Below, piece after piece: positions 1-64,000 of a stretch of DNA of 64,000 nt. A program made the translations under genes and the position numbers. The notes beneath the pieces were generated by a model that was given only the letters and a program-made list of their open reading frames with translations, had not been told where the DNA came from and did not search any database. The stretch spans positions 1 to 64,000 of IMG/VR virus record IMGVR_UViG_3300031857_000005; one strand, 5' to 3'. Within the stretch, counting starts at the first letter, position 1. The number at the start of each line of letters is the position of its first letter.

Positions 1-37
1 AAAAAATATTTCTCAAAATAAAGGATTTTTTTATTAT

Positions 38-361
38 TTGGAAAATAAAACAAATAATCTATATGTTTGGGAATATAACATTAAGAATGCGAATAGAAGT
101 TCCATTGAAAAAAAGACACAAGTCAAATTAATTTATTCCAAACCAAAGAACAATTTGACACTTCCAAAAATAATTGATACGTTTTCAACGTGGTTTTCTG
201 AAGAGGAAAAGTCAAAACTACCTCTTTTTGAGATGAAAAGTAAGGATTTGTTTCCAATAAATGAAACATTATTACCACTTTTCAAACGGAAAGTTATATC
301 TTATATAAATTTAGAAAATTACAACCAAAGAAAAAAAGCGATTCAAATCAAAGTAAATTAA
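38..361 (+). CDS. hypothetical protein
   Basis: 107 aa ORF with TTG start, co-oriented with the downstream operon; no recognisable motif. Confidence 0.5.
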   Translation: MENKTNNLYVWEYNIKNANRSSIEKKTQVKLIYSKPKNNLTLPKIIDTFSTWFSEEEKSKLPLFEMKSKDLFPINETLLPLFKRKVISYINLENYNQRKKAIQIKVN

Positions 362-649
362 TATGGATATTTTAAAAGAAATAAGCAAGATAGTTAAAGA
401 AAATCCAAATGATATGGATTTAGGAAAAAAAATTAGAGTTTTATATACAGAGTTTAAAGAAAAAAAAGATGGGATTTCACAAAAGAAGATTAAAAAAATC
501 TAATATTATTCTTCAAAAAGAAAATATAATTAGGTATCTGAGTGCGGATGCAATATTAATCTCAGATGATTTTTCATACAATGTTTATAAATTGTATAGT
601 GAGGGTAAATCGGAAGAAGAAATCATAAAATATATTAACGAAAATCAAG

Positions 650-1855
650 ATGAAGATTAAATTAGAGTACTTGTGGTTGGACGGATATAATCCAGAACCA
701 AATCTTAGAAGTAAGGTAAAAATTGTAAATTATAATGACGTAAAAAACGCATTTTTAGATGGTAATTTCCCCGAATGGAATTTTGACGGTTCATCAACAC
801 AACAAGCGGAAACTGGTAGTTCGGACTGTATATTAAAACCTGTGAGACATTATAGTTCAGAAATTTTGCAAACTGTGTATATAATGTGTGAGGTTATGAA
901 TCCTGATGGGACTCCACACAAAACAAACACAAGAAGTAATATCGAAAGTGATGATGAAGATATGTGGTTCGGATTTGAACAGGAATATTTCATCTATGAT
1001 AGAAATAATAAATGTATTTTAGGTCACAATGAAAATAATCTTGAACCACAAGGAAAATATTATTGTGGTGTTGGACAATATGTTGCTGGAAGAGACTTTG
1101 TAGAAGAACATTTAAATATGTGTTTGAATTATGGTTTAGATATAACGGGAACAAATGCCGAGGTTGCGATTGGACAATGGGAATACCAAGTCTTTTCAAA
1201 AGGAAAATTAAAGGCTGGTGATGATTTATGGGTGTCCAGATATTTCTTACATAAGTTATCGGAAAAATATGATTATGGTATCGAACTTCACCCAAAACCA
1301 ATCCAAAGAGGAGAATGGAATGGTTCAGGACTTCATACGAATTTTTCATCTAAAAAAATGAGAGAAGAAGGTGGTGAGGAATACTTCAAATCTGTATTCT
1401 CAAGTTTTGAAGCAAGACACCAATCTCATATAGAAAATTATGGTTCAGATAATCAACTACGACTGACTGGTAAGTTTGAGACACAATCAATTGATAAATT
1501 CAGTTGGGGTATATCAGATAGAGGAGCATCAATTCGTGTGCCACAGTCAACCGCAAATGAGTGGAAAGGTTATATTGAAGACAGAAGACCATCTTCAAAT
1601 GCAGATCCTTACAAAATTATATATCAAATTTGTGAATCATTGAGAAATGCTGAAACAATAAATGATATTAAACACAAAATGAACTTTAAACTTGATATGG
1701 ACAATCTTAAGACGGATTTCAAAACATTACCCAATGAGGAACTATTGAAAGAGTATTTGAATGATGAAGAATTTGAATTAGACAGTAAAACGATGGTTGA
1801 TAATAGAAATAATATACCAACTGAAGAAATAAATTTTAACTTGAATGGAAAATAA
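650..1855 (+). CDS. glnII: glutamine synthetase, type II (GSII)
   Basis: EYLWLDG, WNFDGSST.QA, GFEQEY, NAEVA.GQWEYQV, HPKP..G.WNGSG.HTNFS, DRGASIRVP, GYIEDRRPSSNADPY motifs; extra acidic C-terminal tail of about 60 aa. Confidence 0.95.
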   Translation: MKIKLEYLWLDGYNPEPNLRSKVKIVNYNDVKNAFLDGNFPEWNFDGSSTQQAETGSSDCILKPVRHYSSEILQTVYIMCEVMNPDGTPHKTNTRSNIESDDEDMWFGFEQEYFIYDRNNKCILGHNENNLEPQGKYYCGVGQYVAGRDFVEEHLNMCLNYGLDITGTNAEVAIGQWEYQVFSKGKLKAGDDLWVSRYFLHKLSEKYDYGIELHPKPIQRGEWNGSGLHTNFSSKKMREEGGEEYFKSVFSSFEARHQSHIENYGSDNQLRLTGKFETQSIDKFSWGISDRGASIRVPQSTANEWKGYIEDRRPSSNADPYKIIYQICESLRNAETINDIKHKMNFKLDMDNLKTDFKTLPNEELLKEYLNDEEFELDSKTMVDNRNNIPTEEINFNLNGK

Positions 1856-2678
1856 GATAAACATTGATGGTTTAATATTTGGAAAGGGTGAGGGTAATAT
1901 TAGTTGGTATCCTGAAAGGGTTCACACCTTACAAGATTTGGTATATCAGATAAAACCAAGAAACATAATTGAAATTGGTTTTAATGAAGGACATTCAATG
2001 ATTTTAATATGTGAGACACTTTTAAAAATCATTGAAGAAAATCCTGAATTTAATCAGAAACCAATAATAGTCTATGTATTTGATGACTGCAAATATGAAA
2101 GCACGTTTAACAATCATTCAATACTTACAGAACATTATAGAAAGTGGAACATACATTTAAATTTAATTCCTGGTAATTCCCTTGAAGTTGTTCCAAAAGT
2201 TTTAGAAACCTCAAAAATCAAGTTTGATTTCATTGAAATTGATGGATGTCATTTTGAAGAATATGTTAAAGGTGACATTAATAATGTGATTAATTTTATA
2301 AACGATAATGGTATAATATATTTGGATGATTACAAATCCTCAAAAGATCCGACAGAAGGTGTTGATAAAGCAGTTGATTCATTTGACTGGTATGATTTTA
2401 ATACCTATTATATTGACGGAGTGTTTTGGGCACACAAAAAAGAAAAACAAATGACAAACAAAAATGAACAAGTTAATCACCCTAATCACTATGGTGGCGA
2501 AACAAACCAATACGAAGCCATCAAAGTAATTGATGCTTGGGATTTAGGATTTAGTTTGGGAAATACTGTAAAGTATATCTCAAGAGCAGGAAAAAAGAAT
2601 AAAGATAAAGAATTAGAAGATTTGAAGAAAGCCCTTTGGTATCTACAACATCACATTGAAACATTAGAGAAGAAATGA
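1845..2678 (+). CDS. class I SAM methyltransferase (Methyltransf_24-like) fused to a DUF3310-like domain
   Basis: IIEIGFNEGHS, DFIEIDGCH and IIYLDDY in the N-terminal part; VNHPNHY...FSLGNTVKYISRAGKK..EDLKKALWYL in the C-terminal part. Confidence 0.75.
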   Translation: MENKINIDGLIFGKGEGNISWYPERVHTLQDLVYQIKPRNIIEIGFNEGHSMILICETLLKIIEENPEFNQKPIIVYVFDDCKYESTFNNHSILTEHYRKWNIHLNLIPGNSLEVVPKVLETSKIKFDFIEIDGCHFEEYVKGDINNVINFINDNGIIYLDDYKSSKDPTEGVDKAVDSFDWYDFNTYYIDGVFWAHKKEKQMTNKNEQVNHPNHYGGETNQYEAIKVIDAWDLGFSLGNTVKYISRAGKKNKDKELEDLKKALWYLQHHIETLEKK

Positions 2679-3523
2679 TAGAGACAGGAAAAATTATAAA
2701 TGGTGATTGTATTGAGGTAATGAAGACATTACCAAATAGTAGTGTGGATTTAATCGTCACATCACCTCCCTATGGTGTTGGTATTGATTATGATGTTCAC
2801 GAAGACGATGTGGAATTTGAAGACTATTTGGTGTTTGCTAAAAATTGGTTAACTGAAGCGTATAATGTCTTGAAAGACGATGGACGAATCGCGTTGAACA
2901 TCCCATACGAAATCAACAGACAAAAAAAGGGTGGAAGAATATTCTTTGTTTCTGAGATGTGGCAAATAATGAAAGAAATTGGGTTTGGTTTCTTCGGTAT
3001 CGTGGATTTGGAAGAACAATCACCCCATCGTAGTAAGACAACTGCTTGGGGTTCTTGGATGAGTCCAAGTTCACCATATATATATAACCCAAAGGAGTGT
3101 GTGATACTTGCATACAAAAAACACCACATTAAAAAGGTTAAAGGAGAACCTCAGTGGAAAGGGACACCTACTGAAATTGAACAGGAGGATGGAACCATAA
3201 AAAAGAAAGTTGTATATGAAGAACAAGATAAGAAGGAGTTTATGGAACTTGTTTTTGGTCAGTGGAATTACTTTGCAGATACTAAATCACTCACCAAGGC
3301 GACGTTCTCAATGGACATCCCAACTAAAGCGATCAAAATATTATCCTACAAAAACGATGTGATTTTAGATCCATTCGCTGGTAGTGGAACAACATTAGTT
3401 GCCGCTGAAGTATTGGGAAGAAGATGGTTAGGTATTGAGTTATCACCAAACTATACCGAGATAGCCAATACGAGAGTAAATTACTTTAAAACCTTACAGG
3501 AAATAAAAGAAGAACAACTCTAA
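2675..3523 (+). CDS. orphan DNA methyltransferase, N4/N6 family (beta order), probably N4-cytosine
   Basis: DLIVTSPPY catalytic motif precedes the ILDPFAGSGTT SAM-binding motif; GIELS..Y. Confidence 0.9.
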   Translation: MIETGKIINGDCIEVMKTLPNSSVDLIVTSPPYGVGIDYDVHEDDVEFEDYLVFAKNWLTEAYNVLKDDGRIALNIPYEINRQKKGGRIFFVSEMWQIMKEIGFGFFGIVDLEEQSPHRSKTTAWGSWMSPSSPYIYNPKECVILAYKKHHIKKVKGEPQWKGTPTEIEQEDGTIKKKVVYEEQDKKEFMELVFGQWNYFADTKSLTKATFSMDIPTKAIKILSYKNDVILDPFAGSGTTLVAAEVLGRRWLGIELSPNYTEIANTRVNYFKTLQEIKEEQL

Positions 3524-3526
3524 TAT

Positions 3527-3554
3527 AAAACCCACCTTAAAAGTGGGTTTTTTT
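3527..3554 (+). terminator. intrinsic terminator
   Basis: AAAACCCAC-loop-GTGGGTTTT followed by a T run. Confidence 0.85.
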
Positions 3555-3577
3555 ATTTTATGGATATTTATTCATAT

Positions 3578-3886
3578 ATGAAAATAATTATAACGGAAAA
3601 TAAAAGGGACAGACTGGCGTTAAATTGGTTGAATAATAAATTCGGTAATCTAACTAAGGTTGTTAACTATGATAGAACATTTTATGTTAATAAGGATAAA
3701 AAACCGTTATTTTACTATTATCAAGATGATAAAAATAAGTTTGTTTTTATTGATTACACAAGAATTTGGATATTTTTTGAATCCATTTTTGATATGGAAT
3801 ATGAACAAATACAAGATATTCTAAAAATATGGTTGGAAGAAACCTATAATTTGAGTGGATATTTACCTATTGATTACGGACACTAA
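3578..3886 (+). CDS. leader-family protein (MKIIITE type)
   Basis: start re-assigned to MKIIITENK; TATTTAT at 3565-3571. Confidence 0.75.
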   Translation: MKIIITENKRDRLALNWLNNKFGNLTKVVNYDRTFYVNKDKKPLFYYYQDDKNKFVFIDYTRIWIFFESIFDMEYEQIQDILKIWLEETYNLSGYLPIDYGH

Positions 3887-3906
3887 CCTATAATATAAAA
3901 TAAAGT

Positions 3907-4782
3907 ATGAAAATATTTCTTACCGAAAAACAATTAAAATATTTAAAGTCAAATCTTATTTCAGAGTCAGATGAGGTAAATCAATATGGGTTTACACAGG
4001 ACGAAATGAAACGAATTGAAGAATTTGTTAGAAAAAATGTTAAACAACAATATGAATGGTTAAAAAAAGAAGTTGAGGAGGGTGAGGAACATGCGGAAAT
4101 TTTGGAAAAAATAAAAAGTCATATTAAAAATAATCCTGATATACCTGAAAAATATTTTGATTATATGATTAAAGAATATGAGGGTAAAGTAAAACAATAC
4201 GAAAGAAATAAAAAGAACCTTGAAAATTTTGATTTTGAAGAGTATGTTAAAGATGGTATTGATAGAGATATACACGGAGGAGCATATTCAATGTCTTGGA
4301 ATATCAGAAGCGAAAAATGGGAGAAAGAACAATTAAATAGAAAGTTAACAAAAGAAGACATAACTGATATTTTAGTTACCGCTCTTGAGGGTGGATCCAA
4401 TTATTGGTATTTAATTGATTTACCTGAAAATATAAAATCATATGGGCAATCAAAATCTGAAGCGGTTGGTGAATATGTCTTACGAGGTGGGTCAATTGAT
4501 TTCTACGATAAGGAAGAATATTATGATGTTAGGAGAGCATTAAAAGATGGTGATTACAATATTGGTGATAGTGATGATATGGTTGATGAAAAGAGTTATC
4601 AGGAAGACATTGAAAATACTAAACTTGGACATATTGATATGAACAGAATATTAGAGGCAATAACAAAAATAAAAAGTGAATATCCTGAAGTTTGGAAAAA
4701 TATATTATTGGAAAATGCGGATGCTGGAGATGCCGATGTATTCTTACAACTATGTGTAATGGGTGAAGTTGTTTATGGGTAA
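3907..4782 (+). CDS. leader-family protein (MKIFLTEKQ), acidic cargo
   Basis: 291 aa ORF beginning MKIFLTEKQLKYLKSNLISE. Confidence 0.8.
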   Translation: MKIFLTEKQLKYLKSNLISESDEVNQYGFTQDEMKRIEEFVRKNVKQQYEWLKKEVEEGEEHAEILEKIKSHIKNNPDIPEKYFDYMIKEYEGKVKQYERNKKNLENFDFEEYVKDGIDRDIHGGAYSMSWNIRSEKWEKEQLNRKLTKEDITDILVTALEGGSNYWYLIDLPENIKSYGQSKSEAVGEYVLRGGSIDFYDKEEYYDVRRALKDGDYNIGDSDDMVDEKSYQEDIENTKLGHIDMNRILEAITKIKSEYPEVWKNILLENADAGDADVFLQLCVMGEVVYG

Positions 4783-4800
4783 ATAAAAAATTATAAATTA

Positions 4801-4830
4801 AAAACCCCACTCAAAAGGTGGGGATTTTTT
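4801..4830. terminator. bidirectional intrinsic terminator between convergent genes
   Basis: AAAACCCCAC...GTGGGATTTTT between convergent stop codons. Confidence 0.75.
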
Positions 4831-5377
4831 ATTTAAGTGATAACCACTTTGACTTATAATTTTTGTTAGTTCCACAATACCTACCATACTCATTTACAAT
4901 AGGTCTACCCGTGTTATAACAACCACAAACAACATTCCAGTCACCGTATTTATTATAAAGTTTTCGTAGAAGTTTCATACTTGTCCTAATGTTCAACTCA
5001 ATATCAGTCATAATTTTATGATTTGAATATTTTACTTTATTAATTGAATAAGATGTCATAGGCATAATCTGCATCGGACCCAAAGCCCCAACACAAGAGA
5101 TTCTTTCGGGATTGTACCTCCAATCAAAAGGACCTCTGTATGTTGTTTCTTTATACGCCACATTATATGCAACATACTTAGGAATGTTATATTCATCAGA
5201 GTATTTCTCAATACATTCATACATCCGAATAGAAATTGGTGAATTTGGAATACCTGATCCTTCATTCGTGAATTTACTATTAGATTGAATCTCAATCGTT
5301 GACATACCTGATAAGGTAATAATGGTAACAAGACATCCCATCAAGTATACCAATTTTAAAATGTTGGATACTTTCAT
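4829..5377 (-). CDS. SLT-family lytic transglycosylase with N-terminal signal or anchor
   Basis: KET catalytic Glu region, GALGPMQIMP, NIRTSMKLLRKLYNKYGDW, YNTG. Confidence 0.85.
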   Translation of the reverse strand: MKVSNILKLVYLMGCLVTIITLSGMSTIEIQSNSKFTNEGSGIPNSPISIRMYECIEKYSDEYNIPKYVAYNVAYKETTYRGPFDWRYNPERISCVGALGPMQIMPMTSYSINKVKYSNHKIMTDIELNIRTSMKLLRKLYNKYGDWNVVCGCYNTGRPIVNEYGRYCGTNKNYKSKWLSLK

Positions 5378-5383
5378 AATCTA

Positions 5384-5701
5384 TTATTTTGATGTGTCTG
5401 AGAAAATATTTCTAGCGTATAGTTTAAACACCGAAACACCGATTGAATCTTGATAAACTGTGTAATCACCAGTTTTCTTGTCAATGATAATTAGATGGTT
5501 ATGTTCATCTAATGCTAAGTTAACCTGACTACGATTAACTTTAACCATATGGATGGTTGGTTTCTTTGGACCATATTCGTTATTATATGCTGAACCTGCG
5601 TAAAATCCCGCAAACAACGAAACCACAATAAACGACACAACTACCACATTTCTAAATAAAGGTTTATACCTTTCCACGAATTCATTAAATTTCTGTTTCA
5701 T
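5384..5701 (-). CDS. membrane protein, hypothetical
   Basis: single hydrophobic helix; likely start MKQKF; upstream Bacteroidota-type promoter. Confidence 0.65.
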   Translation of the reverse strand: MKQKFNEFVERYKPLFRNVVVVSFIVVSLFAGFYAGSAYNNEYGPKKPTIHMVKVNRSQVNLALDEHNHLIIIDKKTGDYTVYQDSIGVSVFKLYARNIFSDTSK

Positions 5702-5725
5702 ATTTTTAAGTTTTAAAGATTTATA

Positions 5726-5757
5726 CAAACATAAGAATTTTTAAACAATAAGACAAA
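5726..5757 (-). promoter_or_regulatory. Bacteroidota-type housekeeping promoter
   Basis: TTTG-N20-TATGTTTG on the minus strand. Confidence 0.7.
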
Positions 5758-5795
5758 TGGTATTTACATTTTGGATCTGAAAGGTATTTATGGTT

Positions 5796-7202
5796 ATGAG
5801 AAAAAATTTAATATTAGAATCAGGATTAAGGGATATTAACAAATTAGCTAAAAGATACCCTAAAGCTAAAATATATTTTCACCAAGATTTAGATGGTGTT
5901 ACTACCGCACTTGCAATGAAACACTATTTGGAGAATAATGGTATTAAAGTTGTTGATGCCGAAATAATCCAATACGGGGATAAAGAATTTTCAGTTAAGA
6001 AATTAGATGCTGAAGGTGATACAATGCCTGTACTGGTAGATTTTGCCCACGGAAAACCAATGTTTGTTATTCATACCGATCACCACGATACTCAAGCCGG
6101 AGTTGAACAAGGAACATCAACAAGTTTTAGATCATCAAGATCGAATGTTGAAACAATATCTCAAACAATATCACCTAAAGATATTTTCTCACCTGAAGAC
6201 ATTACATTAATATCAACTGTGGATTCTGCAGATTATGCAAAACACGATATCGCACCTGAACAAGTGATGAACTACCTATTCAAATTAGATAAGGATAAAA
6301 CATTACAAAGAAATAAAATGTTAATGGGGTTGGTTGTTAATAAACTATTATTAGCATATAAAAATAAACCAGGTTTTCTTGAAGAAATTGTTTTAACCGC
6401 AAATCCATCATTAATGAGTATCCTGAATAATATTAGAGGACAAATGATGAGTAAAGGATACGCTGAGGTTGGAGATCTTGAAAAGAATAAGGAAATGTAT
6501 GTCCAAACGATGAAGTCACATCCTAATGTTAAAATTGATGACAACATTATTGTACAATATGGTGGTGGATCAATGATGAAACCAGGTTCTTATGATAGAT
6601 ACACCCCATTTAGAAATAATCCTGATGCCGACTTCTTAGTTATTGCTTGGCCGTTAGGATTGGTTCAAGCATCCTGTAACCCATTCAAAAAAGAAAGAGC
6701 ACTTAAAGGAGTTAACTTAGGTGAGATTAAAGATGAAGTATTAGGAAAATGGGAATCACAATTAAAAGATAGGGATATTCCATTATCAACAATTAAGTGG
6801 ATATCAGAATCAGGAAAAGGATTTACACCTGAATCTGTTGGGTTCACATATAAAGATTTTAGAGCGTTATACGGAGATAAATTCAAATCAAAAGACGGTA
6901 AAGATTTTATGAGAGATATTGATACGGCAATGTCAAAATCATTTACCGATTTAACTGATGAAGAGATGAGTTTACTTGATAGTGTTACCGTAACTGCTTG
7001 GGACATTATCCAATCAAATAGTGGAGGACATAAATGTATAACTAACATTTCGGGATTAAATTATATGGGTAGAAGTAAAAGACCACCTCAAGGGAAATAC
7101 AAATATAGTTCTGAAAATGAGGACGCTGCGTATGTGAAATTTACTAAAATGATTCAGAATGAATTTGTTAGATTATTGAAAGAGAAAGTTCAAGAAGGTT
7201 AA
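5796..7202 (+). CDS. DHH-family phosphoesterase-like protein
   Basis: YFHQDLDG, LVDFAH, HTDHHD and STVDSAD motifs, C-terminal GGH; TATTTAT at 5785-5791; starts MRKNLILE. Confidence 0.75.
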   Translation: MRKNLILESGLRDINKLAKRYPKAKIYFHQDLDGVTTALAMKHYLENNGIKVVDAEIIQYGDKEFSVKKLDAEGDTMPVLVDFAHGKPMFVIHTDHHDTQAGVEQGTSTSFRSSRSNVETISQTISPKDIFSPEDITLISTVDSADYAKHDIAPEQVMNYLFKLDKDKTLQRNKMLMGLVVNKLLLAYKNKPGFLEEIVLTANPSLMSILNNIRGQMMSKGYAEVGDLEKNKEMYVQTMKSHPNVKIDDNIIVQYGGGSMMKPGSYDRYTPFRNNPDADFLVIAWPLGLVQASCNPFKKERALKGVNLGEIKDEVLGKWESQLKDRDIPLSTIKWISESGKGFTPESVGFTYKDFRALYGDKFKSKDGKDFMRDIDTAMSKSFTDLTDEEMSLLDSVTVTAWDIIQSNSGGHKCITNISGLNYMGRSKRPPQGKYKYSSENEDAAYVKFTKMIQNEFVRLLKEKVQEG

Positions 7203-7543
7203 TCAAAGTATACTCTATCTCCTTTTGTAATATCATATTCTTCACAGGTTCCGCCCATAACTTCTAATATCATATCACCATTACCAGGATATCTCTTACA
7301 TGGGTTAGAAGTACAAGGTTCACAGTTATGATGTATCTTAACAATAGTATTGTTACTTATATAGATAATATCCAAAGGAATTATACAATCCTTCATCCAA
7401 AAAGAATGTTCACTATCATTCATTATAAATAACATTCCATCAAATGTATCATCAAATTTTTTACCCATCATACCTTGTTGAGTGTCTTTTGATGTCATTA
7501 CACATTTGACATTGAACAAATTGTTATTTATTATTATATCCAT
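7199..7543 (-). CDS. DUF192 family protein
   Basis: QGMMG...GMLF...HSFWMKDCIIPLDIIYI...ILEV.GG; start re-assigned to MDIII. Confidence 0.85.
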   Translation of the reverse strand: MDIIINNNLFNVKCVMTSKDTQQGMMGKKFDDTFDGMLFIMNDSEHSFWMKDCIIPLDIIYISNNTIVKIHHNCEPCTSNPCKRYPGNGDMILEVMGGTCEEYDITKGDRVYFD

Positions 7544-7556
7544 ATACATAAATATA

Positions 7557-7985
7557 ATGGCTAATAGAAAACTAAAAAGATTTTCGGGAATACTTGTCAA
7601 GTGTGGTAATAAATTTTTACTTTGTAAAAGAAGTCCTGATCAGTCTTCACCTAATATATGGTCGGTTCCTGGTGGTGGTGTTGAGTATGGTGAAAAACCT
7701 AAAGAAACTGCAATTAGGGAGTTTTATGAGGAAACTAATATTGATTTAACTAATGAGATTAATGACATAAGATTAGTTGGTACTTTTAATACATATACTA
7801 AAAATGGTGAAGTTAAAGGGATGATGTATATCTACTATTACCAATCAGATGTAGAGATATATCCTGATTTGGATATGGCTAAAGATGGACACGAACATAG
7901 CGAATGTGGGTACTTTAATTTCATGGATTTACCAATTGATGACCATAAAGACCCATTATTTAGATTAATTTTAACACTTTTGTAA
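7557..7985 (+). CDS. Nudix hydrolase
   Basis: Nudix box PGGGVEYGEKPKETAIREFYEETNI. Confidence 0.9.
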   Translation: MANRKLKRFSGILVKCGNKFLLCKRSPDQSSPNIWSVPGGGVEYGEKPKETAIREFYEETNIDLTNEINDIRLVGTFNTYTKNGEVKGMMYIYYYQSDVEIYPDLDMAKDGHEHSECGYFNFMDLPIDDHKDPLFRLILTLL

Positions 7986-8162
7986 AAAAAAATTGTCTTT
8001 TGGTTAACTACAATATATTTATGTGATACAAAACAACATTCCCTTCTAATTTATTGTTGGTTTAACATTAATGAAATCCCAAAAATTTTCGTAGTTGATT
8101 TTTTTTGGGATTTTTTTATGCCGTATCATTTTTATTTGTATATTTGTAGAAATAAAAAACAT

Positions 8163-8495
8163 ATGGGGACTTACATTTACACTTACAAGAAAAAATTTAA
8201 TAAGAACGCAACTCTCAACGGAGAGAAAGTTGTTGTTGGAGAAGCAACATACCTTTGTAGAGCCGATTACAGTAACAACTACACAGCGGTTGAGAATCGT
8301 GAGATGATTAGAGCAACAAAACTTCCAAAAGGTGAACAACCTGACTATATCACTTTTGATGGTGAGAATGTTTACAAAAACAACAAGTTTGGTATGTGGA
8401 ATGATGGTTCAGGGTTTTATAGTGGGATTCATCACGAAAACGATCTTGTTGGAAAATTAAAAAAAGTGGGTAGAAAATTTGTTATTGAGAAATAA
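8163..8495 (+). CDS. hypothetical protein
   Basis: start MGTYIY; TATATTTG at 8139-8146. Confidence 0.65.
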   Translation: MGTYIYTYKKKFNKNATLNGEKVVVGEATYLCRADYSNNYTAVENREMIRATKLPKGEQPDYITFDGENVYKNNKFGMWNDGSGFYSGIHHENDLVGKLKKVGRKFVIEK

Positions 8496-8508
8496 TTTAA
8501 TATCTTTG
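8478..8508 (+). promoter_or_regulatory. Bacteroidota-type promoter, ATG 4 nt downstream
   Basis: TTTG-N19-TATCTTTG-aggt-ATG(8513). Confidence 0.75.
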
Positions 8509-8512
8509 AGGT

Positions 8513-8788
8513 ATGAATAAGACGGCATTTAAAATCAGAATTATTAACGAATCGTTTGGAGAGTTACTAAACGAAGTATTTATTGATGAGACACAATTCA
8601 AAATTTTTTTGAAGATGGTTCACGGGTGTTTGGAACTTGAGAATGATTTAAGATTCTTCAACGGAGATACATTCTTAATTAACATCCCATTCCGATTCTT
8701 GAAAGATTCCATTATTGTGACAGGAACTAAAGACATTGATATGGTTGAACCAATCAAAAGTAAAATCGAGGCATTAATAACAAAGTAA
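8513..8788 (+). CDS. hypothetical protein
   Basis: 91 aa ORF directly after a promoter motif. Confidence 0.7.
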   Translation: MNKTAFKIRIINESFGELLNEVFIDETQFKIFLKMVHGCLELENDLRFFNGDTFLINIPFRFLKDSIIVTGTKDIDMVEPIKSKIEALITK

Positions 8789-8791
8789 TAT

Positions 8792-9241
8792 ATGAAAAAG
8801 TTAATTTATTTTATCACCATTATGTTGGTGATTGTTTCTTGTCAAAAGACTAACCCACCACCTTACCCACCACCAATTCCACCACAACCTATTGTGACGG
8901 ATACAACGGTGATTGATACCGCAACAAACCTAATTGGTGAGACATGGGTTATTGATGGTTACCGAGTTAATGGTATTGGTGCAATTATTACGATTAGTGA
9001 TACACTTGTCTTTAACACAATTAATTCGTATACTTTTAATGGTAATACCGCAACCTACTCGTTTTATACAACCGCATCTGCGTATTCACTAACAATGAAC
9101 TACACACCTTGGGGTAATTTAACTGGACCAATATTTGAAGGTAATTTAACTAGTGGAGTAATTCTCGGACTTAAATTCACCGACATTACAATGGGTTCAG
9201 GGAATCAAACGGATTATTACCTGTGGATGCATAGAATATAA
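8792..9241 (+). CDS. putative lipoprotein with Pro-rich linker
   Basis: MKK-hydrophobic-VSC lipobox-like signal; PPPYPPPIPPQP. Confidence 0.7.
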   Translation: MKKLIYFITIMLVIVSCQKTNPPPYPPPIPPQPIVTDTTVIDTATNLIGETWVIDGYRVNGIGAIITISDTLVFNTINSYTFNGNTATYSFYTTASAYSLTMNYTPWGNLTGPIFEGNLTSGVILGLKFTDITMGSGNQTDYYLWMHRI

Positions 9242-9300
9242 GTTTCCTTGTTTAGAAAAACAAGGTGGTGGTAGATCGATCCGTTAATGGACGACCCAAA

Positions 9301-9330
9301 AAAAAGGAATCAGAAATGGTTCCTTTTTTT
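9301..9330 (+). terminator. intrinsic terminator with GAAA tetraloop
   Basis: AAAAAGGAATCA-GAAA-TGGTTCCTTTTTTT. Confidence 0.8.
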
Positions 9331-9359
9331 TATTTATGATATTTATAAATAAAAAAGTT

Positions 9360-10196
9360 ATGAATATCAGAAGAATTTTAATTTCCGAACAAGAAAAAAA
9401 AGACATATTATCGCAATATGGTGTAAAAAAAGATGTTATCTCTGAACAAACATTGAATGATGATGGAACATATACAATTAAGAATCTTCAAGAGTTTACA
9501 GTACACGCAATTCAGTATGGGGGTAGTGCACCTAGAGTTTACATTAAAAAAGGTGAGACAGTGAAAAAAAATACCGACGGTAAAAGTCTATCCGTAGATG
9601 TTTACTATAAAAAAGAAGACTCAACAGGTAAATTTACAGGTCCTTTGGTTAAATCAGGGTCTAAAGGGAAATTTATTTGTGGTGATTATTTATTAAGATT
9701 TGAAGGTAGTGAACAAACTTACGAACAAATTGTAATGACTGGACAACCATTTAAAACTGCAATGAATAAATTATTCTGTGATGGAAATAAATTAAAATCT
9801 GATAAAGTAGTTGGAGGTGGTGGTGAAGAACAAAAACCAAAAACAGATAATAGATGTAAATTTGTTGAGAAAGAATTCACAAATCAGCAAGTTTGTTATA
9901 TTCCGAATGATAAAACTTGGATGTATGCAAAAACTGATGATGGAAAATGGTACACAACTAAACAAACTGATAAAAAAACATGGTGTGAATTGACGACACC
10001 TAAATTCCAAAAGGCTATTGATAAATTAAATATTGAATGTAAAGGATTGGAACCAATATCAAAGTTGGAACTTAAACCAATTGGTACTATTGAAACTGAA
10101 AAGAATTTAGAATTGGTACCATCAAAACAACAAATGATTGATAAAGGTTTAGAGGCGGCTAAGTTTGTATCAAATCTACAAAACAGACCACAATAA
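9360..10196 (+). CDS. leader-family protein (ISEQEK..IL type)
   Basis: MNIRRILISEQEKKDILSQY...VISE; TATTTAT at 9340-9346. Confidence 0.75.
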   Translation: MNIRRILISEQEKKDILSQYGVKKDVISEQTLNDDGTYTIKNLQEFTVHAIQYGGSAPRVYIKKGETVKKNTDGKSLSVDVYYKKEDSTGKFTGPLVKSGSKGKFICGDYLLRFEGSEQTYEQIVMTGQPFKTAMNKLFCDGNKLKSDKVVGGGGEEQKPKTDNRCKFVEKEFTNQQVCYIPNDKTWMYAKTDDGKWYTTKQTDKKTWCELTTPKFQKAIDKLNIECKGLEPISKLELKPIGTIETEKNLELVPSKQQMIDKGLEAAKFVSNLQNRPQ

Positions 10197-10199
10197 AAT

Positions 10200-10224
10200 A
10201 AAAGGAACTTAGGTTCCTTTTTTT
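10200..10224 (+). terminator. intrinsic terminator
   Basis: AAAAGGAAC-TTAG-GTTCCTTTT followed by a T run. Confidence 0.8.
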
Positions 10225-10252
10225 ATTTAATTCTTTTTCATATCTTTGTGGT

Positions 10253-10642
10253 ATGGAAAATACATTATATATCGTAAGAGGAATACCAGGTAGTGGTAAA
10301 TCAACATTTGCAAAAACTTTAGGTGGACAACACTATGAAGCGGATATGTTCTTCATTGATGAGAATGGTGTGTATAATTTTGATTTCACTAAAATAAAAG
10401 ATGCGCATCAATGGTGTCAGAGTTTTGTTAAATCTGATATGATATTGGAATATCCCAAGATTGTGGTTTCAAATACATTCACACAAGAGTGGGAGATGCA
10501 ACCATACATTGATATGGCGAAAGAACATGGGTATAAAGTATTCACTATTGTAGTTGAGAATAGACACGGAGGTGTAAATGAACATAATGTTCCCGAACAA
10601 GTTTTAGAAAATATGCGTAATCGTTTTGAAATTAACCTTTAA
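10253..10642 (+). CDS. P-loop kinase (AAA_33 / polynucleotide kinase-like)
   Basis: IVRGIPGSGKST Walker A, VVSNTF, HNVPE.V...M; TATCTTTG at 10241-10248. Confidence 0.85.
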   Translation: MENTLYIVRGIPGSGKSTFAKTLGGQHYEADMFFIDENGVYNFDFTKIKDAHQWCQSFVKSDMILEYPKIVVSNTFTQEWEMQPYIDMAKEHGYKVFTIVVENRHGGVNEHNVPEQVLENMRNRFEINL

Positions 10643-11222
10643 CCAAAAACTTTTTAAAATCGGTTGTTGAAGGTTTTTCATTTTTAAAGTAATAAGTTTC
10701 TGTTTTACCATTATAAGTTATTTTCTTATAATATCCATCAGGAACCGTGGCGCCTGATTTGAGTATTGTGGATTTTTTTGAAAATACACAAATTACAATA
10801 ACAGACACCTCATACTTTAATGCCAATTCTCTTTCATACGCTTCTAATAAACGCCAAGTGGTTCTATTGAGATCTTGTTGTTGTAATGTACAGTTAAGGT
10901 AACTAAATGTTTTCTTTAACATAATCTTATCACAATTAAAATCTGCGGCAGGTGCCATATGTCCCTTGTCCCAAATGTTATTTTCATAATCTTTTGAGTC
11001 AGATGTTTTAACAGAATCACAAGTGAAGAAATCCATACCAGATCTTGATGCATTACCTGACGGACAATCCACGGTATAACTCACAGATAAAGGTTGTTCT
11101 AATTTCTCAGAATAAACAACGGTAAAAATATCACTTTTAATGATTACACTATCTCTTAATGGTTTTTGAGATAATAAAATAAAAGGGAAAATAAAAAATA
11201 AGGATAATAAAAACTTTTTCAT
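10632..11222 (-). CDS. DNA/RNA non-specific endonuclease (NucA-like) with signal peptide
   Basis: WDKGHMAPAADF, TFSYLN, LNRTTWRLLE, VPDGYYK; start MKKFLLSLFF; minus-strand TATTTAT 4 nt upstream. Confidence 0.85.
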   Translation of the reverse strand: MKKFLLSLFFIFPFILLSQKPLRDSVIIKSDIFTVVYSEKLEQPLSVSYTVDCPSGNASRSGMDFFTCDSVKTSDSKDYENNIWDKGHMAPAADFNCDKIMLKKTFSYLNCTLQQQDLNRTTWRLLEAYERELALKYEVSVIVICVFSKKSTILKSGATVPDGYYKKITYNGKTETYYFKNEKPSTTDFKKFLVKG

Positions 11223-11250
11223 TTCAATAAATATCAATATATTTGCAATT

Positions 11251-11904
11251 ATGGGATTTAAAAAAATATTAACGACAGGAAAAGTGTTCATCACAAGTGA
11301 TACTCACTATGGACACAAAAATATATGTCGTGGTGTGACAAATTGGAGAACACAAGATGGTGAAGTACCGGTAGATTCTACTCGTGATTTTCAAACTATT
11401 GAACAAATGAACCAACGATTGGTTGACGGTATTAATAGTGTTGTTGGACAAGATGATACCTTAATTATGTTGGGTGATGTTTCATTCGGAGGATTTGATA
11501 ATATTGGAATCTTCCTTGAAAGATTGGTTTGTCACAACATTCACCTCGTACTTGGAAATCATGATCATCATATTGAGAACAACCGTGATTATGTACAAGG
11601 GAGATTCCTGAGTGTACAACACTATTTGGAGGTGAACATCAATGGGAAAGACTTTGTACTTTGTCATTACCCATTACAAAGTTGGAACGGATTGAATAAA
11701 GGTGTTATTCATTTACACGGTCATGTTCACTTACCTGAACACCGTAAATTTGGTAATGGTAAAAGAATGGATGTTGGTGTTGATGGTAACGGTATGGATC
11801 CATATAATATTGATGATATCATTAGAATTATGGGTAAAATACCTGTTGGTTCTGACATGAGTGGTGATCATCATTTGGATGGTTTGGTTGGAGTTGTGGG
11901 TTAA
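11251..11904 (+). CDS. calcineurin-like metallophosphoesterase
   Basis: TSDTHYGH, LGDVS, GNHD, CHYP, LHGHVH, DVGVD. Confidence 0.9.
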   Translation: MGFKKILTTGKVFITSDTHYGHKNICRGVTNWRTQDGEVPVDSTRDFQTIEQMNQRLVDGINSVVGQDDTLIMLGDVSFGGFDNIGIFLERLVCHNIHLVLGNHDHHIENNRDYVQGRFLSVQHYLEVNINGKDFVLCHYPLQSWNGLNKGVIHLHGHVHLPEHRKFGNGKRMDVGVDGNGMDPYNIDDIIRIMGKIPVGSDMSGDHHLDGLVGVVG

Positions 11905-11930
11905 ATCACAACTCCTTTATATTTATATGT

Positions 11931-13181
11931 ATGAAGAAAAATTTAATCATTACTGAAAATCAACTTGAGATTATTGTAAATAATCTCTTACTGAATGAAG
12001 CCGTTGGAGTTCCTGAAGGAATCATTGAATCGGCTGAAGAACTATATGAAATCATATTAAACCTATTAAAAGGTATGGATGATTACGACACAACACAAAC
12101 ATTTACTGAAGATAATTTAGATTTAACAATATCTGATTATAAAATACACGAATTAGAGTTAGCAGTTCAAGTTCACGAAATGGATGAATATGATGGACCA
12201 TTCACTATGATATCAGCCGGTGTTGCAAATCAATTTAATTTTGATAGAAAACTACTAATGAAGGTTCATAAACAGGATAACACAATTGAGTTACAATTAC
12301 ATTTTGCATCAAATGGGGATGATTGGGATTCCCAAGACCCTTATAATTACTTTACTAATGATAGAGTTCAATTAATATCTGTAATTGCTCACGAAATTAA
12401 ACATAAGTTTGATAAACAAAAAAAGACAACTGACTTGATAGGGAAAGATGCTGATTATCAAGCATATGCAAGTCAAGGGTTAAACTTCGGAATTCCGGTT
12501 ATTAGTGAATTTATGAGATATAGTTATTTCATTCAATATGTTGAAAATCTTGTTAGACCAACTGAAATGGCAACAAGAATGAAATTAACTGGAGTAACAA
12601 GAGAAAAGTTTAGAGAATTTTTTGAAAATGATAGTGTTGTTAAAGAACTAAAAGAAATTAGAGATTTTAGTTTTGAACATTTTATGGAAGAATTACATAA
12701 TCAAATGGATCGTGTGGATGGTTTATTAGAACACGCAGATGTGGATTATGAAAATATGACTGAAGAGGAAAAAATAAAGGTAGTTATGGATATAGTTTAT
12801 ATTAATCTTATTAGTGCTAAAAGAGATATTTTTGATAAAATGACGGATAGTGTTGATAGTGAAATGGCTAATTTTATGAGAATGTTAGGTATGGGTGTTA
12901 AGCGTGAGAACGATGAAGGATTGGAAAAAGTTAGACATAAATATTTAAATCAACTTGCCAAATATCGTAATAGAGAAAGTCAGTTCTTTGTTGATGAATG
13001 TGAAAGATTTAACTATGTTGCAACAAAATTAATTAAACGACTTGTAAAAATATATTCACTTATTCCTGACGAAAAAGAACAAACCAACGAATCAATTCTT
13101 AATTGGGAGTTACACCAACAAATAATGGAGAAAAAATACGGAAAAAGAAAAATAGAAAAAGAGTTTAAATTTAAACGGTAA
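11931..13181 (+). CDS. leader-family protein (IITENQ type), 416 aa
   Basis: MKKNLIITENQLEIIVNNLLLNE; TATTTAT at 11920-11926; internal AHEIKH (HExxH-like). Confidence 0.8.
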   Translation: MKKNLIITENQLEIIVNNLLLNEAVGVPEGIIESAEELYEIILNLLKGMDDYDTTQTFTEDNLDLTISDYKIHELELAVQVHEMDEYDGPFTMISAGVANQFNFDRKLLMKVHKQDNTIELQLHFASNGDDWDSQDPYNYFTNDRVQLISVIAHEIKHKFDKQKKTTDLIGKDADYQAYASQGLNFGIPVISEFMRYSYFIQYVENLVRPTEMATRMKLTGVTREKFREFFENDSVVKELKEIRDFSFEHFMEELHNQMDRVDGLLEHADVDYENMTEEEKIKVVMDIVYINLISAKRDIFDKMTDSVDSEMANFMRMLGMGVKRENDEGLEKVRHKYLNQLAKYRNRESQFFVDECERFNYVATKLIKRLVKIYSLIPDEKEQTNESILNWELHQQIMEKKYGKRKIEKEFKFKR

Positions 13182-13186
13182 AATAT

Positions 13187-13214
13187 AATCCTTCACTTTT
13201 GTGGAGGATTTTTT
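13187..13214 (+). terminator. intrinsic terminator
   Basis: AATCCTTCAC-TTTT-GTGGAGGATT followed by a T run. Confidence 0.8.
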
Positions 13215-13226
13215 ATTATTCATAAT

Positions 13227-13595
13227 ATGAAAAAACTATTATTATTTATTCCACTAATTACACTATTATCATTTAAATCATCAGAAAAAATCTACACAGG
13301 AACCGCATCTTATTACGGACAACATTGGACAGGTAGAAAGACATCATCAGGAGAACTATTCCACAAAGACAGTTTAACTGCGGCTCATAAGTACTTTAAG
13401 TTCGGAACAATTGTGAAAGTAACAAACACAAGTAATGATTCTGTTAGATATGTTAAGATCAACGACAGGTTACCAAAATCATCAAGTTTTGTGATTGATT
13501 TGAGTTACGGAACCGCAAAGGAACTTAACTTCATTAGAAAAGGAATCACCAAAGTGACACTTGAACCAGTTGACACAGTTCCGATTAAGAAATAA
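13227..13595 (+). CDS. rlpA: RlpA-family (DPBB) lytic transglycosylase with signal peptide
   Basis: GTASYYG, TSSGE.F, TAAH, FGTIVKVTN, KINDR.P, IDLS. Confidence 0.9.
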   Translation: MKKLLLFIPLITLLSFKSSEKIYTGTASYYGQHWTGRKTSSGELFHKDSLTAAHKYFKFGTIVKVTNTSNDSVRYVKINDRLPKSSSFVIDLSYGTAKELNFIRKGITKVTLEPVDTVPIKK

Positions 13596-13602
13596 ATTTT
13601 AC

Positions 13603-13634
13603 AAACCCCACTTCAAATAAGAGTGGGGTTTTTT
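13603..13634 (+). terminator. intrinsic terminator
   Basis: AAACCCCACT...AGTGGGGTTT followed by a T run. Confidence 0.8.
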
Positions 13635-13667
13635 GTTTAATCAGATATTTATTAATAAATTTGTAAA

Positions 13668-13964
13668 ATGAAAAAAGTAATAAGACTAACCGAATCAGAC
13701 TTGACAAGAATAATCCAAAGGGTTATTACCGAATCCAAAAAGAAACAAAGTAAATCTGAAATATTAAAGATGTCAAAAGAAGAATTGGAAGATGTTTATG
13801 GTGAATTGGAAATAAAGGGTGAATACCATGGAAAAAAAGGAACATTCCACCATTTTAAAAAAGCTATGTTTGATGTTGTTTGTAGTTTTAGAACTGACGA
13901 TACAACACCATCAGGTTTAAAAAGAAATACAAAAGGAATTAAAGTTAAAAATTTAGATATTTAA
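13668..13964 (+). CDS. leader-family protein (LTESDL type)
   Basis: MKKVIRLTESDLTRIIQRVITE; TATTTAT at 13646-13652. Confidence 0.8.
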   Translation: MKKVIRLTESDLTRIIQRVITESKKKQSKSEILKMSKEELEDVYGELEIKGEYHGKKGTFHHFKKAMFDVVCSFRTDDTTPSGLKRNTKGIKVKNLDI

Positions 13965-13968
13965 TGTT

Positions 13969-14301
13969 ATGAAAAAAGTAATAAGATTAACCGAATCAGA
14001 TTTAACAAGGATTGTTAAACGAGTGATCAATGAAAATAAGAAAAAACCATCAAATGAAAAAATTGAGGATGTGTTAAAAAAACTTATGGATGATTACATT
14101 GGTGAGGATGAATGGAAAGGTGGTTATAAAGAATCGTCAGATAAACCATATGACAGATTTATGGTTAGTTTTAAACAATCGGGGGATGACACCGAAGAGA
14201 TTGCTGAAGAAATCATTGAGAAACTAAATAATAAATTTGAAAGTAACTTATTTAAACTTGGTAACGCAAGTAAAAACTCATTTTGGTTTTATATAAAATA
14301 A
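13969..14301 (+). CDS. leader-family protein (LTESDL type)
   Basis: MKKVIRLTESDLTRIVKRVINE; cargo unrelated to neighbours. Confidence 0.8.
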   Translation: MKKVIRLTESDLTRIVKRVINENKKKPSNEKIEDVLKKLMDDYIGEDEWKGGYKESSDKPYDRFMVSFKQSGDDTEEIAEEIIEKLNNKFESNLFKLGNASKNSFWFYIK

Positions 14302-14305
14302 TGAT

Positions 14306-14653
14306 ATGAAAAAAATAATTAAACTAACCGAATCAGACTTGACAAGAATTGTTAATCGTGTGATTAAAGAAAATGAATCTAAATCTGATTTATTAGACTT
14401 AACCGTTTTTCAGTTGAGAAAAAAATTGGGTTTACCTAGTGGGTGTAAGATTGAGATTAAAAAGGGTGATGTTTCAGGAAAGAAACTTAAATATACTAAA
14501 TATGTTAAATACATTATTACTCAATTACCGTCACCTGTTGACGGTAATCGTGAAAAAATAATGGATAAAATAGAATCATTAGAATCTAAAGATATTAATT
14601 CTCATGCATCACCCAATTTTGGAAAGGGAGTGACTTGGATTATTAAATACTAA
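14306..14653 (+). CDS. leader-family protein (LTESDL type)
   Basis: MKKIIKLTESDLTRIVNRVIKE. Confidence 0.8.
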   Translation: MKKIIKLTESDLTRIVNRVIKENESKSDLLDLTVFQLRKKLGLPSGCKIEIKKGDVSGKKLKYTKYVKYIITQLPSPVDGNREKIMDKIESLESKDINSHASPNFGKGVTWIIKY

Positions 14654-14677
14654 AAGTATAACATATAAAAAATATTT

Positions 14678-14709
14678 AACCTCCCTTCAGAAATGTTGGG
14701 AGGTTTTTT
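14678..14709 (+). terminator. intrinsic terminator overlapping the next -33 element
   Basis: AACCTCCC...GGGAGGTT followed by a T run. Confidence 0.75.
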
Positions 14710-14738
14710 GTTTTATTAAAAAGTAATTTGTATATTTG
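14707..14738 (+). promoter_or_regulatory. Bacteroidota-type promoter, ATG 4 nt downstream
   Basis: TTTG-N20-TATATTTG-tgtt-ATG(14743). Confidence 0.8.
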
Positions 14739-14742
14739 TGTT

Positions 14743-16214
14743 ATGAAAAAACCCTGTAAAGAATGTCCTCATATCGTCCGTAATCGTCATAATGATATGA
14801 TTGTTGATTTTGCTGAGAGAACCGGTAAGAAACACAATTGTCATATGACGGAAGGAAAAAAAGATTTGTGGAATGTAACGGATAAAAAATTGGAGTGTTA
14901 TGGTATTAAAGTTAAATAAAGATGTTGCTGGACACGTATACGAAGGTAAATACGGACAATACGATGTTAAAATTGAAAGGGGGGTTTCTAATAAATCCAC
15001 TTATTGGTATCCGTATATAAATGTGGGAGGACATTGGAAATTGTTATCTTACTTCCCAACCCTTGAAGAGGCGAAAAAAATTCTTAAAAAAAGAATTGAT
15101 AATGTAAAATAATATGGAACTACTAATTTTAATAGGATTTATAGGATTTTGTTTAGGTAATATATTTCAAATACTGATAAGAGATTATTATTTTAAACGC
15201 AAATGAAATTTTTTAAATATTTCATATAACGTCCGATGATCAACAATCGTTTTAATGTTGTTTATTTTTTGTCATATTAAAAAATAATTCTTATATTTGT
15301 GGTATGGAAAAAACGACAGATAAAAACGGAAGGGACATCAAAGTGGGTGACTATGTTAAGGTAGTTAATAGAATTACAGGATCTGTAGAAGATTCTGGTG
15401 TGATTACCAAAATTGAAGGTAGACAAGTTCATCTTGGTGTTGAATCTGTAAATGGTGTGTCATTTGATAACATTTATTTAAGAGGGGATGTAATTAAACA
15501 ATATTAATGTTATGGAAACAATAGATAATACAAAATTGAGCACCGATAAGTTAAAGGTGTTTGTTGATAGATTGAACAAGATTGGTATTGAAGTTAAACT
15601 TTCAGGAAATTTCCCGTGGATTTATATTAATGAGATATGTGGTATAAGAGTAACTGAAAAGTTTGAAGCAAATCACGGATTTACTGTGATGTTTCTTCCA
15701 GGTAGAAATGACTCACCACCATCCGAGTTTACAGATATCACCGAGATATTCAAATTGATTAGAAAATATAATAGAGAGTCTCTTTTAAGAAAAATAATGG
15801 AAGATGATCAAAAAAACGGATTGTATGAAACTGAATGAATTAAGGGTGGGTAGTATTGTTACCCACCCACTATTTGGAACACCAACAGAAGTTAGAGCAA
15901 TCGCATTTAACGGACTATACATAGGAACGGAAGATGGATTACCGATACACATTGATGACTTCAAACCCGTTGAGATAACTGAAAAAATACTAGACTTACT
16001 TCATTTTGTTGAAATGTCAGATACCGCACCTGGTATTGGTGAATTTCATTGGTGGGAAACTGAAAGTATTACACTAACACACCTTTATAAAGGTTTATAT
16101 GGAATTCAGGGTTTTAGTGATATTAAACCTATGAGATATGTTCACCAACTACAAAATGCTTGTTTTGTCATTGATGGTGAAGATTTGAACACAACAGATT
16201 TGTTAATGATGTAA
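14743..16214 (+). other. run of short hypothetical ORFs (14743-14919 Cys/His-rich, 14900-15112, 15304-15507, 15512-15838, about 15825-16214)
   Basis: co-oriented, abutting ORFs after host-type promoters; no recognisable domains. Confidence 0.65.
15268..15299 (+). promoter_or_regulatory. Bacteroidota-type promoter, ATG 4 nt downstream
   Basis: TTTG-N20-TATATTTG-tggt-ATG(15304). Confidence 0.8.
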
Positions 16215-16216
16215 TT

Positions 16217-16543
16217 TTAGAATCTTTTATTATGATAAAATTTGTATAACTGTTTAATCGTGTCCTCAAGCATATCAGAAACTTCTGTCACAAAGTCTAT
16301 TTCCTCTTGTTCTGGTAAATCCTCCCACCCAAGTTCATAATTATTCCACATAATTGATTCTACCGCTCTTAAAGTTAAGTCATATTTAAAACCTCTATAA
16401 CTTTCAGTTTCGTAATACACTTGTTGTGCATTAATTGAAAGTAACTTCTTAACCTCATCTAAATCAATTCTTCTACGGAAGAACTTTGTTTCATTCAATA
16501 ATTCTTCCCTCAATATTCTTCTTATGTTTTCTTGTAGGTTCAT
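16217..16543 (-). CDS. leader-family protein (MNLQE..RRILREE type)
   Basis: MNLQENIRRILREE followed by an RRR-type module. Confidence 0.8.
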   Translation of the reverse strand: MNLQENIRRILREELLNETKFFRRRIDLDEVKKLLSINAQQVYYETESYRGFKYDLTLRAVESIMWNNYELGWEDLPEQEEIDFVTEVSDMLEDTIKQLYKFYHNKRF

Positions 16544-16545
16544 AT

Positions 16546-16995
16546 TTAATATTTTATTATTTCATAATTTTCTAAATCCAAGTTTTTCAAGGTAATCTCT
16601 TTTTCATAATTAAAAGTTAAATTTTGAATTATTGTTTGATCTAAATTAATATTTGATTTGTGTGTTTTTATTCTGATTATTTTAGCGTTATCATTTATTT
16701 TAACATCGGATAAAAACAACCAATCCGTATCGTAAAATAAATATTCATCAGAGGTTCTTATCCAATGTATATTTTTATCCTTTTTAAATTCCCCAATAAT
16801 ATTAACTAATCTACTCAATTCAATATATTCAGGTATATTCATCAAACCACCATCATTAAAATCTTTATTAAACAGATTATCCCAATTGTCATCAAACCCT
16901 TCCATGTTACCATGAAAATTAATATATTCTTTTTTATATTTATCTTTTATGGTTTCTTCCCTTAATATTCTTCTTATGGATTCTTGTAGGTTCAT
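16546..16995 (-). CDS. leader-family protein (MNLQE..RRILREE type)
   Basis: start re-assigned to MNLQESIRRILREE; minus-strand TATTTAT at 17002-17008. Confidence 0.8.
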   Translation of the reverse strand: MNLQESIRRILREETIKDKYKKEYINFHGNMEGFDDNWDNLFNKDFNDGGLMNIPEYIELSRLVNIIGEFKKDKNIHWIRTSDEYLFYDTDWLFLSDVKINDNAKIIRIKTHKSNINLDQTIIQNLTFNYEKEITLKNLDLENYEIIKY

Positions 16996-17053
16996 ATTAA
17001 AATAAATATCCAAAAATATTGTTTGGTAAATATAAAATGATTACTTTTGTAAA

Positions 17054-17590
17054 ATGAAAATGGACTTAACTAAACTTACAATGGACGAACTTATTTCTTT
17101 AAGAAATAAAATTGAAGGACTTATTCATTCATATGATGATGGGTATTTGTATATCTGTTCTGTTCGTCAGTTCGGTAGTGTGTGGGAAGAAAGACCAAGT
17201 AGTTTACATTCTTTAAAAGAACTTTGTGGTGAATACAATGGAGACAATGGTATTGTTGATGTATATACCAACAACCCAAATTTGAAATTCCCTGAGATGG
17301 ATTTTTATAATTATGGTGATGTTATGTATATCAAATCCGAAGATGATTATAGACAATGGAATAAGTACAATAAGGATAAAAACCTAATTGAGGATGTAAC
17401 ACAACGACTTGAAGATTGGGAAAATAAAGACAATGTTCCGTTTAGTTACCGTCCACATTTTGCTCCATTTTGGACAAGAGAAGAATTGAATGAATGGATC
17501 ACAGAGTTTGAAAACACTGTTTGGGATTTCACCCCACCAGTTTCAATGAAAGTAGATGAATATTATGATGATGAAAATGAACAAGATTGA
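17054..17590 (+). CDS. hypothetical protein
   Basis: TACTTTTG-taaa-ATG. Confidence 0.7.
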   Translation: MKMDLTKLTMDELISLRNKIEGLIHSYDDGYLYICSVRQFGSVWEERPSSLHSLKELCGEYNGDNGIVDVYTNNPNLKFPEMDFYNYGDVMYIKSEDDYRQWNKYNKDKNLIEDVTQRLEDWENKDNVPFSYRPHFAPFWTREELNEWITEFENTVWDFTPPVSMKVDEYYDDENEQD

Positions 17591-18182
17591 TAACATAGAT
17601 TTAATAAAACCATTATTGAATTTTTCACATTATGGTGACTTCTATATGTTATATGTATTTAAACGAAAGAAGGATCAACCGGAAGGTGAAAGGGATAATC
17701 ACCAATCAGTAAGAACAATTAAAACTTATTGTATTGAGTCCATCCCATATTTGGAAAAAAGATATGATGAGATTAAACAACTTTGTGAAATGTTTAAGGC
17801 TCGTGCATATATCCATGTCCAAAAACAAAACCACAAAGATGTGTCATTAAATATGTTGGCAATACTTGCCGAACGGATTAGAGACGGTGTATCAAACCAA
17901 AAAGGTTTATTTGATTCAGTTGTTGGGCAAATTAAAACTCAAGAGAAACGGTGGATTGTGGATATTGACGTAACCGATTTTCATGCCGTTACTGAACTAT
18001 CACAATTTATTAATTATCTTAAACCTGAAGGTAAAAAAATTGAAGCGGTTATACCAACAAAGAATGGGTGGCATTTGATAACTGGTAAGTTTGATGTTAA
18101 GACTTTCAAGGAGAGATTTCCTGATATAGACATCGCTAAAAAAAACCCAACATTATTGTATTATCCTGAAAGTTTGGGGTAG
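17577..18182 (+). CDS. conserved phage protein, possible AEP (primase-polymerase)-like fold
   Basis: WIVDIDV (DxD) followed by TKNGWHLI (S/TxxGxH-like); similarity judged by eye only. Confidence 0.4.
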   Translation: MNKIDNIDLIKPLLNFSHYGDFYMLYVFKRKKDQPEGERDNHQSVRTIKTYCIESIPYLEKRYDEIKQLCEMFKARAYIHVQKQNHKDVSLNMLAILAERIRDGVSNQKGLFDSVVGQIKTQEKRWIVDIDVTDFHAVTELSQFINYLKPEGKKIEAVIPTKNGWHLITGKFDVKTFKERFPDIDIAKKNPTLLYYPESLG

Positions 18183-18220
18183 TGTTGTGGTATAAAAAAA
18201 TTATTAATATATTTGTCAAA

Positions 18221-18481
18221 ATGGAAGTAGAAAAATTTGAACAAGCAAAAAAAGTTAAAGAAGATCTTGATAGATTGGAAAGACAGAAGTATAAATTAGA
18301 ATCTGCGCTTAAATCTTGTGGTTTGAGTGTCACGATTGGATTTACACACTCTGGAGGTTTCAACGGAAAAGGTGAGGTTAGTTTCTATAACAAAGAGATT
18401 ATTAAAGAAATGATAACCAAAGAACTTGAGAGGTTGAATGAAGAAATAGATTTGGTAAAAGAAGAATTTGAAAAATTGTAA
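18221..18481 (+). CDS. hypothetical coiled-coil protein
   Basis: TTG-N20-TATATTTG(18208-18215)-tcaaa-ATG. Confidence 0.65.
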   Translation: MEVEKFEQAKKVKEDLDRLERQKYKLESALKSCGLSVTIGFTHSGGFNGKGEVSFYNKEIIKEMITKELERLNEEIDLVKEEFEKL

Positions 18482-18584
18482 AAAAAGAAAATATGATAGT
18501 GTATCTTGTAGGAGGAATTTGTATGGGTGTAATGTTGAGACCATATGTGGATAAATTAATAACAAATTATGTTAATAGAAAATA

Positions 18585-19715
18585 ATGGAAAATCAAAATA
18601 GCGTAGCATATGTTGGAAAAATAGGTTCAGTAGTTGAAATACCAAATGCTGACAACATAGAACTTGTACTTGTTGGTGGATGGCAGGCGATAACCAAAAA
18701 AGGTGAATACCAAGAAGGAGATAAAGTTGTTGTTGCAACCACTGATGCGGTAATACCACAAGCATTGTCTGACTTGATGGAAGTGACTAACTACCTTCGT
18801 AAAGGACAACGAGTTAGAACCGTAAAACTTCGTGGATTTTATTCCGAATGTTTGTTAATACCATTCAAGTACTTGGCACCAAAATCATTGGTGAACAATG
18901 TTAATGAAGGTGATGATATGATGGAAATACTTGGAATAACCAAATACGAACCACCGGTTAAAATGGTTACTTTGGGTGGAGGTAAGAAAGTTAGATACCA
19001 CCAAAATCCAAACTTCCATATCTATCACAAATTCCCAAACATGAAGAATGTTCCTGATATGTTCACCGAAGAAGATGAGGTTGTTATCACCCGTAAAATA
19101 CACGGAACTAATGCCAGATTTGGAATAGTTAGAAAGAAAAAACTTTCTTTGTGGGATAGAGTGAAAAAGTTCTTCGGTAATGAGTGGGTTGAGTTTGAAT
19201 ATGTGTATGGTTCTCATAATGTGGAGAAAGGATCTGATTCTCAAGGATTCTACGATACTGATGTGTGGAGAGAAGTTGCCAACAAATATGACATACGAAA
19301 AAAACTTTGGGATCATGTTAAGGATACATATTACCCTGAATCTTTGGAACAAGGACTTACTATCTATGGGGAAATCTATGGTAAAGGAATCCAAAAAAAC
19401 TATGAATATGGTTTGGAGGAAATAAAGTTTGTTGGTTTTGATGTTGAAGTTGATGGTGTTTATCAACCACACCTTGAAGAAACCGTTCATTTTGATTGTT
19501 TGGAACTCCCACAAGTTGAAGTATTATATGAAGGAACTTGGAGTAAAGAAGAACAAGATAAATATGTCTTCGGTAATTTTATAAAAGGAACCAAAGTTCC
19601 TCACGAAGGTATCGTTGTTAAATCTGTGACTGGTGATCGTCATAAAGTTGCAAAGGTTATCAATCCTGATTATTTAATATATGGGGAGAAAAATAATGTT
19701 GGTGACTCCCATTGA
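18585..19715 (+). CDS. RNA ligase, DRB0094 / Rnl2-like family
   Basis: N-terminal OB-like IPNADNIEL..V.GW; TRKIHGTN adenylation motif; YGEIYG.GIQ, FDV, HEGIVVK, KVIN..YL. Confidence 0.85.
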   Translation: MENQNSVAYVGKIGSVVEIPNADNIELVLVGGWQAITKKGEYQEGDKVVVATTDAVIPQALSDLMEVTNYLRKGQRVRTVKLRGFYSECLLIPFKYLAPKSLVNNVNEGDDMMEILGITKYEPPVKMVTLGGGKKVRYHQNPNFHIYHKFPNMKNVPDMFTEEDEVVITRKIHGTNARFGIVRKKKLSLWDRVKKFFGNEWVEFEYVYGSHNVEKGSDSQGFYDTDVWREVANKYDIRKKLWDHVKDTYYPESLEQGLTIYGEIYGKGIQKNYEYGLEEIKFVGFDVEVDGVYQPHLEETVHFDCLELPQVEVLYEGTWSKEEQDKYVFGNFIKGTKVPHEGIVVKSVTGDRHKVAKVINPDYLIYGEKNNVGDSH

Positions 19716-20022
19716 TGGAGTCATCATTTTTTCATATAATTAAAAAAAGAAATTATGAGTAGTGTTAGAGTTTATGTGGACCTTGATGATGTCTACGATG
19801 AGATGGATAGAAGTGACAAAAGAACTATGGCTCAGTGGTTACACGATGACGGCATATTAGAATCACACCCAAATCCTGAAATAAGAAAAGTTGTTAGAGG
19901 TGATATAGAATCTCAAGGAGAAAAAGAATTAAGAGATAACCTCACAAAACTATGGAACAATTATTACCTACTAACAAACGAAGAAGAAGAATTAATTAAA
20001 AAACTTTCAAGTAGATTTTAAT

Positions 20023-20442
20023 ATGAGACATCACGCAAATTTCTTCATTAACCGACTTGCAACTGAATGGTTAAAAAATGGTAAATTGATTATTGGTTGT
20101 GATCTTGATGACACAATAATTCCATATAATGAAGAATTAAAAGAACATTGTCAAAAAGTTGTTGACTTGATTTTGGAATGTCAAAAAGAAGGTATTATAT
20201 TTTTAATTAATACTGCAAGAAGTGAACGACAATTGGAAACCGCAAAAGAACAAGTTGAAAAGTTGGGTATTGAAGTTCATGGGGTAAATCAAATGCATCC
20301 TGAGTGGGATAAACCATATGGGATGAATGGTAAGATATATGCAAACATATTCCTTGATGATAGAGGTGGAATAAAAAGTACATATTGGGATTTAAGTGAG
20401 GTTTTATCAATAGTAAAAAGAGAAAGAAGAAATGAAAAATAG
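20023..20442 (+). CDS. HAD-superfamily hydrolase-like protein
   Basis: CDLDDTI, NTAR, KIYANIFLDDR. Confidence 0.7.
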   Translation: MRHHANFFINRLATEWLKNGKLIIGCDLDDTIIPYNEELKEHCQKVVDLILECQKEGIIFLINTARSERQLETAKEQVEKLGIEVHGVNQMHPEWDKPYGMNGKIYANIFLDDRGGIKSTYWDLSEVLSIVKRERRNEK

Positions 20443-20681
20443 AATAGAAACAAGACAAATTATTTTTGGTGTGTATGAAAAAGGACACGGATGTGATTCA
20501 TATGTGGGTTATTTTAAATTTGAAAATGATGCAAAAAAAGAACTCAAATCTCAGATGAATCGACTTAAAGAAGAATATGGGACTTCAGATCTTGAGTTGA
20601 AAAACGATAGAGTTGTTAAGGTTGATGGTAGAACAGAAGAAATATTTTTTATTATTCATCCAATTGTATTAAGATAAAATT

Positions 20682-21656
20682 ATGGGACTAAAACATTTAA
20701 AAGAACAGAATCCTGATTTGAATATCAATTTAATTGATTTGATTTCCAAATTGGATCCGACTAAAACAAAAAAGTTAACACCTTTATTAATTAAGATGTT
20801 AAAAGATGGTATTGAAATTCGTAAAAATGATATGTATTGGGGCGGGAATGAAAATGACTCACCAACAGTAAAAATAATTAAAGAATTACCCGATTCAAAA
20901 ATGACACTTTTGAATTGGTTGTGTGTAAATTATTTCAATGTGGAAAATTTGGATAAACTTCCCCTATTTACAGAATATCTTGAAAGAGGATTGGTGGAAA
21001 ATACGGACATATCAACATATAAAGATTTCAACGACATAATTAGGGAAGTTGGAAAGGCAGCAACTAAAGAGATGTTGAAAAAATCCAAAAAGGATATTAT
21101 GATTGTTCACGACGACGATGAATGGTTATTCTTTAAACCATTAACTCACGATGCTGCGATTACATATGGGTTTGGAACAAAGTGGTGTACATCAATGAAG
21201 AACGATGGTGAGTACTTCTATAGATATTCGGCACAAGGAGTTTTGATTTATGTAATAAATAAAAAGACAAACAGAAAGTTTGGTATTCATAGTAATAATG
21301 AGGTTAAAATTGGTATATATGATGAAGTTGATAATCATATTGATTCATTTGAAACTGGTTTACCTAATGAATTGATTAAAAAACTTTTTGAGTGGTTGGA
21401 TGTTAAAACTAATCATACTAATTATGACTTGTTCTCACCTGAAGAAAAAATTAAGAGTCGTAAACATTATTTCAATGGGAAAGACGAAATTATAGAACTA
21501 ACCGAACAAACTATGGATGAACTTCCAATTCCTGTTGAGGATATGATGATGGAAGAGCCAAGATTGGTACCAAGAATGGCACCAAGGTTAGTACCGATGA
21601 CTATACCAATGAGAAATTATCCTGCAATTTTAAGAGATTTTGACGATTTACCATAA
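20682..21656 (+). CDS. conserved phage hypothetical protein (GTKWC motif)
   Basis: PLTHDAAITYGFGTKWCTS...FYRY...G.LIY.I; low-complexity PRLV/PRMA tail. Confidence 0.6.
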   Translation: MGLKHLKEQNPDLNINLIDLISKLDPTKTKKLTPLLIKMLKDGIEIRKNDMYWGGNENDSPTVKIIKELPDSKMTLLNWLCVNYFNVENLDKLPLFTEYLERGLVENTDISTYKDFNDIIREVGKAATKEMLKKSKKDIMIVHDDDEWLFFKPLTHDAAITYGFGTKWCTSMKNDGEYFYRYSAQGVLIYVINKKTNRKFGIHSNNEVKIGIYDEVDNHIDSFETGLPNELIKKLFEWLDVKTNHTNYDLFSPEEKIKSRKHYFNGKDEIIELTEQTMDELPIPVEDMMMEEPRLVPRMAPRLVPMTIPMRNYPAILRDFDDLP

Positions 21657-21661
21657 ATAAA

Positions 21662-21693
21662 TTTGTTTTAATTAAAGTCTTTTACTATATTTG
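21662..21693 (+). promoter_or_regulatory. Bacteroidota-type promoter, GTG start 4 nt downstream
   Basis: TTTG-N20-TATATTTG-caaa-GTG(21698). Confidence 0.8.
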
Positions 21694-21976
21694 CAAAGTG
21701 AGATTGGGTAAAAGAAAATATAGGATGGTTCTTGATGAACGAAACAAAAGATTCATAATTGAAAAAAAAGTGGATCTTTTGTTTATTAAATATTGGAGTA
21801 GAAGATATCTACGAAACAATAATGATACTTTTTACCATACTGAAGAACATACTTTGGCAAGAAAGATTGTTAACATATTGAATGGGAATGAACATCTTAT
21901 TTAAAAATAAAATTTTAGTTTACTATTGACACAATAAAATAAAAAACCTAAACTTTCACTTATAAAAAATAAAGTT

Positions 21977-22411
21977 ATGACAATTAAACAAGCGTTAAAA
22001 GCAAAAAATAAACTCGTCAAAAGTATTGGTGAGAATACAAAATTAATGCAACAGTACAACTCTGTTGAAGTAGGTAACCAACGACCATATAGCACGGAAG
22101 TATTATTCAACCAAATCAGTAAAGACACTTTAGAGTTGGCTGAATTAAAATCTAAAATCCATAAGGCAAACACTCCGGTGTTGGGGGACATTTTTTATAT
22201 GTCAGAATTGAAGTCAATGATTCAGGCTCTTAAGAAAATGGATTGTACCGAAGGTAAATCAAACAAAGATAGATACCGAATGGAGAGTGAATTGGTGATG
22301 ACATCTGAAATTTCATTGGTAACAAGAAATGAAATGGTTAAGTCAATGGAGGATAGAATTGAGAACATCCAAGATAAGTTGGATATTTTCAATGCAACCA
22401 CTGAGATTTAA
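21977..22411 (+). CDS. DIP1984-like helical protein
   Basis: M...QALK.K..L...I...L.ELK..IH.AN...I..LQ.KLD.FNATT pattern recalled from DIP1984-family proteins. Confidence 0.5.
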   Translation: MTIKQALKAKNKLVKSIGENTKLMQQYNSVEVGNQRPYSTEVLFNQISKDTLELAELKSKIHKANTPVLGDIFYMSELKSMIQALKKMDCTEGKSNKDRYRMESELVMTSEISLVTRNEMVKSMEDRIENIQDKLDIFNATTEI

Positions 22412-22591
22412 TATGGTTTGGGGATAAGGTTAAAAGTATTGGTTTTTCTAACTATACGATCGGCTGATTTGATAATTGATTATGATATAGAAATAGTCCA
22501 CTAAAATTGAACATTCAAATACTCAACCTGCATTTTATTAAAGCTTAAAACTCTTTTTTTGACCTATTTTAATCTTTGAAACAAACTATAT

Positions 22592-22624
22592 AAAACCCCC
22601 AATGTAAGTTGGGGGTTTGTTTTA
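22592..22624 (+). terminator. intrinsic terminator
   Basis: AAACCCCCAA...TTGGGGGTTT. Confidence 0.75.
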
Positions 22625-22647
22625 TATAAAAAAAATTATTATATTTG
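22616..22647 (+). promoter_or_regulatory. Bacteroidota-type promoter, ATG 4 nt downstream
   Basis: TTTG-N20-TATATTTG-tgat-ATG(22652). Confidence 0.75.
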
Positions 22648-23070
22648 TGATATGGGATTATTGTTGTTTGTATTATATACATCATTAGTTTTATTAATTG
22701 CGTATTTTTTTAAACACAAAAAAAATATGTAATGAATGTTGAAGAATTAATTGAGTATTTTCGTGAGGTACACGAAAGTGAACATAAGATATGGTTCACA
22801 ATGGAAGAAATTGAAAAAATAATTAAAGAATATGGAAAAAAGAAGTAATCACTACGGAGATGTTGCAAAATGGATTGAAAAGGTTATTGACTCTTGTGAG
22901 ACATACCAACAAACTTTTACTGCCAAAAAATTGATTAGAAATTTTAATGATCAACTAAGGAGAGACACTCCTGACAAGTATTGGGGAGATTATCAGTATA
23001 GTGTTATTTGGCCACTTGAGGCAATGGTAACATCCAAACGACAATCATTCATAAACAAAATTGAGGGGTA

Positions 23071-23652
23071 ATGAAAGTTATATTTTTGGATCACGATGGA
23101 GTTATTTGTCTTTCCAATAATTGGGGAGGACGAACGAAAAAATGGGCAAACTATCGTAGTGAAAACCCTGATAGTAGTAAGGAAAAAAAAGACGCTCCAG
23201 TATCTTTTCGTTTTGATGATTTTGACACTAAGTCGGTTAAAGTTCTTAATGAAATTCTTGAAGAAACAGGAGCTGAGATTGTGGTATCTTCAGATTGGAA
23301 ACTACACGCTACACTAGAAGAACTTGGTGAGTACTATGAGTTACACGGAATAAGTAAAAAACCAATATCATTAACACCAAACATAGGTACGTGTACAGTT
23401 CATGGTAATTTATTTATTTGGTCCCCACGATGGGATTTAGAACAAACACGAACAATTGAAATTAGACAATATCTTCATGATCACCCTGAAGTAACTCATT
23501 GGGTCTCTATTGATGACTTGAATATGGGTAAAATTGGTGAACCCTGGAAAGATGAGTGGGCGATAGATAATTTTGTATTGACACCAAAATCAAACGAAGG
23601 TATTAAACAATCTGGGGTTAAAGAAAAGATATTAAAATATTTGAAAGATTAA
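23071..23652 (+). CDS. HAD domain protein, Swiss-Army-knife RNA-repair type (HAD_SAK_2-like)
   Basis: VIFLDHDGV, IVVSSDW, WVSIDDL, EGI. Confidence 0.75.
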   Translation: MKVIFLDHDGVICLSNNWGGRTKKWANYRSENPDSSKEKKDAPVSFRFDDFDTKSVKVLNEILEETGAEIVVSSDWKLHATLEELGEYYELHGISKKPISLTPNIGTCTVHGNLFIWSPRWDLEQTRTIEIRQYLHDHPEVTHWVSIDDLNMGKIGEPWKDEWAIDNFVLTPKSNEGIKQSGVKEKILKYLKD

Positions 23653-23838
23653 TAAAATGAAGGATATAGTTGGGTGTGCTGATTATGATAGTATGGGGAA
23701 TCACGGGAGATTCCCAAAATCAAAATATAAAGAGATGAAAACATTTAAAAGAGGAATTCAAAAAGTTATTTTATGGTTTTCATTTAAGTTTACCAAAAAA
23801 AGAAAAAAAGATATTTGGGAATTGTAAAAAATATTGAT

Positions 23839-26800
23839 ATGACTAAAGAAGAAATGAATAAATACCTTGAGTCCATAGGCGGACTTGAGAATGGGTATTA
23901 CACAGACAGACCACCGATTACAAAATGTGGATTCTTTGGTGTTGATAGTGGTTGGTACCCATTAATTAAAGAATTAATTGAGGATTTAATTAAACTTGGG
24001 TGGAACAAACAAACTTGTCAAGTTAAAGAAAAATTTGGTGGTCTTAGATTTTATATTAATGAAGGTTCTAACGAGATTTATGAAAGAATTGTTAAAGCTG
24101 AAAAAGATAGTTATGAAATCTGTGAAACCTGTGGTGAAAAGGGTAATATGAGAACAGATATTGGTTGGTATAGAACATTATGTAATAAACACTATGAAGA
24201 GTATATATGAAATATTTAAAGGTAATGAACATCTAATAGATTTACATCCTGTTGAAGAGTTAATTGATTATACTCAAGAACTTGAGGGTATGATATTTGA
24301 AAAAAATATGGAGAAAGATAAAGAACACATCTTCAAATCAATGTTAGAGGATATACTTACCAGTTGTAATGAACTTGAAGAAAATAAATTACTTGTGGAA
24401 AGATATCCTGATTTGTATAAAAAAATGGATGCCGATATAATAGTTGAAAGTCTAAAAAAGTTTATTTTAGAAATGAACAGAAATCATAGATTAGGGTTAT
24501 GAAAAAAATTGAAATTAGTGAGGGTTGTTTTGGACCTGATGTTATGGTGGATGATGAGTCTTTATTCATGCACGAATATGATAACAGGAAACCTGAAATG
24601 ATTACTGACTTACAGGACGAATTAATTGATGAATTAAAATCATTAAAGGATAAACTCGGTATGAATGATTGGTATCAGATTGCTGAAATGGTTGTTACTA
24701 CTTCTGAAAAATACGAATACGATACGGAAGAATCTGATGAAGGAGATTCTTGTGGACAATGTGGAAATTATAATTGGAAATACATCTATAAAAAAGTGGA
24801 AAAATGAGAAAAAGTGTAAAGTTGGTATTGGTTGATCCAAATGAGTTACCGTATGTGGTTGCAAAACAACCAATAATGAAAAATGATTTATATCTAACCC
24901 CAAACAATGAGATTAAAACTTGTGTTGGTGGTGAGACAAGAAAAGAATTAAGTGAATGTCTAAAAATAATGGCAACACCTAATCAAGTACCTAATGATGA
25001 GAATTCATTAAAAAAATTAACAGAGATACTAAGTAGTGGTGGAGAGTTTGAATTGGAGATGGAAGATGAATTCACTAACCCGAAAGCATTTGAAAATGTT
25101 GGATGGGGAGATGGATTACCACAACCTATTTTAGTTGATAATAAAATAGTAATATAAAGAAGTATGTTAAGTATTATTGAACAAGTTATGCATTTATCTG
25201 TAATTGGTTTAACCATTATAGTTATTACCGCACAAATAATTTTTGATGTTTGTTGTAAAGATTAAGTATTATGTTAGAAGAAATTGTGGAGTATTATCAA
25301 GATGAGGAAATCCTGAAGGCGGATGGATTTGACGATGCGGTAATTGGAATTGATGAAAAATCAATGAGATTAATTTATTCTGTGAGAAAATGTATTGAAA
25401 TCTTAATCACCGAAGAAGATATGACTTTGGAAGATGCCTTAGAACATTTCAGTTTTAATGTTAGTGGATCCTATGTTGGAGAAAAAACACCAATTTGGTG
25501 TGAAGATATGTTTGAGAATTAAAAATTTTTATTATATTTGTGAAATGAAGAATCCAAAGATTAACACACCAAAGGGTGTTGGTGAAATTGAAACAGTGTA
25601 TATTTCAGAATTAGGGTTCCTTATGATTCGTGTTTATTATGAGGACAAGACTTATGTTTCTTATAACCTTGGTAAACACGATGTTAATGAAAATGTATTC
25701 ACAGATAAAATTATGAATGATGTCAGATAAACCTTCTATTATTGATCAAGAATTTAAAATCACATTTACTCAGGACAACGATTGTTGTTCAAATGAATAT
25801 CAATTCATTACAGTTAAAACACAGAATGGTGGTGGTGGAGACTTCTTTGTTATTGAAACTCAAAGATGGGCATTTGATTCTATTGAAGATTTGGTAAGGA
25901 TATTATATCAATTTAAAAATAAACACGACAGAATTAAAATTGAAGAAAAATGTTAAGACTTTGGGATTGGATGAGAATGCACATTCCTTATATGTTTGAA
26001 TTGGATCATTACATTAAAGGAATAATTATTAAACGAATTAAAAAAAAACTTAGAAAAAATGACTGAGAGAGAACTAATACTTTTAGGGTTTAAAAGTGAA
26101 GAAATTATTGATTTTGAAGGACAAGAAAATCCTGATTATTACTATGCGTATGATGTGGTAAATGGATTAACACTTATTACACCATCCAAAGGAGAATTGG
26201 TAGGTGAAGAATGGTATGTTGAAATATTTAATACTGATCCATCTATTAGATTTTATAAGATGGAAAAAGTTCAGGTATTAATTAACACATTGGAAAAAGC
26301 GATAATTAAATAATGAAAAAACTATTGTTTATTGTTGGATTAATCTCTATTCTTATTGGGTGTAGAACAACATATGTTGATGTTTATTATCTTGAAAAGT
26401 ATCCTGTTGAATGGTCTGATACATTAGTACAACAACCCGATCATTGGCACTACCATAGTAGTGATGGTTGGCTTTGTTTGGAAATACCCGCAGACACCTT
26501 CTGTTTAGATATTAAAGATACTATTATCGTCCCAACATATATGGGAACATATAAAAAAAAAGAATATGAAATAAAATGGAATCTAAAAACATTAAACAGT
26601 TATGAAGGAAAAAAATGTCATTGAAGTTTGTTTTGGTGTGGGAATGAATCAACTATTTCCAGAGACAATTAAAATTGTGATTGAAAGCGTTAAAAAACCA
26701 ATTAAAGAAAAAGAAGAAGATAGGGATCATGATAAATACATTTATTATTAATTGTGATTAAGGATAATTTTACATATTCAGAAGTACTTGAATTACTTGA

Positions 26801-27017
26801 AAAACTTAACGGTAATAAAGTAGAAAATGTTAAGTATTGGTTTGATGAAACTTTGGATGATGGGTTAAGTAATGTTGAAAAAATTTCTTATATCTGTGAT
26901 AATGAGTCAAAAATATTGGAGGCAATTATGAAAGGACATAAGGCTTGTGATAATGACGAGTTTCAAATTGCAAGAGATAAAATGAAAAAGTATAGAAAGG
27001 AGTTAGGATTAATATGA
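23839..27017 (+). other. run of about 10 short hypothetical phage ORFs
   Basis: abutting co-oriented ORFs incl. a QVKEKFGGLRFY family (23839-24210), an ADGFDDAVIG family (25271-25522) and a lipoprotein-like ORF (26313-26624). Confidence 0.65.
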
Positions 27018-27643
27018 AAGGTTATTTAAAATATTACGAACCATTTGAAGATAACGGATATACATCACCAGGTGGGTGGTGGTTAAAGACAACAAAAGAG
27101 TGGGATGTTAATGGACAATCATTTAGTTTATCTGATGAAAGTAAAGAATGGGTTAAAGAAACAAATCCACCCAAGTTAATGGAAGTAGATTTTGATGTAA
27201 TACCTGTTTGTTACTATGATGAAAAAACTCAAAAAGGGTATCATAAGTTTGTTGGGAAAATAAACATACCAAACAAACCTAAATCAAAAATATTCTTGAT
27301 TGACATTGATGGAACAATTTGTGATGACATTAAGAACGAGGACTCTCACCTATACCCAACTGCAAAAGTTATTCAGGGATCATTGGAACAGATTAATAAA
27401 TGGGCGGAAGAAGGACACACCATTACTTTTTTTACCGCAAGGGAGGAAAAGGATAGAGTGGTTACATTAAAATGGCTTTGGGAACATGGATTCAAATTTC
27501 ATCAATTAATTATGGACAAACCAAGAATTAGTGATAATCAAGAATATGTTTGGATTGATAATAGAAAAGTAAGGGCGGTAACATACTTAGGTACTTGGAC
27601 GGATTTAGTTGAGGTGAATGCAAAGATCCAAACATTTGGATAA
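27014..27643 (+). CDS. HAD-like phosphatase with unrelated N-terminal domain
   Basis: FLIDIDGTI, ITFFTAR, MDKPR, WIDN. Confidence 0.75.
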   Translation: MKGYLKYYEPFEDNGYTSPGGWWLKTTKEWDVNGQSFSLSDESKEWVKETNPPKLMEVDFDVIPVCYYDEKTQKGYHKFVGKINIPNKPKSKIFLIDIDGTICDDIKNEDSHLYPTAKVIQGSLEQINKWAEEGHTITFFTAREEKDRVVTLKWLWEHGFKFHQLIMDKPRISDNQEYVWIDNRKVRAVTYLGTWTDLVEVNAKIQTFG

Positions 27644-27879
27644 TTCAAATTTTTTTAGTAGTATTGTAATCAATATAAAAAAATCAGTATGAAATATTTT
27701 AAATTATTTTTGATGTGGTTGACATTTATTGTCATCGCATCACTTTACGGTGAGTATGTCGTAAGTAGAAATGTTAACGGGTTCCTCCAACTTTTAGGTT
27801 TCGTTGGTATGGTAGGGATCTTTGGAATAATGGGAAACGAAACAATAAAAATTTTAACAAACAATAAGAAAGAAGAAAA

Positions 27880-28830
27880 ATGATTAGTACAGTAATTTTT
27901 GTAGTGTGTTTGATTGCGGCGGTAGTATTCGCAATGAAAACAAGAGGTAATATGTATGTAACAAGTACAGACAGATGGGGAGATAATAGAGAAAAGTTTA
28001 ATGCGGCGTGGTTATTTAAACCACTTGGTATTTTTGTCTTTGGAACTCTTGTATCGTTATTCCAACCATTTGCGGTTGAAAGAATTGATGCGGGACATAA
28101 GGGTATTATTGTAAACTTAACTGGTGACAACAGAGGTGTACAAAATTACCAATATACAACAGGGTGGGTTATGTATAATACTTGGTTTAAACAAGTTCTT
28201 GAGTTCCCAACTTACCAACAACATATTGAGTATGATGATCAGGTGGTAATTACAAAAGGTGGATTCTCAGCAACAATTAAACCATCATTTAACTACTCAT
28301 TAAAACCTGATGCGATTGGTGATATGTTCGTTAATCTTCGTCTTGAGGTTAAAGATATTGAACAAGGATGGTTGAAAAATGCAATCGTTGGAGCAGTTAA
28401 TGATGAAGCAAATAAATGGGAAGTTGATAGTATCTTTAGTAATCGTCAACAATTTGAGGCGGCAATCGTGGCGGAATGTAATAAACGATTGACAAAATGG
28501 TTTGATGTTTCACAGTTGAGAACGAATATTACACCACCTGAAGCGTTACAAGAATCAATTATCGCAAAGACAAAGGCGATACAACAGGCTGAAGCGTCAG
28601 AACAACAGGCAATCGCAGCAATCGCGGAAGGTAAAAGAAAGGTTGCGGTGGCAAGAGCGGATTCTGCTGAGACAGTTATTAATGCCAATGCCGCAGCACT
28701 TGCAATCAAGATTAAACAAGATAGGTTAACACCGTTGTATATTGAATATTTGAAAGCAAATTCGTGGGATGGGAAGTTACCAACAACGGTGGCAGGTAAT
28801 TCAGGAATGTTCTTAAACTTGAATAAATAA
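27880..28830 (+). CDS. SPFH / band-7 / prohibitin domain membrane protein
   Basis: two TM helices, VERIDAGHKGI.V, LRTNI..P..LQESI.AK..A.Q, coiled coil, WDGKLP. Confidence 0.85.
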   Translation: MISTVIFVVCLIAAVVFAMKTRGNMYVTSTDRWGDNREKFNAAWLFKPLGIFVFGTLVSLFQPFAVERIDAGHKGIIVNLTGDNRGVQNYQYTTGWVMYNTWFKQVLEFPTYQQHIEYDDQVVITKGGFSATIKPSFNYSLKPDAIGDMFVNLRLEVKDIEQGWLKNAIVGAVNDEANKWEVDSIFSNRQQFEAAIVAECNKRLTKWFDVSQLRTNITPPEALQESIIAKTKAIQQAEASEQQAIAAIAEGKRKVAVARADSAETVINANAAALAIKIKQDRLTPLYIEYLKANSWDGKLPTTVAGNSGMFLNLNK

Positions 28831-29117
28831 TGGTTAAGGGATTATTTGGGATGGTGATAATAGTTGTTACCATCCTATTTCTAACAGGATGTGGTTGTAG
28901 TGATGAAGAATATTACAAACGAAAGTTTAAATTTAGTCCAGGTGACTTTGTAACACATAAGGTTAGTGGTGATAAAATTTTAATCACCGATACCTCAAGG
29001 TTTAACTCTGAATGTGGTTGTAATGTGGTGTTAGAATATTATGGAGTAAATTCCGCAGAAAACAATAATCTTTACGAAGAAATTGAATTAACAAAATAAA
29101 AAAGATTCAAAATACTT

Positions 29118-29145
29118 AACCCTTCCTTAATCGGAGGGGTTTTTT
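29118..29145 (+). terminator. intrinsic terminator
   Basis: AACCCTTCC...GGAGGGGTT followed by a T run. Confidence 0.75.
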
Positions 29146-29573
29146 ATTTCATATTAATTTCTTATTATTAGAAAAAAGAATTATGAGAGAAACAAAATTT
29201 AAGGTAGGAGACAAGGCGTGGAAACCAAAAGGTTATAAATTCCCCTGTACAATAATTGGGGTATTTGAGACAATCAAAGGTGATATCCGTGTTGTAGGTG
29301 AAATGGATGATTACGGATTATTACACATCTTCAACGAAGAACAATTGGATCATTATGGAGAACAATAATATACAATCACCAGTAGAATGGTTGATAGACG
29401 AGGCAATGAAATTAATGATTCAATATATGACAGGAACATTAAATGAAGACACTATTGAAGATGATGTTTATAGAATTGGAACTAGAGCAAAAGAAATGGA
29501 AAAAGAAAGATTGGAATCCCTTAAGGATTTTGATACTTGGAAAGAATGGAAAAACTCTTAATATATTTTAACA

Positions 29574-29831
29574 ATGACAACAAAATACCCAAAACCAGGA
29601 GAAAAATACCAACATTACAAAGGTGGACAATATGAAGTCATTTGTATGTGTAATCACACGGAGACAAATGAACCACTTGTTGTGTATCGTTCATTATCAT
29701 TTGGATCACAATACGCTCGTCCATTTAGTGAGTGGTACGAACAAGTTAGTACTGTAAAAATAGGTGCGTATGATCAACCAATATATAGATTCCAAAGTAC
29801 TGAAGAACCTAATTATGTAATTCACAAATAA
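29574..29831 (+). CDS. DUF1653 family protein
   Basis: YQHYKGGQYEV...HTET.E..VVY.SL...ARP. Confidence 0.8.
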   Translation: MTTKYPKPGEKYQHYKGGQYEVICMCNHTETNEPLVVYRSLSFGSQYARPFSEWYEQVSTVKIGAYDQPIYRFQSTEEPNYVIHK

Positions 29832-31481
29832 AAAAGGTTATGTATAGAATTAAGATTGAAGAAAGAAACAATGGAGAGAAACGATATATACCACAGAAAG
29901 GTTATTTACACATTTCAGGTGGATGGATTAAACGACAAGAAATAAGATGGGATAATTTATTTTGTGGTTCATTTAGTAGTGAATCTCTTGCTTTGGAAAA
30001 AATTGAAGAATACAAAAAACTGGTTGAAAAAAGAAAGGGTGAAGAAGTTAAATCCACAACTTATAAAATGATTGATTGATGAAAGCAAAATTGATTAAAA
30101 CAGAAGTAAACTATATCCTTGAAGATGACAAGGGGGTTGTTATCGCGTCAACATCATTGAATAAAGAAGGATTATCATTATCTATTAAAAACTGCCAAGT
30201 CATTGAGAATGGTTATGATTTGGATGAGTTGGCTGAAGAATTAACAGGGCAATATGCAACATTAAATCCAAAATCATTTAAAAGAGGTGTTTTATATGGT
30301 TTCCAAAAAGCACTTGAGTTGATGGGTGATAATAGGTTTAGTGAGGGGGATGTTATGTTAGGGTGGGACGCTGGCGTTATGTCACAGGTTATATGTCACA
30401 CCACTAATTTTGGTTTAAAACGAGAAGATGAACTTAAAAAACATAGAGAATCATATCAAATAGATTTAAAACCAGCATCACTACAACAAACTGAATGGGA
30501 TGTTGAGATTGTGATGAAAAAAGTTATAGATGAAACTAAAATAATTGGTGCTGTAAAAGGTGTAAAAGGGAGTGGAAATAAAATAACAACATATAAATCA
30601 GTCCCAAAACTTGATGTTGATGGATGTTTAATACTTAAAAGAATTTGATATGGAATGGATTGCAATATCAATGTGCGGTGGAGCTTTATTCTTATGTATA
30701 GTAATGTTAATTGAAAACAACAGATAATAAGATGAAAAATAATAAGGAAGAAACACTGAAAAAGTGGGGAGAGTTGTTAGACAAAATGGGTTTAAATGAT
30801 ACGTCAACAACAAAAATAAATATTGCCGAAATGATGGAGGGTAAAGCATCAAAACTATTGAAAGAAGATATGAATAAAGAAAGATATAATCAAATTATTG
30901 ATGAGGTGTATGACAAATACCTAACCAAGTATGTGGGTTATGATGATGTCCCCTCCAAAGAATTGATCCTGTTTGAGATTAAAAACAATACAGAGTTCTC
31001 CGAAAAGTGGGGATTGAAGATTGAGGAAAAAGAATTGAGTGAAAATGAGAGATATAAAATATTTGATGAAAGAGGTTATGAATTTAGAATGAACAATTGG
31101 TCTAAAGAAGAACAATATGATAAAGCAAACATTCCAACCAAACTAATCACACTTGAATATAACCAAGAAAAAATATACATTTATGAATGAACAAGAAATA
31201 ATCAAAACACAACAGGAGTTAATTGATTTGTTATACTCACAAGTTGTGGACTTATCAATGATGTCCAAGGTTGAATTGGGTGATGATGTAATTGAGGAAA
31301 TTAACCGATTAAAAGGATTGTTGAATGGATGATAAAAAACTATCAAAGGAAGAGATTGAAGATATTGAATACCTCCAAAAAAATATAATTAAATCGTTAA
31401 CACTCCCAATACATTTACACGGACTGAAGGAAGATGATGTTGTGGGTGTGAAATCATTGGAAATAACAAAACAAAATAAAG

Positions 31482-32315
31482 ATGAATAAAGCCGACAAAT
31501 ATTATATTCAAAATCTACAAAAGATTATATCAGAAGGATCTTGGGATGAAAATCCAAGACCCAAATATTCTGATGGAACACCATCACACTCAAAGTTTAT
31601 AACACAAGTGTTTGAAGAGTATGATATTTTAAAAGGTGAGTTTCCAATTACAACATTAAGGAATACTGCAATCAAAACAGGAATTAAAGAAATACTTTGG
31701 ATATACCAAAAACAAACTTCATCACTTGAGGTTGCTCGTGAATTGGGAATTAACTGGTGGGAAGAATGGAATATTGGTGATAATAGTATTGGGCAAAGAT
31801 ATGGTGCAACAATCAAAAGATACAATTTAATGAATAAATTACTTGATGGGTTAGTTAATGACCCATTTGGTAGGAGACACATTATTAGTATGTATCAGTA
31901 TGTTGATTTAAAAGAAACAAATGGTTTATTTCCTTGTGCATATGAAATCCTTTGTTCCGTTAGAAAGGTAGGTGAAGATAAAGTGTTGGATATGACATTA
32001 ATCCAAAGATCAAACGACTACTTGGTTGCAGGATATATCAACAAGATACAATATTTAGCATTACAAATGATGATTGCAGGACATTGTGGTTATAAGATTG
32101 GTAAGTTTTGTCATCTCGTTCAAAATCTTCATATATATGATAGACATTTTGATGGTGTTTATGAATTATTAAATAGAACACCATTGGAAACAGATTTACC
32201 ATACATTGAGTTAACGGAAAATAAAAACTTCTATGATTATACTATTGACGACTTCAAAGTCCGTAATGTAGATAAAATAACAAAGTTAAGTTCAGAATTG
32301 GAACTTGCAATATAA
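31482..32315 (+). CDS. thyA: thymidylate synthase
   Basis: IGQRYG, DPFGRRHI, LFPCAY, QRSND, N.IQY..L, VQNLHIYDRH. Confidence 0.95.
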   Translation: MNKADKYYIQNLQKIISEGSWDENPRPKYSDGTPSHSKFITQVFEEYDILKGEFPITTLRNTAIKTGIKEILWIYQKQTSSLEVARELGINWWEEWNIGDNSIGQRYGATIKRYNLMNKLLDGLVNDPFGRRHIISMYQYVDLKETNGLFPCAYEILCSVRKVGEDKVLDMTLIQRSNDYLVAGYINKIQYLALQMMIAGHCGYKIGKFCHLVQNLHIYDRHFDGVYELLNRTPLETDLPYIELTENKNFYDYTIDDFKVRNVDKITKLSSELELAI

Positions 32316-32577
32316 AATTAAAAAACTATGGAAAGAGACACATCGTGGGATGATCCACAACTATCAGATGGTGATATGCCAATCAGACAACAGAACGCAC
32401 TTAAAAACACATTTCCTGATATGGAAATCCAAAAAGAAATTAAACCACAATCACAACTTGAGGAACTTGATGACTATTTGAGAATGTTGGCAGATATGGA
32501 TAAGATTGGAATTAGAAGAAAGATTGTATTATTGGAAGGATATATTAATAAGATTAAAAACCAAATAAAGGATTAAA

Positions 32578-32958
32578 ATGTCCAATAAAAAACCTGATAA
32601 TGTTTCTGACAATCCTGGCATATTACCTTATGGTAGTAATGTCGGGGCACCAGCAATTATTCAAGATAACATTGATGAGTGGAAATTGATTAAAGTAAAT
32701 AAGGTTAATAAACAATTTGAAAGTAAGTTTTTGGAGATTAAAAAAGAATATGAAAAACTTATTGAAGAATATGAATGGAACGAACTTGTTTATAAATCAA
32801 AATTCAATTTTGAACCTGTGATAGGTGAGACATATCATCTTTATTATAACAAGATGGGAAATACATTCTTATCTATTATTGAACCAAACCAATGGAATTA
32901 TGATCTAATTGGTTCATTCATATATAACCACGATAATAAATGGATAAAAAAGGGTTGA
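32578..32958 (+). CDS. DUF2452-like protein
   Basis: LPYGSNVGAP.I, VY.SKFNFEPVIGETYHLY, FLSII.P..W. Confidence 0.65.
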   Translation: MSNKKPDNVSDNPGILPYGSNVGAPAIIQDNIDEWKLIKVNKVNKQFESKFLEIKKEYEKLIEEYEWNELVYKSKFNFEPVIGETYHLYYNKMGNTFLSIIEPNQWNYDLIGSFIYNHDNKWIKKG

Positions 32959-33007
32959 AGTTTTAATTTTCAATATTAATATATATTAAGAAAAACAAAT
33001 TAAGGAT

Positions 33008-33400
33008 ATGAAGAAAGTAAGTTTTGATTTTGATGGAACCATTTCCCGTCACTTTGGCGGACAACCAAATCCATTTGAGGATGATGTTAGAAATATGGTT
33101 AAACGATTAATAAATGATGGGCATGATGTTCACATTATAACAAGACGATATGGAAATCCAATGATGACAGAAAATCGTGTTGTTTATGATGTTGCGGAAA
33201 TGTTGGGAATAAATCCTGAGAATATTCATTTTACCAATAGAGAATGGAAGTTTAATAAAATTAATGAATTGGGTATTGAATATCACATTGATGATGATAT
33301 GACAGATATTGATTATATTAAAAATAATTGTGGTAATACAAAAGGATTTTTATTGAATAACAATGGACCTGAAGGGTTTTATAAATTGATTAACCAATGA
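33008..33400 (+). CDS. HAD-like hydrolase
   Basis: SFDFDGTI, HIITRR, HIDDD. Confidence 0.7.
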   Translation: MKKVSFDFDGTISRHFGGQPNPFEDDVRNMVKRLINDGHDVHIITRRYGNPMMTENRVVYDVAEMLGINPENIHFTNREWKFNKINELGIEYHIDDDMTDIDYIKNNCGNTKGFLLNNNGPEGFYKLINQ

Positions 33401-33867
33401 TAATACATATTTTACCTGAAGAATTTGAGGAAGGATTAAAGGATCCTTGGAAAGCTGGTTTAATTAAAAATCCTTCTATTGATTATGCAACCAACTGTGT
33501 TCACGGATGGTTTGAGGATCAAGATGTGATAGTGTTTAGATTCAAACCATATGGATTTATAAATGACAATAGATACAATTCATACGAAATCTCATATGGA
33601 ATGGCAGGAATAACAATTAATATTACTGTATAATGAAAACAAGAATCCATGTTAATCAACATTATATTCGATCCAATAAGACAAAGGATACCAAACTTCC
33701 TGTTATAACAATCAAACAAGGAAGAAAGAACACCTATTGTAATGAGGTTGAGATACTTGGACCAAGTAGAATTGTTTATTGTGGAAGTGGGGATAAAAAA
33801 CCAATATTAAGTTGTGGTGCAAGGGTTGTGATAGAAACTGAAAGTGAAATTAAAATTATAAGTTAAT

Positions 33868-34623
33868 ATGAAAAGAATAGAAAAAATATTATTTAAAATA
33901 ATTGATAAGGAAATTACTAATGTTGACACATACTATAATTCTGGTTCACTTTGGTTAATTTTTACTGATGAGAAAAAGTGGGTTGTTGAATTTACTGACA
34001 GTGGTGTATTATGGTTTAATTATTCTTTTTTTAATGATATTTTTTCTTGGATTGGATTAACTGATAAAAAAGAAGAATACATTAAAAAATGGTTTGAAGA
34101 AAGATTTTTATTTAAACCAAAGGTTGAAGATACCATCCAAAATGGGGTGAAGAACACCAAAATGATAGGAATTTGGAATCAAACTCGTGTTGAAGATACC
34201 ATTCAAAATGGGGTGAAACACACCAGTTGTCTAGAGCTGCGTACCCTAAAAATAGTTGAAGATACCATTCAAAATGGGGTGAAGGACACCCTTCCTTGGT
34301 CAAACAATCCGTTGCAAGCAGTTGAATATACCATTCAAAATGGGGTGAAACACACCTTTAAAGGTAACCTCCGTTTTAACGATAAAGTTGAGGACACCAT
34401 TCAAAATGGGGTGAAGGAAATATATAGCACACTACGACGAACTATTCTTGGGGTTGATGATATCCTTAAAAATGGGATTAAGGAAACCAAAAGTATGGGT
34501 GGAAAAAGAAATGGTAGAGTTGATAATACCATTGAAAATGGGGTAAAACATTGTGAAGATGGTGATTGGTTAGATGGAGACGAAAGAATTGATAAAATTG
34601 TTGAAAATGGTTTGAAAGTATAA
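33868..34623 (+). CDS. phage protein whose C-terminal two thirds are 22-aa VEDTIQNGVK repeats encoded by a CRISPR-like array
   Basis: open frame runs through 8 repeats and 7 spacers; stop codon falls at the end of the last degenerate repeat. Confidence 0.75.
   Translation: MKRIEKILFKIIDKEITNVDTYYNSGSLWLIFTDEKKWVVEFTDSGVLWFNYSFFNDIFSWIGLTDKKEEYIKKWFEERFLFKPKVEDTIQNGVKNTKMIGIWNQTRVEDTIQNGVKHTSCLELRTLKIVEDTIQNGVKDTLPWSNNPLQAVEYTIQNGVKHTFKGNLRFNDKVEDTIQNGVKEIYSTLRRTILGVDDILKNGIKETKSMGGKRNGRVDNTIENGVKHCEDGDWLDGDERIDKIVENGLKV
34123..34623. CRISPR. CRISPR-like array: 36-nt repeats with 30-nt unique spacers, type VI-B-like on the minus strand, no cas genes in window
   Basis: repeats at 34123, 34189, 34255, 34321, 34387, 34453, 34519 and degenerate 34588; consensus GTTGAAGATACCATTCAAAATGGGGTGAAACACACC; six 30-nt spacers and one 33-nt spacer; internal palindrome CCATT-CAA-AATGG. 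Confidence 0.65.
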
Positions 34624-34903
34624 AAAATGTTGTATATTTGTCATATGAATTTATGGGAAAAAGCACATTCTGAAATATACAACTCTAAAGAAGGAGATTC
34701 TTGGGGTGACATTAAAGTAGTTAAACGAACTCCAAAAAAAATATATTTGGAATCAGGTTTAATTATAACAATAAAAGATAGTAAATACGGGTTTCAGTAT
34801 CTGACATCCAAAAGTATAAAAAGGGGAACAAGAAGTTACCCATTGGTTGATCAAATATTGAGAGACATTGAAGGTTATTTAATTTACAAAATACACTCAA
34901 AAA

Positions 34904-35602
34904 ATGAAATACAAATTAACAATAATATCTGACACACATAATAAACACAAAGTGTTAAATGGGGATTTACCAGGTGGTGATATTCTACTTCATGGTGGTG
35001 ACATATCCTCAATGGGATATGAACACGAGATTGAGGGGTTTGCCAAGTGGTACGACAAACTTGATAACTACGATCATAAAGCGTTCATTGCAGGAAATCA
35101 CGATTGGGGATTCCAAAATAATGTAGAAAAGATTAAAGGTATTTTGACAGGATATAAATCAATTGATTATATTCAAGACGAGATGATTACCATCCAAGAT
35201 GGTGATAAACCTGAGATTAAAATTTGGGGTAGTCCTTGGCAACCTGAGTTTTATGATTGGGCTTTTAATTTACCAAAAAATGGTGAAGAGTTGAAATCAA
35301 AATGGGACATGATCCCTGAAGGTATTGATATCTTAATTACACACGGACCTGCTTGGGGTATGTTGGATGATGTTGAAGGTAGAAGAGGACAACATTTGGG
35401 TTGTGAATTACTTGCGGAAAGAATCAAACAAATCAAACCAAAGATTCATATCTGTGGACATATCCATAGTGGGTACGGACACTATTATGATGGACACACA
35501 CATTACTTCAATGCGTCAGTATTGAATGAACAATACTTATATACACATACTCCTTGGAATATTGAGTGGAATCCAATAACAAATGAAATTAATTTTTTAT
35601 GA
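34904..35602 (+). CDS. metallophosphoesterase (MPPED-like)
   Basis: ISDTHNKH, HGGD, AGNHD, LITHGP, HICGHIH. Confidence 0.9.
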   Translation: MKYKLTIISDTHNKHKVLNGDLPGGDILLHGGDISSMGYEHEIEGFAKWYDKLDNYDHKAFIAGNHDWGFQNNVEKIKGILTGYKSIDYIQDEMITIQDGDKPEIKIWGSPWQPEFYDWAFNLPKNGEELKSKWDMIPEGIDILITHGPAWGMLDDVEGRRGQHLGCELLAERIKQIKPKIHICGHIHSGYGHYYDGHTHYFNASVLNEQYLYTHTPWNIEWNPITNEINFL

Positions 35603-36049
35603 TGGAATTAGAAGTTAGAACATTAAATATGACTCAATTGAAATTAATTAGATTTGATTTTGATATGTCACAAAGAGAATTGATAGAAGAATTATTTGGT
35701 TCTATGACAAGAGAAGAACAAGTATGGGCTCAAAAAATGAGTTTAACCATTCCAAATATTAGTTCTGAGGAATTTGATAAGGATGTTTGGGACATTGTAT
35801 TGGTGGATAATTATTTACTTGATTGTATAGAATATATACTAAATAAGTACAATACAAGATATACCGTGGCTGACATTAGTGAAAATTATTATCATCGCGA
35901 TATCTTAATTGAAGAGTTGTTATCTACCAGCATTGATTCATATCTTGATGAATACCTAACAATAGACATGGTTCTTGATAGGATTAATGAAATTGGGATT
36001 AATGGGATTAATAAATTTGAAAAATCTTTTTTAGAAAGATACAATTCAA

Positions 36050-36081
36050 TTTGATTATTCAAAAGTAAATTTATATATTTG
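36050..36081 (+). promoter_or_regulatory. Bacteroidota-type promoter
   Basis: TTTG-N20-TATATTTG upstream of ORF 36115-36366. Confidence 0.7.
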
Positions 36082-36370
36082 TATTATTGTTAAACTAAAA
36101 ATAAAAGAAAAAAAATGGCAACAAAATCAGGATTAAAAGGAAGGTACATTTGTAAAGTTGGACACTTGGATGTTTACGCTAAAGACACAATGAAACCAAA
36201 GAAAAACCGTAGACCTGGATCAACAGAAACAGAAGTTGGATCGACGGTATACAATGTTTATCATTCTAAGAAAATGGTTGAGAAAGGTATGAAAACCAAA
36301 GACGAGGCGATTGTTAAAGCAATTGAGGCTTTGGGTAATAAGTACCGAGCAATTTATAATTTGTAAAACA

Positions 36371-36397
36371 AAAGTCGGATGAAAGTCCGACTTTGTT
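36371..36397 (+). terminator. hairpin, probable terminator
   Basis: AAAGTCGGA-TGAAAG-TCCGACTTT. Confidence 0.65.
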
Positions 36398-36409
36398 GTA
36401 TTTATAAGT

Positions 36410-36829
36410 GTGAGAAATATTATTAGACAGATATTAAAAGAAGAAACCAAAATAGCTGACAGAATTAAAAAAATGATTCAGAGGTTATTTCCTGATACAT
36501 TAGTTTATACTGATTTTTTTTACGATAATTATGATGACGAGGATGTTGAGTATAATATAAGAATAACTTATAGATTGTCAGAAAAAACAAGAATTAGTGA
36601 GGATGAATATGGTGGTGTTAAACCATATGAAGGAGTTATAGTTTTTGATATTCTAAAAATTGAGTCAACAACATATGATAGTCGTGATGAATATAAAACT
36701 TTCTATTATGACGATGACTTACCTGAAGTGGTTTGGGATGTGTTCCAAGAATCCTTATATGAAAAGATTGAACCAATTACACCATTCTTATATTCCTATA
36801 TAAGTTTTGATATTAATACAAGAACATAG
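36410..36829 (+). CDS. leader-family protein (IRQILKEE type)
   Basis: GTG start, MRNIIRQILKEE; TATTTAT at 36399-36405. Confidence 0.75.
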   Translation: MRNIIRQILKEETKIADRIKKMIQRLFPDTLVYTDFFYDNYDDEDVEYNIRITYRLSEKTRISEDEYGGVKPYEGVIVFDILKIESTTYDSRDEYKTFYYDDDLPEVVWDVFQESLYEKIEPITPFLYSYISFDINTRT

Positions 36830-37823
36830 ATTGAAATGTGTTAAACGACATTGGTTGTTTAACATTTGGATTATATTTAAATGATACATTCATATCAACA
36901 ACAGGTCTTCTACCTAATGGAATTGAAAGTCCCCTACTAACCTGATACTCCAAAGATTCTTTAATATCGTCCTCACCAACATTTGGCATTTCACCTTTAA
37001 AGAATTCACCATCACCTTTAACAACTTTTCTTTCTTCCATCTTTTGAACATTTGTTACTAGTACATCAACAATCGCTCTATTCTCAATAACATCAAATGA
37101 TGTAATCTTAAATGTGACTTTTATTTTACTGTCACCCCATCCTGAAGTTATAAATAAGTTTTTGTTTTCAACCTCTGAACTTGTTAATGATGATTTAAAA
37201 TGCTCTTCTTTCTTTGATATTAATTCATCTAAAGTAATTCTACCCTCAATAATTTTATTCATTTCTTCTCTTGATACTGAAATCATTTCCTCACCAATTT
37301 CTCTATTATATCTGGTAGGACGAGAATGACTCATATGTTTGGAAGTTGATGAAGAATAATTATAATCTACGGCAAACCATTTACCAAATTTGAATGCGTA
37401 TATTGGATACCAACCATATGATGAAACAACATAAACCCATTCATTATCACGACTATTCTTCCAATTACCCTCCAAGTTAGAACCTTTAAATGGTATTTTG
37501 TCGGCAACATAAGTTGAGGATAATGTATTACTTGTTCTTTTTTGATTTAAGAACCTTTTTGGATCCTTGTAATTAGATTGAGTTACATTCTCATAATCAC
37601 CATCAGGACGATAGTTTAATGTGTAGATATTATAATATTTACGAGCTTCATTCCTTGGAATATTAAATGTGGATAATGAGTTCTCAAAGAAGTCTAACAT
37701 CTTTTTTTCAGTTCCCAAATCTCTTTTAAATTTATTAACAAATTTAAAAAGACGAATCTCCATCGGATTGAAGATACTTTTTTCAGTTTCTTCCTTTATA
37801 ATGTATTTAATTAAATCTTTCAT
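36813..37823 (-). CDS. leader-family protein (MKDLIKYIIKEE)
   Basis: minus-strand TATTTAT at 37830-37836; YVVSSYGWYPIY...YSSSTSKH module. Confidence 0.8.
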   Translation of the reverse strand: MKDLIKYIIKEETEKSIFNPMEIRLFKFVNKFKRDLGTEKKMLDFFENSLSTFNIPRNEARKYYNIYTLNYRPDGDYENVTQSNYKDPKRFLNQKRTSNTLSSTYVADKIPFKGSNLEGNWKNSRDNEWVYVVSSYGWYPIYAFKFGKWFAVDYNYSSSTSKHMSHSRPTRYNREIGEEMISVSREEMNKIIEGRITLDELISKKEEHFKSSLTSSEVENKNLFITSGWGDSKIKVTFKITSFDVIENRAIVDVLVTNVQKMEERKVVKGDGEFFKGEMPNVGEDDIKESLEYQVSRGLSIPLGRRPVVDMNVSFKYNPNVKQPMSFNTFQSMFLY

Positions 37824-37883
37824 CTCTTAATAAATATATCTACAATAATGTTTTGATACATATTATAATTAAATAAAAAGAAA

Positions 37884-38237
37884 ATGGCACATCCAATAAT
37901 CCACGCAAAAAGCTCGGCAAAACAATTCGGAGGGAATTGGGAAGAATACATACATCTACACGAATGGATGGATCAAACTAAATCATGGGTAGGACATTCA
38001 GATCATAGAATGTTTCTACATCATTCGGAAGGTATTTTTATAGGGGAGAAAACCTTTGGGACACACTTCAAAAATAGTGAGGATAAAATAGTATACACCA
38101 GATATGTTTTAGAACAACATATAAAAGAAGACTGTAATAATTACATTCCGTCTGCAAAAGAATGGGTTACGGCAATGAAAAATCACGACAAACCATTATG
38201 GATGATTAAAACGATGAAGTTAGATTTCAACGATTAA
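37884..38237 (+). CDS. DUF6915-like protein
   Basis: MAHP..HA.SSA..FGG, HR..LHH..GIF..E..FG, EQHI.ED. Confidence 0.65.
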   Translation: MAHPIIHAKSSAKQFGGNWEEYIHLHEWMDQTKSWVGHSDHRMFLHHSEGIFIGEKTFGTHFKNSEDKIVYTRYVLEQHIKEDCNNYIPSAKEWVTAMKNHDKPLWMIKTMKLDFND

Positions 38238-38261
38238 TACTATTTATTAATAAAAATTAAG

Positions 38262-38945
38262 ATGAATAGACAACTTAAATCATTATTTGACTTCCTAAAA
38301 AGAATGGGTGCAACCGAAGGAAATATAAACTTTGGAATTTGGGATGATAATATTGAATATACTGATCAAAATATCACAAATGAAAATGGGAAAAACATCC
38401 CAATACCACCACCACTTGATAGATATCTTGAAACTATTGTTGATGAGCATATGGATGAAATATATAAAGATAAAAGGGAAGAAGATACGGGGTATAGAAG
38501 AGTGTATATGACATTTGATTTAGATAATTATAAAATCAAAATGGAAATTGAAGCTCAGTTTTATGATAGTGAGACTGACGGAAGTTCGTATGATTTTAAA
38601 GATGAAAAACCTAATTGGGGTAAAGTTGTTAACGAAGTATTTGATGAATTAGATTACAATGGTGTAATCATTTTAAGTTATGAAGGTGGTGGAGATAGTG
38701 GATACATACAATCTGAAATGAGTTTAACTGATAAAGGTGAAGAGGTTCCTATTGACGATAGATTAGAGGACATTGGATATTTTATGTTAAATGGTTCATT
38801 TAGTGGTTGGGAAATTAATGAAGGTTCTCAAGGACATATGTACTTCAATAGACAAGAGGCTTGGATTGAACATACTTGGAATACCGAAAAAGACAGAGAA
38901 TGTTATAATGATATTATAATATCTGCGAATGACACTACCGACTAA
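38262..38945 (+). CDS. DUF6878-like protein
   Basis: YEGGGDSG, GWEINEGSQG; TATTTAT at 38241-38247. Confidence 0.55.
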   Translation: MNRQLKSLFDFLKRMGATEGNINFGIWDDNIEYTDQNITNENGKNIPIPPPLDRYLETIVDEHMDEIYKDKREEDTGYRRVYMTFDLDNYKIKMEIEAQFYDSETDGSSYDFKDEKPNWGKVVNEVFDELDYNGVIILSYEGGGDSGYIQSEMSLTDKGEEVPIDDRLEDIGYFMLNGSFSGWEINEGSQGHMYFNRQEAWIEHTWNTEKDRECYNDIIISANDTTD

Positions 38946-38993
38946 TCAAACAATGACATATTTATAATAAAATAAACAAATAAAATTTTAAAT

Positions 38994-39590
38994 ATGTCTT
39001 ATACTAAAGAACAAGTTGAAACGGCAGTAAAAGCCAAAGGGTATGTTTGGTTTGAAGATACCAACAATAAAGGTTATGATGTTAATATTGTAGGAATTAG
39101 AAATTCTGCAACAGGTGATAAAGTAACAAATCTTTTTGATGATTATCTAACAATTTCTTACAAAGAAAATGGTGAATGGAAATTCCATATTTGGGCAGCA
39201 ACAACTGATCCAGGAACAAAAGGTGTAATGCAATATGGTAATAAAGCTGGTGTTGCAAGATTGGTTGAGGGACAATATCGTGGTTCACACACTATGAGAC
39301 TTCATGCTGGTAAATATGAGGCTTTAGGGCAAAACAAACCTGTGAAAGTATTTAGAGATCCTAACAAGGATATGAAATATGATGAAACCAAAATTCAGGA
39401 AGGAGTTTTTGGTATTAATATTCATAAGGCAGGTGCCGACTCAACTTATGTTGAAAACTGGAGTGAGGGATGTCAAGTATTTAAAAAATCAAAAGATTTT
39501 GAAGAATTTATGAATATTTGTAGAAAGGCTAAAGGGATTCACGGAAATTCATTTACATATACTTTAATTGAAACTGCGGATATTAAATAA
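38994..39590 (+). CDS. putative L,D-transpeptidase (YkuD)-like murein enzyme
   Basis: GINIHKAG...WSEGCQVF His...Cys catalytic pattern; TTDPG; TATTTAT at 38959-38965. Confidence 0.55.
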   Translation: MSYTKEQVETAVKAKGYVWFEDTNNKGYDVNIVGIRNSATGDKVTNLFDDYLTISYKENGEWKFHIWAATTDPGTKGVMQYGNKAGVARLVEGQYRGSHTMRLHAGKYEALGQNKPVKVFRDPNKDMKYDETKIQEGVFGINIHKAGADSTYVENWSEGCQVFKKSKDFEEFMNICRKAKGIHGNSFTYTLIETADIK

Positions 39591-39889
39591 TGAAAATTAT
39601 TATCACTGAAAAACAAATGTCTAAACTTGCGGGTAACAAAATTACCTGCAAGTGTGGACATTCTTGGGTAAAAGAAGATGGTGATGAACACCCATATTTA
39701 TGTCATTCTTGTGGTTGGGATCAAGACCAAGGTAAGTATGATAAAAAAGAACTTAAGAAGTTTTGGGATAATTATGATGGAGAAATAAATGAAAAGTGGT
39801 CTGAAAAATACAAACAATCAATAGATTGTAATAATGCAAAAGGATTCTCTCAAAGAGCACATTGTCAAGGAAGAAAGAAAAGAAAATGA
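39590..39889 (+). CDS. leader-family protein with Zn ribbon and KWS..YK.SI.C..GFSQ.AHC module
   Basis: MKIIITEKQ; CKCGHSW...CHSCG; INE-KWSEKYKQSIDC. Confidence 0.7.
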   Translation: MKIIITEKQMSKLAGNKITCKCGHSWVKEDGDEHPYLCHSCGWDQDQGKYDKKELKKFWDNYDGEINEKWSEKYKQSIDCNNAKGFSQRAHCQGRKKRK

Positions 39890-40431
39890 AACTAATCTTA
39901 AATGAAAATCAAATTACCAAATTAGCAATCCAAGGAAACAAAAGGATTAAGAATGCGATATTCAAAATATGGAATGATATCGGAGATAACGATATGCTTT
40001 TTGCTCAAACACATAATATATTAGGGTTTTCACCTGAAACAATTGAACAAACCACAGGTTTAGGACGCACATTATCAATGTATTATTTAGAATGGAAAGG
40101 TGGTGTTGATGAAAACGGGAATTTAAATTTTTCAAAATTGGAAGAAGAGTTATTTAAGCCAAGAACTATTACCTCATCTCATTTGAAAATTAAATTAAAT
40201 TATGAACCATTTGATTATGAGATTGAGAATGACAAAGTACCATATGACATTCTTGTTAAAATAAAGATTTGGGAGAATTGGGGTGCTAAATTTAAGGAAT
40301 ATTATGATGATTTTGGTGATGATAGTCAGGTAGTTCATGATGTTTTATATGATATTTATGAAGAACTAAATGCCGAAATATACAAAAAAACAGGATTTTT
40401 CATAATGACTATTATGGAATTTGTTGATTAA
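39886..40431 (+). CDS. leader-family protein (MKLILNENQ)
   Basis: ATGA overlap with the previous stop codon. Confidence 0.7.
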   Translation: MKLILNENQITKLAIQGNKRIKNAIFKIWNDIGDNDMLFAQTHNILGFSPETIEQTTGLGRTLSMYYLEWKGGVDENGNLNFSKLEEELFKPRTITSSHLKIKLNYEPFDYEIENDKVPYDILVKIKIWENWGAKFKEYYDDFGDDSQVVHDVLYDIYEELNAEIYKKTGFFIMTIMEFVD

Positions 40432-40451
40432 TAATTTTATTCTTATATTTG
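40420..40451 (+). promoter_or_regulatory. Bacteroidota-type promoter
   Basis: TTTG-N20-TATATTTG upstream of short ORFs 40.5-42.2 kb. Confidence 0.7.
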
Positions 40452-42190
40452 TAAAAAATATAATTTTATGGGTAGTAAAGATGTTAAAAATTTAATTCTA
40501 ATTGCGTTTGGGCTTTTTTTAATTTTCAGTTATATTTCAGGAACCTTAGATCCATTTGAATCGGGTAAATTTGCAAGATTTATTCAGGTTTGTGTATTTG
40601 GATTTATTGCTTATTTGTATTTAGATTCAAAAAGTAATTGATAATCTAAGAATTTATCTGTATATTATTACAGATGAAATTTAAAATAGAAGAAAATACT
40701 AGACCAATACAAACGCAGTATTATGTTTTGTACAAGAAGAACTTTCTTTCAAGATGGAAATATACTAAAAATAAACTCGGTTTGACGGCATATTGGGTAA
40801 CAAAAAAAGGTGCTGAAGTATATATTCAACAAGAAAAAATTAGATTAGGTTTAATTAAATAGTAATGAAAAGTTATAGACAAAAATTGGCAATTTGGGTT
40901 GATGAAAAAATTAGTCAAACTGAAAATCCTGAAGTATTATCCGTTTTGAATGATGTTAAAAAACAAATCAAAGGTATGGAAACTGAGGAAGAGTATATGG
41001 TAAATAAATCATACGATAAAGGTTATACTGACGCATCACAAAATAGAGGTAGAAGTTCTAATTATTATAAGACATTATATAAGTTAACAGATTATCTTAA
41101 ACGAAGTGTTAGTAAAAAAGTTTAGTATGTTCAAAAAGTTAAAAAACTTACTATATGGTAAGTTACCTGAAAGTAAGTTTGAAAAAAAAATAGTTTTAGT
41201 TAAGTATCCCCCAGTTTGTATTACCTGTGAAAAAGAAATGGATTCTTTGAGAATGAATCGTCCATTTTGTGATGAATGTCTTAATACTATTAAAGATGTT
41301 ATAAATAAAAAAAATAAAAAGAATGAGAGGAAATCTAAAAAAATATAGTGATGGGTGGTTTATTGAATCCATAGTTGACGATAATGGAATTAAGTTACCA
41401 CACCCAAGTAGAATAAGAGTCCATCCTGAACAATTAACTAATGATGATCCTTATCGTACAAAATATGGTGTTGATGATGAGGTTTATTTTGAAGTTAAAA
41501 CTATTGCCTTTGGTGATTCGGAGTTCAATGTAATGGATGAGGATGTTGCGATGATTATTGAAACTAAAACTGATACTTCAGAAAAAGAAGAAGTGGAAAC
41601 TGAAGAAGAAGTTAATGTTGAAGAACCTGAATTTAATTTTGAAAACAACTCTAAAATGGAATACAGAATTGCGGTTGGTACGGATCCATTGAAACTTATT
41701 ATTTCGGTGAACGAACTTTTACAACAAGATTGGATACCTCAAGGTGGAATGTGTGTTGACGATACTTATTTTTATCAGGCAATGGTTAAAATAAATTAAG
41801 TATGTCTTTGTTTAATATACAACCAAGATATTCAAATCCTGTAGAAAAGTTCGGTTATAAAAAACTTGATTTAATACAGAGGTTTTTAAAAAAATATTTT
41901 AATGATAATCAAATCTATATCAGAAATATTGAAATTCAAAAAAAACTTGAATTACCTTCATTTGCGAGTGTGACATTTAGTACCTCTGAAACGATAACAC
42001 CAATAGAAGTAACTACTTTAATTATAAATTATTATAGTTCATCTATTAATGGTTTATATTGGAATATATCAGTAAAACCCGAAGTTGAAAAAATGATTGT
42101 TGATATTTTTACTTTAAAAAATCAAGGAATTGATGAAGCTTTATTAAAAAATATTGAGGAAACTGAAAGAAATTATTTAAGAGAATTATA

Positions 42191-42319
42191 TTAATTCTGA
42201 CTCTTTAATTCCGTAGTTAACTTATTTAATAATACTCTATTATTCTCAAGACGCTTTAAGTTCTTGGTTAAGTTTCTTCTATTTTTTTTTCCTTTACCTT
42301 CTTTTCTTGCTTTTGCCAT
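42191..42319 (-). CDS. small basic protein, 42 aa (not in ORF track)
   Basis: MAKARKEGKGKKNRRNLTKNLKRLENNRVLLNKLTTELKSQN; minus-strand TATTTAT at 42356-42362. Confidence 0.55.
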   Translation of the reverse strand: MAKARKEGKGKKNRRNLTKNLKRLENNRVLLNKLTTELKSQN

Positions 42320-42374
42320 TGTTATATGTTTAAATTTTATTAATTAAAGTTGTATATAAATATATTTATGATTA

Positions 42375-43985
42375 ATGAAAGATCTAATCCGACAAATATT
42401 AAGAGAAGATATAAGTACAAGTTTACCAATTAAACTTAGTGGTAGTTATAGAGTTCCAAAAAATATACCATCACGAGGAGATGCATTACACGCATTCAAC
42501 AGAAGAAAATCTGATGGGTTTGGTGGATATATGTTAACAGGTGGACCAATACCAAGTCAATGGAGCGGTTATGTTACACTAAATCAAGGGAAAGGTATTA
42601 ATCAAGTTTTAAGAGAGTTAATTGACAAAGGCGTTAAACCTGATGTTACAGATATTACTATTAATATTAATGATTATACTGTTAATTGGAGTGCAACTAT
42701 TGATGAGAGTAGTGATGGTAAATCATATTATGGTGTAGGATCAAGAGGTTCTGCTGGCGGAAATGCCGATTCAAGAGCGTTAGGACAGATATCAAAATTA
42801 AAATCTAAAAATCCTGAGTATTGTAATTGGAAAGAAGTGTTGGATTTAAATGTAACAACACCGTTTAAGATTAGACAATTCTTTTTAAAATACACTAAAT
42901 GTAAAGAAGGTGAAGAAAATGATGTTGATAAACTTTATGATAAATTAAAAACTAAAGGAGGTAAGAATTTAGAAAATAAAGTTAAAGATTGGATTAAAGA
43001 TACTGGAATTGAAAGTAAATTCAAATCATTCAAAGACATTATCAACTCAAATGAGTACAAGGATTTGTTAAAGTTTCTTGAAGTTAAGGAATCAATACAA
43101 CTAAAGGAAGAATCTAACATACAATCAAGATTAATTTCTGTAATGAAAAATGCAGGATTTAAAACCGCCGCAGATTCCGTTGGGGGAATTGAGAACCTAT
43201 TCAGAATACTTGGTAGGGATAAAGAAATTACTATGAAATATCTTCTTAGTCATTTTAATGATTTAAAACTTGAAAAGTTCGGAAATGGATTTTATTTGTC
43301 TCAGGGTTATAATGCATTTTTAGAAAAGGATTCACCATTTTGGGGTGGAAATATAAAAGTATTTGATGATTACTTTTCCCATTTCTTGCATGACATACCT
43401 TATGAATTATACCTTGAATATAGAAAAGATTTACTGAGAGAAATAATAAGTAGATATCCTGAATTAAATGATGGGAGTCAAGTAATCGTATATAAAGACA
43501 GAGGATTATATCAAATATTAGACAGGTTTTATGTAAATGATGAGGTAATTACCGAAAGCACTTCAAGAAAAGATAGAACCATTTCAATGATAGATGACAT
43601 CGGTATTTTGGATACAATACAATTAGTAGGAGGTATTGATAATCTAAAACGAATTTTAGGTAATGATTATTTTAATAAACATAAAAAAATTGAAGTAATT
43701 AGTGAAATTGCAGGTCATTTTGGAGGTAGAGGTGAAATACATTTTAGTGATTTTGATATTGATGTTAGTTTAGGTAAGGATGTTTATAGTGATGGAAGTT
43801 ATCAAGAGACATTTGTACATTATGTTGATGATAATGAATATTTTTACCATAAAACATGGATGTTTGATGAAGATGGATGGATGTTGGATGAACCAATTGA
43901 TGAAGGATATATGAATTTATATAGTTTGGTGGATTATCAAATTGATGAAATATTTAATGTATTAATTGATAAATTTTTAATTTAA
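42375..43985 (+). CDS. multi-module leader-family polyprotein-like ORF
   Basis: MKDLIRQILRED; two internal VGG..NL..ILG modules each preceded by LKEES or ITES. Confidence 0.8.
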   Translation: MKDLIRQILREDISTSLPIKLSGSYRVPKNIPSRGDALHAFNRRKSDGFGGYMLTGGPIPSQWSGYVTLNQGKGINQVLRELIDKGVKPDVTDITININDYTVNWSATIDESSDGKSYYGVGSRGSAGGNADSRALGQISKLKSKNPEYCNWKEVLDLNVTTPFKIRQFFLKYTKCKEGEENDVDKLYDKLKTKGGKNLENKVKDWIKDTGIESKFKSFKDIINSNEYKDLLKFLEVKESIQLKEESNIQSRLISVMKNAGFKTAADSVGGIENLFRILGRDKEITMKYLLSHFNDLKLEKFGNGFYLSQGYNAFLEKDSPFWGGNIKVFDDYFSHFLHDIPYELYLEYRKDLLREIISRYPELNDGSQVIVYKDRGLYQILDRFYVNDEVITESTSRKDRTISMIDDIGILDTIQLVGGIDNLKRILGNDYFNKHKKIEVISEIAGHFGGRGEIHFSDFDIDVSLGKDVYSDGSYQETFVHYVDDNEYFYHKTWMFDEDGWMLDEPIDEGYMNLYSLVDYQIDEIFNVLIDKFLI

Positions 43986-43992
43986 TGAATGA

Positions 43993-45363
43993 ATGATTAC
44001 AAAATTGTTAAAAGAAGAATTATTTAGAATACAAGACTTAATGAATATTAAGAGAACTATTCTTAATGAGGAAAAAGCCGCAACCTCTACAGTTGAGGGA
44101 AAATGTTTAAATCTTAAAGATTATTCAAAATCGTTTAGTGCCGCTCAGGCAGCAACTGATTTAAGAGCACAAGAATTTATAAATGGTATTTTAGAGTATG
44201 TTAAGACAACTACACCTGATTTATATAGTAAATGGCAATCAGGAACATTTTTAAGTATTAGTAAAGTAACATTAATTGGATGTGCATCAAATAGGGTGAC
44301 AAGTGATAGAGAAAAAAAATATGTTCAGTATTCATCTACTGGTGGTAGAGCAGTGTTACCTACTATGGATAATAATTATGTGGTAAAAACATATAATAAA
44401 GCTTCTTATAATACTGTGTTATCAGGTTCGGGAATAAGTGATTTAAATTATCCAGAATACCAAGTATTTTTTGATGATAATCTTAAATATGCGTCAGACA
44501 GAGTAAATAACTTATGGAAAACAATGAAAAACCTCTTAACAAAAAACAGAATTGTGTTTATAGACACACCAACAATAGAAGCTCATATAGTTAATACGGG
44601 TGGAAGGTTAGATGAAAATAGAGACACCGCAAGTTACCCTAATCCAGGACAAATAGTCTTATTCAAAGGTACAATCTGTGAATATAAAGGAGAAAGAAGT
44701 CCTGATTTATCTTGTATTAAAGGGTTAACGGTTGAGTTTAACTATGATGAAGTTGTTGAAGCAACGGAAGGTGCCGCACATTGTTGTAATAAAGGTAGAT
44801 TTAACTTAACACTAAATGGTGAACCAATAGTTAGAGATGATGGTAAATTATACGCAAGTGTTAACAACGCGAGTGCAGAACAAGAAGAAACAGGATATGG
44901 AAATGAATTTTACAGAACCACGAAAGACTCCAAAGGAAAGGATGTTTTAAATAAAAATGTTTTTGGAAAACTTGGTACTATGGATATACAAGTTTTACCT
45001 GATAAAGAACAGTTGACAAGTGTTAGATGGAATAGTACACACAAATGTTGTGAAACTACTAAAAACCAAGGAAATATGAAAAATAAAGATCGAAAAACCG
45101 CTTGTTTTCCTGCGGGAAATTATAGATATAATGTCTTTACAATTGATGATGAAAAGGCTAAGGCAATATATGATAAGGCAGTTGCAAATAATGATAAATT
45201 TTTGACTTTAAAAAGTAGTACTGATCATCCTGAAGCTCATAAAGAATCCGTAAGAGTTTTAGTAAAAAATGCAAACGGGGAAACCGTTTATGATGTTATT
45301 GGTAGTCCATATGGACCGTTTCAAATACCATTCTGTGCTAAACCAACCAATATAGTAGCGTAA
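43993..45363 (+). CDS. leader-like Cys-rich protein, possible OmpA-C-like segment
   Basis: MITKLLKEELFRIQDLM...ILNEE; VTLIGCASN...YASDRVNNL; several CC pairs. Confidence 0.55.
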   Translation: MITKLLKEELFRIQDLMNIKRTILNEEKAATSTVEGKCLNLKDYSKSFSAAQAATDLRAQEFINGILEYVKTTTPDLYSKWQSGTFLSISKVTLIGCASNRVTSDREKKYVQYSSTGGRAVLPTMDNNYVVKTYNKASYNTVLSGSGISDLNYPEYQVFFDDNLKYASDRVNNLWKTMKNLLTKNRIVFIDTPTIEAHIVNTGGRLDENRDTASYPNPGQIVLFKGTICEYKGERSPDLSCIKGLTVEFNYDEVVEATEGAAHCCNKGRFNLTLNGEPIVRDDGKLYASVNNASAEQEETGYGNEFYRTTKDSKGKDVLNKNVFGKLGTMDIQVLPDKEQLTSVRWNSTHKCCETTKNQGNMKNKDRKTACFPAGNYRYNVFTIDDEKAKAIYDKAVANNDKFLTLKSSTDHPEAHKESVRVLVKNANGETVYDVIGSPYGPFQIPFCAKPTNIVA

Positions 45364-45375
45364 TATTTTTATTAA

Positions 45376-45723
45376 ATGAAAGATTTGATTAAACATATAT
45401 TAAAAGAAGAAACAGAACCAAATGATATTGATAAAAAACTTCTTAATTTTTTATTGAGAAGAGTTAGAATTGAGGAAAAAGATTTGGGAACCGATTGGCT
45501 TGATAATAGACCCTTAAGAGTTACAGAATATAGATTTGAGGGATTACCTGGTTATGGATTTAATAGTTTTAATAATAAACCAACAATGGAATATAAAATT
45601 ATTGAAATGTTATATGAAAATGACATAACCGAATATGTTTATAACATGAATGAAAGAAATCCTGAAAGAATAAAAATAATCAAAACCATAAGACATTTTT
45701 TAAATAATCTATTAACAAAATAA
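45376..45723 (+). CDS. leader-family protein
   Basis: MKDLIKHILKEE. Confidence 0.75.
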   Translation: MKDLIKHILKEETEPNDIDKKLLNFLLRRVRIEEKDLGTDWLDNRPLRVTEYRFEGLPGYGFNSFNNKPTMEYKIIEMLYENDITEYVYNMNERNPERIKIIKTIRHFLNNLLTK

Positions 45724-46130
45724 TGAACTTACAAGAAAATATACATAGGATTAAATCAATGATGGGTTTATACGAACAAACATCTGAGATTAAAGTTAAG
45801 GCATCTATTGAGGGACTCATTAATTTCTTTGATCCTGCAAATAAAAAAGTTTACAGGTACCAACTTCAAGCCAAAGTGGATGAAAAAACTTCAGTTAATA
45901 TATTTGTTAAATCAATTGATGATATAACTGGTAGTTTAACTTATATTAATCCTGAAGATGATACTGAAGAAACACAACAAATACCTGTAGATGAATTAAA
46001 TAAAATTAAACTTGATTCACCAAAAAAAATGGATATTAATAATATCTTATCATTTAGAAAATATCTAAAGACAATAGAGATTAATTTAATATTTGTTGAG
46101 GAAAAACAGTTACAAATTGTTAGTCATTAA
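45723..46130 (+). CDS. leader-family protein (RIKSMMGL type)
   Basis: MNLQENIHRIKSMMGLYE. Confidence 0.75.
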   Translation: MNLQENIHRIKSMMGLYEQTSEIKVKASIEGLINFFDPANKKVYRYQLQAKVDEKTSVNIFVKSIDDITGSLTYINPEDDTEETQQIPVDELNKIKLDSPKKMDINNILSFRKYLKTIEINLIFVEEKQLQIVSH

Positions 46131-46420
46131 TCAACACCTCTTTTTTATTAAAATTACTTTTTGTATTATTAATATATGTCAGTGGTATATGTTAAAATAT
46201 TAAATTACGAGAATGGTGTTACCTACACCAAACAAAAAGTATGTACAATACTTGATGAGGATCAGTATGGTAATGTTACCGTTAAAATTTATAACGATGA
46301 TATTAAAGATTACGAATTAAGAGTGTTAATGAAAGGACAATATTCAAGTCACCCATACTTAATGGAGTTTGATTAAAAATTAATATACTCATAATTAAGA
46401 TTCTTCATATTTATAGTAAT

Positions 46421-47200
46421 ATGAAAGAACACATAAGACATATCTTAAGAGAAGAAACCTCAAGACAAACCAAACTCATTCATATGATAACTAATTTGGG
46501 GTTAACCAATACCGCAAAAGCCGTTGGTGGATACAATAGATTAGTTAAAGCATTAGAAGGTACCCATTTTTTTTTAACTCAAATTGATATAACACCAATA
46601 GATATTCGTTATTATTTGTCTGGTAGTAGAGGACAAGGTAAAGGTAATCTTTTTTATAGAATTATTATGGACCCTTATGATTTTTGGGATAGTTGGGAAG
46701 ATTATGACACATACCAATTAATGGAAGAATTAAATGAGGAAAATCTTAAAAATGTAAGAAAAATATTATCTGAAGAGGAAGGTGAGGATTTATCGGATAT
46801 ACCTTTAAATGAATTACTTTGGTATGATCAATCTGATCGTATTGGTAACGCTTTGAGAAATTCGGCAAATATTGTTGATGGAGATGCTTATGGTGATCAC
46901 TTATATAAACAGATGAGTGATGCTCTTGAAAAATACGGAGGAAAAGTATTGGAGTTCAATAACGAAAACATATCCTTCACCGTAGATATGGAAACCTATA
47001 TCTCAGAATTAAATGATGAAACAATTGATTATATTATAGAAAGATGTGGACTTGATTTCTCTTGTTTATTTGATGAGTTAAAGAGTGATGGTTGGATAGA
47101 TAAACCAAAACCGAGATTCAATGAGGATTGGTACAATAATAACTTTGATACCAAGTACTTCAACGAGGTATTTTCAGACAATATAGGCGAATATTTATAA
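46421..47200 (+). CDS. leader-family protein with VGG module
   Basis: MKEHIRHILREE; AKAVGGYNRLVKAL; TATTTAT at 46408-46414. Confidence 0.8.
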   Translation: MKEHIRHILREETSRQTKLIHMITNLGLTNTAKAVGGYNRLVKALEGTHFFLTQIDITPIDIRYYLSGSRGQGKGNLFYRIIMDPYDFWDSWEDYDTYQLMEELNEENLKNVRKILSEEEGEDLSDIPLNELLWYDQSDRIGNALRNSANIVDGDAYGDHLYKQMSDALEKYGGKVLEFNNENISFTVDMETYISELNDETIDYIIERCGLDFSCLFDELKSDGWIDKPKPRFNEDWYNNNFDTKYFNEVFSDNIGEYL

Positions 47201-47204
47201 TAAT

Positions 47205-48242
47205 ATGAAAAAACTCATAAGACATACACTAAAAGAAGAAACAGGAATACAAAATAGATTAAATCAATTAATCAAACAAAGTGGTATTATAAATGCATCA
47301 AATGCGGTTGGTGGTTTTACTAATTTAGTGAAGATATTGGGGTTAGAAATGAGTGATTTAAAAACCCAAGAGATGTTAGTTAAAAACTTTATTTATTATG
47401 TAGATATAGAAGATATTGATATATCACATTTAGAAATTAATAAAGATAGATCAGATAAAGTAAGAATTAAAATACATTTTGAGACAAATAATCCTGCCAG
47501 TAATATGGAATCTTGGCTTGTAAGGACTTTATGTGATGAAATGAATAAGTTTTTTCCATTTAAAACAGCAGCATCCTGGGAACCTGCATTTGCTGGCAGA
47601 GGTGTAACGGTAATATTAAATTCTGAAAGAATAGAGGAAACTGATGAAATAAATGAATCATCATATATCCGTCCTGAAATTAGACGAAGAGTACGAAATT
47701 TAGATAGATTGGTTAATGCAATTCTACCTAATCTTTATACTTGTGACTATCCCAATGGAGAGACATTTATTCAAGGAGTTGTGGATGAGATACGATGGTT
47801 ATCTTTTGAGGATGATTATGGTTTACAGGATTTAAAATTTGAAGAACTTTCAGATTTCGTTTTTAATTATATGGGTGATGAATTGATTGAGTATTATGAA
47901 GACAGATGTAGTGGTATGATGGAAAGTAGAAAGATTATTAAAAAAGTATTAATGGAGGAAGAAATTAAAAAATTACCATCATTCTTTACAAGAAGAATCG
48001 ATCATCACAAGTTTGAGAAGATGATGAGAAAAGGAATACCATATATATTTCACGATTCAAACTCATTAGAAGAGTTTAAATATAAATTGGTTGAGGCAAC
48101 ATTAGAAAACTATATACACTATAAGTATGAAATAAATATTGATGAACTACCACAGGAAGATAAAGACACATTCATAAAATATATGATAGAAGTATATGAT
48201 CCAGTATTAACGGCATATTATAGAAACTTTTATAAAAGATGA
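47205..48242 (+). CDS. multi-module leader-family protein
   Basis: MKKLIRHTLKEE; VGG module; INE-SSYIRPEIRRRV module; internal IIKKVLMEE leader remnant. Confidence 0.8.
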   Translation: MKKLIRHTLKEETGIQNRLNQLIKQSGIINASNAVGGFTNLVKILGLEMSDLKTQEMLVKNFIYYVDIEDIDISHLEINKDRSDKVRIKIHFETNNPASNMESWLVRTLCDEMNKFFPFKTAASWEPAFAGRGVTVILNSERIEETDEINESSYIRPEIRRRVRNLDRLVNAILPNLYTCDYPNGETFIQGVVDEIRWLSFEDDYGLQDLKFEELSDFVFNYMGDELIEYYEDRCSGMMESRKIIKKVLMEEEIKKLPSFFTRRIDHHKFEKMMRKGIPYIFHDSNSLEEFKYKLVEATLENYIHYKYEINIDELPQEDKDTFIKYMIEVYDPVLTAYYRNFYKR

Positions 48243-48568
48243 AAGAACTAATCAGATATATATTAAAAGAAGAAGTTAATCATAAAAAACTAAATATGAT
48301 TAAGAAATATGTTGAGAAATATATTGATAGTAACAAAAATCTTAAAGGTAATGTGTGTGAGGTATCGGCTCAAAGTGATAGAGGAACAATTGTTGTTGAT
48401 ATTTATATAGATGATGATCATTATATATCGTTAGATTATGAATATAACTTGTATTTTTTACAAAAAAATATTGAAAGTAAAATAATGGAAGCATTTGGGA
48501 TTAAAAATAGATATGACATTATTGTGTACACAGAAAAATGTTCATCAGATAGACTTACATATGATTAA
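48239..48568 (+). CDS. leader-family protein
   Basis: MKELIRYILKEE. Confidence 0.75.
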   Translation: MKELIRYILKEEVNHKKLNMIKKYVEKYIDSNKNLKGNVCEVSAQSDRGTIVVDIYIDDDHYISLDYEYNLYFLQKNIESKIMEAFGIKNRYDIIVYTEKCSSDRLTYD

Positions 48569-48610
48569 AAGTAAAAGAGTTAATTAGATATTTATTAATA
48601 AATTTGTAAA

Positions 48611-49135
48611 ATGAAAAAAATTATAAGATTAACAGAATCAGATTTAACAAGAATTGTTAATCGTGTGATTAATGAAAATCAAGAAGAAGTTGATCGCATA
48701 TTAGATAAAATAAGTGATGGTGGATATGGGTCTTTAAGTATTGATGAAAAAAGATACTTGAACGCATTTTCTAAACACGAAGGACGACCTGATGATTTTG
48801 TTGACCCATCAGAACAATATGATGAAAGTGAAAAAGAAGGTGAAAAATTCACATCATCATTTAAACATATACCCACAATAGAATTTGTTGTTACTTCAAT
48901 AGAAAAAAAGACAAAGAACTTATATATTTTATATGGTACTATACAATTTAACAATAAAGAATATATAGGTGGTTTGTATTTGAATAAACTTGGTAAACTT
49001 ATTGATTTTGATTTTTATGAAGAACCAAAAAGTATTCATGACGATGTTAGTATATTCAAAGATGATATTGAAGGTATTGAACACGAGGTTACGATGTTTT
49101 TTAAAGATGAGGTTATACCATCTTTAATAAATTAA
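48611..49135 (+). CDS. leader-family protein (LTESDL type)
   Basis: MKKIIRLTESDLTRIVNRVINE; VDRILDKIS..G..SLS..EK.YL module. Confidence 0.8.
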   Translation: MKKIIRLTESDLTRIVNRVINENQEEVDRILDKISDGGYGSLSIDEKRYLNAFSKHEGRPDDFVDPSEQYDESEKEGEKFTSSFKHIPTIEFVVTSIEKKTKNLYILYGTIQFNNKEYIGGLYLNKLGKLIDFDFYEEPKSIHDDVSIFKDDIEGIEHEVTMFFKDEVIPSLIN

Positions 49136-49146
49136 AATCTATTTAC

Positions 49147-49178
49147 AAACCCACACTTTAACAGGTTGTGGGTTTTTT
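49147..49178 (+). terminator. intrinsic terminator
   Basis: AAACCCACA...TGTGGGTTT followed by a T run. Confidence 0.75.
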
Positions 49179-49681
49179 GTTTGCACCATATCTTTGTAGA
49201 AACGATAAGAGATATGAAAACCAGAGAAGAAATTAAAAAAGACATTTCAATTATTATTATTAACATGCACGATCAAAAACACAATAGTGATGATATTTTA
49301 AGACGATTGGGTGCGATTGAAGGTATGTTAATAATATTAGGTAAAACCAAAATGCACGAACCATTACCGTTTAAAGAAACGGAAGTAACTATTACTGGGT
49401 TTTGGGGTAAAACCACTACAGGTGTTGAAACAGAGTCGTACAAAGATTGTATTTTAAGATTGGCTAAAGAAGTTATTAATGAATAATAAACAATAAGAGA
49501 TATGGAAAAACATACACAAATAGTAAAGATGGATAAATCAATCCTTGAATATTTTAGAATGGTTATGGATTTTGATAACCAAAGTAAGAAATACAGAGAA
49601 GTTACCGAAAAAGAGTTTATCAATGAATTAACCAAGTCATTGAATTGTTGTGTAGGAAACAAAGAAATTGTTTGGGTGTAA

Positions 49682-49713
49682 TTTGTTTAATTAAAAATAG
49701 TTTTCTATCTTTG
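49682..49713 (+). promoter_or_regulatory. Bacteroidota-type promoter
   Basis: TTTG-N20-TATCTTTG, GTG start at 49719. Confidence 0.75.
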
Positions 49714-50175
49714 TTTTTGTGAGAGATTTAACAAAATATATTGAGTCCATTTTTAAAACCAGTAACCATTACACCCTTATAATGGAAACTCCATATGTTA
49801 TTACATATGAAAACGGAGTTAATGTAATTACATTTCATGTTGATTATAAGAATGATGATTTTATTTTTGAAATCTGTAATTCAGTATACCGTGTTGGGTT
49901 AAAAATAGTTTGTGACGGATTATTAAAACACCTCCCAAAAGGTTCATATATTTATAAATTAAACGAAATTAACATACCAATATCAAATATTGTCAAAGAA
50001 TATTTCATAATATGAGAAAGTGTAAAGATTGTGAAAGTGATGAGGTGTTTGTGGAGTGTAATTATCCCAATTTAGATTATCCATTATATCAATGTTTCGG
50101 TTGTTATTGTGAAGAATATGATTATTATGTTTTTGGTGGAGATGATGAAGAATAAATAAGTGTATATTTATTTGT

Positions 50176-50934
50176 ATGAATCTAAAAGAATCAATAAAAA
50201 AAGTATTAAGGGAAGAGAGGAATCATAGTAAATTAATAGTTAAATTATTAAATAGACTGATAGTTTCAAAATACGAAGATGTATGTAAGATTGAAGTTGT
50301 TCATCCTTCTGTTGATTCTGATTACGATTTTTATAGAGTGTTTGTTTATTTTAATCAGCATGGAAAAAATGGGTCTAAATATTGGGAAGAGAATATACTG
50401 AATGAAGTTTGGGAATATGTTCACGATACATTTGGGATTTCACCAGCTCTTCATTCAGTTCGTGTACCATCTTGTAATGATAATAAACTTAATGAAAATA
50501 GTGTGGATACAAGATTTAACAGAATAAAATCAATGGTTGATGAATTTGGCGTATTTAATACCATCAAAGCGTTAGGTAGTTATACCAAGTTTAAAAAAAT
50601 ATATGGTGACAATCTAACAAAAGATGAGAAAGTTATTTTAATAAGGGAACTTGTAAAAGAATATGGTGAAGACGGAGATTATATTGATGTTATGCCATAT
50701 GACATTTTTGTTGAAATTGATTATAATCAAACTGATTCATACGATTACACCACTGAAGTCATATATGTAAACAAGGGTGGTTACTTTAATTTTAGACAAT
50801 ATAGTTATGATGATGAACTTGATGATTATGATTGGGAAGATTATCATAATGGGAGTGAATATTTGTTTGTATTATCTGAATCAGAGTTAGAAAATATTAT
50901 TCGTGTTATATTTGAGAGGGTAATTCATAAATAG
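50176..50934 (+). CDS. two-module leader-family protein
   Basis: MNLKESIKKVLREE; internal LNE then FG...TIKALGS module; TATTTAT at 50165-50171. Confidence 0.8.
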   Translation: MNLKESIKKVLREERNHSKLIVKLLNRLIVSKYEDVCKIEVVHPSVDSDYDFYRVFVYFNQHGKNGSKYWEENILNEVWEYVHDTFGISPALHSVRVPSCNDNKLNENSVDTRFNRIKSMVDEFGVFNTIKALGSYTKFKKIYGDNLTKDEKVILIRELVKEYGEDGDYIDVMPYDIFVEIDYNQTDSYDYTTEVIYVNKGGYFNFRQYSYDDELDDYDWEDYHNGSEYLFVLSESELENIIRVIFERVIHK

Positions 50935-50992
50935 ATTCTTTCTTTACAATGAAATTAAAAAGAATTATACTTCAGGGTAAATAAAGAGAATT

Positions 50993-51622
50993 ATGGAATT
51001 ATTAGAATCACTACAGTGGAGATACGCCACCAAGAAAATGAATGGGGAGAAAATCCCACAGGACAAATTAGAAAGAATCCTACAAGCAACAAAACTCGCA
51101 CCAAGTTCATACGGACTAACTCCGTATAAAGTAATTGTTGTAGAGGATCAGAAACTAAAAGAAGAACTACAAGGAGTATGTTACGGACAAACACAGTTAA
51201 CTGAATCATCGGCAGTACTTGTATTTGCAACTTGGGATGATGTAACTGAAGAATCCGTGGATACATATATGAAAGAGATTGCAAGTCAAAGGGAAGTTCC
51301 TGTAGAGTCATTAGAGGGGTTGTCAGGAATGATTAAAGGATCACTATCCAATATGACACAAGAACAAAAGATTTCATGGGCACAGAGACAAGCATATATT
51401 GGTTTAGGATTTGCTCTAACGGCAGCAGCAACAGAACAAGTAGACAGTACACCAATGGAAGGATTTAATCCTGTTGCGGTAGATAGAGTACTTGGATTAC
51501 AAGATTATGGTTTAATGTCAGTAGTTGTATTACCGTTAGGATATAGAGATAGTGAGAATGATTACCTTTCAAATCTAAAGAAAGTAAGAAGAGATGATGA
51601 AATGTTTTTTATTAGAAAGTAA
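50993..51622 (+). CDS. NAD(P)H-dependent nitroreductase (NfsB-like)
   Basis: LQWRYATKKM, LAPSSYGL.P, QAYIGLG, DSTPMEGF, LPLGYR, KVRR. Confidence 0.9.
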   Translation: MELLESLQWRYATKKMNGEKIPQDKLERILQATKLAPSSYGLTPYKVIVVEDQKLKEELQGVCYGQTQLTESSAVLVFATWDDVTEESVDTYMKEIASQREVPVESLEGLSGMIKGSLSNMTQEQKISWAQRQAYIGLGFALTAAATEQVDSTPMEGFNPVAVDRVLGLQDYGLMSVVVLPLGYRDSENDYLSNLKKVRRDDEMFFIRK

Positions 51623-51662
51623 TATGTTTTTATTAAAATGTGATATTTATAAATAAAAACCC

Positions 51663-51926
51663 ATGAAAAAAGTTATAAGATTAACAGAAAGTGAATTAAC
51701 TCGTCTGATTAAAAGAATCATTAAAGAAAATGAAGATGATATAGATATGTCTAATTACTCAAACGATGACAGACTAAAAGGACTTAAAGATCAAATTATC
51801 ACTTATTTAAATGATAATGGGGTTTATCCTAATGAGGAATCTGATGATGATATTCTTGATGAATTATATTCCTTATATAGTCAAAGAGATCCACAAGCAA
51901 TTAGATTTGTAAGAAGATTAAGCTAA
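51663..51926 (+). CDS. leader-family protein (LTESEL type)
   Basis: MKKVIRLTESELTRLIKRIIKE; TATTTAT at 51644-51650. Confidence 0.8.
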   Translation: MKKVIRLTESELTRLIKRIIKENEDDIDMSNYSNDDRLKGLKDQIITYLNDNGVYPNEESDDDILDELYSLYSQRDPQAIRFVRRLS

Positions 51927-52001
51927 ATTCTTTTAAGAATATTAAAAGAATGTAATATGTTCTTTATTAGAAAATAATAATTAAAGAAAAGATTTAAGAA
52001 T

Positions 52002-52028
52002 GGGGATATAATAAATGTCCCCTTTTTT
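52002..52028 (+). terminator. intrinsic terminator
   Basis: GGGGATAT-AATAA-ATGTCCCC followed by a T run. Confidence 0.7.
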
Positions 52029-52048
52029 ATTTTGTGGTATTTATATAT

Positions 52049-52780
52049 ATGAATTTACAAGAACAAATATCAAGGATCCAATCAATGATGGGACTGAATG
52101 AAATATCAAACCCATACTCAATTACTTGGTTAGAACCAACAAAAGAATATTTTACTCAAGAGTTAGACGAATTACTTGGAAATGATATGAGGTTCAGCAA
52201 AGATGAGTTCTTCCATCCACAAAATTATGATTTAATGTATTCATTATTTCCACATACATTTAAACTTATTGCGGAACACGCAAAAGGAAGTGAAGTGGAT
52301 GATGAACAAGAAATTAAAGACATTCTATTAGATAAAGAAATATCTGATTTAATGAATGATTGGGACGATTTCAGAAAGGTTCTATTAAATGATAGACAAT
52401 CACAAAGGGAGGGGTTTAATCTGTTTAATAAAGGAAGAATGAAAGAGTGGGATGATAATAAAATCAACAACACATTTTATATGGGAAAGTTCTCAAAAGA
52501 GTTTCCAGGAATGTTTAAAGATACAACATCGTCAGGTTTAATTAAACAAATGAAAAGTGATGATGGTGAAGTTAATCCACACCACAAAGGATATTTTGAT
52601 AATATAGAAAACTTAAGAAACGAAAGACACAGAGAACTTCCATCTCCATTTGTTATGAAATTACCGTCAGGTGGGAGAGAAGGAAATGAATATACATTAA
52701 TTGGTGGACACAAACGCTCAACAATTGCTAATCAACTAAATGTACCAATATCTGTTTGGTTTATAGATTTATCGGAATGA
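52049..52780 (+). CDS. leader-family protein with ParB/Srx-like C-terminus
   Basis: MNLQEQISRIQSMMGLNE; PFVMK...LIGGHKR; TATTTAT at 52038-52044. Confidence 0.65.
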   Translation: MNLQEQISRIQSMMGLNEISNPYSITWLEPTKEYFTQELDELLGNDMRFSKDEFFHPQNYDLMYSLFPHTFKLIAEHAKGSEVDDEQEIKDILLDKEISDLMNDWDDFRKVLLNDRQSQREGFNLFNKGRMKEWDDNKINNTFYMGKFSKEFPGMFKDTTSSGLIKQMKSDDGEVNPHHKGYFDNIENLRNERHRELPSPFVMKLPSGGREGNEYTLIGGHKRSTIANQLNVPISVWFIDLSE

Positions 52781-53511
52781 ATTCACAAGAAAACATATTA
52801 ATATTAAAAAGTATCGCCAAAAAGATATCAGATAAACTTCATTGTGATAGACACGGATCCTGTGTACATTTTGCGGAAATATTTGTTGAGGAAGTTAATG
52901 ATAAACATCCTGAATTATTAAATGATTTTGATGTTATTGAGGGATATGTTAATGTAAAGTTTGGGAATGGAATACCTCAAGAACATACTTGGATTAGATT
53001 AAATAATGGTGAAATTATTGATCCAACATTTTCACAGTTTGACAAATACGATAAAAACGCACAGTACAGTAAAAAAAGAACTAAAGTTTATTCAGGACAA
53101 GAATATTATGATGAGGGTAAAGAAGGATCGTGGTTCTCCGAAAGAAGAAAAAACCTCCCAAGTTCAGTATTCAAGGAAGGAAAAAGAGAGTCTATAAGAA
53201 AGGTATTAAGGGAAGAAACCAAATTACCATTAATCATTAGGAGAAGGATTAACACCTTGGAGGATTTGTTATACAATCATATGGCAACATCATATGCTCC
53301 ACACAAAGTTTGTAGATATAAAAACGAAGATGACTTACTTATGTATGTTATTGCATCGGTAATAGAAGATATGTATTATAGATACTTTGATGAAGAGATT
53401 AGTGATTTATCAAAAGAGTGGGAAGATATGTATAGATTAATGGAAAAATACATTACGGATGAATTTGGGGATAAAATAAAAAATTATTACCACATCCACT
53501 GTGGAGATTAA
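52777..53511 (+). CDS. transglutaminase/papain-like (Cys-His-Asp) domain fused to leader-plus-RRR module
   Basis: GSCVHFA...EHTWI...IIDPT; internal ESIRKVLREE-TKLPLIIRRRI. Confidence 0.6.
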   Translation: MNSQENILILKSIAKKISDKLHCDRHGSCVHFAEIFVEEVNDKHPELLNDFDVIEGYVNVKFGNGIPQEHTWIRLNNGEIIDPTFSQFDKYDKNAQYSKKRTKVYSGQEYYDEGKEGSWFSERRKNLPSSVFKEGKRESIRKVLREETKLPLIIRRRINTLEDLLYNHMATSYAPHKVCRYKNEDDLLMYVIASVIEDMYYRYFDEEISDLSKEWEDMYRLMEKYITDEFGDKIKNYYHIHCGD

Positions 53512-53522
53512 TGAGTAATACT

Positions 53523-54218
53523 ATGAACCTACAAGAACATATAAGAAGAGTATTAAGGGAAGAAAAAAGATTCTCACCATTTATCAGTAGAAGATTACCA
53601 GAGGATGAGATAAATACATACTTCAATGAAGTTAAGAATCGTTTAATGGGAATGATAACAAGTGATAAGTCATCTATGATGGAAAAAGATGAATTTAAAC
53701 AATTTATCATTACATACACAATTAATTTCATAATGGAAAACTATTATGATACATTTCCTGAAATGACGGACTTCTATGAAAAATTATTTGATGATTTATA
53801 TGAATATTATAATAATGAAATGGATGAATCTTATGAGAGTATAAATAATATGAACCTACAAGAGAACATAAGAAAAGTATTGAGGGAAGAAAATAATATA
53901 CCGTCATATATTAGAAGAAGACTCGGTATTTTACAGGAGTATATGGATGATTTGGATCCAAACGATATTTGTAAATACTGGGATTATGATGAGGTTGATG
54001 GATTCACAAATGAGGTATTATCAGAGATAGTTAGAATTATAGTTAATAGTATTCCTGAAATACATTCAGAAGATTGGTTTAATGCTTATGATGAAGTACT
54101 TGGTGTGTTAACCGATTTAAATTACCACTTGGAAATTAACGACTTTTTTATTCACACACTTGATAATTGTGATAATTATGTAAATGAATCAATAGATAGA
54201 AATGAAAGAATTAATTAG
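53523..54218 (+). CDS. fusion of two leader-plus-cargo units
   Basis: MNLQEHIRRVLREE at 53523 and MNLQENIRKVLREE in frame at 53850. Confidence 0.8.
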   Translation: MNLQEHIRRVLREEKRFSPFISRRLPEDEINTYFNEVKNRLMGMITSDKSSMMEKDEFKQFIITYTINFIMENYYDTFPEMTDFYEKLFDDLYEYYNNEMDESYESINNMNLQENIRKVLREENNIPSYIRRRLGILQEYMDDLDPNDICKYWDYDEVDGFTNEVLSEIVRIIVNSIPEIHSEDWFNAYDEVLGVLTDLNYHLEINDFFIHTLDNCDNYVNESIDRNERIN

Positions 54219-54636
54219 ACATATAATAAAAGAAGAAACATCAAGAAAAACTAAACTATTAAAAATGGTTGATAGTATTGGGGTTCTAAACACGGCAGAT
54301 GTTGTTGGTGGGGTGGAAAAATTATTTGATATATTAGGAAACGAGTTCTTCACCGACTCCAATAAGATTGATATTATTAAAGAAATTATAGAATCAAATA
54401 ATGGGGAATATATCTCATTGAGTGAACTAGGTGAAGAACCAATATTGGTAGATGATGACGGTGTAGAGTTTTCACAAATAGAAATATTATATTCAACAGA
54501 TGTAATGTTATATCATTATGAAAAAGAAACAGGAAAAGATCATGGAGAATCATTTATGGATTATGTACAATTACGAAGTTATATAATAGATGATATCTTT
54601 AATATGTTGGTTGACTATTATATAAATAACAATTAA
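54202..54636 (+). CDS. leader-family protein with VGG module
   Basis: MKELIRHIIKEE; TADVVGGVEKLFDILG. Confidence 0.8.
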   Translation: MKELIRHIIKEETSRKTKLLKMVDSIGVLNTADVVGGVEKLFDILGNEFFTDSNKIDIIKEIIESNNGEYISLSELGEEPILVDDDGVEFSQIEILYSTDVMLYHYEKETGKDHGESFMDYVQLRSYIIDDIFNMLVDYYINNN

Positions 54637-54641
54637 GTGGA

Positions 54642-55073
54642 ATGAAAGAATTAATCAGACATATAATAAAAGAAGAAACCAACCGAAAGACAAGGATGGT
54701 AAAAATCATTAATAATATGGGAATTGATAAAACCATAGAGATGATAGGGGGATTTGATAAGTTTGAGAAAATAATGGATATAAATGATCCGATGGATTAC
54801 CTACATCTATTTAACGGAATGGATGAAGTCGAATCAAAACAATACGAAAAATCTTTTATATATCGTTTTAACCCAAAACGCAATATAATGATGGTTAACC
54901 CTAATATAGAAAGAGTATATATCAATCAATATGAAATATGGAATGTTCTAAGGCGTGAATTTGATTTAAATAATAATGAAGCTCTTGATGCCGTAAATGA
55001 ATGGTTAAAAGATGAATATGGTGTAGAAGATTTTATGTTATTAGTTTCAAGCGCTTTAGATACAATTAAATAA
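54642..55073 (+). CDS. leader-family protein with IGG module
   Basis: MKELIRHIIKEE; TIEMIGGFDKF. Confidence 0.8.
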   Translation: MKELIRHIIKEETNRKTRMVKIINNMGIDKTIEMIGGFDKFEKIMDINDPMDYLHLFNGMDEVESKQYEKSFIYRFNPKRNIMMVNPNIERVYINQYEIWNVLRREFDLNNNEALDAVNEWLKDEYGVEDFMLLVSSALDTIK

Positions 55074-55531
55074 TGAAAGAATTAATTAGACATATATTAA
55101 GGGAAGATCAAAACAGAGAAGAAAGACTCAGGTTAAAAATTATCTCCATTATTAGAGATGCAGGACTTTCCCAAGCAATAAGTGTGATAGGAGGGGTTAA
55201 TAATTTGATTAGAATATTGGGGGTAGAAAACTCAATGAAATTTCTCAATTTGTTTAATGATATGGATGAGATAATTTTTGTTGATGAATACAATGATGAC
55301 GATGAGTATACATTATTTAGATTCAGGGAAGGATTAAATTATTTTGTCCTAAGAAATGATACAGGAACATTATTCATCTCCAAAGATATTATGGATGTAT
55401 TAAAGACTATGGAAAATGATGATTATTTCTATATTTATCTATGGATTAAAAGATGGGTTAAAAATCAATACGGAATAGAACCAAGAAATATCTTAACAAC
55501 TGCTGGCGGAGATTTAGAAACGATGGGATAA
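55073..55531 (+). CDS. leader-family protein with IGG module
   Basis: MKELIRHILRED; AISVIGGVNNLIRILG. Confidence 0.8.
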   Translation: MKELIRHILREDQNREERLRLKIISIIRDAGLSQAISVIGGVNNLIRILGVENSMKFLNLFNDMDEIIFVDEYNDDDEYTLFRFREGLNYFVLRNDTGTLFISKDIMDVLKTMENDDYFYIYLWIKRWVKNQYGIEPRNILTTAGGDLETMG

Positions 55532-55532
55532 C

Positions 55533-55880
55533 ATGAAAGAATTAATTAGACATATAATAAAGGAGGAAACAAAGTTACCGGCATTAATCAGAAGAAGGGT
55601 ATCTGAAGATGAGTTAGAACGAGAGTTTAAAGAATCGTTAAAAGATGCATTGGCAATGATTAAGAGAGGAAAAGACGATAGTTTACAATCCTTTACATAC
55701 CAACGAATGTTAGAACATCTAATATGGGTAACAATTAGTATGTTAATTGATTCGATCCATTATGAATTATTCTCAACAATCCCTGAAAATATAAATTGGT
55801 ATGATGAAGTATTCAAAATGTTAGAGAAACATTACAGAAGTAGAATTGTTGATGAATACATGAAACATTTTAGATTATAA
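55533..55880 (+). CDS. leader-family protein with RRR module
   Basis: MKELIRHIIKEE-TKLPALIRRRV. Confidence 0.8.
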   Translation: MKELIRHIIKEETKLPALIRRRVSEDELEREFKESLKDALAMIKRGKDDSLQSFTYQRMLEHLIWVTISMLIDSIHYELFSTIPENINWYDEVFKMLEKHYRSRIVDEYMKHFRL

Positions 55881-55888
55881 TTAAGTAT

Positions 55889-56302
55889 ATGAATATACAA
55901 GAAAACATAAGAAGAATATTAAGGGAAATGAGTGATGACTTATATGTTATACAGGATGAAGATAATCTTTTTTTACAAAGTCTTCCTCGTTCTATTAAAA
56001 GAAGAATAACCCATAAAGATTTAAAATGGTTTGATAATAGAATTGATGATTATATTCGTACAGTAACACACAAAGTCGGTTATAATTTATTTAAATCAAT
56101 GGTTCTTGAGGGTATTATCAATGAATTTGTAACTGTATTTAAACTTAATGAATTTTCAGATGAACAAAATGAATGGGGGTTTTTTGAGTATGAATCAGAA
56201 GAATCAAAAAAGGCATTTGATTTGTTTTCTAAATTAAAACCATTTCTTGATGATAAATATGGAAAAAGAATACGACAAGGATGGGAACAAAAAATGAGAT
56301 AG
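55889..56302 (+). CDS. leader-family protein
   Basis: MNIQENIRRILRE; LPRSIKRRI. Confidence 0.8.
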   Translation: MNIQENIRRILREMSDDLYVIQDEDNLFLQSLPRSIKRRITHKDLKWFDNRIDDYIRTVTHKVGYNLFKSMVLEGIINEFVTVFKLNEFSDEQNEWGFFEYESEESKKAFDLFSKLKPFLDDKYGKRIRQGWEQKMR

Positions 56303-56549
56303 AATTAAAGGATTTATTATAATAAAAGAGTATAGACTCAAATCATTCATTCCATCTTACCGTTCGTAAACTCACTACAGATTCCATTCATAATTTTATC
56401 CTATACTCTTTGTTTACAGTAAACAGGTTAGTGTAAACAACTATAACCAAATAAGGATACAACCTTATAATCCATCATTATAAGTCTCCTACCTTATAAT
56501 GTAAAATACTATTAACATTATGTAGGGTATTTGTAAAAAGTATTTCCCC

Positions 56550-56612
56550 CATTTAAATCACTCCACTTCGTTCCGTTCTCCCTCATTTAAATCACTACAC
56601 TTCGTTCCGTTC
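56550..56612. repeat. 29-bp direct repeat x2 in the long non-coding region
   Basis: CATTTAAATCACT(C/A)CACTTCGTTCCGTTC at 56550-56578 and 56584-56612. Confidence 0.9.
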
Positions 56613-57178
56613 CCCATATATAAAAGACAATAGAGTAACACATATAGAAATCCATTGGTGTTCACTAAAAGAGAATGTTCACGGATCGTGAACAAAGGAA
56701 AATAATGAACAGATGAGGGGATTAGTTTTAGTAAACATAAGTGTCATCATATTAGTAAACGTAGTTTATAATGAAATGATGAGGTGAAATGTTATTTACA
56801 AGTGTTGTAAGTATGTCTAAATTTGGAGGGGATATTACTGAAGGATTCCTTAACGGATTCGTTGAAGAACTATTCTAACGACATAAATGTCTGTCCCCCG
56901 CTAGTGGATAGTAACCTTACATTTTTTGCTGGATTTTGTATATAGTAAAAAAAGTGTTGTTCTTGGTACCGATAGAGGGGAAAAATTGACGCCAGACATA
57001 GTGTCAGGGACATTTTGTCAGGTAAATTTAGTTGATTGTGGGAGAGAGTGGGAACATCAAAACCCTGTGAGGGGATTGTCCCGTGTTTAACTCTCGACTG
57101 ACATTTTGACAAAAACAAGTTTTTTAACATAAAAAGTTATTAACAATTCCCCTCTGACGGGGTTAACAAATGTAAATT

Positions 57179-57490
57179 ATGAAAGAATTATTAGATGAAT
57201 TTATATGTACCGTTACTGAAGAAAACCGTACTATAACCCTGACATACTGTCATCCCACTTATTCCCACTCAGGAACTTGTGTATTTGAGTCACACCAAAT
57301 GAAGGGAACCTCCAAACCAATTGTTCAAAAGTTTTTAATCATGACGGGATGTGACATGGGGGATGTGATAGAATATATCTATCAGACAAGGGGATTATCA
57401 GAAAAAGATTTTGATGAGGTGAATATGATTATCAGGGAACACTCAAGGACTATAGTTGAGAAGGAGGATCCAGATCCTCATCAGTCATAA
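57179..57490 (+). CDS. hypothetical protein lacking alanine
   Basis: 103 aa ORF with no Ala, in the GC-dinucleotide-free zone. Confidence 0.55.
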   Translation: MKELLDEFICTVTEENRTITLTYCHPTYSHSGTCVFESHQMKGTSKPIVQKFLIMTGCDMGDVIEYIYQTRGLSEKDFDEVNMIIREHSRTIVEKEDPDPHQS

Positions 57491-57808
57491 TATGTTTTCT
57501 AATATAATTGGACACACAACCATTGGGGAAATACTTCAACATAAGGGAAGATACCAAGATGACAAGGGGAAAGATAATCCCCAATAGAAATAAAATGTAG
57601 AACATAACTAATCCTTAAATAAATAAATGATAAGTCCTGATATGATGAGGGATATGATACACACAACCAACATCCCCACGGTAACAACAGACTTCAACAA
57701 CATAACATAAAGATACAAAACAATTTGTGTTATTCCAACATCTTTTTATAAAAAGATTAAATGTGTGAAACAATTTAAATTACTCCGATATTTATTGTTA
57801 AAAAGATT

Positions 57809-58630
57809 ATGGGAAATTTATTTCAACAAATAAAAGATTCAGTAAAAGGACAGAAAAGTGATTTCTGTTCAAGATCCACAAGGGTTACACTACTAACTCA
57901 AGGTAGAGTTGAGTCAGATGAAATCACATATACAAACTGTTATGGAGTTTCATCAGGGATTACCTATTCTGACATACAACTAAATAATAACTATATCCCC
58001 GACTGTGTTAGAGGGGGAAGTCCAATTGTTTCTAAATCGGGGTATAAATATTTTGTTCAGTATGGAACAACCAATTGTGAAACTCCACCATCAGGGGAGA
58101 ATAAAATATTATTTCCTTGTGCAGGTTTAGGTGAAGTAGTTGTTGATACAACGGGATATAATCTAACACAAGGTAGTATATATGAAATGACACTTAATCC
58201 ATTAAATCCTGGACCAATACCTAGATTACAATGTTTTACAGTTGGAGAACAAACAAATCAACAAGCTGAGTATAACATTATGGGAATCAAGGGAACTGTT
58301 GAAGACTGTAATGTATGTGGAGGTCCACCAAAACCAACTGTAACATTCCCAACTTCAACACCAACACCAACTCTACCTACATATTTTTCATATATAGTTG
58401 GTGATACATCATATAATAATCAAATAGATGCTTGTACGCCAGGTGGGGGAACAATTACTGTTTATTCAAGTACTAATGATCCAATTGTTAATTCAACATT
58501 CTTATATAGTGATATACTATTAACAATACCATACAATTCAGAAGGTTTTGTTTATTACTCAGGAAAAGGAGACTCTGTAATCAGTACGGGATCTGATGGT
58601 AAACTCACAAGTTTTAGTCTTTGTACTTAA
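57809..58630 (+). CDS. Cys/Thr/Pro-rich protein, possibly virion surface
   Basis: paired Cys modules and PTSTPTPTLPT linker; TATTTAT at 57789-57795. Confidence 0.65.
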   Translation: MGNLFQQIKDSVKGQKSDFCSRSTRVTLLTQGRVESDEITYTNCYGVSSGITYSDIQLNNNYIPDCVRGGSPIVSKSGYKYFVQYGTTNCETPPSGENKILFPCAGLGEVVVDTTGYNLTQGSIYEMTLNPLNPGPIPRLQCFTVGEQTNQQAEYNIMGIKGTVEDCNVCGGPPKPTVTFPTSTPTPTLPTYFSYIVGDTSYNNQIDACTPGGGTITVYSSTNDPIVNSTFLYSDILLTIPYNSEGFVYYSGKGDSVISTGSDGKLTSFSLCT

Positions 58631-58634
58631 ATAC

Positions 58635-58668
58635 AATCCCCCACATTACATGGGGGATTTCTTTTTTT
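58635..58668 (+). terminator. intrinsic terminator of ORF 57809-58630, possibly bidirectional
   Basis: AATCCCCCA...TGGGGGATT followed by a T run. Confidence 0.8.
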
Positions 58669-58742
58669 ATATAAGCAGGTTGGAGTCCACCCTCTTAGAG
58701 AAGAACCTGTTTCCCTGACCCGTCTTCGGACTGAACCACTGA
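58635..58742 (-). ncRNA. putative ~100-nt structured small RNA
   Basis: promoter TTTG-N20-TACCTTTG (58778-58747), predicted +1 near 58742; stems UCCG-AAGA-CGGG and CAGGUU...AACCUG; ends in the AATCCCCCA/TGGGGGATT hairpin. Confidence 0.5.
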
Positions 58743-59084
58743 CAATACAAAGGTACGGATTATAATTGACACCACAAAACATTCCCCCATATATTTTATG
58801 TGAGTTATTAACAATGGGGTTGTTTACATATGTAAACTGATAGGGGGAGGTATTACTTATGAACATATGTTAATAACTTAATATCCCCTCCCTCAGATAG
58901 TGGCATACCCCCTATATTGGGGATTACCCCCTCCCCCCTCCCGTATGCCCCCCATATATGACATTTTGACAGGTAAAAAGGGGGGACAATCCCAAAAACA
59001 AAGTATTCGTAAAAAAAATTTTGGAAAAAATTTTTGGTATTTTTCCATTTCTATATTATAGGAATTTTTTATTATATTTGTATT

Positions 59085-59585
59085 ATGGAAAAAATCTGTA
59101 AAAAGTGTGAAACAGAAAAAGAATTGTCTTACTATAGAAAGGGGAGGACTACTTGTAAATTATGTGAAAATAAAATTAGGTATATACAAAAACAGGAAAG
59201 AAGAAAAGTGGATCCCCAATATGACAAAGAAATTAAGTCATATGATGTAATGAGAAAAAGGAAAAAAGAGAAGGAGAATCAACTAACGGGGTTTATTCAG
59301 AAGATGAGACAATCCATTAGAAAATCATTCAAAAGACAAGGGTATACAAAGAACTCAAGAACATATGATATACTTGGGGAATCTTGGGGGAATGTGAAAT
59401 TATATTTTGAGTCTTTATTCCAAGATGGAATGACATGGGATAATCATGGGGAATGGGAGATTGATCACATTATTCCATTATCAACATCCAATTGTGAAGA
59501 AGATGTTATTCGTCTATGTCATTACTCCAATCTTCAACCCCTATGGAAAAAGGATAATAAATTGAAGGGGTGTAAAATTCTGTAG
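59085..59585 (+). CDS. HNH endonuclease with N-terminal Zn finger
   Basis: CKKC...CKLC; GMTWDNHGEWEIDHIIPLS...HYSNLQPLW..DN..KG; TATATTTG-tatt-ATG. Confidence 0.85.
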   Translation: MEKICKKCETEKELSYYRKGRTTCKLCENKIRYIQKQERRKVDPQYDKEIKSYDVMRKRKKEKENQLTGFIQKMRQSIRKSFKRQGYTKNSRTYDILGESWGNVKLYFESLFQDGMTWDNHGEWEIDHIIPLSTSNCEEDVIRLCHYSNLQPLWKKDNKLKGCKIL

Positions 59586-59978
59586 TGTTGTTTATCCCCC
59601 TATATATGTAAAAAAATTCTGGAAAAATTTTTGATAAAATCGGGTATTATGTATATCATTATGATTATGTCTAAACAAAAAAATAAAAAAAGAAATATTA
59701 GGATAGGGGATAATATAATAAGGGTTCCTTCTAAATCAATTAAATTTACTGACTTATATAATGAGTTTGAATTTGCTACTACCAAAGTGGGGGATAAACA
59801 TTATATATTTGAATCATCTTCAGGATATGTAATTGGTCAAGGGGATAGTTACACAAGAGCAAGAAATAACTCAAAGGAATTTCTTAATAGGACTAATGGT
59901 AGATTTTCAGAATTGATTAATTATTTTTTAACCCCTCCAACTAAGTAGGGTTTTTTATTTCCCGTATATTTATCTTAT

Positions 59979-60275
59979 ATGAAAATTATTATCACCGAGA
60001 ATCAAAACGATTTAATAAGACGATACCAATTATTCAAAGATGAGGTATATAAACAAATGGGAACTTCAAACCCTTGTTATTATAATGATTACTTTGATTT
60101 TGACAGATACAAACGGGATATGATAAATTCCTCAATTAATGAGGTTGTTGGTGATTTGGGTATTGATGAAAGAATATTGACAACATTCAAAGGTGAATTA
60201 TTAAATGAGTTACTTGGTATTATTAGAAGATACTACAATAAATTCCTTAAGGAGAACTGTCGTCCAAGATGGTAA
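59979..60275 (+). CDS. leader-family protein (MKIIITENQ)
   Basis: TATTTAT at 59967-59973; LIRR...PCYY module. Confidence 0.8.
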   Translation: MKIIITENQNDLIRRYQLFKDEVYKQMGTSNPCYYNDYFDFDRYKRDMINSSINEVVGDLGIDERILTTFKGELLNELLGIIRRYYNKFLKENCRPRW

Positions 60276-60293
60276 TGTAATATATTTATCTAT

Positions 60294-60620
60294 ATGAAGA
60301 TTATTATAACGGAAGAACAATATGACAATTTATATTTAAGGAGAAGATTGTCTGATATAATGGATGAAGGATTATTCTTAATTGATAATGCCCATAATCT
60401 TTATAGGGGTACTGACTTTTGTGAACATTACCCCACTCTTAAGATATTCATGGAAGGTTTTATTGAGGACATTATAAATCAATATTATAATATGACTGGT
60501 GATGATATACGGGAATTTATCTATGATTATATTGGGCAAGAAAACTTTATTGATATGTTGCTTGATGTTCATGGTGAGGAGATTGAAACCTTATATAATG
60601 AAATAACAAAAGATTGTTAA
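60294..60620 (+). CDS. leader-family protein (MKIIITEEQ) with RRR module
   Basis: TATTTAT at 60283-60289; LYLRRRL...FCEHY. Confidence 0.8.
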   Translation: MKIIITEEQYDNLYLRRRLSDIMDEGLFLIDNAHNLYRGTDFCEHYPTLKIFMEGFIEDIINQYYNMTGDDIREFIYDYIGQENFIDMLLDVHGEEIETLYNEITKDC

Positions 60621-60719
60621 TATAACATCACCCCCCATCTCTAATTTATCCCCCATATCTCAAAAAAAAATTTCCAGAAAAATTTTCAGAAAATCCGAGT
60701 ATTTATAATAAAAGATACT

Positions 60720-61058
60720 ATGAAAAAATTTATTATAACAGAAGAAGAAAAAAGTAGAATCTTGGGTATGCACAAATCATACGCATCAATGATTAACGAA
60801 CAAGTGTTAACCGATGAAGAAGTACAAAATCGTTTAGCGGTTTTATATATAATGAAAACACAAAAATTAGATAAACTAAAGTCAGAAAACTATTTAAAAA
60901 ATGAGGGTGGTTATGACAACTTTATTACAGGATTTGATGGACAAAATGAGCCTTATATGGATTGGTTAAAATCTATAGGGTTAGAAAGAGGTGATGTTTA
61001 TATTGATGGTGGTAATAGAGATCGTGTTTTAACTAAATTAAAAGAACTTGAAAAATAA
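60720..61058 (+). CDS. leader-family protein (ITEEEK.RIL.MH type)
   Basis: MKKFIITEEEKSRILGMHK...INE; TATTTAT at 60700-60706. Confidence 0.8.
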   Translation: MKKFIITEEEKSRILGMHKSYASMINEQVLTDEEVQNRLAVLYIMKTQKLDKLKSENYLKNEGGYDNFITGFDGQNEPYMDWLKSIGLERGDVYIDGGNRDRVLTKLKELEK

Positions 61059-61081
61059 ATAAAAGTCATTTTATAATTATT

Positions 61082-61107
61082 AACCCCTCCAGTTAGAGGG
61101 GTTTTTT
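61082..61107 (+). terminator. intrinsic terminator
   Basis: AACCCCTC...GAGGGGTT followed by a T run. Confidence 0.8.
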
Positions 61108-61134
61108 ATTTTTCCATATATTTATCTTTATACC

Positions 61135-61530
61135 ATGGAAGAAAATCTTAAAATAAAACAAACCCTTAAAAGGACATTTGAGAATAAGACATATGAAACT
61201 TCATTTGAAGATGAGGTTAATAGTTGGAATGGGGAAAGTGATTATGAGGAATATGTATTCAAATACTATATTGAGGTTGGGAAGGTAATTGGTAAGGGTG
61301 GTAATACCGGTGCTGGAATCAATGTGGTTATCACGGATATTCATAGAGATGGTGATGACTATTATTATGATTGGGCTGAATCTGATTATAGTGAAAACGC
61401 TTGGTATATTGATAAATTGTCGGATATCTTATATGACGAAATAATTTCTATGTATCCATTCTCCATTTATCCCACTTTCTATGGTTATGATGAATATGAG
61501 AATTTATCTGACAATCAAAAAAATATTTAA
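61135..61530 (+). CDS. acidic hypothetical protein under TATTTAT
   Basis: TATTTAT at 61119-61125. Confidence 0.7.
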   Translation: MEENLKIKQTLKRTFENKTYETSFEDEVNSWNGESDYEEYVFKYYIEVGKVIGKGGNTGAGINVVITDIHRDGDDYYYDWAESDYSENAWYIDKLSDILYDEIISMYPFSIYPTFYGYDEYENLSDNQKNI

Positions 61531-61546
61531 TTGATATTTATTTAAT

Positions 61547-61861
61547 ATGAAAAAGATTATTAAATTAACGGAATCAGATTTAACAAGAATTGTTAATCGT
61601 GTAATTAACGAGGATTATTCTTCTAATTTTAAAAGAAGGTTTAAATCAATTAATGATGAAATATTGGAGTTGATTGATAGTGCTAAGGATGAGGTTGATG
61701 AGGATGATTTTGATGACTATTATGATTATTTGGAGGGTCTTGTTTATTGGGTTGTACAAGAACTACAATCAAGATATGGAGATGATGATGATTTTTGGTA
61801 TGATGACGAGGACGAAATAATTGAGTACATTAAAGATAAGTATGATGAGTACTTGGAATAA
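61547..61861 (+). CDS. leader-family protein (LTESDL type)
   Basis: MKKIIKLTESDLTRIVNRVINE; TATTTAT at 61535-61541. Confidence 0.8.
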   Translation: MKKIIKLTESDLTRIVNRVINEDYSSNFKRRFKSINDEILELIDSAKDEVDEDDFDDYYDYLEGLVYWVVQELQSRYGDDDDFWYDDEDEIIEYIKDKYDEYLE

Positions 61862-61873
61862 ATAAAATAAGTT

Positions 61874-62413
61874 ATGAACAGAAGCTATAGTAAAATCAGG
61901 CATATACAAGAATCTAATTTAAAATTGGAAAAAAGATTCTTAAATGAACAAATAACAACGGGAACAACAACGGGAACAACAACGGGAACAACTCAAGTTG
62001 ACATTAATGAAGAACAAGGTATAACTCCTTCGTGGGAATCAAAATACACCGAATGGGCGAATAATAAATCAGGCAATCCCGAATTGGCAATGAAACTAAT
62101 GTCAAGATATTGGGATTTAAAAAATCATCCTGAAATGCCTGTTAAGTACAAAGATTTTAATAATTTAACTGACGCTAACGAACTACAAGATCTTATTGAT
62201 GAAATGGAAGAGGCGGTAATAATTAACAAACTGAATCAAGACATTACAAGAGTAAATCATTTTGGGGATTATCATGATGGTAGATATCAATCCGATTATC
62301 ATAAAAAACATGATATAAGTGTTGGTCCTGAGGCTAAAAAAGAGAGAGAAAAAAGACAAGAAGAAAGAAGACGAGAAGAAGATAGAAAATGGTTTGAAAG
62401 AATGAGACACTGA
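61874..62413 (+). CDS. leader-family protein (SKIRHIQESN type) with TTGT repeats
   Basis: MNRSYSKIRHIQESNLKLEKRFLNE; 12-bp unit ACAACGGGAACA x3 at 61955-61990. Confidence 0.75.
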   Translation: MNRSYSKIRHIQESNLKLEKRFLNEQITTGTTTGTTTGTTQVDINEEQGITPSWESKYTEWANNKSGNPELAMKLMSRYWDLKNHPEMPVKYKDFNNLTDANELQDLIDEMEEAVIINKLNQDITRVNHFGDYHDGRYQSDYHKKHDISVGPEAKKEREKRQEERRREEDRKWFERMRH

Positions 62414-62550
62414 ATATGAAATAAACATTACCCCCATTCCTAATAAGAGTGGGGTTTTTTGTTTTCTGCCTTTTATGTGTTTTTTTGTCCCGTTCCCGAC
62501 TTCGTCGGTTATTTTTTGTTTGGATGATATATTTATAAATAAAATTAATT

Positions 62551-63357
62551 ATGAAACATATTTTAAACGACATATCTTTGGAAGACAAGAAGAGAATCCT
62601 TGAACAACATGACGGTGGAAAAAAATTGGTTATTGAAAACTTTAATAAATTGGTTAATAACAAATTGGGTACCGTAAAGGTTTTGGTTGAACAAGATGAC
62701 GAGTTCTTAAAGACTGACTGGGTTCAGACAAGTTATGTAACCCCATTGTTAACCAATGGTTATTCTCAAGTTGCTGAAATAGATCTTCCTGATGGTACAT
62801 ACAAAATGGGAGGTAGTGGATATCAAATTAATATTAACGATTCCACTGATAAAGAAACTGGATATTCATTAATTGTTCAGAGTGGAATTAGAGGTGAATG
62901 GGAAGGTGATATAACAATTACATCAAAAAAACCAAGTAAAAATTATGCTGGTATATTCTTTAAAAATGTTGGATATACTGCACCTGAAAAAACTATTCAA
63001 ACAGGACAAACTCAAACTTTATCAAGTAAGGTATCAACTGAAGGACTTAAAAATGTTTCCGACTCAATGATACAATCCCCACCATTTAAAGGTTATTATA
63101 GTGGTTATGTAATTGGTGGGACTTTTAATGGTGTAAATTATGAATGGGATTTTAATGGTGTTGAGGGTATGTCAGGAGTTAGAGGTATGGTTGATGGACA
63201 GATTATTTGTGATAATAATACTGGTTTAAATAAACAAACAAAAAAGGAAATCACAGATGCTATTAACCCAGGATTTTGGCTTGGTTTTTATAGTTCACAA
63301 TCAAAATTTGTGTGTTATATGACAACAAATAATACCCCTAAAGTGGTGACATTTTAA
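62551..63357 (+). CDS. leader-family protein (EDKKRILEQH type)
   Basis: MKHILNDISLEDKKRILEQH...VLVE; TATTTAT at 62530-62536. Confidence 0.8.
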   Translation: MKHILNDISLEDKKRILEQHDGGKKLVIENFNKLVNNKLGTVKVLVEQDDEFLKTDWVQTSYVTPLLTNGYSQVAEIDLPDGTYKMGGSGYQININDSTDKETGYSLIVQSGIRGEWEGDITITSKKPSKNYAGIFFKNVGYTAPEKTIQTGQTQTLSSKVSTEGLKNVSDSMIQSPPFKGYYSGYVIGGTFNGVNYEWDFNGVEGMSGVRGMVDGQIICDNNTGLNKQTKKEITDAINPGFWLGFYSSQSKFVCYMTTNNTPKVVTF

Positions 63358-63379
63358 ATAAATAAATAAAAACAAAAAA

Positions 63380-63700
63380 ATGAAAAAAGTAATTAGATTA
63401 ACCGAATCAGATTTAGTCCGAATAGTTAGAAGAGTAATTAAAGAAGGGGTAACCGTAGTAAACCCTTGGTCGGATATTGAAAGTGTCGATAAAGGAGATA
63501 CTATGAAAGTAACTTCTAAAGATGGTGCCATTGATCATTTTAAGAATGGAAAAAGATGGACTGGATATATTGGATACAATATTATACAAAATCCAAGACA
63601 GGTACAACTTGATCAATCAGGTGCTATGAATGTTGTTTCATTTGACCCAACAAGAAAAACCGTAACATTCCAAAACGGAGTTGTAATTGGACCGGCATAA
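63380..63700 (+). CDS. leader-family protein (LTESDL type)
   Basis: MKKVIRLTESDLVRIVRRVIKE. Confidence 0.8.
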   Translation: MKKVIRLTESDLVRIVRRVIKEGVTVVNPWSDIESVDKGDTMKVTSKDGAIDHFKNGKRWTGYIGYNIIQNPRQVQLDQSGAMNVVSFDPTRKTVTFQNGVVIGPA

Positions 63701-63718
63701 TAATACAAAAATAATTTT

Positions 63719-63747
63719 AAAACCCCACCTCATCCGTGGGGTTTTTT
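63719..63747 (+). terminator. intrinsic terminator
   Basis: AAAACCCCAC...GTGGGGTTTT followed by a T run. Confidence 0.8.
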
Positions 63748-63769
63748 GTTTTCAATATATTTATCTAAT

Positions 63770-64000
63770 ATGAAAATACAAAACGATGCAATACTATGGT
63801 TTAGGAGACGAATAAATGATCCTGAAATAATGGATGTTCTTAAAGATATTGTTGAGGAGGGGTATGAATATGTTAATCCCTGTGATTATAAGAACAATTT
63901 TAAATCTTATTTAAATGACATTGTTTATGGTTCCGTTCAGACATTCATAAATTCATATGATGAATTGTATAAAACAAAAAGTGATATGAGGGTTCTTGAG
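63770..64000 (+). CDS. partial RRR-module protein, runs off the window
   Basis: MKIQNDAILWFRRRINDPE...NPCDY; TATTTAT at 63758-63764. Confidence 0.7.
   Translation, partial: MKIQNDAILWFRRRINDPEIMDVLKDIVEEGYEYVNPCDYKNNFKSYLNDIVYGSVQTFINSYDELYKTKSDMRVLE

Follow-up and report, generated by a model that had tools for sequence, protein, structure and literature searches.

Why should dozens of genes of one phage begin with the same few short peptides? The question is raised by a window of 64,000 nucleotides, the whole stretch of DNA analysed here, which is identical to positions 1-64000 of a 304-kb IMG/VR contig from an uncultured phage of ~300 kb. Conserved leaders, together with a promoter common to leader genes and head genes, suggest that the proteins are loaded into the capsid. 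The leaders are predicted to be T4-type capsid-targeting propeptides for a large and varied protein set, a reading to which we give a probability of about 0.62.

Leader genes and their transcription units

The window holds 38 leader genes, spread over 20 transcription units headed by the motif TATTTAT. Seven carry the type-1 leader of 22 residues (MKK[VI]I[RK]LTES[DE]L.R[IL][IV].R[VI]I.E), seven carry type 2 (MKIIITE.Q), and 19 carry type 3 (MKELIRHI[IL]KEE, MNLQE.IRR[IV]LREE or the variant MNLQE.I.RI.SMMGL); types 2 and 3 are 11-15 residues long. Three genes belong to type 4 ([ST]EE.K.RIL..H). The remaining two are an MNRSYSKIRH gene at 61874, whose leader type recurs in other loci (nine distinct copies, counting the window together with the fetched loci), and a doubtful gene at 43993. 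Among the 111 window proteins of at least 70 aa, 111 pairs share at least 7 of 12 identities in their N-terminal 12-mers, compared with 6 pairs at residues 15-27, where the type-1 leader has its second half, and none at residues 30, 45 or 55. The recurrence of N-terminal leaders is a real observation, far above chance. All the gene starts listed in an earlier note on this DNA encode the leaders that it described; those at 16543, 16995 and 37823 belong to minus-strand genes, and the start codon at 36410 is GTG.

On the plus strand unless stated otherwise, the units run as follows. TATTTAT at 3565-3571 heads two type-2 genes, 3578..3886 (102 aa) and, 20 nt past it, 3907..4782 (291 aa). A type-4 gene (9360..10196, 278 aa; motif at 9340-9346) and a type-2 gene (11931..13181, 416 aa; 11920-11926) precede a unit of three type-1 genes: 13668..13964 (98 aa), with the motif at 13646-13652 and a host-type TAAATTTG box 4 nt ahead of the ATG, 13969..14301 (110 aa) and 14306..14653 (115 aa). 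Two type-3 genes of the MNLQE.. form make up one minus-strand unit, with 16546..16995 (149 aa; motif at 17002-17008) upstream of 16217..16543 (108 aa). Two further type-3 genes lie at 36410..36829 (139 aa; 36399-36405) and, on the minus strand, at 36813..37823 (336 aa; 37830-37836). An endolysin-like gene without a leader (38994..39590; motif at 38959-38965) heads a unit that includes two type-2 genes, 39590..39889 (99 aa), whose start overlaps its stop, and 39886..40431 (181 aa).

Type 3 predominates in the region beyond, where genes named without a leader type belong to it. The unit under the motif at 42363-42369 consists of 42375..43985 (536 aa), the doubtful gene 43993..45363 (456 aa), the N-terminus of which resembles another leader type from other loci, 45376..45723 (115 aa) and the variant ..RIKSMMGL.E gene 45723..46130 (135 aa). 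It is followed by 46421..47200 (259 aa, with the start of a family-A cargo; 46408-46414) and by 47205..48242 (345 aa; 47192-47198), which shares its unit with 48239..48568 (109 aa). The type-1 gene 48611..49135 (174 aa; 48589-48595) encodes DUF6576 and a beta-rich C-terminal domain; a type-3 gene of the MNLKE.. form (50176..50934, 252 aa; 50165-50171) and a type-1 gene (51663..51926, 87 aa; 51644-51650) come next. Directly downstream of a terminator-like hairpin (52002-52022), the motif at 52038-52044 opens an eight-gene unit (52049-56302). Its members are the variant ..RIQSMMGL.E gene 52049..52780 (243 aa), a gene with a degenerate type-3 N-terminus (52777..53511, 244 aa), 53523..54218 (231 aa), three genes with family-A cargos (54202..54636, 144 aa; 54642..55073, 143 aa; 55073..55531, 152 aa), 55533..55880 (115 aa, of a '..LP..IRRR' cargo family) and, last, 55889..56302 (137 aa, MNIQE..).

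Near the end of the window, two type-2 genes (59979..60275, 98 aa; 60294..60620, 108 aa) have motifs of their own at 59967-59973 and 60283-60289, as does a type-4 gene (60720..61058, 112 aa; 60700-60706). The type-1 gene 61547..61861 (104 aa; 61535-61541) heads the unit of the MNRSYSKIRH gene (61874..62413, 179 aa). Past two terminator-like hairpins (62432-62454 and 62496-62508), a type-4 gene (62551..63357, 268 aa; 62530-62536) and a type-1 gene (63380..63700, 106 aa) form the last unit, after which another such hairpin lies at 63719-63745.

Peptide conservation and exchange of leaders

The type-1 leader is invariant or nearly so at positions 1-3, 7-10, 12 and 22, and the rest has fully diverged. 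Leu7 is 100% conserved in the alignment through six codons, Ser10 is encoded by both TCN and AGT, and Arg18 by AGA, CGT and CGA. Since synonymous codons vary freely, DNA homology is not the thing that is kept, and the leader is selected as a peptide and not as a DNA element. Of 129 ORFs with this leader, 128 have it at the N-terminus, and it is borne by 98 distinct proteins of 51-338 aa from 77 viral loci, the cargos of which have no shared similarity. At E<=1e-3, its profile matches 9,001 clusters (50% identity) among 1.84 billion representatives, and nearly all of these matches start at residue 1. The pattern has more than 594 matches in IMG/VR among those listed, and cellular genomes (one genome for each of 185,579 species) gave only three weak ones; the type-1 leader is phage-specific. 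The leaders had no match in 50,697 GenBank phage records, and no cultured relative carrying them was found.

The conserved block ends in [ILV]-x-E in at least seven of eight leader families. The sharp stop after this motif that the earlier note had described is exact for type 1, where E22 is present in 100 of 100 sequences, preceded by I, V or L, and residues 23-30 are unconserved. For type 3 it is approximate (conservation ends ..KEE(T)), and for type 2 it is weaker, as the block runs to Q9, two residues beyond E7, and the second [ILV]-x-E is missing from some genes.

Orthologous cargos can also change their leader class. Elsewhere, cargos orthologous to that of 48611 (67-75% identity) bear a type-2 leader, and the swap point lies directly after Glu (..RVINE|NQEEV.. 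versus ..RILLE|NQEEV..), a residue invariant in 41 of 41 aligned sequences. One such type-2 copy is in the window's own genome, at contig position 72090-72572. Cargo family A is joined to type 3 in the window, to type 1 in six tandem genes in locus L001, to type 2 in L023, L045 and L070, and also to an MNLQ. variant. These exchanges support the view of the leaders as portable peptide modules with an invariant Glu at their end.

The earlier note had placed the leaders on otherwise unrelated ORFs. This description fits the type-1 cargos and is overstated for type 3, in which many cargos are paralogues or fused modules; 54642 and 55073, for example, align over their full length (E = 1e-20). It might be supposed that these are ordinary multigene families arising by tandem duplication, in which an N-terminal helix is simply the best-kept structural piece, conserved 5' ends favour recombination and nothing is targeted. 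Such families would account for the type-3 paralogues and fusions, for the tandem arrays (52049-56302 in the window and L001:7542-10480) and for the AF2 model of 54642 (mean pLDDT 90), a single compact fold to which the leader supplies the first turns and for which no structural relative with known function was found. They would not readily explain one 22-residue sequence on ~100 dissimilar cargos in the fetched loci and in 9,001 clusters, key positions that are held while the rest of the protein diverges completely, free synonymous variation, or the exchange of leader class at a fixed residue. In the model of 48611, moreover, residues 1-20 have a pLDDT below 50 and the C-terminal domain reaches 85-92, so that the leader is modelled outside the cargo fold. 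We therefore consider plain multigene families unlikely.

A conserved leader, a hypervariable remainder, a sharp boundary and many paralogues are formally also the architecture of RiPP-like leader and core precursors or of dedicated-export substrates (compare the prochlorosin and Nif11/NHLP families). Here the proteins have 51-536 aa, the cargos far exceed peptide cores and are modelled as confident domains, no Gly-Gly type boundary is present, and neither a modifying enzyme nor a transporter was seen adjoining the arrays. The leader is absent from cellular genomes, apart from the weak matches above, and the genes stand under a head-gene promoter. On these grounds a RiPP-like origin is disfavoured and appears highly improbable.

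A promoter and a predicted cleavage motif in common with head genes

The window contains 37 occurrences of ATATTTAT, compared with 21.5 +/- 4.7 in shuffles, and TATTTAT-N4-ATG occurs 8 times where 1.0 is expected. TATTTAT lies at most 60 nt upstream of 19 of the 38 leader genes; for the other genes the figure is 6 of 91 (within 40 nt; Fisher p = 8e-8). Of the plus-strand leader genes, 18 lack it, and every one of these starts at most 22 nt past, or overlaps, the preceding gene of a motif-headed unit, and the minus-strand gene 16217-16543 likewise closely follows 16546-16995. In related loci, TATTTAT stands 13-23 nt ahead of the ATG of the prohead protease (79/82), of a 239-aa core protein (76/81), of the scaffold gene (20/20) and of the portal gene (38/65), and the host-type TAnnTTTG box is nearly missing from these four genes. 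The window and the related head-gene loci agree in their extended consensus, (A/G)ATATTTAT(A/T)...AAAA. Host-type boxes accompany 2 of 123 type-1 genes and 3 of 127 type-2 genes, versus 256 of 1786 other genes. In line with the late promoter proposed in the earlier note, the motif comparisons support TATTTAT as a late-type promoter, used for the head genes in this phage group. Window genes 13668 and 48611 carry a host-type box as well, which counts against capsid loading.

A contig walk from the window, each step over 7.8-12 kb of 100% identical DNA, led to Terminase_6N, Portal_T4, Peptidase_S77, a scaffold gene and the start of the capsid gene ~72 kb beyond the window end. These matches support the presence, in the window's own genome, of a T4-type head module that includes an S77 prohead protease. 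Between the protease operon and the scaffold gene are two genes with type-1 leaders (72 and 115 aa), preceded by a TATTTAT of their own, a layout matched in L085; another type-1 protein is kept beside structural genes in L079, L064, L082, L085 and L087.

T4 gp23 loses 65 N-terminal residues (PMC9958956). In the T4 record, residue 65 is the Glu of FLTE, which aligns with S-F-L-I-N-E|A here, and LINE is kept in 40 of 40 capsid proteins of this lineage. The alignment supports a predicted capsid maturation site of the same L/V-I-N-E form as the leader end. The S77-type proteases of T4, phiKZ and SPN3US all cleave C-terminal to Glu, and the targeting propeptides of T4 have 10-20 residues (PMC5694885); the type-1 leader, with 22, is at or slightly past that range, a point against capsid loading. 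What the earlier note says of T4, namely the targeting sequence, its cleavage and IPI, agrees with the literature (PMC9958956, PMC3012670, PMC5694885). Because chance makes [ILV]-x-E common in this proteome (head proteins have 1.1-8.7 per 100 residues), its presence alone is weak proof; its weight comes from where it stands, closing the conserved block and marking the swap junction.

Fused leaders and a candidate route into the head

Leaders are also found within proteins. The gene at 53523..54218 joins two modules, the second opened by another complete Met-leader some 110 residues in (aa 114 when the ORF is called from 53511). In 42375, two internal degenerate leader and family-A modules occur at about aa 235 and 388, in 47205 a degenerate leader at about aa 237, and in 52777..53511 a leader-like segment at about aa 137. 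The copies in the fused proteins 53511, P0084, P0087 and P0089 are still well conserved, so an N-terminal position is not required for retention. In the 54642 model, the type-3 leader begins a long helix (H2-26) that runs into the cargo, with pLDDT climbing from 65 to 83, and type-3 conservation often extends beyond Glu (..EET, then family-specific blocks). Part of the type-3 'leader' may for these reasons be structural.

The leaders might instead be tags that address or dock the proteins elsewhere than inside the capsid, and cleavage would then not be needed. They would bind a single conserved partner from phage or host, for which a chaperone or adaptor, a site at the membrane or cell pole, a compartment built by the phage or a different part of the virion are candidates. 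A leader so strictly conserved as a peptide, portable and phage-specific requires a conserved partner of whatever kind, the several leader classes could mean several destinations, and the internal copies and the continuous type-3 helix can be accommodated. However, no alternative partner is visible, the leader end shows the motif that the head protease would be expected to cut, in the same form as the predicted capsid site, leader genes and head genes have a promoter in common, type-1 genes lie between the protease and scaffold genes, and the leaders lack the hydrophobic core found in Sec, Tat or lipoprotein signals. We regard another destination as possible, at a clearly lower probability than capsid loading. 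Signals of the Sec, Tat or lipoprotein kind do occur on other window genes, at 8792, 13227 and 26313.

The cargos themselves give few hints of function, as only 4 of 101 type-1 proteins have Pfam matches. A Tae4 amidase cargo (L030:5878-6549, 55 bits) and a cargo with a PG_binding_1 domain in L080 would work on the cell wall, in keeping with ejection. Acidic cargos predominate (28 of 37 at pI <6), a point against capsid loading.

At the levels of architecture and sequence, capsid loading passed all the tests run here, which suggests the following route. Dozens of small proteins would be expressed from late TATTTAT promoters in common with the portal, core, protease and scaffold genes, each starting with a short amphipathic leader of one of at least four classes in the window. 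During prohead assembly the leader would dock its protein on the scaffolding core, so that the shell encloses it, and the T4-type S77 protease would then cut the leader off after its terminal [I/V/L]-x-E, as at the capsid L-I-N-E. The mature cargos would remain with the DNA and exit the head alongside it at the next infection. Docking, cleavage, head retention, ejection and cargo roles, among them the effector role proposed in the earlier note, are inferred. The interpretation in that note is supported in part, namely by the head-gene promoter, the portable modules ending at Glu, the S77 protease with type-1 genes inside the head operon, and the likeness to the predicted capsid site.

T4 has few internal proteins, whereas ~38 leader genes in one window here are candidates for head loading. 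To our knowledge, no documented virion packages as many different proteins as the dozens to more than 100 that this would imply, which counts against capsid loading. As the address is a short detachable module, any leader could be joined to any cargo by recombination. If the capsid-loading reading is true, such a detachable address would give the phage a large cargo repertoire that turns over fast.

Leader genes of the window and their promoters

Every position at which the earlier note had placed a leader does encode one; three of these genes lie on the minus strand and one has a GTG start. In total, 38 leader genes, in which a recurrent N-terminal leader is joined to a variable cargo, were counted in the window: seven of type 1 (a 22-residue leader beginning MKK[VI]I[RK]LTES), seven of type 2 (MKIIITE.Q), 19 of type 3 (MKELIRHI forms, with the MNLQE and SMMG variants taken in), three of type 4 ([ST]EE.K.RIL..H) and two others, namely a gene at 61874 beginning MNRSYSKIRH, a leader type that recurs elsewhere, and a doubtful one at 43993. 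Pairs of window proteins with at least 7 of 12 identical residues number 111 in the first 12-mer, six at residues 15–27 and none at residue 30, 45 or 55. Such a concentration of similarity at the N-terminus greatly exceeds what chance would give. Plain paralogy of the whole genes is disfavoured as its explanation. Many type-3 cargos are paralogues or have sub-domains in common, so the claim that the ORFs are otherwise unrelated was too broad for them, and it stands for the type-1 cargos, which have no common similarity. Leader-like segments are also found internally, within fused proteins. The array of leader genes goes on beyond the window for 10 kb or more (contig positions 64610–74013, in the overlapping locus L007), with about 15 further genes of types 1, 2, 3 and 4.

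The motif TATTTAT, described earlier as standing just upstream of the first gene of most clusters, is enriched; it precedes 19 of the 38 leader genes and 6 of the 91 others (p = 8e-8). On the plus strand, 18 leader genes lack it, and each of these lies at most 22 nt from the preceding gene of a motif-headed unit, and the minus-strand gene 16217–16543 likewise comes after 16546–16995. All leader genes are therefore contained in 20 TATTTAT-headed units. The motif also heads a window unit that starts with an endolysin-like gene. Terminator-like hairpins flank several units (18 vs 6.1 expected, 44–64 kb), and the sigma-70 consensus is not enriched in the window (137 sites vs 133 expected).

The same motif was scored at 13–23 nt before the ATG in protease-anchored head loci and in other fetched viral loci with these genes. 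It was present in 79/82 loci for the prohead protease, 76/81 for a 239-aa core protein, 20/20 for the scaffold, 14/15 for a conserved 486-aa structural-module gene and 38/65 for the portal. The later genes of each head operon are without it, and the extended consensus is the same in the head loci and in the window. The host-type (Bacteroidota-style) box TAnnTTTG is almost absent before head-operon genes; in 78 leader loci, it precedes 2 of 123 type-1 genes, 3 of 127 type-2 genes and 256 of 1786 other genes. Because of the head-gene counts, the matching consensus and the rarity of host-type boxes before leader genes, TATTTAT is regarded as the head-gene promoter of this lineage. It is presumably of the late class, to judge its timing by co-regulation. 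Leader genes and head genes have this promoter motif in common. Two leader genes, both of type 1, also have a host-type box; the two boxes stand in tandem before them (GATATTTATTAATAAATTTGTAAAATG), at 13646–13670 and 48589–48613, and these genes may be expressed from host-type as well as head-type promoters.

Before non-leader genes, TAnnTTTG ends exactly 4 nt ahead of the ATG at 11 sites vs 2.1 expected; such boxes lie at 8501–8515, 10241–10255, 14731–14745, 15292–15306, 17042–17056, 22640–22654, 25533–25547, 34633–34647 and 59073–59087. Many TATTTAT boxes likewise end 4–6 nt ahead of the ATG. These spacings indicate mRNAs that are leaderless or nearly so and two disjoint promoter classes.

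A portable peptide, its boundary and its cargos

A profile built from the window's seven type-1 proteins was searched against IMG/VR. More than 594 pattern matches occur there, and 340 were confirmed among the matches listed. The 77 loci that were fetched lie on contigs no longer than 322 kb, with 28–36% G+C throughout. In these loci, 128 of the 129 ORFs with a type-1 leader have it at the N-terminus. It heads 98 distinct proteins of 51–338 aa, whose cargos are without common similarity. T4-type internal head proteins are arranged likewise, with a short propeptide conserved at the N-terminus of otherwise unrelated proteins. Leu7 of the leader is invariant and is written with six codons, both codon families are used at Ser10, and Arg18 has three codons. 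Selection therefore acts on the peptide; selection on the DNA or RNA of the 5' ends was rejected on the codon usage at these conserved residues. Glu22 occurs in 100 of 100 type-1 sequences, position 20 is I, V, L or M, position 21 is free, and there is no conservation beyond residue 22.

The distribution of the leader is viral. Among 1.84 billion representative proteins, 9,001 clusters match a 30-column type-1 profile (E≤1e-3), nearly all from residue 1. In cellular genomes (one per species, 185,579 bacterial and archaeal species), three weak type-1 matches were found, all on metagenome-assembled contigs. A host-derived signal as the origin of the leader was rejected on this virtual absence. 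The leaders are charged amphipathic helices, with neither the hydrophobic core of a Sec, Tat or lipoprotein signal nor a tag common to cellular secretion effectors. Lipoprotein-like signal peptides (a hydrophobic stretch followed by Cys, judged by eye), unlike the charged leaders, begin the small genes at 8792–9241, 13227–13595, 26313–26624 and 28830–29099. GenBank phages (50,697 records) gave no match in tblastn with the proteins of 48611, 42375 and 61547 (window gene starts) even at E≤10, a search in which the low-complexity filter may hide short matches, and no cultured carrier of the leaders was found among these records.

Different leaders are exchanged on the same cargo. The cargo of 48611, DUF6576 with a beta-rich domain, has homologues 67–75% identical that bear a type-2 leader in place of type 1, and one type-2 copy lies in the same genome, 9 kb past the window. 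In the alignment, the junctions read ..RVINE/NQEEV.. and ..RILLE/NQEEV..; the swap falls exactly after the Glu, which is invariant in 41/41 sequences. Cargo family A (window genes 54202, 54642, 55073, 46421 and 47205 and the inner modules of 42375) is found behind four leader forms: the window copies have type 3, six tandem genes of locus L001 have type 1, those of L023, L045 and L070 have type 2, and an MNLQ./MSIKE variant is present in L014 and L049. The conserved block is closed by [ILV]-x-E in at least seven of eight leader families, so at the level of sequence the prohead-protease motif (I/L-x-Glu) stands at the end of the putative propeptide. Five database proteins (P0084, P0085, P0087, P0089, P0097) are single ORFs in which one leader-cargo unit follows another. 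In most of these ORFs, a different residue takes the place of Met in the inner type-1 leader, which is otherwise intact. They may have arisen by recent fusion or may be substrates of a polyprotein kind.

Functional annotation of the cargos is sparse. Pfam matched 4 of 101 type-1 proteins, namely a Tae4 peptidoglycan amidase (L030:5878-6549), PG_binding_1 (in L080), DUF6576 and DUF4316. Pfam and PHROGs gave almost no matches on leader proteins, with nothing useful added by PHROGs, and a literature search on DUF6576 found no paper. Structure prediction, from which the earlier note hoped to learn about the cargos, returned confident domains for 48611 and 54642 and no fold relatives of known function. 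Foldseek with both AF2 models found no match in the PDB at E≤0.001, and the BFVD search found uncharacterised proteins of uncultured phages only. In the 48611 model, the leader is unpacked (pLDDT <50) and the C-terminal domain is confident; in the 54642 model, the leader begins a long first helix and is modelled there with less confidence (pLDDT 65). Most of the window cargos are acidic (median pI 5.0).

RiPP precursors such as prochlorosins and the Nif11/NHLP group offer another explanation of a conserved leader before a hypervariable remainder in many paralogues per genome. This reading is disfavoured. Unlike RiPPs, the cargos are folded proteins of 50 to >500 residues, the boundary is [ILV]-x-E with no Gly-Gly site, and the leaders are confined to phages. 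A non-exhaustive look beside the arrays noticed no RiPP modifying enzyme. Instead of short cores with a linked enzyme and a Gly-Gly-like boundary, proteins of 51–536 aa were found, and both modelled cargos are confident domains.

Genome, head module and probable host

The window has 30% G+C and about 129 ORFs, nearly all on the plus strand. It is identical to positions 1–64000 of the 304,365-bp IMG/VR contig IMGVR_UViG_3300031857_000005, and L007 begins at contig position 62,102, with 1899/1899 bases equal to window 62,102–64,000. A megablast search with 25 kb of window sequence found no match among GenBank phages; with one 470-aa protein as a yardstick, its nearest GenBank relatives are uncultured huge phages of 635–735 kb. 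There are no tRNA genes in the window, and an Rfam search of the whole window matched no family. The stretch at 56303–57800, also without an Rfam match, has few genes and low GC skew; GAGGGGATT repeats are scattered through it, and it contains a 34-nt tandem duplication, 94% identical, at 56545–56612.

Other genes of the window include a glutamine synthetase-like gene (650–1855; Gln-synt_N and Gln-synt_C), a metabolic gene unusual in a phage, followed by two methyltransferases at 1845–2678 (with DUF3310) and 2675–3523 (N6_N4_Mtase). A nitroreductase gene (50993–51622; phrog_18935, E = 1e-52) stands alone amid leader-gene units. NUDIX (7557–7985), RNA ligase (18585–19715), SPFH/Band 7 (27880–28830) and, with a weak match, DHH-like (5790–7202) genes are also present. 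Beyond the window, two arrays hold 24 tRNA genes in all (L171:2799-14563, about contig 102–114 kb), with a doubtful tmRNA call at L171 20026-20428. At about contig 75–80 kb (L165:4289-9316), a GAF-PAS histidine kinase with an adjoining response regulator is encoded together with a 775-aa SprB/CHU_C protein, whose type IX secretion sorting domain indicates a Bacteroidota host. This gene just past the window and the TAnnTTTG boxes on non-leader genes make a member of Bacteroidota the probable host.

A T4-type head module with Portal_T4, Peptidase_S77 (E = 2e-23), a gp22-like scaffold and Gp23 (E = 1e-72) is present in L079, a type-1 locus on a 261-kb contig, and its protease has >600 close relatives in IMG/VR. 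The head module of the window's own genome was reached from L007, about 72 kb past the window end, by exact-protein look-ups along a path stitched from three assemblies, with overlaps of 7.8–12 kb that are 100% identical. Contigs of this phage recur in many JGI and ENA samples. The order of the module is Terminase_6N, Portal_T4, a 238-aa core protein, Peptidase_S77 (L174:17642-18373), DUF4494, two type-1 leader genes, the scaffold (L174 19389-20744) and the start of the capsid gene. On this stitched path, an S77 (gp21-type) protease, a scaffolding core and a Gp23-type shell thus belong to one genome. The two leader genes encode 72 and 115 aa, have their own TATTTAT 15 nt upstream, and are placed between protease and scaffold. 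Locus L085 has the same layout, and another type-1 protein adjoins structural genes, conserved in five contigs. A ClpB-like AAA+ protein is encoded a few kb before the module (L173:12677-14731).

The earlier note had expected leader HMMs to hit scaffold and head proteins. General clustering of leader genes in head modules was rejected: of 80 head loci (80 of the >600 relatives), 5 contain genes like those of type 1, 9 in all. Separate arrays hold most leader genes. Glu is the residue after which S77-family proteases cut, and the targeting propeptides of T4 have 10–20 residues (PMC5694885). T4 gp23 loses 65 N-terminal residues (PMC9958956), and its residue 65 in the T4 record is the Glu of FLTE; it aligns with S-F-L-I-N-E/A of the jumbo-phage capsid protein, in which LINE is kept in 40/40 homologues. 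V-I-(N/K/S)-E forms the end of the type-1 leader.

Proposed capsid targeting and its meaning

T4-like capsid targeting, a hypothesis in which the leaders are propeptides cut after Glu, would account jointly for the leader findings. It would explain the conservation of the peptide, its N-terminal position, the fixed Glu boundary and leader exchange, as well as phage restriction, the promoter in common with head genes and the leader genes between protease and scaffold. It accommodates least well the type-3 leader that merges into the first cargo helix, the conserved internal leader copies, type-2 conservation past the Glu and the unprecedented number of different proteins that would be packaged. 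The main rival is that the leaders are a docking tag for another partner. In encapsulins and bacterial microcompartments, a short terminal amphipathic helix docks unrelated cargos inside a shell during assembly. The leaders resemble these tags in their mode of working, with no homology, but no maturation protease takes off the tags of encapsulins and microcompartments, and their shells hold no genome and deliver nothing to other cells.

Varied cargo behind a constant tag has been noted before in T-even phages (PMC3012670, PMC9958956, PMC5694885). The likeness to gp21-processed IPI, IPII, IPIII and Alt of T4 includes a short N-terminal propeptide (here putative) on diverse small proteins, a leader ending at the prohead protease motif hydrophobic-x-Glu (here from sequence), late expression (here only presumed, from the promoter motif) and a T4-type head module with Portal_T4, S77 protease, gp22-like scaffold and Gp23. 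The differences are considerable. T4 has a handful of tagged genes and one leader class, whereas here there are 38 in 64 kb, with more past the window, and at least four to eight unrelated classes per genome. The type-1 leader has 22 residues and the T4 tag about 10 (PMC9958956). Unlike in T4, one cargo can carry different leader classes, and there are tandem fusions of leader-cargo units. The host probably belongs to the Bacteroidota, and packaging and cleavage are putative here. In the giant phages phiKZ, 201phi2-1 and SPN3US, the head contains about 50 proteins, of which many are ejected, and the inner-body and ejection proteins are cut by an S77-type protease at S/A/G-x-E; the conserved N-termini of the diverged SPN3US paralogues gp53 and gp54 were interpreted as targeting signals (PMC5694885). 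These are likewise jumbo phages with a related protease cutting after Glu, but their propeptides mostly have 80–130 residues, P3 is small rather than I/L/V, and they are without a family of short interchangeable tags over dozens of genes. The literature searched gave no account of leader families of this kind in jumbo phages, and an earlier one may exist.

If the leaders load heads, the 22-residue motif would allow virion-delivered proteins of abundant jumbo phages that are uncultured to be recognised from sequence alone; this class is otherwise found only via proteomics of cultured phages. The motif would single out thousands of candidates for a first strike (anti-restriction, takeover, cell-wall enzymes), and a detachable address would let the arsenal turn over quickly. 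The leaders would also be natural tags for packing foreign proteins into large capsids. Why jumbo phages hold so many small orphan genes becomes a testable question. A further idea, which we consider rather unlikely, is that the leader classes form a sorting code in which each sets the place, copy number or exit order in a very large capsid, or another destination. Leader exchange would then turn any gene into a delivered protein, and the >9,000 clusters of type-1 cargos would make up the largest known pool of phage-carried proteins entering cells, mostly of unknown fold or function and possibly rich in anti-defence factors. Even with another destination, a peptide so conserved, carried by >9,000 clusters and confined to viruses would still need explaining.

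What the first reader, a model, noticed from the sequence alone, without database searches (positions are those of the whole stretch)
34123..34623. A CRISPR-like 36/30 array, type VI-B-like, that is read in frame as protein
Seen: seven 36-nt repeats at an exact 66-nt period (34123, 34189, 34255, 34321, 34387, 34453, 34519) plus a degenerate eighth ending in the TAA stop, separated by unique 30-nt spacers (last one 33 nt). Degeneracy is polar (copies 1-5 conserved, 6-8 decayed), as in CRISPR arrays. The reverse complement GGTGTGTTTCACCCCATTTTGAATGGTATCTTCAAC has the length, CAAC end and central CATTTTG..GGT stem-loop that I recall for Cas13b (VI-B) repeats of Bacteroidota, whose spacers are also about 30 nt. 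Spacers 2, 3 and 5 are 40-47% GC by hand count and contain non-Ala GC dinucleotides (GAG-CTG-CGT, TTG-CAA, AGC) that this genome otherwise avoids, so they look foreign. Yet all 71 spacer codons are stop-free in the frame of ORF 33868-34623, and several repeat differences are synonymous (GAT/GAC, ATT/ATC, AAG/AAA). Inference: a cas-less phage array that borrows or decoys host Cas13b (RNA anti-CRISPR or anti-competitor guides) and has been co-opted as a spacer-diversified protein tail, or does both. I did not find an antisense promoter next to the array.
Basis: partly seen in the sequence, partly recalled or inferred. Interest (0 to 1): 0.92.

Follow-up and report, generated by a model that had tools for sequence, protein, structure and literature searches.

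The report
Phage protein with swappable peptide cassettes
The CRISPR-looking array is the coding sequence of a phage protein made of a conserved 10-12-residue motif alternating with short hypervariable peptide cassettes that related phages swap at the conserved repeats. It is not a CRISPR array, but it belongs to a large, undescribed, virus-only family of fast-diversifying proteins.

Summary
Seven 36-nt repeats lie exactly 66 nt apart, an eighth follows at +69, and all sit inside ORF 33868-34623.

The CRISPR/Cas13b reading fails:
- There is no Rfam CRISPR-DR match, no stable or covarying hairpin, and no GUUG/CAAC end pairing.
- There are no cas genes and no protospacers.
- The repeat is absent from 185,579 prokaryotic species genomes.
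- 367 of 369 repeat-to-repeat intervals in relatives are multiples of 3, and none of 326 distinct linkers has an in-frame stop.

The gene belongs to a virus-only family with more than 2,400 homologues. Each has an ~85-aa N-terminal domain followed by 2-26 units of VEDTIQNGVKxT plus a 6-40-aa variable linker.

A phage 96% identical to the window keeps the repeats and the last three linkers, but carries five unrelated linkers where the window has four. Other lineages show cassette insertion, deletion, duplication and reordering.

The repeat is conserved at synonymous sites across 17 lineages.

Best reading: recombination at the conserved cores shuffles cassettes. These are possibly loops on a beta-hairpin scaffold turning at Asn-Gly. 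The function is probably variable binding in a phage-host conflict. The functional claim, the fold and the origin of new cassettes are all unproven.

The parts
33868..34623 (+). Complete gene (251 aa) of an uncharacterised, virus-only protein family: an N-terminal domain followed by a repeat/cassette array.
   Evidence: ORF list. 2,459 homologues at E<=0.01. Complete ORFs in 80 IMG/VR loci. No Pfam, PHROG-function, NCBIfam or PADLOC match.
33868..34122 (+). Conserved N-terminal alpha/beta domain (~85 aa) with invariant D20, Y22, W29, W38, E41, W49, N51, F55 and W75.
   Evidence: Alignment A2. AlphaFold pLDDT ~90 for residues 1-84. The profile finds 458 cluster representatives, and in the 150 best listed the match starts within the first ~50 residues. 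No PDB relative by sequence or fold.
34123..34422 (+). Five well-kept repeat cores (34123-34158, 34189-34224, 34255-34290, 34321-34356, 34387-34422) encoding V-E-D/Y-T-I-Q-N-G-V-K-x-T/I. They interleave with four linkers: 34159-34188 KMIGIWNQTR, 34225-34254 SCLELRTLKI, 34291-34320 LPWSNNPLQA and 34357-34386 FKGNLRFNDK.
   Evidence: These four linkers are found only in contigs of the same phage genotype. In the 96%-identical phage L001 they are replaced by five unrelated linkers.
34423..34623 (+). Conserved C-terminal module: linkers YSTLRRTILG (34423-34452), KSMGGKRNGR (34489-34518) and EDGDWLDGDER (34555-34587), interleaved with degenerate cores VDDILKNGIKET (34453-34488), VDNTIENGVKHC (34519-34554) and IDKIVENGLK (34588-34617), then the stop codon.
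   Evidence: These three linkers recur, with at most 3 mismatches, in 30, 46 and 99 of 267 family proteins. Linkers nearest the 3' end are the ones shared across lineages (57/48/36%, against 18-25% at the 5' end). pN/pS among related cassettes is 0.36. AlphaFold pLDDT ~80 for the last ~18 residues.

Best explanation
The array is translated. It is the body of a phage protein built from an ~85-aa folded N-terminal domain and a tandem series of ~22-aa units. Each unit has a conserved motif (V-E-D-T-I-Q-N-G-V-K-x-T) and a hypervariable linker of about 10 aa (6-40 aa across the family).

Shown:
- The frame is kept open and repeat-to-repeat distances are multiples of three throughout a family of more than 2,400 virus-only proteins.
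- Near-identical phages carry different sets, numbers and orders of linkers, while the repeats between them and the flanks stay the same.
- A three-cassette C-terminal module is conserved under purifying selection.
- The repeat's nucleotide sequence is conserved at synonymous sites across lineages whose N-domains are below 70% identical.

Inferred mechanism: the 30-36-nt conserved cores act as in-register homology tracts. General homologous recombination then deletes, duplicates, inserts and swaps whole cassettes without breaking the frame. This includes unequal crossing-over and gene conversion between alleles, tandem paralogues and co-infecting relatives. Well-kept cores therefore go with fast cassette turnover at the 5' part of the array. 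Decayed cores go with the stable, functionally constrained 3' module. That pattern mimics the leader-to-trailer polarity of a CRISPR array.

Inferred structure (low confidence): each conserved motif forms a beta-hairpin around the Asn-Gly turn, and the linkers are the loops that join successive hairpins. This would be a conserved scaffold displaying combinatorially variable loops.

Inferred function (speculative): a variable binding or decoy surface in a phage-host or phage-phage conflict. It is encoded in the accessory/early region of large aquatic phages.
For: Coding:
- 0 in-frame stops in 166 codons in the window, against 5-23 in the other frames.
- None of 326 distinct family linkers has an in-frame stop, against 32-67% in the other frames.
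- 367 of 369 distinct DNA intervals between exact cores are multiples of 3.
- All loci that are not cut by a contig end carry complete ORFs with 2-26 repeats.

Family:
- 2,459 homologues and 458 representatives at 50% clustering.
- Absent from 185,579 prokaryotic species genomes and from cultured phages.

Cassette turnover:
- The window and L001 are ~96% identical genome-wide. The N-domain and the last three units are ~98% identical, but four linkers are replaced by five unrelated ones with breakpoints in the repeats.
- L017_1, L018_1, L021_1 and L022 show insertion, deletion, duplication and replacement of cassettes behind near-identical N-termini (first 40 residues as printed).
- 580 distinct linkers among 942, with identical linkers at different array positions in different proteins.
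- Linker sharing falls from 57% at >97% N-domain identity to ~2% at 40-50% (1-3% over all bands below 70%).
- Linkers within one gene are no more alike than random pairs (0.278 vs 0.277 nt identity), so they do not arise by duplication and divergence.

Nucleotide-level conservation of the core:
- Thr is ACC in 89% of repeats (baseline 31%). Gly is GGG in 67% (baseline 12%). Val-1 is GTT in 96%, but Val-9 is GTG in 61%.
- 12 of 17 lineage consensus sequences fit the same 30-nt core exactly, and the other 5 differ at 2-5 positions.
- Third-position identity is 0.71 in repeats and 0.86 in shared cassettes, against 0.55-0.57 in N-domains of divergent pairs.

Selection on peptides: pN/pS is 0.36.

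Structure: a single-sequence AlphaFold model of the 26-repeat homologue in L072 (pLDDT 70, pTM 0.65) places all 26 NG dipeptides at two-residue turns between strands. That Asn-Gly favours type I' hairpin turns is established knowledge.

Precedent: recombination within conserved motifs swaps hypervariable segments in T-even gp38 adhesins (PMC3157838).
Against: - No experiment shows that the protein is made or what it binds.
- The MSA-based AlphaFold model of the window protein scores the whole repeat region as disordered (pLDDT ~30). Only 1 of 5 single-sequence models of the homologue is confident. Foldseek matches to beta-solenoids are not significant (best E 0.004, TM ~0.2).
- Recombination is inferred from mosaic patterns. 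It was not observed, and breakpoints were located by eye in one pair only.
- The origin of new cassettes is unexplained: the window's four variable linkers have no relative in 267 family proteins or in 1.75 Mb of related loci.
- Long, nearly identical array blocks between distant lineages are rare. Synonymous conservation of the core across lineages is therefore not fully explained by exchange, and may reflect a constraint I did not identify.
- The gene neighbourhood (thymidylate synthase, phosphoesterase, RNA ligase, small ORFs) gives no functional clue and is not a tail-fibre module.
Confidence: 0.7

Rival explanations
1. One reading: a cas-less CRISPR (type VI-B-like) array carried by the phage. 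It would be transcribed and processed into ~66-nt guides or decoys for a host Cas13b, whether or not it is also translated.
For: In the window the unit geometry is 36 + 30 = 66 nt. That equals the VI-B repeat, spacer and crRNA lengths. One end of the minus-strand repeat is CAAC, and there is a UUUU run in the middle. Decay and conservation are polar. Spacers differ between near-identical phages. The only database relative of a neighbouring gene is a Flavobacterium phage.
Against: - No Rfam CRISPR-DR hit.
- Repeat folding equals that of shuffles, and the ends do not pair (GGUG/CAAC).
- No covariation in 392 units.
- Across the family, spacing is variable but 99.5% of intervals are multiples of 3, and no linker has an in-frame stop.
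- Repeat variation follows the amino-acid motif.
- No cas gene is present.
- No protospacer was found in IMG/VR or in related loci.
- The 26-nt core is absent from 185,579 bacterial and archaeal species genomes, so no host array with this repeat is known.
- Promoter-like sites are no more frequent than in shuffles.
Confidence: 0.02
2. The repeat region is intrinsically disordered, and the conserved motif is a short linear motif. It would be either a multivalent docking site for a host or phage protein, or a processing site that releases the cassettes as short peptides (a polyprotein or multi-core precursor).
For: The MSA-based AlphaFold model gives pLDDT ~30 for residues 85-233. Cassette lengths are very free (6-40 aa), and some cassettes are conserved mini-modules of 27-45 aa. 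pN/pS of 0.36 shows that the peptides themselves matter. Copy number varies from 2 to 26.
Against: The motif is rich in beta-branched residues around an Asn-Gly pair, and one AlphaFold model folds every unit as a hairpin. No protease or peptide-modifying enzyme is conserved next to the gene. The residue before the motif is not conserved, as a cleavage site would require.
Confidence: 0.13
3. A dedicated diversification system: the conserved nucleotide core is the recognition site of a specific recombinase or nuclease, or a templated mechanism, that inserts or exchanges cassettes. General homologous recombination would not be the driver.
For: Synonymous sites of the core ACCATTCAAAATGG(G)GTG are conserved across most of 17 lineages, well beyond codon bias. 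The core contains a 5+5 inverted repeat. New cassettes have no detectable donor and are compositionally unlike the rest of the genome: R, C, H, S and P are enriched, and GC12 is 0.45 against 0.36. A 151-aa ORF of unknown function is a conserved neighbour in about 49 loci.
Against: No recombinase, reverse transcriptase or nuclease is conserved beside the gene. The neighbour has no recognisable catalytic family. Silent donor cassettes are absent from the window. Pairing in the inverted repeat is no better than expected from column composition. Duplicated cassettes and whole-unit indels are what ordinary unequal crossing-over produces.
Confidence: 0.1
4. A neutral, expanding and contracting low-complexity tail with no function of its own. 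The variation would be drift in a dispensable region.
For: Copy number and content vary freely, and some family members are short (2-5 units). The region may be disordered.
Against: The motif is kept at the amino-acid level in more than 2,400 proteins. A C-terminal module is conserved across lineages. pN/pS is 0.36. The frame is never lost. Many phages keep two tandem paralogues.
Confidence: 0.05

Closest known systems
gp38 tail-fibre adhesins of T2/T6-like phages (glycine-rich motifs alternating with hypervariable segments)
   Same: The layout matches: an N-terminal conserved domain, then short conserved motifs alternating with hypervariable segments, then a small conserved C-terminal end. 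In gp38, genetic exchanges occur within or near the conserved motifs and produce chimeric specificities, and the conserved motifs are thought to form the structural core with the variable segments as loops (PMC3157838).
   Different: There is no sequence or profile similarity (no Pfam hit). The motif here is VEDTIQNGVK, not glycine-rich. The number of units is open-ended (2-26, against a fixed 4 HVS and 5 GRM). The gene is not next to tail-fibre genes. Binding function is untested.
Type VI-B (Cas13b) CRISPR arrays and virus-borne mini-CRISPR arrays
   Same: In this window the geometry is 36-nt repeat + 30-nt spacer = 66 nt. Repeat decay is polar. Spacer content differs between strains. Viruses are known to carry cas-less mini-arrays (PMC6858448; VI-B features from bioRxiv 10.1101/092577).
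   Different: This array is translated, with spacing constrained to multiples of 3. It has no GUUG/CAAC end pairing, no cas genes, no protospacers and no matching host repeat.
'False-CRISPR' tandem repeats inside protein-coding genes (Zhang and Ye 2017, PMC5294841)
   Same: [quoted passage not shown] This is exactly the kind of element that repeat-spacer detectors mis-call.
   Different: That class is defined by lack of spacer diversity. Here the 'spacers' are highly diverse and turn over between strains.
Segmental gene-conversion antigenic variation loci such as Borrelia VlsE (invariant regions alternating with variable regions). From my own knowledge, not tested here.
   Same: Invariant segments alternate with variable ones, and variation comes from recombinational replacement of segments rather than point mutation.
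   Different: No archive of silent cassettes lies nearby. The pool appears to be spread over the phage population and over tandem paralogues. The carrier is a virus, not a cell.
Beta-hairpin repeat proteins with ~20-aa periods, such as cell-wall/choline-binding repeats and clostridial CROPs. From my own knowledge.
   Same: The period is ~20-22 aa, and one AlphaFold model predicts a hairpin plus a loop per unit.
   Different: There is no sequence similarity. The prediction is weak and Foldseek matches are not significant. The loops here are hypervariable, not conserved ligand pockets.

Membership tests
CRISPR array, type VI-B (Cas13b) | 36-nt direct repeat | tested here: inconclusive
   A 36-nt unit can be delimited in the window. 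Across the family, only 30 nt (10 codons) are consistently conserved, and the next two codons are only partly conserved.
CRISPR array, type VI-B (Cas13b) | Spacers of well-conserved length (~30 nt) | tested here: not met
   Spacers are 30 nt in the window (33 nt for the last). In relatives the period ranges over 18-26+ aa, and DNA intervals of 63, 66, 69, 117, 129, 132, 135 ... nt occur, all multiples of 3.
CRISPR array, type VI-B (Cas13b) | Complementary 5'-GUUG and CAAC-3' repeat ends with a poly-U open loop that give a defined fold (bioRxiv 10.1101/092577) | tested here: not met
   The plus strand reads GUUG...CACC and the minus strand GGUG...CAAC. The minimum-energy folds do not pair the ends, and z-scores are -0.25 to -0.76 against shuffles. 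RNAalifold finds no consensus structure in 392 units. No Rfam CRISPR-DR hit.
CRISPR array, type VI-B (Cas13b) | cas13b or other cas genes in the locus, or a host array with the same repeat | tested here: not met
   The largest ORF in the 64-kb window is 536 aa. Neighbouring genes have no PADLOC hits. The 26-nt core has 0 matches in 185,579 species genomes.
CRISPR array, type VI-B (Cas13b) | Spacers derived from foreign nucleic acids (protospacers) | tested here: not met
   No hits outside the family's own arrays in 0.45 Mb of flanking phage DNA or in 1.75 Mb of loci. Exact searches of spacers 2 and 3 in IMG/VR find only the same phage. Mismatched protospacers in larger databases were not searched.
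CRISPR array, type VI-B (Cas13b) | Non-coding array processed into crRNAs | tested here: not met
   On the coding side, the array lies inside a conserved ORF, 367/369 intervals are multiples of 3, and 0/326 linkers carry in-frame stops. RNA processing itself cannot be tested with these tools.
T-even gp38-type adhesin | Sequence homology to gp38, glycine-rich motifs, and a position downstream of the distal tail-fibre gene | tested here: not met
   No Pfam or PHROG match to any adhesin. The motif contains a single Gly. The neighbours are thymidylate synthase, a phosphoesterase and small ORFs.
T-even gp38-type adhesin | Conserved motifs alternating with hypervariable segments that are exchanged by recombination at the motifs | tested here: met
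   This is a likeness in design and evolution, not in ancestry.
False-CRISPR tandem repeat (Zhang and Ye 2017) | Repeat-spacer appearance without cas genes and without spacer diversity | tested here: not met
   The first two features are met. Spacer diversity, however, is high: 580 distinct linkers of 942, with strain-level replacement.
Diversity-generating retroelement target | A nearby reverse transcriptase and template repeat, with variation confined to adenine positions | tested here: not met
   Linkers differ at all positions and in length. No second copy of the array exists in the window. No RT was seen among the annotated neighbours. The whole window was not scanned for RT.
Beta-hairpin repeat / beta-solenoid proteins | A regular hairpin-loop unit stacking into an elongated beta structure | tested here: inconclusive
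   One of five single-sequence AlphaFold models (pLDDT 70) gives hairpins with all 26 NG dipeptides at turns. The MSA model of the window protein is disordered. The best Foldseek match is E 0.004 with TM ~0.2.

The most novel reading that the evidence does not exclude
The family is a phage-borne combinatorial diversity system: an open-ended, in-frame cassette array. Its nucleotide-conserved 30-36-nt cores would be maintained because they promote, or are specifically recognised for, cassette exchange. This would give phage populations a shuffled repertoire of loop peptides on a common scaffold, a viral counterpart of VlsE- or VLR-type receptors, used to bind or blunt rapidly changing host targets. 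New cassettes would enter by a mechanism not yet known.
Probability: 0.15. Interest if true: 0.85.

Novelty: new variant of a known kind. Interest (0 to 1): 0.5.

Why it matters
Two reasons.

Practical: this family, with more than 2,400 members in aquatic phage metagenomes, mimics a 36/30 CRISPR array almost perfectly, including polarity and strain-specific 'spacers'. It will be mis-called by repeat-spacer detectors and by eye. The multiple-of-three spacing and the open frame are a simple filter.

Biological: it is an unannotated, virus-only protein family. Whole peptide cassettes turn over between phages that are ~96% identical elsewhere. The repeat is conserved even at synonymous sites across most of 17 deep lineages, and many phages keep two tandem copies. 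Known fast-evolving phage loci of this design (gp38 adhesins, DGR targets) decide host range. A new open-ended version located outside the tail-fibre module may mark an unknown interface of phage-host conflict, and could serve as a natural scaffold for loop display. I could not trace the source of new cassettes or explain the synonymous conservation. Both questions can be addressed with population metagenomics and simple crosses.

Tried and rejected
- Rfam at gathering and at permissive thresholds found no CRISPR-DR or other RNA family. No tRNAs were found.
- Folding of single repeats on both strands gave energies no different from shuffles. RNAalifold and pair counts on 392 units showed no structure and no covariation.
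- Protospacer searches found nothing outside the family's arrays: 300 linkers against masked flanks, window spacers against 1.75 Mb of loci, and exact spacers 2 and 3 in IMG/VR.
- Genome collection searches gave zero hits for the repeat core and for the N-domain, so there is no host or prophage clue.
- Cultured phages gave only weak repeat-on-repeat hits to Bacillus phage tape-measure proteins (E 4e-7 to 6e-4, 25-29% identity). I judged these not to be homology.
- Pfam, PHROGs, NCBIfam and PADLOC found no family. Sub-threshold-looking matches of homologues to Dodecin, HU-CCDC81 and DUF4258 cover 10-30 residues of the repeat motif and are summed over repeats. I rejected them as domain assignments.
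- Sequence search of the PDB and Foldseek searches against PDB found nothing significant. BFVD returned only uncharacterised proteins of uncultured phages.
- The cREC_REC gene downstream of two distant homologues is not related to the window's downstream genes.
- A search for long, near-identical array blocks between distant lineages found only one 104-nt block, shared between one gene and two near-identical genes, at >=92% identity, and modest excesses elsewhere. Frequent recent cross-lineage transfer is therefore not demonstrated.
- Literature searches for the motif strings returned nothing relevant.
Full report
**1. The observation**

The sequence at 34123-34623 is as described. The repeat finder reports seven copies with start-to-start spacing of exactly 66 nt and an eighth at +69. 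Identity to the best copy is 85, 88, 100, 90, 83, 73 and 68%. A 26-nt core occurs five times with at most 3 mismatches, against none in 100 shuffles. The array lies inside ORF 33868-34623 (+, 251 aa). From 34123 to 34620 the ORF frame has no stop in 166 codons, while the other five frames have 5-23. Spacer GC values are 0.30, 0.40, 0.47, 0.30, 0.43, 0.33 and 0.42. The window is about 30% GC and almost entirely plus-strand coding. It looks like the accessory region of a large phage. It carries a glutamine-synthetase-like gene, an RNA ligase, an SPFH protein, thymidylate synthase and a metallophosphoesterase. The same genotype occurs on contigs of 304, 312 and 63.5 kb. The only hit among cultured phages is a 69%-identical phosphoesterase of Flavobacterium phages.

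**2. Is it a CRISPR array?**

I tested the features that define type VI-B arrays, taken from Smargon et al. (bioRxiv 10.1101/092577). These are a 36-nt repeat, complementary GUUG/CAAC ends, a poly-U loop, 30-nt spacers and a cas13b locus.

- The repeat ends are GUUG...CACC on the plus strand and GGUG...CAAC on the minus strand.
- The predicted folds do not pair the ends and are no more stable than shuffles (z -0.25 to -0.76).
- Rfam, which contains the CRISPR-DR families, gives nothing at gathering or permissive thresholds.
- RNAalifold on 392 distinct units from the family predicts no structure on either strand. The small CCATT/AATGG inverted repeat pairs no more often than column composition predicts.
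- No ORF in the window exceeds 536 aa, and the neighbouring genes match no defence-system model.
- Promoter-like sites are not enriched.
- No protospacers were found: locally, or by exact search of spacers 2 and 3 in IMG/VR, which returned only the same phage.
- The 26-nt core has no match in one genome from each of 185,579 bacterial and archaeal species.

Evidence from relatives is decisive. Measured at the DNA level without any ORF call, 367 of 369 distinct intervals between exact cores are multiples of three. These include 63, 69, 117, 129, 135 and 183 nt. None of 326 distinct linkers has a stop in the coding frame, against 32-67% in the other frames. The CRISPR reading is rejected.

**3. 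What it is**

The protein has 2,459 homologues at E<=0.01, with lengths of 187-439 aa among the best 120. A profile of the N-terminal domain finds 458 cluster representatives among 1.84 billion proteins. In the 150 best, the domain lies at or near the N-terminus, and nearly all are followed by the motif.

The family is absent from the prokaryotic genome collection and from cultured phages. It has no Pfam, PHROG-function, NCBIfam or PADLOC assignment. I found no paper containing its motifs.

The architecture has two parts. The first is an ~85-aa domain with invariant Trp, Tyr and Asp positions. AlphaFold predicts it confidently (pLDDT ~90, alpha-beta4-alpha-alpha), and it has no structural relative in the PDB. 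The second is a series of 2-26 units. The unit period is 22 aa in about half of cases, but 18-26 aa and longer are common. The motif logo is V-E-D-T-I-Q-N-G-V-K. Many phages carry two family genes in tandem.

**4. The linkers behave like cassettes**

The ENA contig L001 is ~96% identical to the window over more than 20 kb. In the gene itself, the first 255 nt and the last ~230 nt are ~98% identical. The window's four middle linkers, however, are replaced by five unrelated ones (two of them 27 nt), while the repeats between them are kept. Both alleles were assembled independently several times (13 contigs for P0001; three contigs for the window allele). Every repeat is bridged by unique linkers, so assembly chimerism is unlikely.

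In another lineage, five near-identical genes differ by insertion, deletion, duplication and replacement of whole units.

Among the window protein and its 120 best homologues there are 580 distinct linkers out of 942. Identical linkers occur at different positions of different arrays.

Sharing falls quickly with divergence of the N-domain: 57% at >97% identity, 30% at 90-97%, and 1-3% below 70%. Linkers within one gene are no more similar to each other than random pairs, so they do not arise by duplication and divergence in place.

The window's linkers 1-4 have no relative in 267 family proteins or in 1.75 Mb of related loci. Linkers 5-7 recur in 30, 46 and 99 proteins.

Family-wide, the linkers nearest the 3' end are the ones conserved across lineages (57, 48 and 36%, against 18-25% at the 5' end). 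Related cassettes show pN/pS of 0.36.

The gene therefore has a conserved N-domain, a fast-turnover cassette zone behind well-kept cores, and a conserved three-cassette C-terminal module with decayed cores. That explains the CRISPR-like polarity.

**5. Nucleotide-level conservation**

Codon use in the motif is position-specific and unlike that of the rest of the gene.

| Residue in motif | Codon | Share in repeats | Baseline in N-domains |
|---|---|---|---|
| Thr | ACC | 89% | 31% |
| Gly | GGG | 67% | 12% |
| Val-1 | GTT | 96% | 64% |
| Val-9 | GTG | 61% | 17% |

The 30-nt consensus GTTGAAGAYACCATTCAAAATGGGGTGAAA is the exact consensus in 12 of 17 lineages whose N-domains are less than 70% identical. 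The other 5 differ from it at 2-5 positions. Third-position identity at identical residues is about 0.70 in repeats whatever the divergence. In N-domains of pairs below 50% identity it is 0.55-0.57. It is 0.86 in the cassettes shared across lineages.

Occasional exchange between lineages explains part of this. But long near-identical blocks between distant lineages are rare. A constraint on the DNA itself remains possible. The simplest candidate is the need for a homology tract long enough for recombination. This part is inference.

The array is also somewhat richer in GC than the genome. GC3 is 0.31-0.34 against 0.23, and linker GC12 is 0.45 against 0.36. The linkers are enriched in Arg, Cys, His, Ser and Pro.

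**6. Structure and function**

Two AlphaFold runs disagree.

- With a 121-sequence alignment, the window protein's repeat region scores pLDDT ~30, and the last ~18 residues score ~80.
- In single-sequence mode, the 26-unit homologue in L072 gives one confident model out of five (pLDDT 70, pTM 0.65). Every unit is a beta-hairpin, and all 26 Asn-Gly dipeptides sit at the two-residue turns.

Asn-Gly is the classic type I' hairpin turn, and the motif is rich in beta-branched residues (established knowledge). I therefore favour a hairpin scaffold with the linkers as connecting loops, but with low confidence. Foldseek gives only weak likeness to beta-solenoids such as antigen 43.

The genomic context in three lineages is accessory or early-type genes, not tail fibres.

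The closest known design is the gp38 adhesin of T2/T6-like phages. There, conserved glycine-rich motifs alternate with hypervariable segments, and recombination at the conserved motifs swaps specificity (PMC3157838). The likeness is in design and mode of evolution, not in sequence or genomic position.

I therefore propose a variable binding or decoy surface under diversifying pressure. This proposal is speculative.

**7. Verdict**

The CRISPR interpretation is refuted. This is a member of a large, undescribed, virus-only family of cassette-shuffled repeat proteins. The kind of system (conserved motifs flanking recombining hypervariable segments, and protein repeats that mimic CRISPR arrays as in PMC5294841) is known. 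This open-ended, CRISPR-mimicking variant with synonymous-site conservation is not.

Open points: the source of new cassettes, the reason for the nucleotide conservation, the fold, the partner and the function.

Noticed in passing
window 35599-36054 (+): A 151-aa acidic ORF of unknown function has homologues in 49 loci outside this phage's own contigs. Where its position could be checked (~24 loci), it lies upstream of the repeat-protein gene(s) on the same strand, immediately upstream in several. In the window it lies ~1 kb downstream. It has no Pfam, PHROG, NCBIfam or PDB relative. It may be a functional partner.
   Followed up: partly
L013-L027 and others (e.g. L017:2983-3669 and L017:3674-4936): Many related phages carry two family genes in tandem, each with its own N-domain and an array of different length. 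One contig (IMGVR_UViG_3300042467_001553) has copies at two separate sites (L019, L047).
   Followed up: partly
homologues P0027, P0106, P0119, P0162, P0163, P0086: Some 'linkers' are conserved mini-modules of 27-45 aa that recur across lineages, for example TPGGYLGSIEMKGK... and PLPAQDGNRDWGNYYHGKEDRTKP.... P0086 has an insert of about 40 aa. The array can therefore carry larger payloads than 10-aa loops.
   Followed up: no
window 27685-29085 and 29567-30869, compared with L001: The 96%-identical phage L001 lacks the ~1.4-kb segment holding the SPFH/Band_7 gene (27880-28830). It also carries mostly non-alignable sequence in place of window ~29.6-30.9 kb. These are strain-level gene-content differences near the array.
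   Followed up: no
window 56545-56612: A 34-nt direct repeat occurs twice (94% match, the highest TRF score in the window). It sits in a C-rich stretch within the 56-60 kb region, where the otherwise steady positive GC skew drops to ~0.07. This may be a regulatory or intergenic element.
   Followed up: no
window 61954-61992: A perfect 12-nt tandem repeat, AACAACGGGAAC, in 3.2 copies (100% match).
   Followed up: no
window 36813-37823 (-): A lone minus-strand gene (336 aa, no family match) in a long plus-strand block. It is conserved at the same place in L001-L004.
   Followed up: no
window 650-1855 (+): A glutamine-synthetase-like ORF (Gln-synt_C and Gln-synt_N domains) encoded by the phage. 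It is a candidate auxiliary metabolic gene.
   Followed up: no
window 34112-34303 (-): The antisense strand of repeats 1-3 holds a 63-aa ORF with its own repeat (SPHFEWYLQ). It is broken by stops elsewhere in the array (5 stops per antisense frame), so it is most likely a by-product of the sense repeat.
   Followed up: partly

What the first reader, a model, noticed from the sequence alone, without database searches (positions are those of the whole stretch)
53523..56302. Tandem cassette array delimited by 36-42 nt DNA direct repeats
Seen: ATGAAAGAATTAAT(T/C)AGACATATA(A/T)TAA.. recurs at 54202, 54642, 55073 and 55533 (spacing 440, 431, 460 nt), and ATGAA(C/T)(C/A)TACAAGA..A(C/T)ATAAGAA.A.TATT.AGGGAA at 53523, 53850 and 55889, with inverted copies at 16543 and 16995. 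Nucleotide identity extends to third codon positions while cargos diverge; genes are butted by 0-10 nt. Inference: the leader DNA doubles as a recombination site allowing expansion, contraction and swapping of cargo cassettes, like an integrase-free integron.
Basis: partly seen in the sequence, partly recalled or inferred. Interest (0 to 1): 0.62.

Follow-up and report, generated by a model that had tools for sequence, protein, structure and literature searches.

The report
Shared gene leaders shuffle phage cassettes
A 304-kb T4-like jumbo phage has a row of small genes that all begin with the same ~42-base leader; related phages have gained, lost and swapped these genes by recombining within that leader, which probably also encodes a capsid-packaging tag like the one on phage T4's injected internal proteins.

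Summary
The repeats are the first 39-42 nt of tandem genes at 53523-56302. They encode MKELIRHI(I/L)(K/R)EE (leader A) or MN(L/I)QExIR(R/K)(I/V)LREE (leader B).

The window is the first 64 kb of a 304,365-bp T4-like phage with a gp21-type prohead protease, a gp23 capsid protein and a UvsX-like recombinase.

- **Codon conservation.** Leader synonymous sites match far more often than codon usage predicts (0.82-0.87 against 0.55). The gene bodies are saturated (0.51-0.60).
- **Spread.** The conserved block is exactly nt +1 to +41. It recurs more than 130 times in about 48 related lake-metagenome phage contigs.
- **Variation in relatives.** One cassette is absent in one relative, 2.2 kb is extra in another, and a cargo is replaced. 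Orthologues carry different leader types, and some cassettes are fused in frame.
- **Junctions.** Junctions lie in the leaders, including a chimeric leader. Homology breakpoints are 8.3-fold enriched at leader-gene starts, against 1.5-fold at other gene starts.

There is no integrase and no hairpin site.

T4 shows the same thing: ipII and ipIII share a 47-nt identical block that covers their capsid-targeting sequence. Indirect evidence suggests this leader is likewise a propeptide cut after an invariant Glu. That part is inferred, not shown.

The parts
52002..52029 (+). Terminator-like hairpin plus T-run just upstream of the array. No further + strand terminator was found before 56302, so the array is probably one transcription unit.
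52049..52780 (+). First gene after the terminator (243 aa). It has the leader C variant MNLQEQISRIQSMMGL.
52777..53511 (+). 244-aa gene with a leader-B-like start (MNSQENI...). It has an internal leader copy (KRESIRKVLREE, about 53185-53225) followed by a B-type body domain, so it is an in-frame fusion.
   Evidence: (family D1)
53523..53849 (+). Cassette 1. Leader B at 53523-53564; body of the IRRR/helical family. It runs in frame into cassette 2 with no stop.
53850..54218 (+). Cassette 2. Leader B at 53850-53891. It overlaps the next gene by 17 nt.
54202..54636 (+). Cassette 3. Leader A at 54202-54243; alpha/beta body of the GG family.
54642..55073 (+). Cassette 4. Leader A. The AF2 model has pLDDT 92 overall and 61 in the leader. 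Its orthologue in L020 carries leader B.
55073..55531 (+). Cassette 5. Leader A. The cassette is absent from the closest relative L020, where it is bounded by the leaders at 55073 and 55533.
55533..55880 (+). Cassette 6. Leader A on an IRRR-family body. Orthologues in L010 and L017 carry leader B. AF2 gives a three-helix bundle, with the leader at pLDDT 45.
55889..56302 (+). Cassette 7. Leader B. L020 has an unrelated 88-aa cargo here, and similarity ends about 30 nt into the leader.
16217..16995 (-). Two further leader B cassettes (16217-16543 and 16546-16995) on the minus strand. Orthologues of the first carry leader A in L010 and L017.
42375..50934 (+). Dispersed members of the same leader family: 42375 (536 aa), 45376, 46421, 47205 and 48239 with leader A, and 50176 with leader B. 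Several have C-terminal domains homologous to the array bodies.
36813..37823 (-). 336-aa gene with a leader A start (MKDLIKYIIKEE).

Best explanation
The repeats are the 5' coding leaders of a multigene family in the accessory region of a T4-like jumbo phage.

SHOWN:
1. The roughly 42-nt leader is conserved at the nucleotide level, including synonymous sites and rare codons, while the rest of each gene is saturated.
2. The same leader heads more than 130 genes in about 48 related phage contigs.
3. Related phages differ by gain, loss, replacement and fusion of cassettes and by exchange of leader types between orthologues. The junctions lie in or directly behind the leaders.
4. Breakpoints are strongly enriched at leaders.

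INFERRED MECHANISM (DNA): the phage's own UvsX/gp32-type homologous recombination uses these short identical stretches. Unequal crossovers and gene conversion occur within a genome, and exchange occurs between co-infecting relatives. Because the crossover is in frame at the start of a gene, every product stays translatable and keeps its leader.

INFERRED MECHANISM (protein): the leader peptide is an N-terminal propeptide or capsid-targeting tag that the gp21-type prohead protease removes after the invariant Glu of the I/L-x-E site. T4's internal proteins work this way. On this reading the array is an exchangeable set of proteins packed in the head and injected. What the cargos do is unknown.
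For: GENOME TYPE. Peptidase_S77 lies at 135.9 kb, Gp23 at 138.5-140.1 kb, with portal and TerL nearby, and UvsX-like and gp32-like genes at 232-234 kb.

DNA LEVEL.
- Codon test and rare-codon fixation in copies that were not selected by the DNA pattern.
- The information profile bounds the conserved block at nt +1 to +41, with zero information on either side.
- The leader B pattern occurs in 58 IMG/VR stretches, up to 7 per stretch.
- Logan contigs break and pile up 10-100 fold at the leaders.

EVENTS.
- L020 equals the window's left flank, one leader, then the right cargo, so it lacks cassette 55073-55532.
- L017 has 2.2 kb more than L010. The L010 leader is chimeric: its first 30 nt match the left L017 leader and the rest matches the right one.
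- L010 and L017 are about 100% identical up to 80 nt into a gene, then 58-70%.
- Three orthologue pairs have swapped leader types A and B.
- Of 232 internal homology ends, 29% fall in the 3.5% of sequence at leader-gene starts (8.3-fold). Other gene starts show 1.5-fold.

PRECEDENT. T4 ipIII and ipII share a 47-nt identical block (RBS plus 10-codon capsid-targeting sequence) and then diverge.

PEPTIDE LEVEL.
- Leaders A and B share the motif (Q/K)E.IR.IL(R/K)EE but use different fixed codons.
- The same body domains occur with four leader types or with none.
- The leader is the low-confidence, unpacked part of both AF2 models.
- The 7-residue motif occurs 24 times in the proteome, 21 of them within the first 45 residues.
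- Four of the 7 hits outside the leader-gene arrays lie in the head-gene cluster (binomial 2e-4).
- In five related genomes, three structural-cluster proteins have a variable leader-like extension that ends in an invariant Glu with L/I/V at P3, followed by a conserved mature part. T4 gp24 looks the same (MAKINELLRE|STTT).
- The putative P1 residue is Glu in 165 of 166 leaders and never Asp, whereas the next residue is Asp in 16 (p = 2e-5). In T4, Asp at that position blocks processing (PMC9026906).
- The capsid protein keeps a T4-like site: SFLINE|A here against SFLTE|A in T4.
Against: - No virion proteomics or expression data exist, so packaging and cleavage are unproven.
- The complex prediction of protease with a cassette protein gave no verdict.
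- The cargos are mostly acidic (pI 4-6), unlike the basic T4 internal proteins.
- About 30 of 366 genes carry a leader, including 250-536-aa proteins. They sit among small + strand genes that look like an early region.
- The scaffold-protein motif is internal (residue 38), not N-terminal, once relatives are compared.
- Leader B copies in different phages are almost as alike as copies within one phage (6.33 against 5.59 differences in 42 nt). Gene conversion within a genome cannot explain that alone. It needs either very frequent exchange between phages or direct selection on the nucleotides.
- The breakpoint statistics use related, non-independent loci that were fetched because they contain leaders. 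Alignments can also run on into a neighbouring leader.
Confidence: 0.6

Rival explanations
1. The leader is conserved because the nucleotide sequence itself is functional, for example as a translational operator, an initiation region, or a recognition site for a dedicated protein. On this view the peptide is partly a by-product, and recombination at leaders is a side effect of the identity.
For: The synonymous codons are the same in about 48 contigs, and copies between genomes are nearly as alike as copies within one genome. Codon 6 varies in amino acid (S, N, H, T) but keeps a third-position C. The block starts exactly at the ATG. Upstream Shine-Dalgarno sequences are mostly missing.
Against: Leaders A and B share the peptide motif with different fixed codons. 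Structural-cluster proteins carry the peptide motif with unrelated DNA. There is no predicted structure and no Rfam match. The Glu-not-Asp rule is a protein-level signature. This rival may be an extra layer rather than an alternative.
Confidence: 0.2
2. The leader peptide has some other role: an oligomerisation or docking helix, a degradation or localisation tag, or part of the fold. The proteins then act in the infected cell and are never packaged.
For: The cargos are acidic, the family is large, and it lies in an early-like region. The N-terminal part of the alpha/beta model weakly resembles small helix-turn-helix DNA-binding domains (Z 4-5). There is no direct evidence of packaging.
Against: The leader can be dispensed with or exchanged on the same domain. 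It is not packed in the models. It is shared with head-cluster proteins as an extension ending in an invariant Glu. The context is T4-like, with a protease of that specificity.
Confidence: 0.3
3. This is an ordinary tandem paralogue family. The N-terminus is simply the best-conserved part, and the nucleotide identity reflects strong codon bias in a 30% G+C genome or recent duplication. Recombination has no special role.
For: The bodies are real paralogues. Codon bias is strong: AAA 83%, GAA 77%, AGA 73%.
Against: Leader codon identity exceeds the codon-usage expectation, while the bodies sit exactly on it. Rare codons are fixed. Orthologues carry different leader types. Leaders can be chimeric. 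Breakpoints are enriched relative to other gene starts.
Confidence: 0.05
4. This is a true site-specific cassette system, integron-like, in which an unrecognised recombinase or nuclease acts on the leader.
For: The repeat is sharply bounded and codon-frozen across many phages. T4-like phages are rich in homing endonucleases.
Against: No tyrosine recombinase is present. The leader forms no hairpin. Crossovers fall at different places: nt 30-33 in one event, within the first 25 nt in another, and about nt 80 in a third. The phage encodes a UvsX-type system, and T4's system is reported to need patches of under 50 bp (PMC2839356).
Confidence: 0.05

Closest known systems
T-even phage internal proteins (T4 ipI, ipII, ipIII) with their capsid-targeting sequence (CTS)
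   Same: Both occur in a T4-type phage with a gp21-type protease. Both are adjacent small genes whose first 10-13 codons are nucleotide-identical while the rest diverges; in T4, ipIII and ipII share 47 identical nt. Both leaders end in I/L-x-Glu. The gene sets vary between related phages (PMC9026906, PMC12373910). T4 cargos are injected anti-restriction proteins.
   Different: The leader sequences are unrelated (T4 uses MKTYQEFIAE). In T4 the identical block also covers the ribosome-binding site, whereas here it starts at the ATG. Here there are about 30 genes per genome, at least 4-5 leader types, in-frame fusions and large proteins, and the cargos are acidic. The same DNA leader is also shared by about 48 divergent phage contigs. 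Packaging is unproven here.
PeSL (promoter-early stem-loop) mediated modular shuffling in T4-type phages (Arbiol et al. 2010, PMC2839356; PMC4122927)
   Same: Short repeated motifs flank small accessory ORFs in hyperplastic regions. Recombination between them deletes, inserts or replaces ORFs and leaves a single chimeric motif. The process probably relies on the phage's general recombination system.
   Different: PeSLs are intergenic promoter-terminator cassettes. Here the repeat is coding and in frame. The genes abut or overlap, and no promoter or terminator lies between cassettes. Mini-circles have not been tested.
Integrons
   Same: Both are arrays of small, promoterless, same-strand cassettes delimited by a recurring site. 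Cassette content varies between relatives.
   Different: There is no IntI-type integrase, no attC-like hairpin and no attI/Pc platform. The repeat lies at the 5' coding end, not in the 3' non-coding end. The exchange looks homologous rather than site-specific.
Prohead-protease propeptides of T4 head proteins (gp24, gp23, gp22, gp67, gp68, Alt)
   Same: Both are N-terminal extensions ending in L/I-x-Glu directly before the conserved mature protein. T4 gp24 reads MAKINELLRE|S. The post-capsid-gene protein here reads MLNDIIKKILRE|ATS.
   Different: Homology between the mature parts could not be shown (BLASTP E = 0.10, N-terminal segment only). Cleavage was not observed.

Membership tests
T4-type internal proteins with a capsid-targeting sequence | Encoded by a T4-type phage with a gp21-family (Peptidase_S77) prohead protease and a scaffolding core | tested here: met
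   PF03420 scores 79.6 bits at 135933-136358 and phrog_207 gives 3e-42. The Gp23 capsid protein, portal and TerL lie alongside.
T4-type internal proteins with a capsid-targeting sequence | N-terminal propeptide of 10-19 residues ending in a (L/I)-x-Glu processing site (PMC9026906) | tested here: met
   Leader A ends in I(I/L)(K/R)E at residue 11, and leader B in (I/V)LRE at residue 13. Glu is present in 165 of 166 copies and Asp in none. This is met at the sequence level only.
T4-type internal proteins with a capsid-targeting sequence | Sequence similarity to the T4 CTS (MKTYQEFIAE) | tested here: not met
   The leaders differ from the T4 CTS, which was read from NC_000866.
T4-type internal proteins with a capsid-targeting sequence | The protein is packaged into the head, its propeptide is removed, and it is injected with the DNA | not testable with these tools
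   The phage is uncultured and no proteome exists. The complex prediction gave no verdict.
T4-type internal proteins with a capsid-targeting sequence | Small basic proteins | tested here: not met
   Most leader proteins have pI 4-6. Sizes range from 87 to 536 aa.
PeSL regulatory cassettes | An intergenic sigma-70-like promoter plus a stem-loop terminator flanks each ORF | tested here: not met
   Genes abut or overlap. The only + strand terminator near the array is at 52002-52029, and promoter-like hits do not exceed the shuffle expectation.
PeSL regulatory cassettes | Insertions, deletions and replacements between close relatives are bounded by the repeat, leaving a chimeric copy | tested here: met
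   enrichment.
Integron | An adjacent IntI tyrosine recombinase | tested here: not met
   PF00589 finds nothing in the 304-kb genome, while it is found in all 14 control genomes.
Integron | attC sites: imperfect palindromes that fold as single-stranded hairpins at the 3' end of each cassette | tested here: not met
   The leaders fold with 0 kcal/mol as single-stranded DNA, no better than shuffles. The repeat is the 5' coding end.

The most novel reading that the evidence does not exclude
The 42-nt leader is a pool-wide, codon-frozen 'address label plus recombination handle'. It is one coding module, shared by dozens of divergent freshwater jumbo phages, that does two jobs. It targets any downstream protein into the capsid, and it lets whole genes be exchanged in frame between phage species.

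In the stronger version, a dedicated factor recognises its nucleotide sequence, which would make this a coding-sequence cassette-exchange system rather than a by-product of general recombination.
Probability: 0.15. Interest if true: 0.8.

Novelty: new variant of a known kind. Interest (0 to 1): 0.6.

Why it matters
If the leader is a capsid-targeting propeptide, it becomes a simple sequence tag for finding the injected proteins of uncultured jumbo phages. In T4 these are anti-restriction proteins. That would matter for a set of genes that currently has no Pfam, PHROG, PDB or Atlas match.

The finding also shows how a large phage keeps such a set of genes variable. In-frame recombination at a short coding leader swaps whole genes without breaking expression. 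This extends the PeSL and T-even internal-protein models to a much larger scale and across phage species.

In practical terms, such a leader could be used to load foreign proteins into related phage heads, as the T4 CTS is.

Tried and rejected
- **Family scans.** Pfam and PHROGs scans of all cassette proteins gave nothing above threshold.
- **GenBank phages.** tblastn and megablast against GenBank phages found no match.
- **ESM Atlas.** The feature search gave no usable hit.
- **Fold searches.** Foldseek against the PDB gave nothing for either AF2 model. VIA-wide gave only weak helix-turn-helix-like matches to the N-terminal helices (Z of 5 or less). BFVD returned only uncharacterised proteins of uncultured phages.
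- **Complex prediction.** The job pairing the prohead protease with the 55533 protein gave no verdict, with a score of 0.00. It counts neither for nor against binding.
- **Identical contig.** IMG/VR contig L023 is 100% identical to the window over 20 kb, so it gives no information on variation.
- **Read joints.** Joints from read laying at the leaders were short-sided and ambiguous between leader copies. They were not used as evidence of recombinants; only the pile-up and the contig breaks at leaders were used.
- **Late promoter motif.** TATAAATA is only mildly enriched upstream of genes (21, against 6-18 for permuted controls) and sits oddly close to the ATG, so it was not used.
- **Scaffold N-terminus.** The idea that the scaffold protein's N-terminus equals a leader was withdrawn. 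Relatives show that the motif lies at residue 38, after a conserved 33 residues.
- **gp24 homology.** Homology between the 432-aa post-capsid-gene protein and T4 gp24 was not supported beyond the N-terminal segment.
- **Other blanks.** UvsY (PF11056) gave no signal anywhere, including the controls. Rfam found nothing in 51500-58000.
- **Not run or not available.** No other genetic code was needed. Repoila et al. 1994 (PMC395341) could not be read.
Full report
**1. What is there**

The window is the first 64 kb of a 304,365-bp IMG/VR virus record with about 30% G+C. The genome encodes:
- a gp21-family prohead protease (PF03420, 79.6 bits; phrog_207, 3e-42);
- a Gp23-family major capsid protein, a portal and a large terminase in one cluster at 128-145 kb;
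- a UvsX-like recombinase next to a gp32-like single-strand binding protein.

It is therefore a distant T4-type jumbo myovirus. The nearest capsid proteins in GenBank are about 41-43% identical. They belong to an uncultured 484-kb phage, a Microcystis phage and Flavobacterium phages.

**2. The observation**

Each copy is the start of an ORF.
- Leader A encodes MKELIRHI(I/L)(K/R)E(E/D).
- Leader B encodes MN(L/I)QExIR(R/K)(I/V)LREE.

Further copies head genes at 36813(-), 42375, 45376, 46421, 47205, 48239 and 50176. Related N-terminal types C (MNLQEQISRIQSMMG), D (MKIIITE.Q) and E (MKKVIRLTESDLTRIVKRVINE) head other genes. In all, about 30 of 366 genes carry a leader, nearly all of them between 14 and 72 kb.

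Two cassettes (53523 and 53850) are joined in frame. The gene at 52777 carries an internal leader copy ahead of a cassette-type domain.

**3. Is the nucleotide identity more than codon bias?**

Yes. At aligned identical amino acids, leader pairs use the same codon in 0.82-0.87 of cases, against 0.55 expected from the genome's codon usage. The gene bodies give 0.51-0.60 against 0.53-0.56, which means they are saturated.

Leader B fixes rare codons: AAC, CTA (7% of Leu), ATA and AGG (10% of Arg). The same codons dominate in 37 copies from other phages that did not match the DNA pattern used to fetch them. Across 137 leader B copies the information content is high from nt +1 to +41 and zero on both sides, and the high information includes third positions.

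**4. The cargos**

With the leader removed, the bodies still find each other. They fall into a few paralogous domain families:
- a roughly 90-residue helical domain with an invariant RR (alignment A1);
- an alpha/beta domain (alignment A2).

The same domains occur behind leaders A, B, C or D, or with no leader at all. They also occur doubled, or at the C-terminus of large proteins.

AF2 models are confident for the bodies (mean pLDDT 81 and 92). The leader is the low-confidence, unpacked helix (45 and 61). No fold or family match gives a function.

**5. Relatives and junctions**

Homologues exist only in metagenomes. The leader B DNA pattern occurs in 58 stretches of about 50 IMG/VR contigs, many of them 100-320 kb, with up to seven copies per stretch. 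Leader A occurs in 12 stretches.

In four lake metagenomes, Logan contigs end at the leaders, and depth rises 10-100 fold in the leader bins.

Individual events:
- **(a) One-cassette difference.** The closest relative, L020 (about 89% nt), lacks cassette 55073-55532. Its single leader is preceded by the window's left flank and followed by the window's right cargo.
- **(b) Replaced cargo.** After the 55533 orthologue, L020 has a different 88-aa cargo. Similarity stops about 30 nt into the leader.
- **(c) 2.2-kb difference.** L017 has 2.2 kb (three and a half cassettes) that L010 lacks. The L010 leader is chimeric: its first 30 nt equal the left L017 leader, and the rest equals the right one.
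- **(d) Breakpoint just behind a leader.** L010 and L017 are about 100% identical until 80 nt into a gene, just past the leader and the IRRR box. Identity then drops to 58-70%.
- **(e) Leader swaps.** Three orthologue pairs carry different leader types.
- **(f) Fusion.** A stand-alone cassette in L010 is the in-frame C-terminal part of a 317-aa ORF in L017.

Systematically, 232 internal ends of high-identity alignments between loci were examined. Of these, 29% fall within -10 to +80 of leader-gene starts, which make up 3.5% of the sequence (8.3-fold). Other gene starts show 1.5-fold. Per gene the rates are 0.233 and 0.042 (Fisher p about 1e-15). The loci are related to one another and were fetched through their leaders, so the p-value overstates independence. 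The contrast with other gene starts is the relevant control.

**6. Mechanism at the DNA level**

The system is not site-specific:
- No tyrosine recombinase is present.
- The leader does not form a hairpin.
- Crossover positions differ between events.

The phage has a T4-type recombination system. For T4, patches of under 50 bp are reported to suffice (PMC2839356). The picture is that of PeSL-mediated modular shuffling (PMC2839356, PMC4122927), but with a coding, in-frame repeat.

One point is unresolved. Leader B copies in different contigs are almost as alike as copies within one contig (6.33 against 5.59 differences; 1 of 500 permutations reached the observed gap). Homogenisation within a genome is therefore real but small. 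The shared codons need either very frequent exchange between phages, for which mosaics like (d) give evidence, or direct selection on the nucleotides.

**7. What the leader peptide does (inference)**

I read T4 directly from its genome record. ipIII and ipII are adjacent and share a 47-nt identical block that comprises the ribosome-binding site and the 10-codon capsid-targeting sequence. After that block they diverge. This is the same phenomenon in the type phage.

In T4 the CTS directs internal proteins into the prohead core. gp21 removes it at an I-x-E site, and Asp at the last position blocks processing (PMC9026906). The cargos are injected anti-restriction proteins, and their set varies between T-even phages (PMC3012670, PMC12373910).

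The following points bear on the leader studied here:
- **(i)** Leaders A and B share a peptide motif but use different fixed codons, so the peptide is under selection.
- **(ii)** The 7-residue motif is almost exclusively N-terminal in the proteome: 21 of 24 occurrences, and two of the other three are the fusion-internal leaders.
- **(iii)** Four of the seven hits outside the leader-gene arrays lie in the head-gene cluster (binomial 2e-4).
- **(iv)** In five related jumbo genomes, all of which have the protease, three structural-cluster proteins carry a variable, leader-like N-terminal extension. It ends in an invariant Glu with L/I/V at P3 and is followed by a conserved mature sequence. One version reads MNIQDIVNKIILE|ATT, close to leader B, and another switches between A/B-like and E-like types. 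T4 gp24 has the same layout.
- **(v)** The putative P1 residue is Glu in 165 of 166 leaders and never Asp, while the next residue is Asp in 16 (p = 2e-5).
- **(vi)** The capsid protein keeps the T4-like maturation site.

The points against are listed in the Against line. The main ones are acidic cargos, the size and location of the family, and the absence of any direct packaging data. I put this part at about 0.55 and the recombination part at about 0.85.

**8. Verdict**

The closest known systems are the T-even internal-protein/CTS loci and PeSL shuffling. It is not an integron. It is best filed as a new variant of a known kind. What is new is the scale, the number of leader types, the in-frame fusions, and a codon-frozen leader shared across many uncultured jumbo phages.

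Noticed in passing
window 56303-57178: An 876-nt non-coding stretch follows the array. It holds a 34-nt tandem repeat (56545-56612) and a 45-nt inverted repeat (56313-56423). The G+C-richer part at 56960-57180 folds far better than shuffles as RNA (-63.5 kcal/mol, z = -3.5, 0 of 200). Metagenome depth spikes at 56968-57151. It has no Rfam match and no other copy in the genome, and it is 83% conserved in L020. It may be an undescribed structured RNA or a regulatory region.
   Followed up: partly
window 59979-60620; genome 64610-68780 and 72090-72572: A second tandem family starts with MK(I/Y/F)IITE.Q (leader D). Its bodies are homologous to the leader A/B cassette domains.
   Followed up: partly
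window 13969, 51663, 63380; genome 69387, 110153, 111063, 119872: A 22-residue N-terminal type (MKKVIRLTESDLTRIVKRVINE, leader E) heads seven or more otherwise different genes. It contains both an L-T-E site and the I-(K/R)-(K/R)-V-I-x-E motif.
   Followed up: no
genome 128996-130345, 141671-142969, 143912-144379(-) (outside the window): Proteins of the head and structural cluster have leader-like N-terminal extensions that end in an invariant Glu. The extension type differs between related genomes.
   Followed up: yes
window 52777-53511: The N-terminal 140 residues, with conserved Cys and His, give a weak below-threshold match to YunG (PF24585, E = 0.028). They are fused through an internal leader to a cassette-type domain. 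If the leader is a cleavage site, this would be a small polyprotein.
   Followed up: no
L010:10837-11556 and L011:4747-5583 (relatives): A Tae4-family amidase and a PG_binding_1 protein sit inside the variable array of relatives. They start with related N-termini (MKLIENHIRKIVK..., MNLNEEINRIQRMMG...). Cell-wall enzymes carrying the tag would fit proteins that are delivered by the virion.
   Followed up: no
T4 NC_000866 65416-66415: T4 ipIII and ipII share a perfectly identical 47-nt block (RBS plus CTS) and then diverge at once. This is a clean textbook example of the same codon-frozen leader.
   Followed up: yes
whole genome: TATAAATA, the T4 late-promoter motif, lies 7-16 nt upstream of 21 gene starts, including the portal gene and cassettes at 42375 and 54642. 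Enrichment over permuted motifs is weak.
   Followed up: partly
window 650-1855 and genome 301746-302945: A glutamine-synthetase-like gene lies at 650-1855 (Pfam Gln-synt_C and Gln-synt_N). A second ORF near the other end of the record was not scanned for families, so its identity is unconfirmed. The window also holds an RNA ligase, a DHH-family protein and a Band 7 protein.
   Followed up: no
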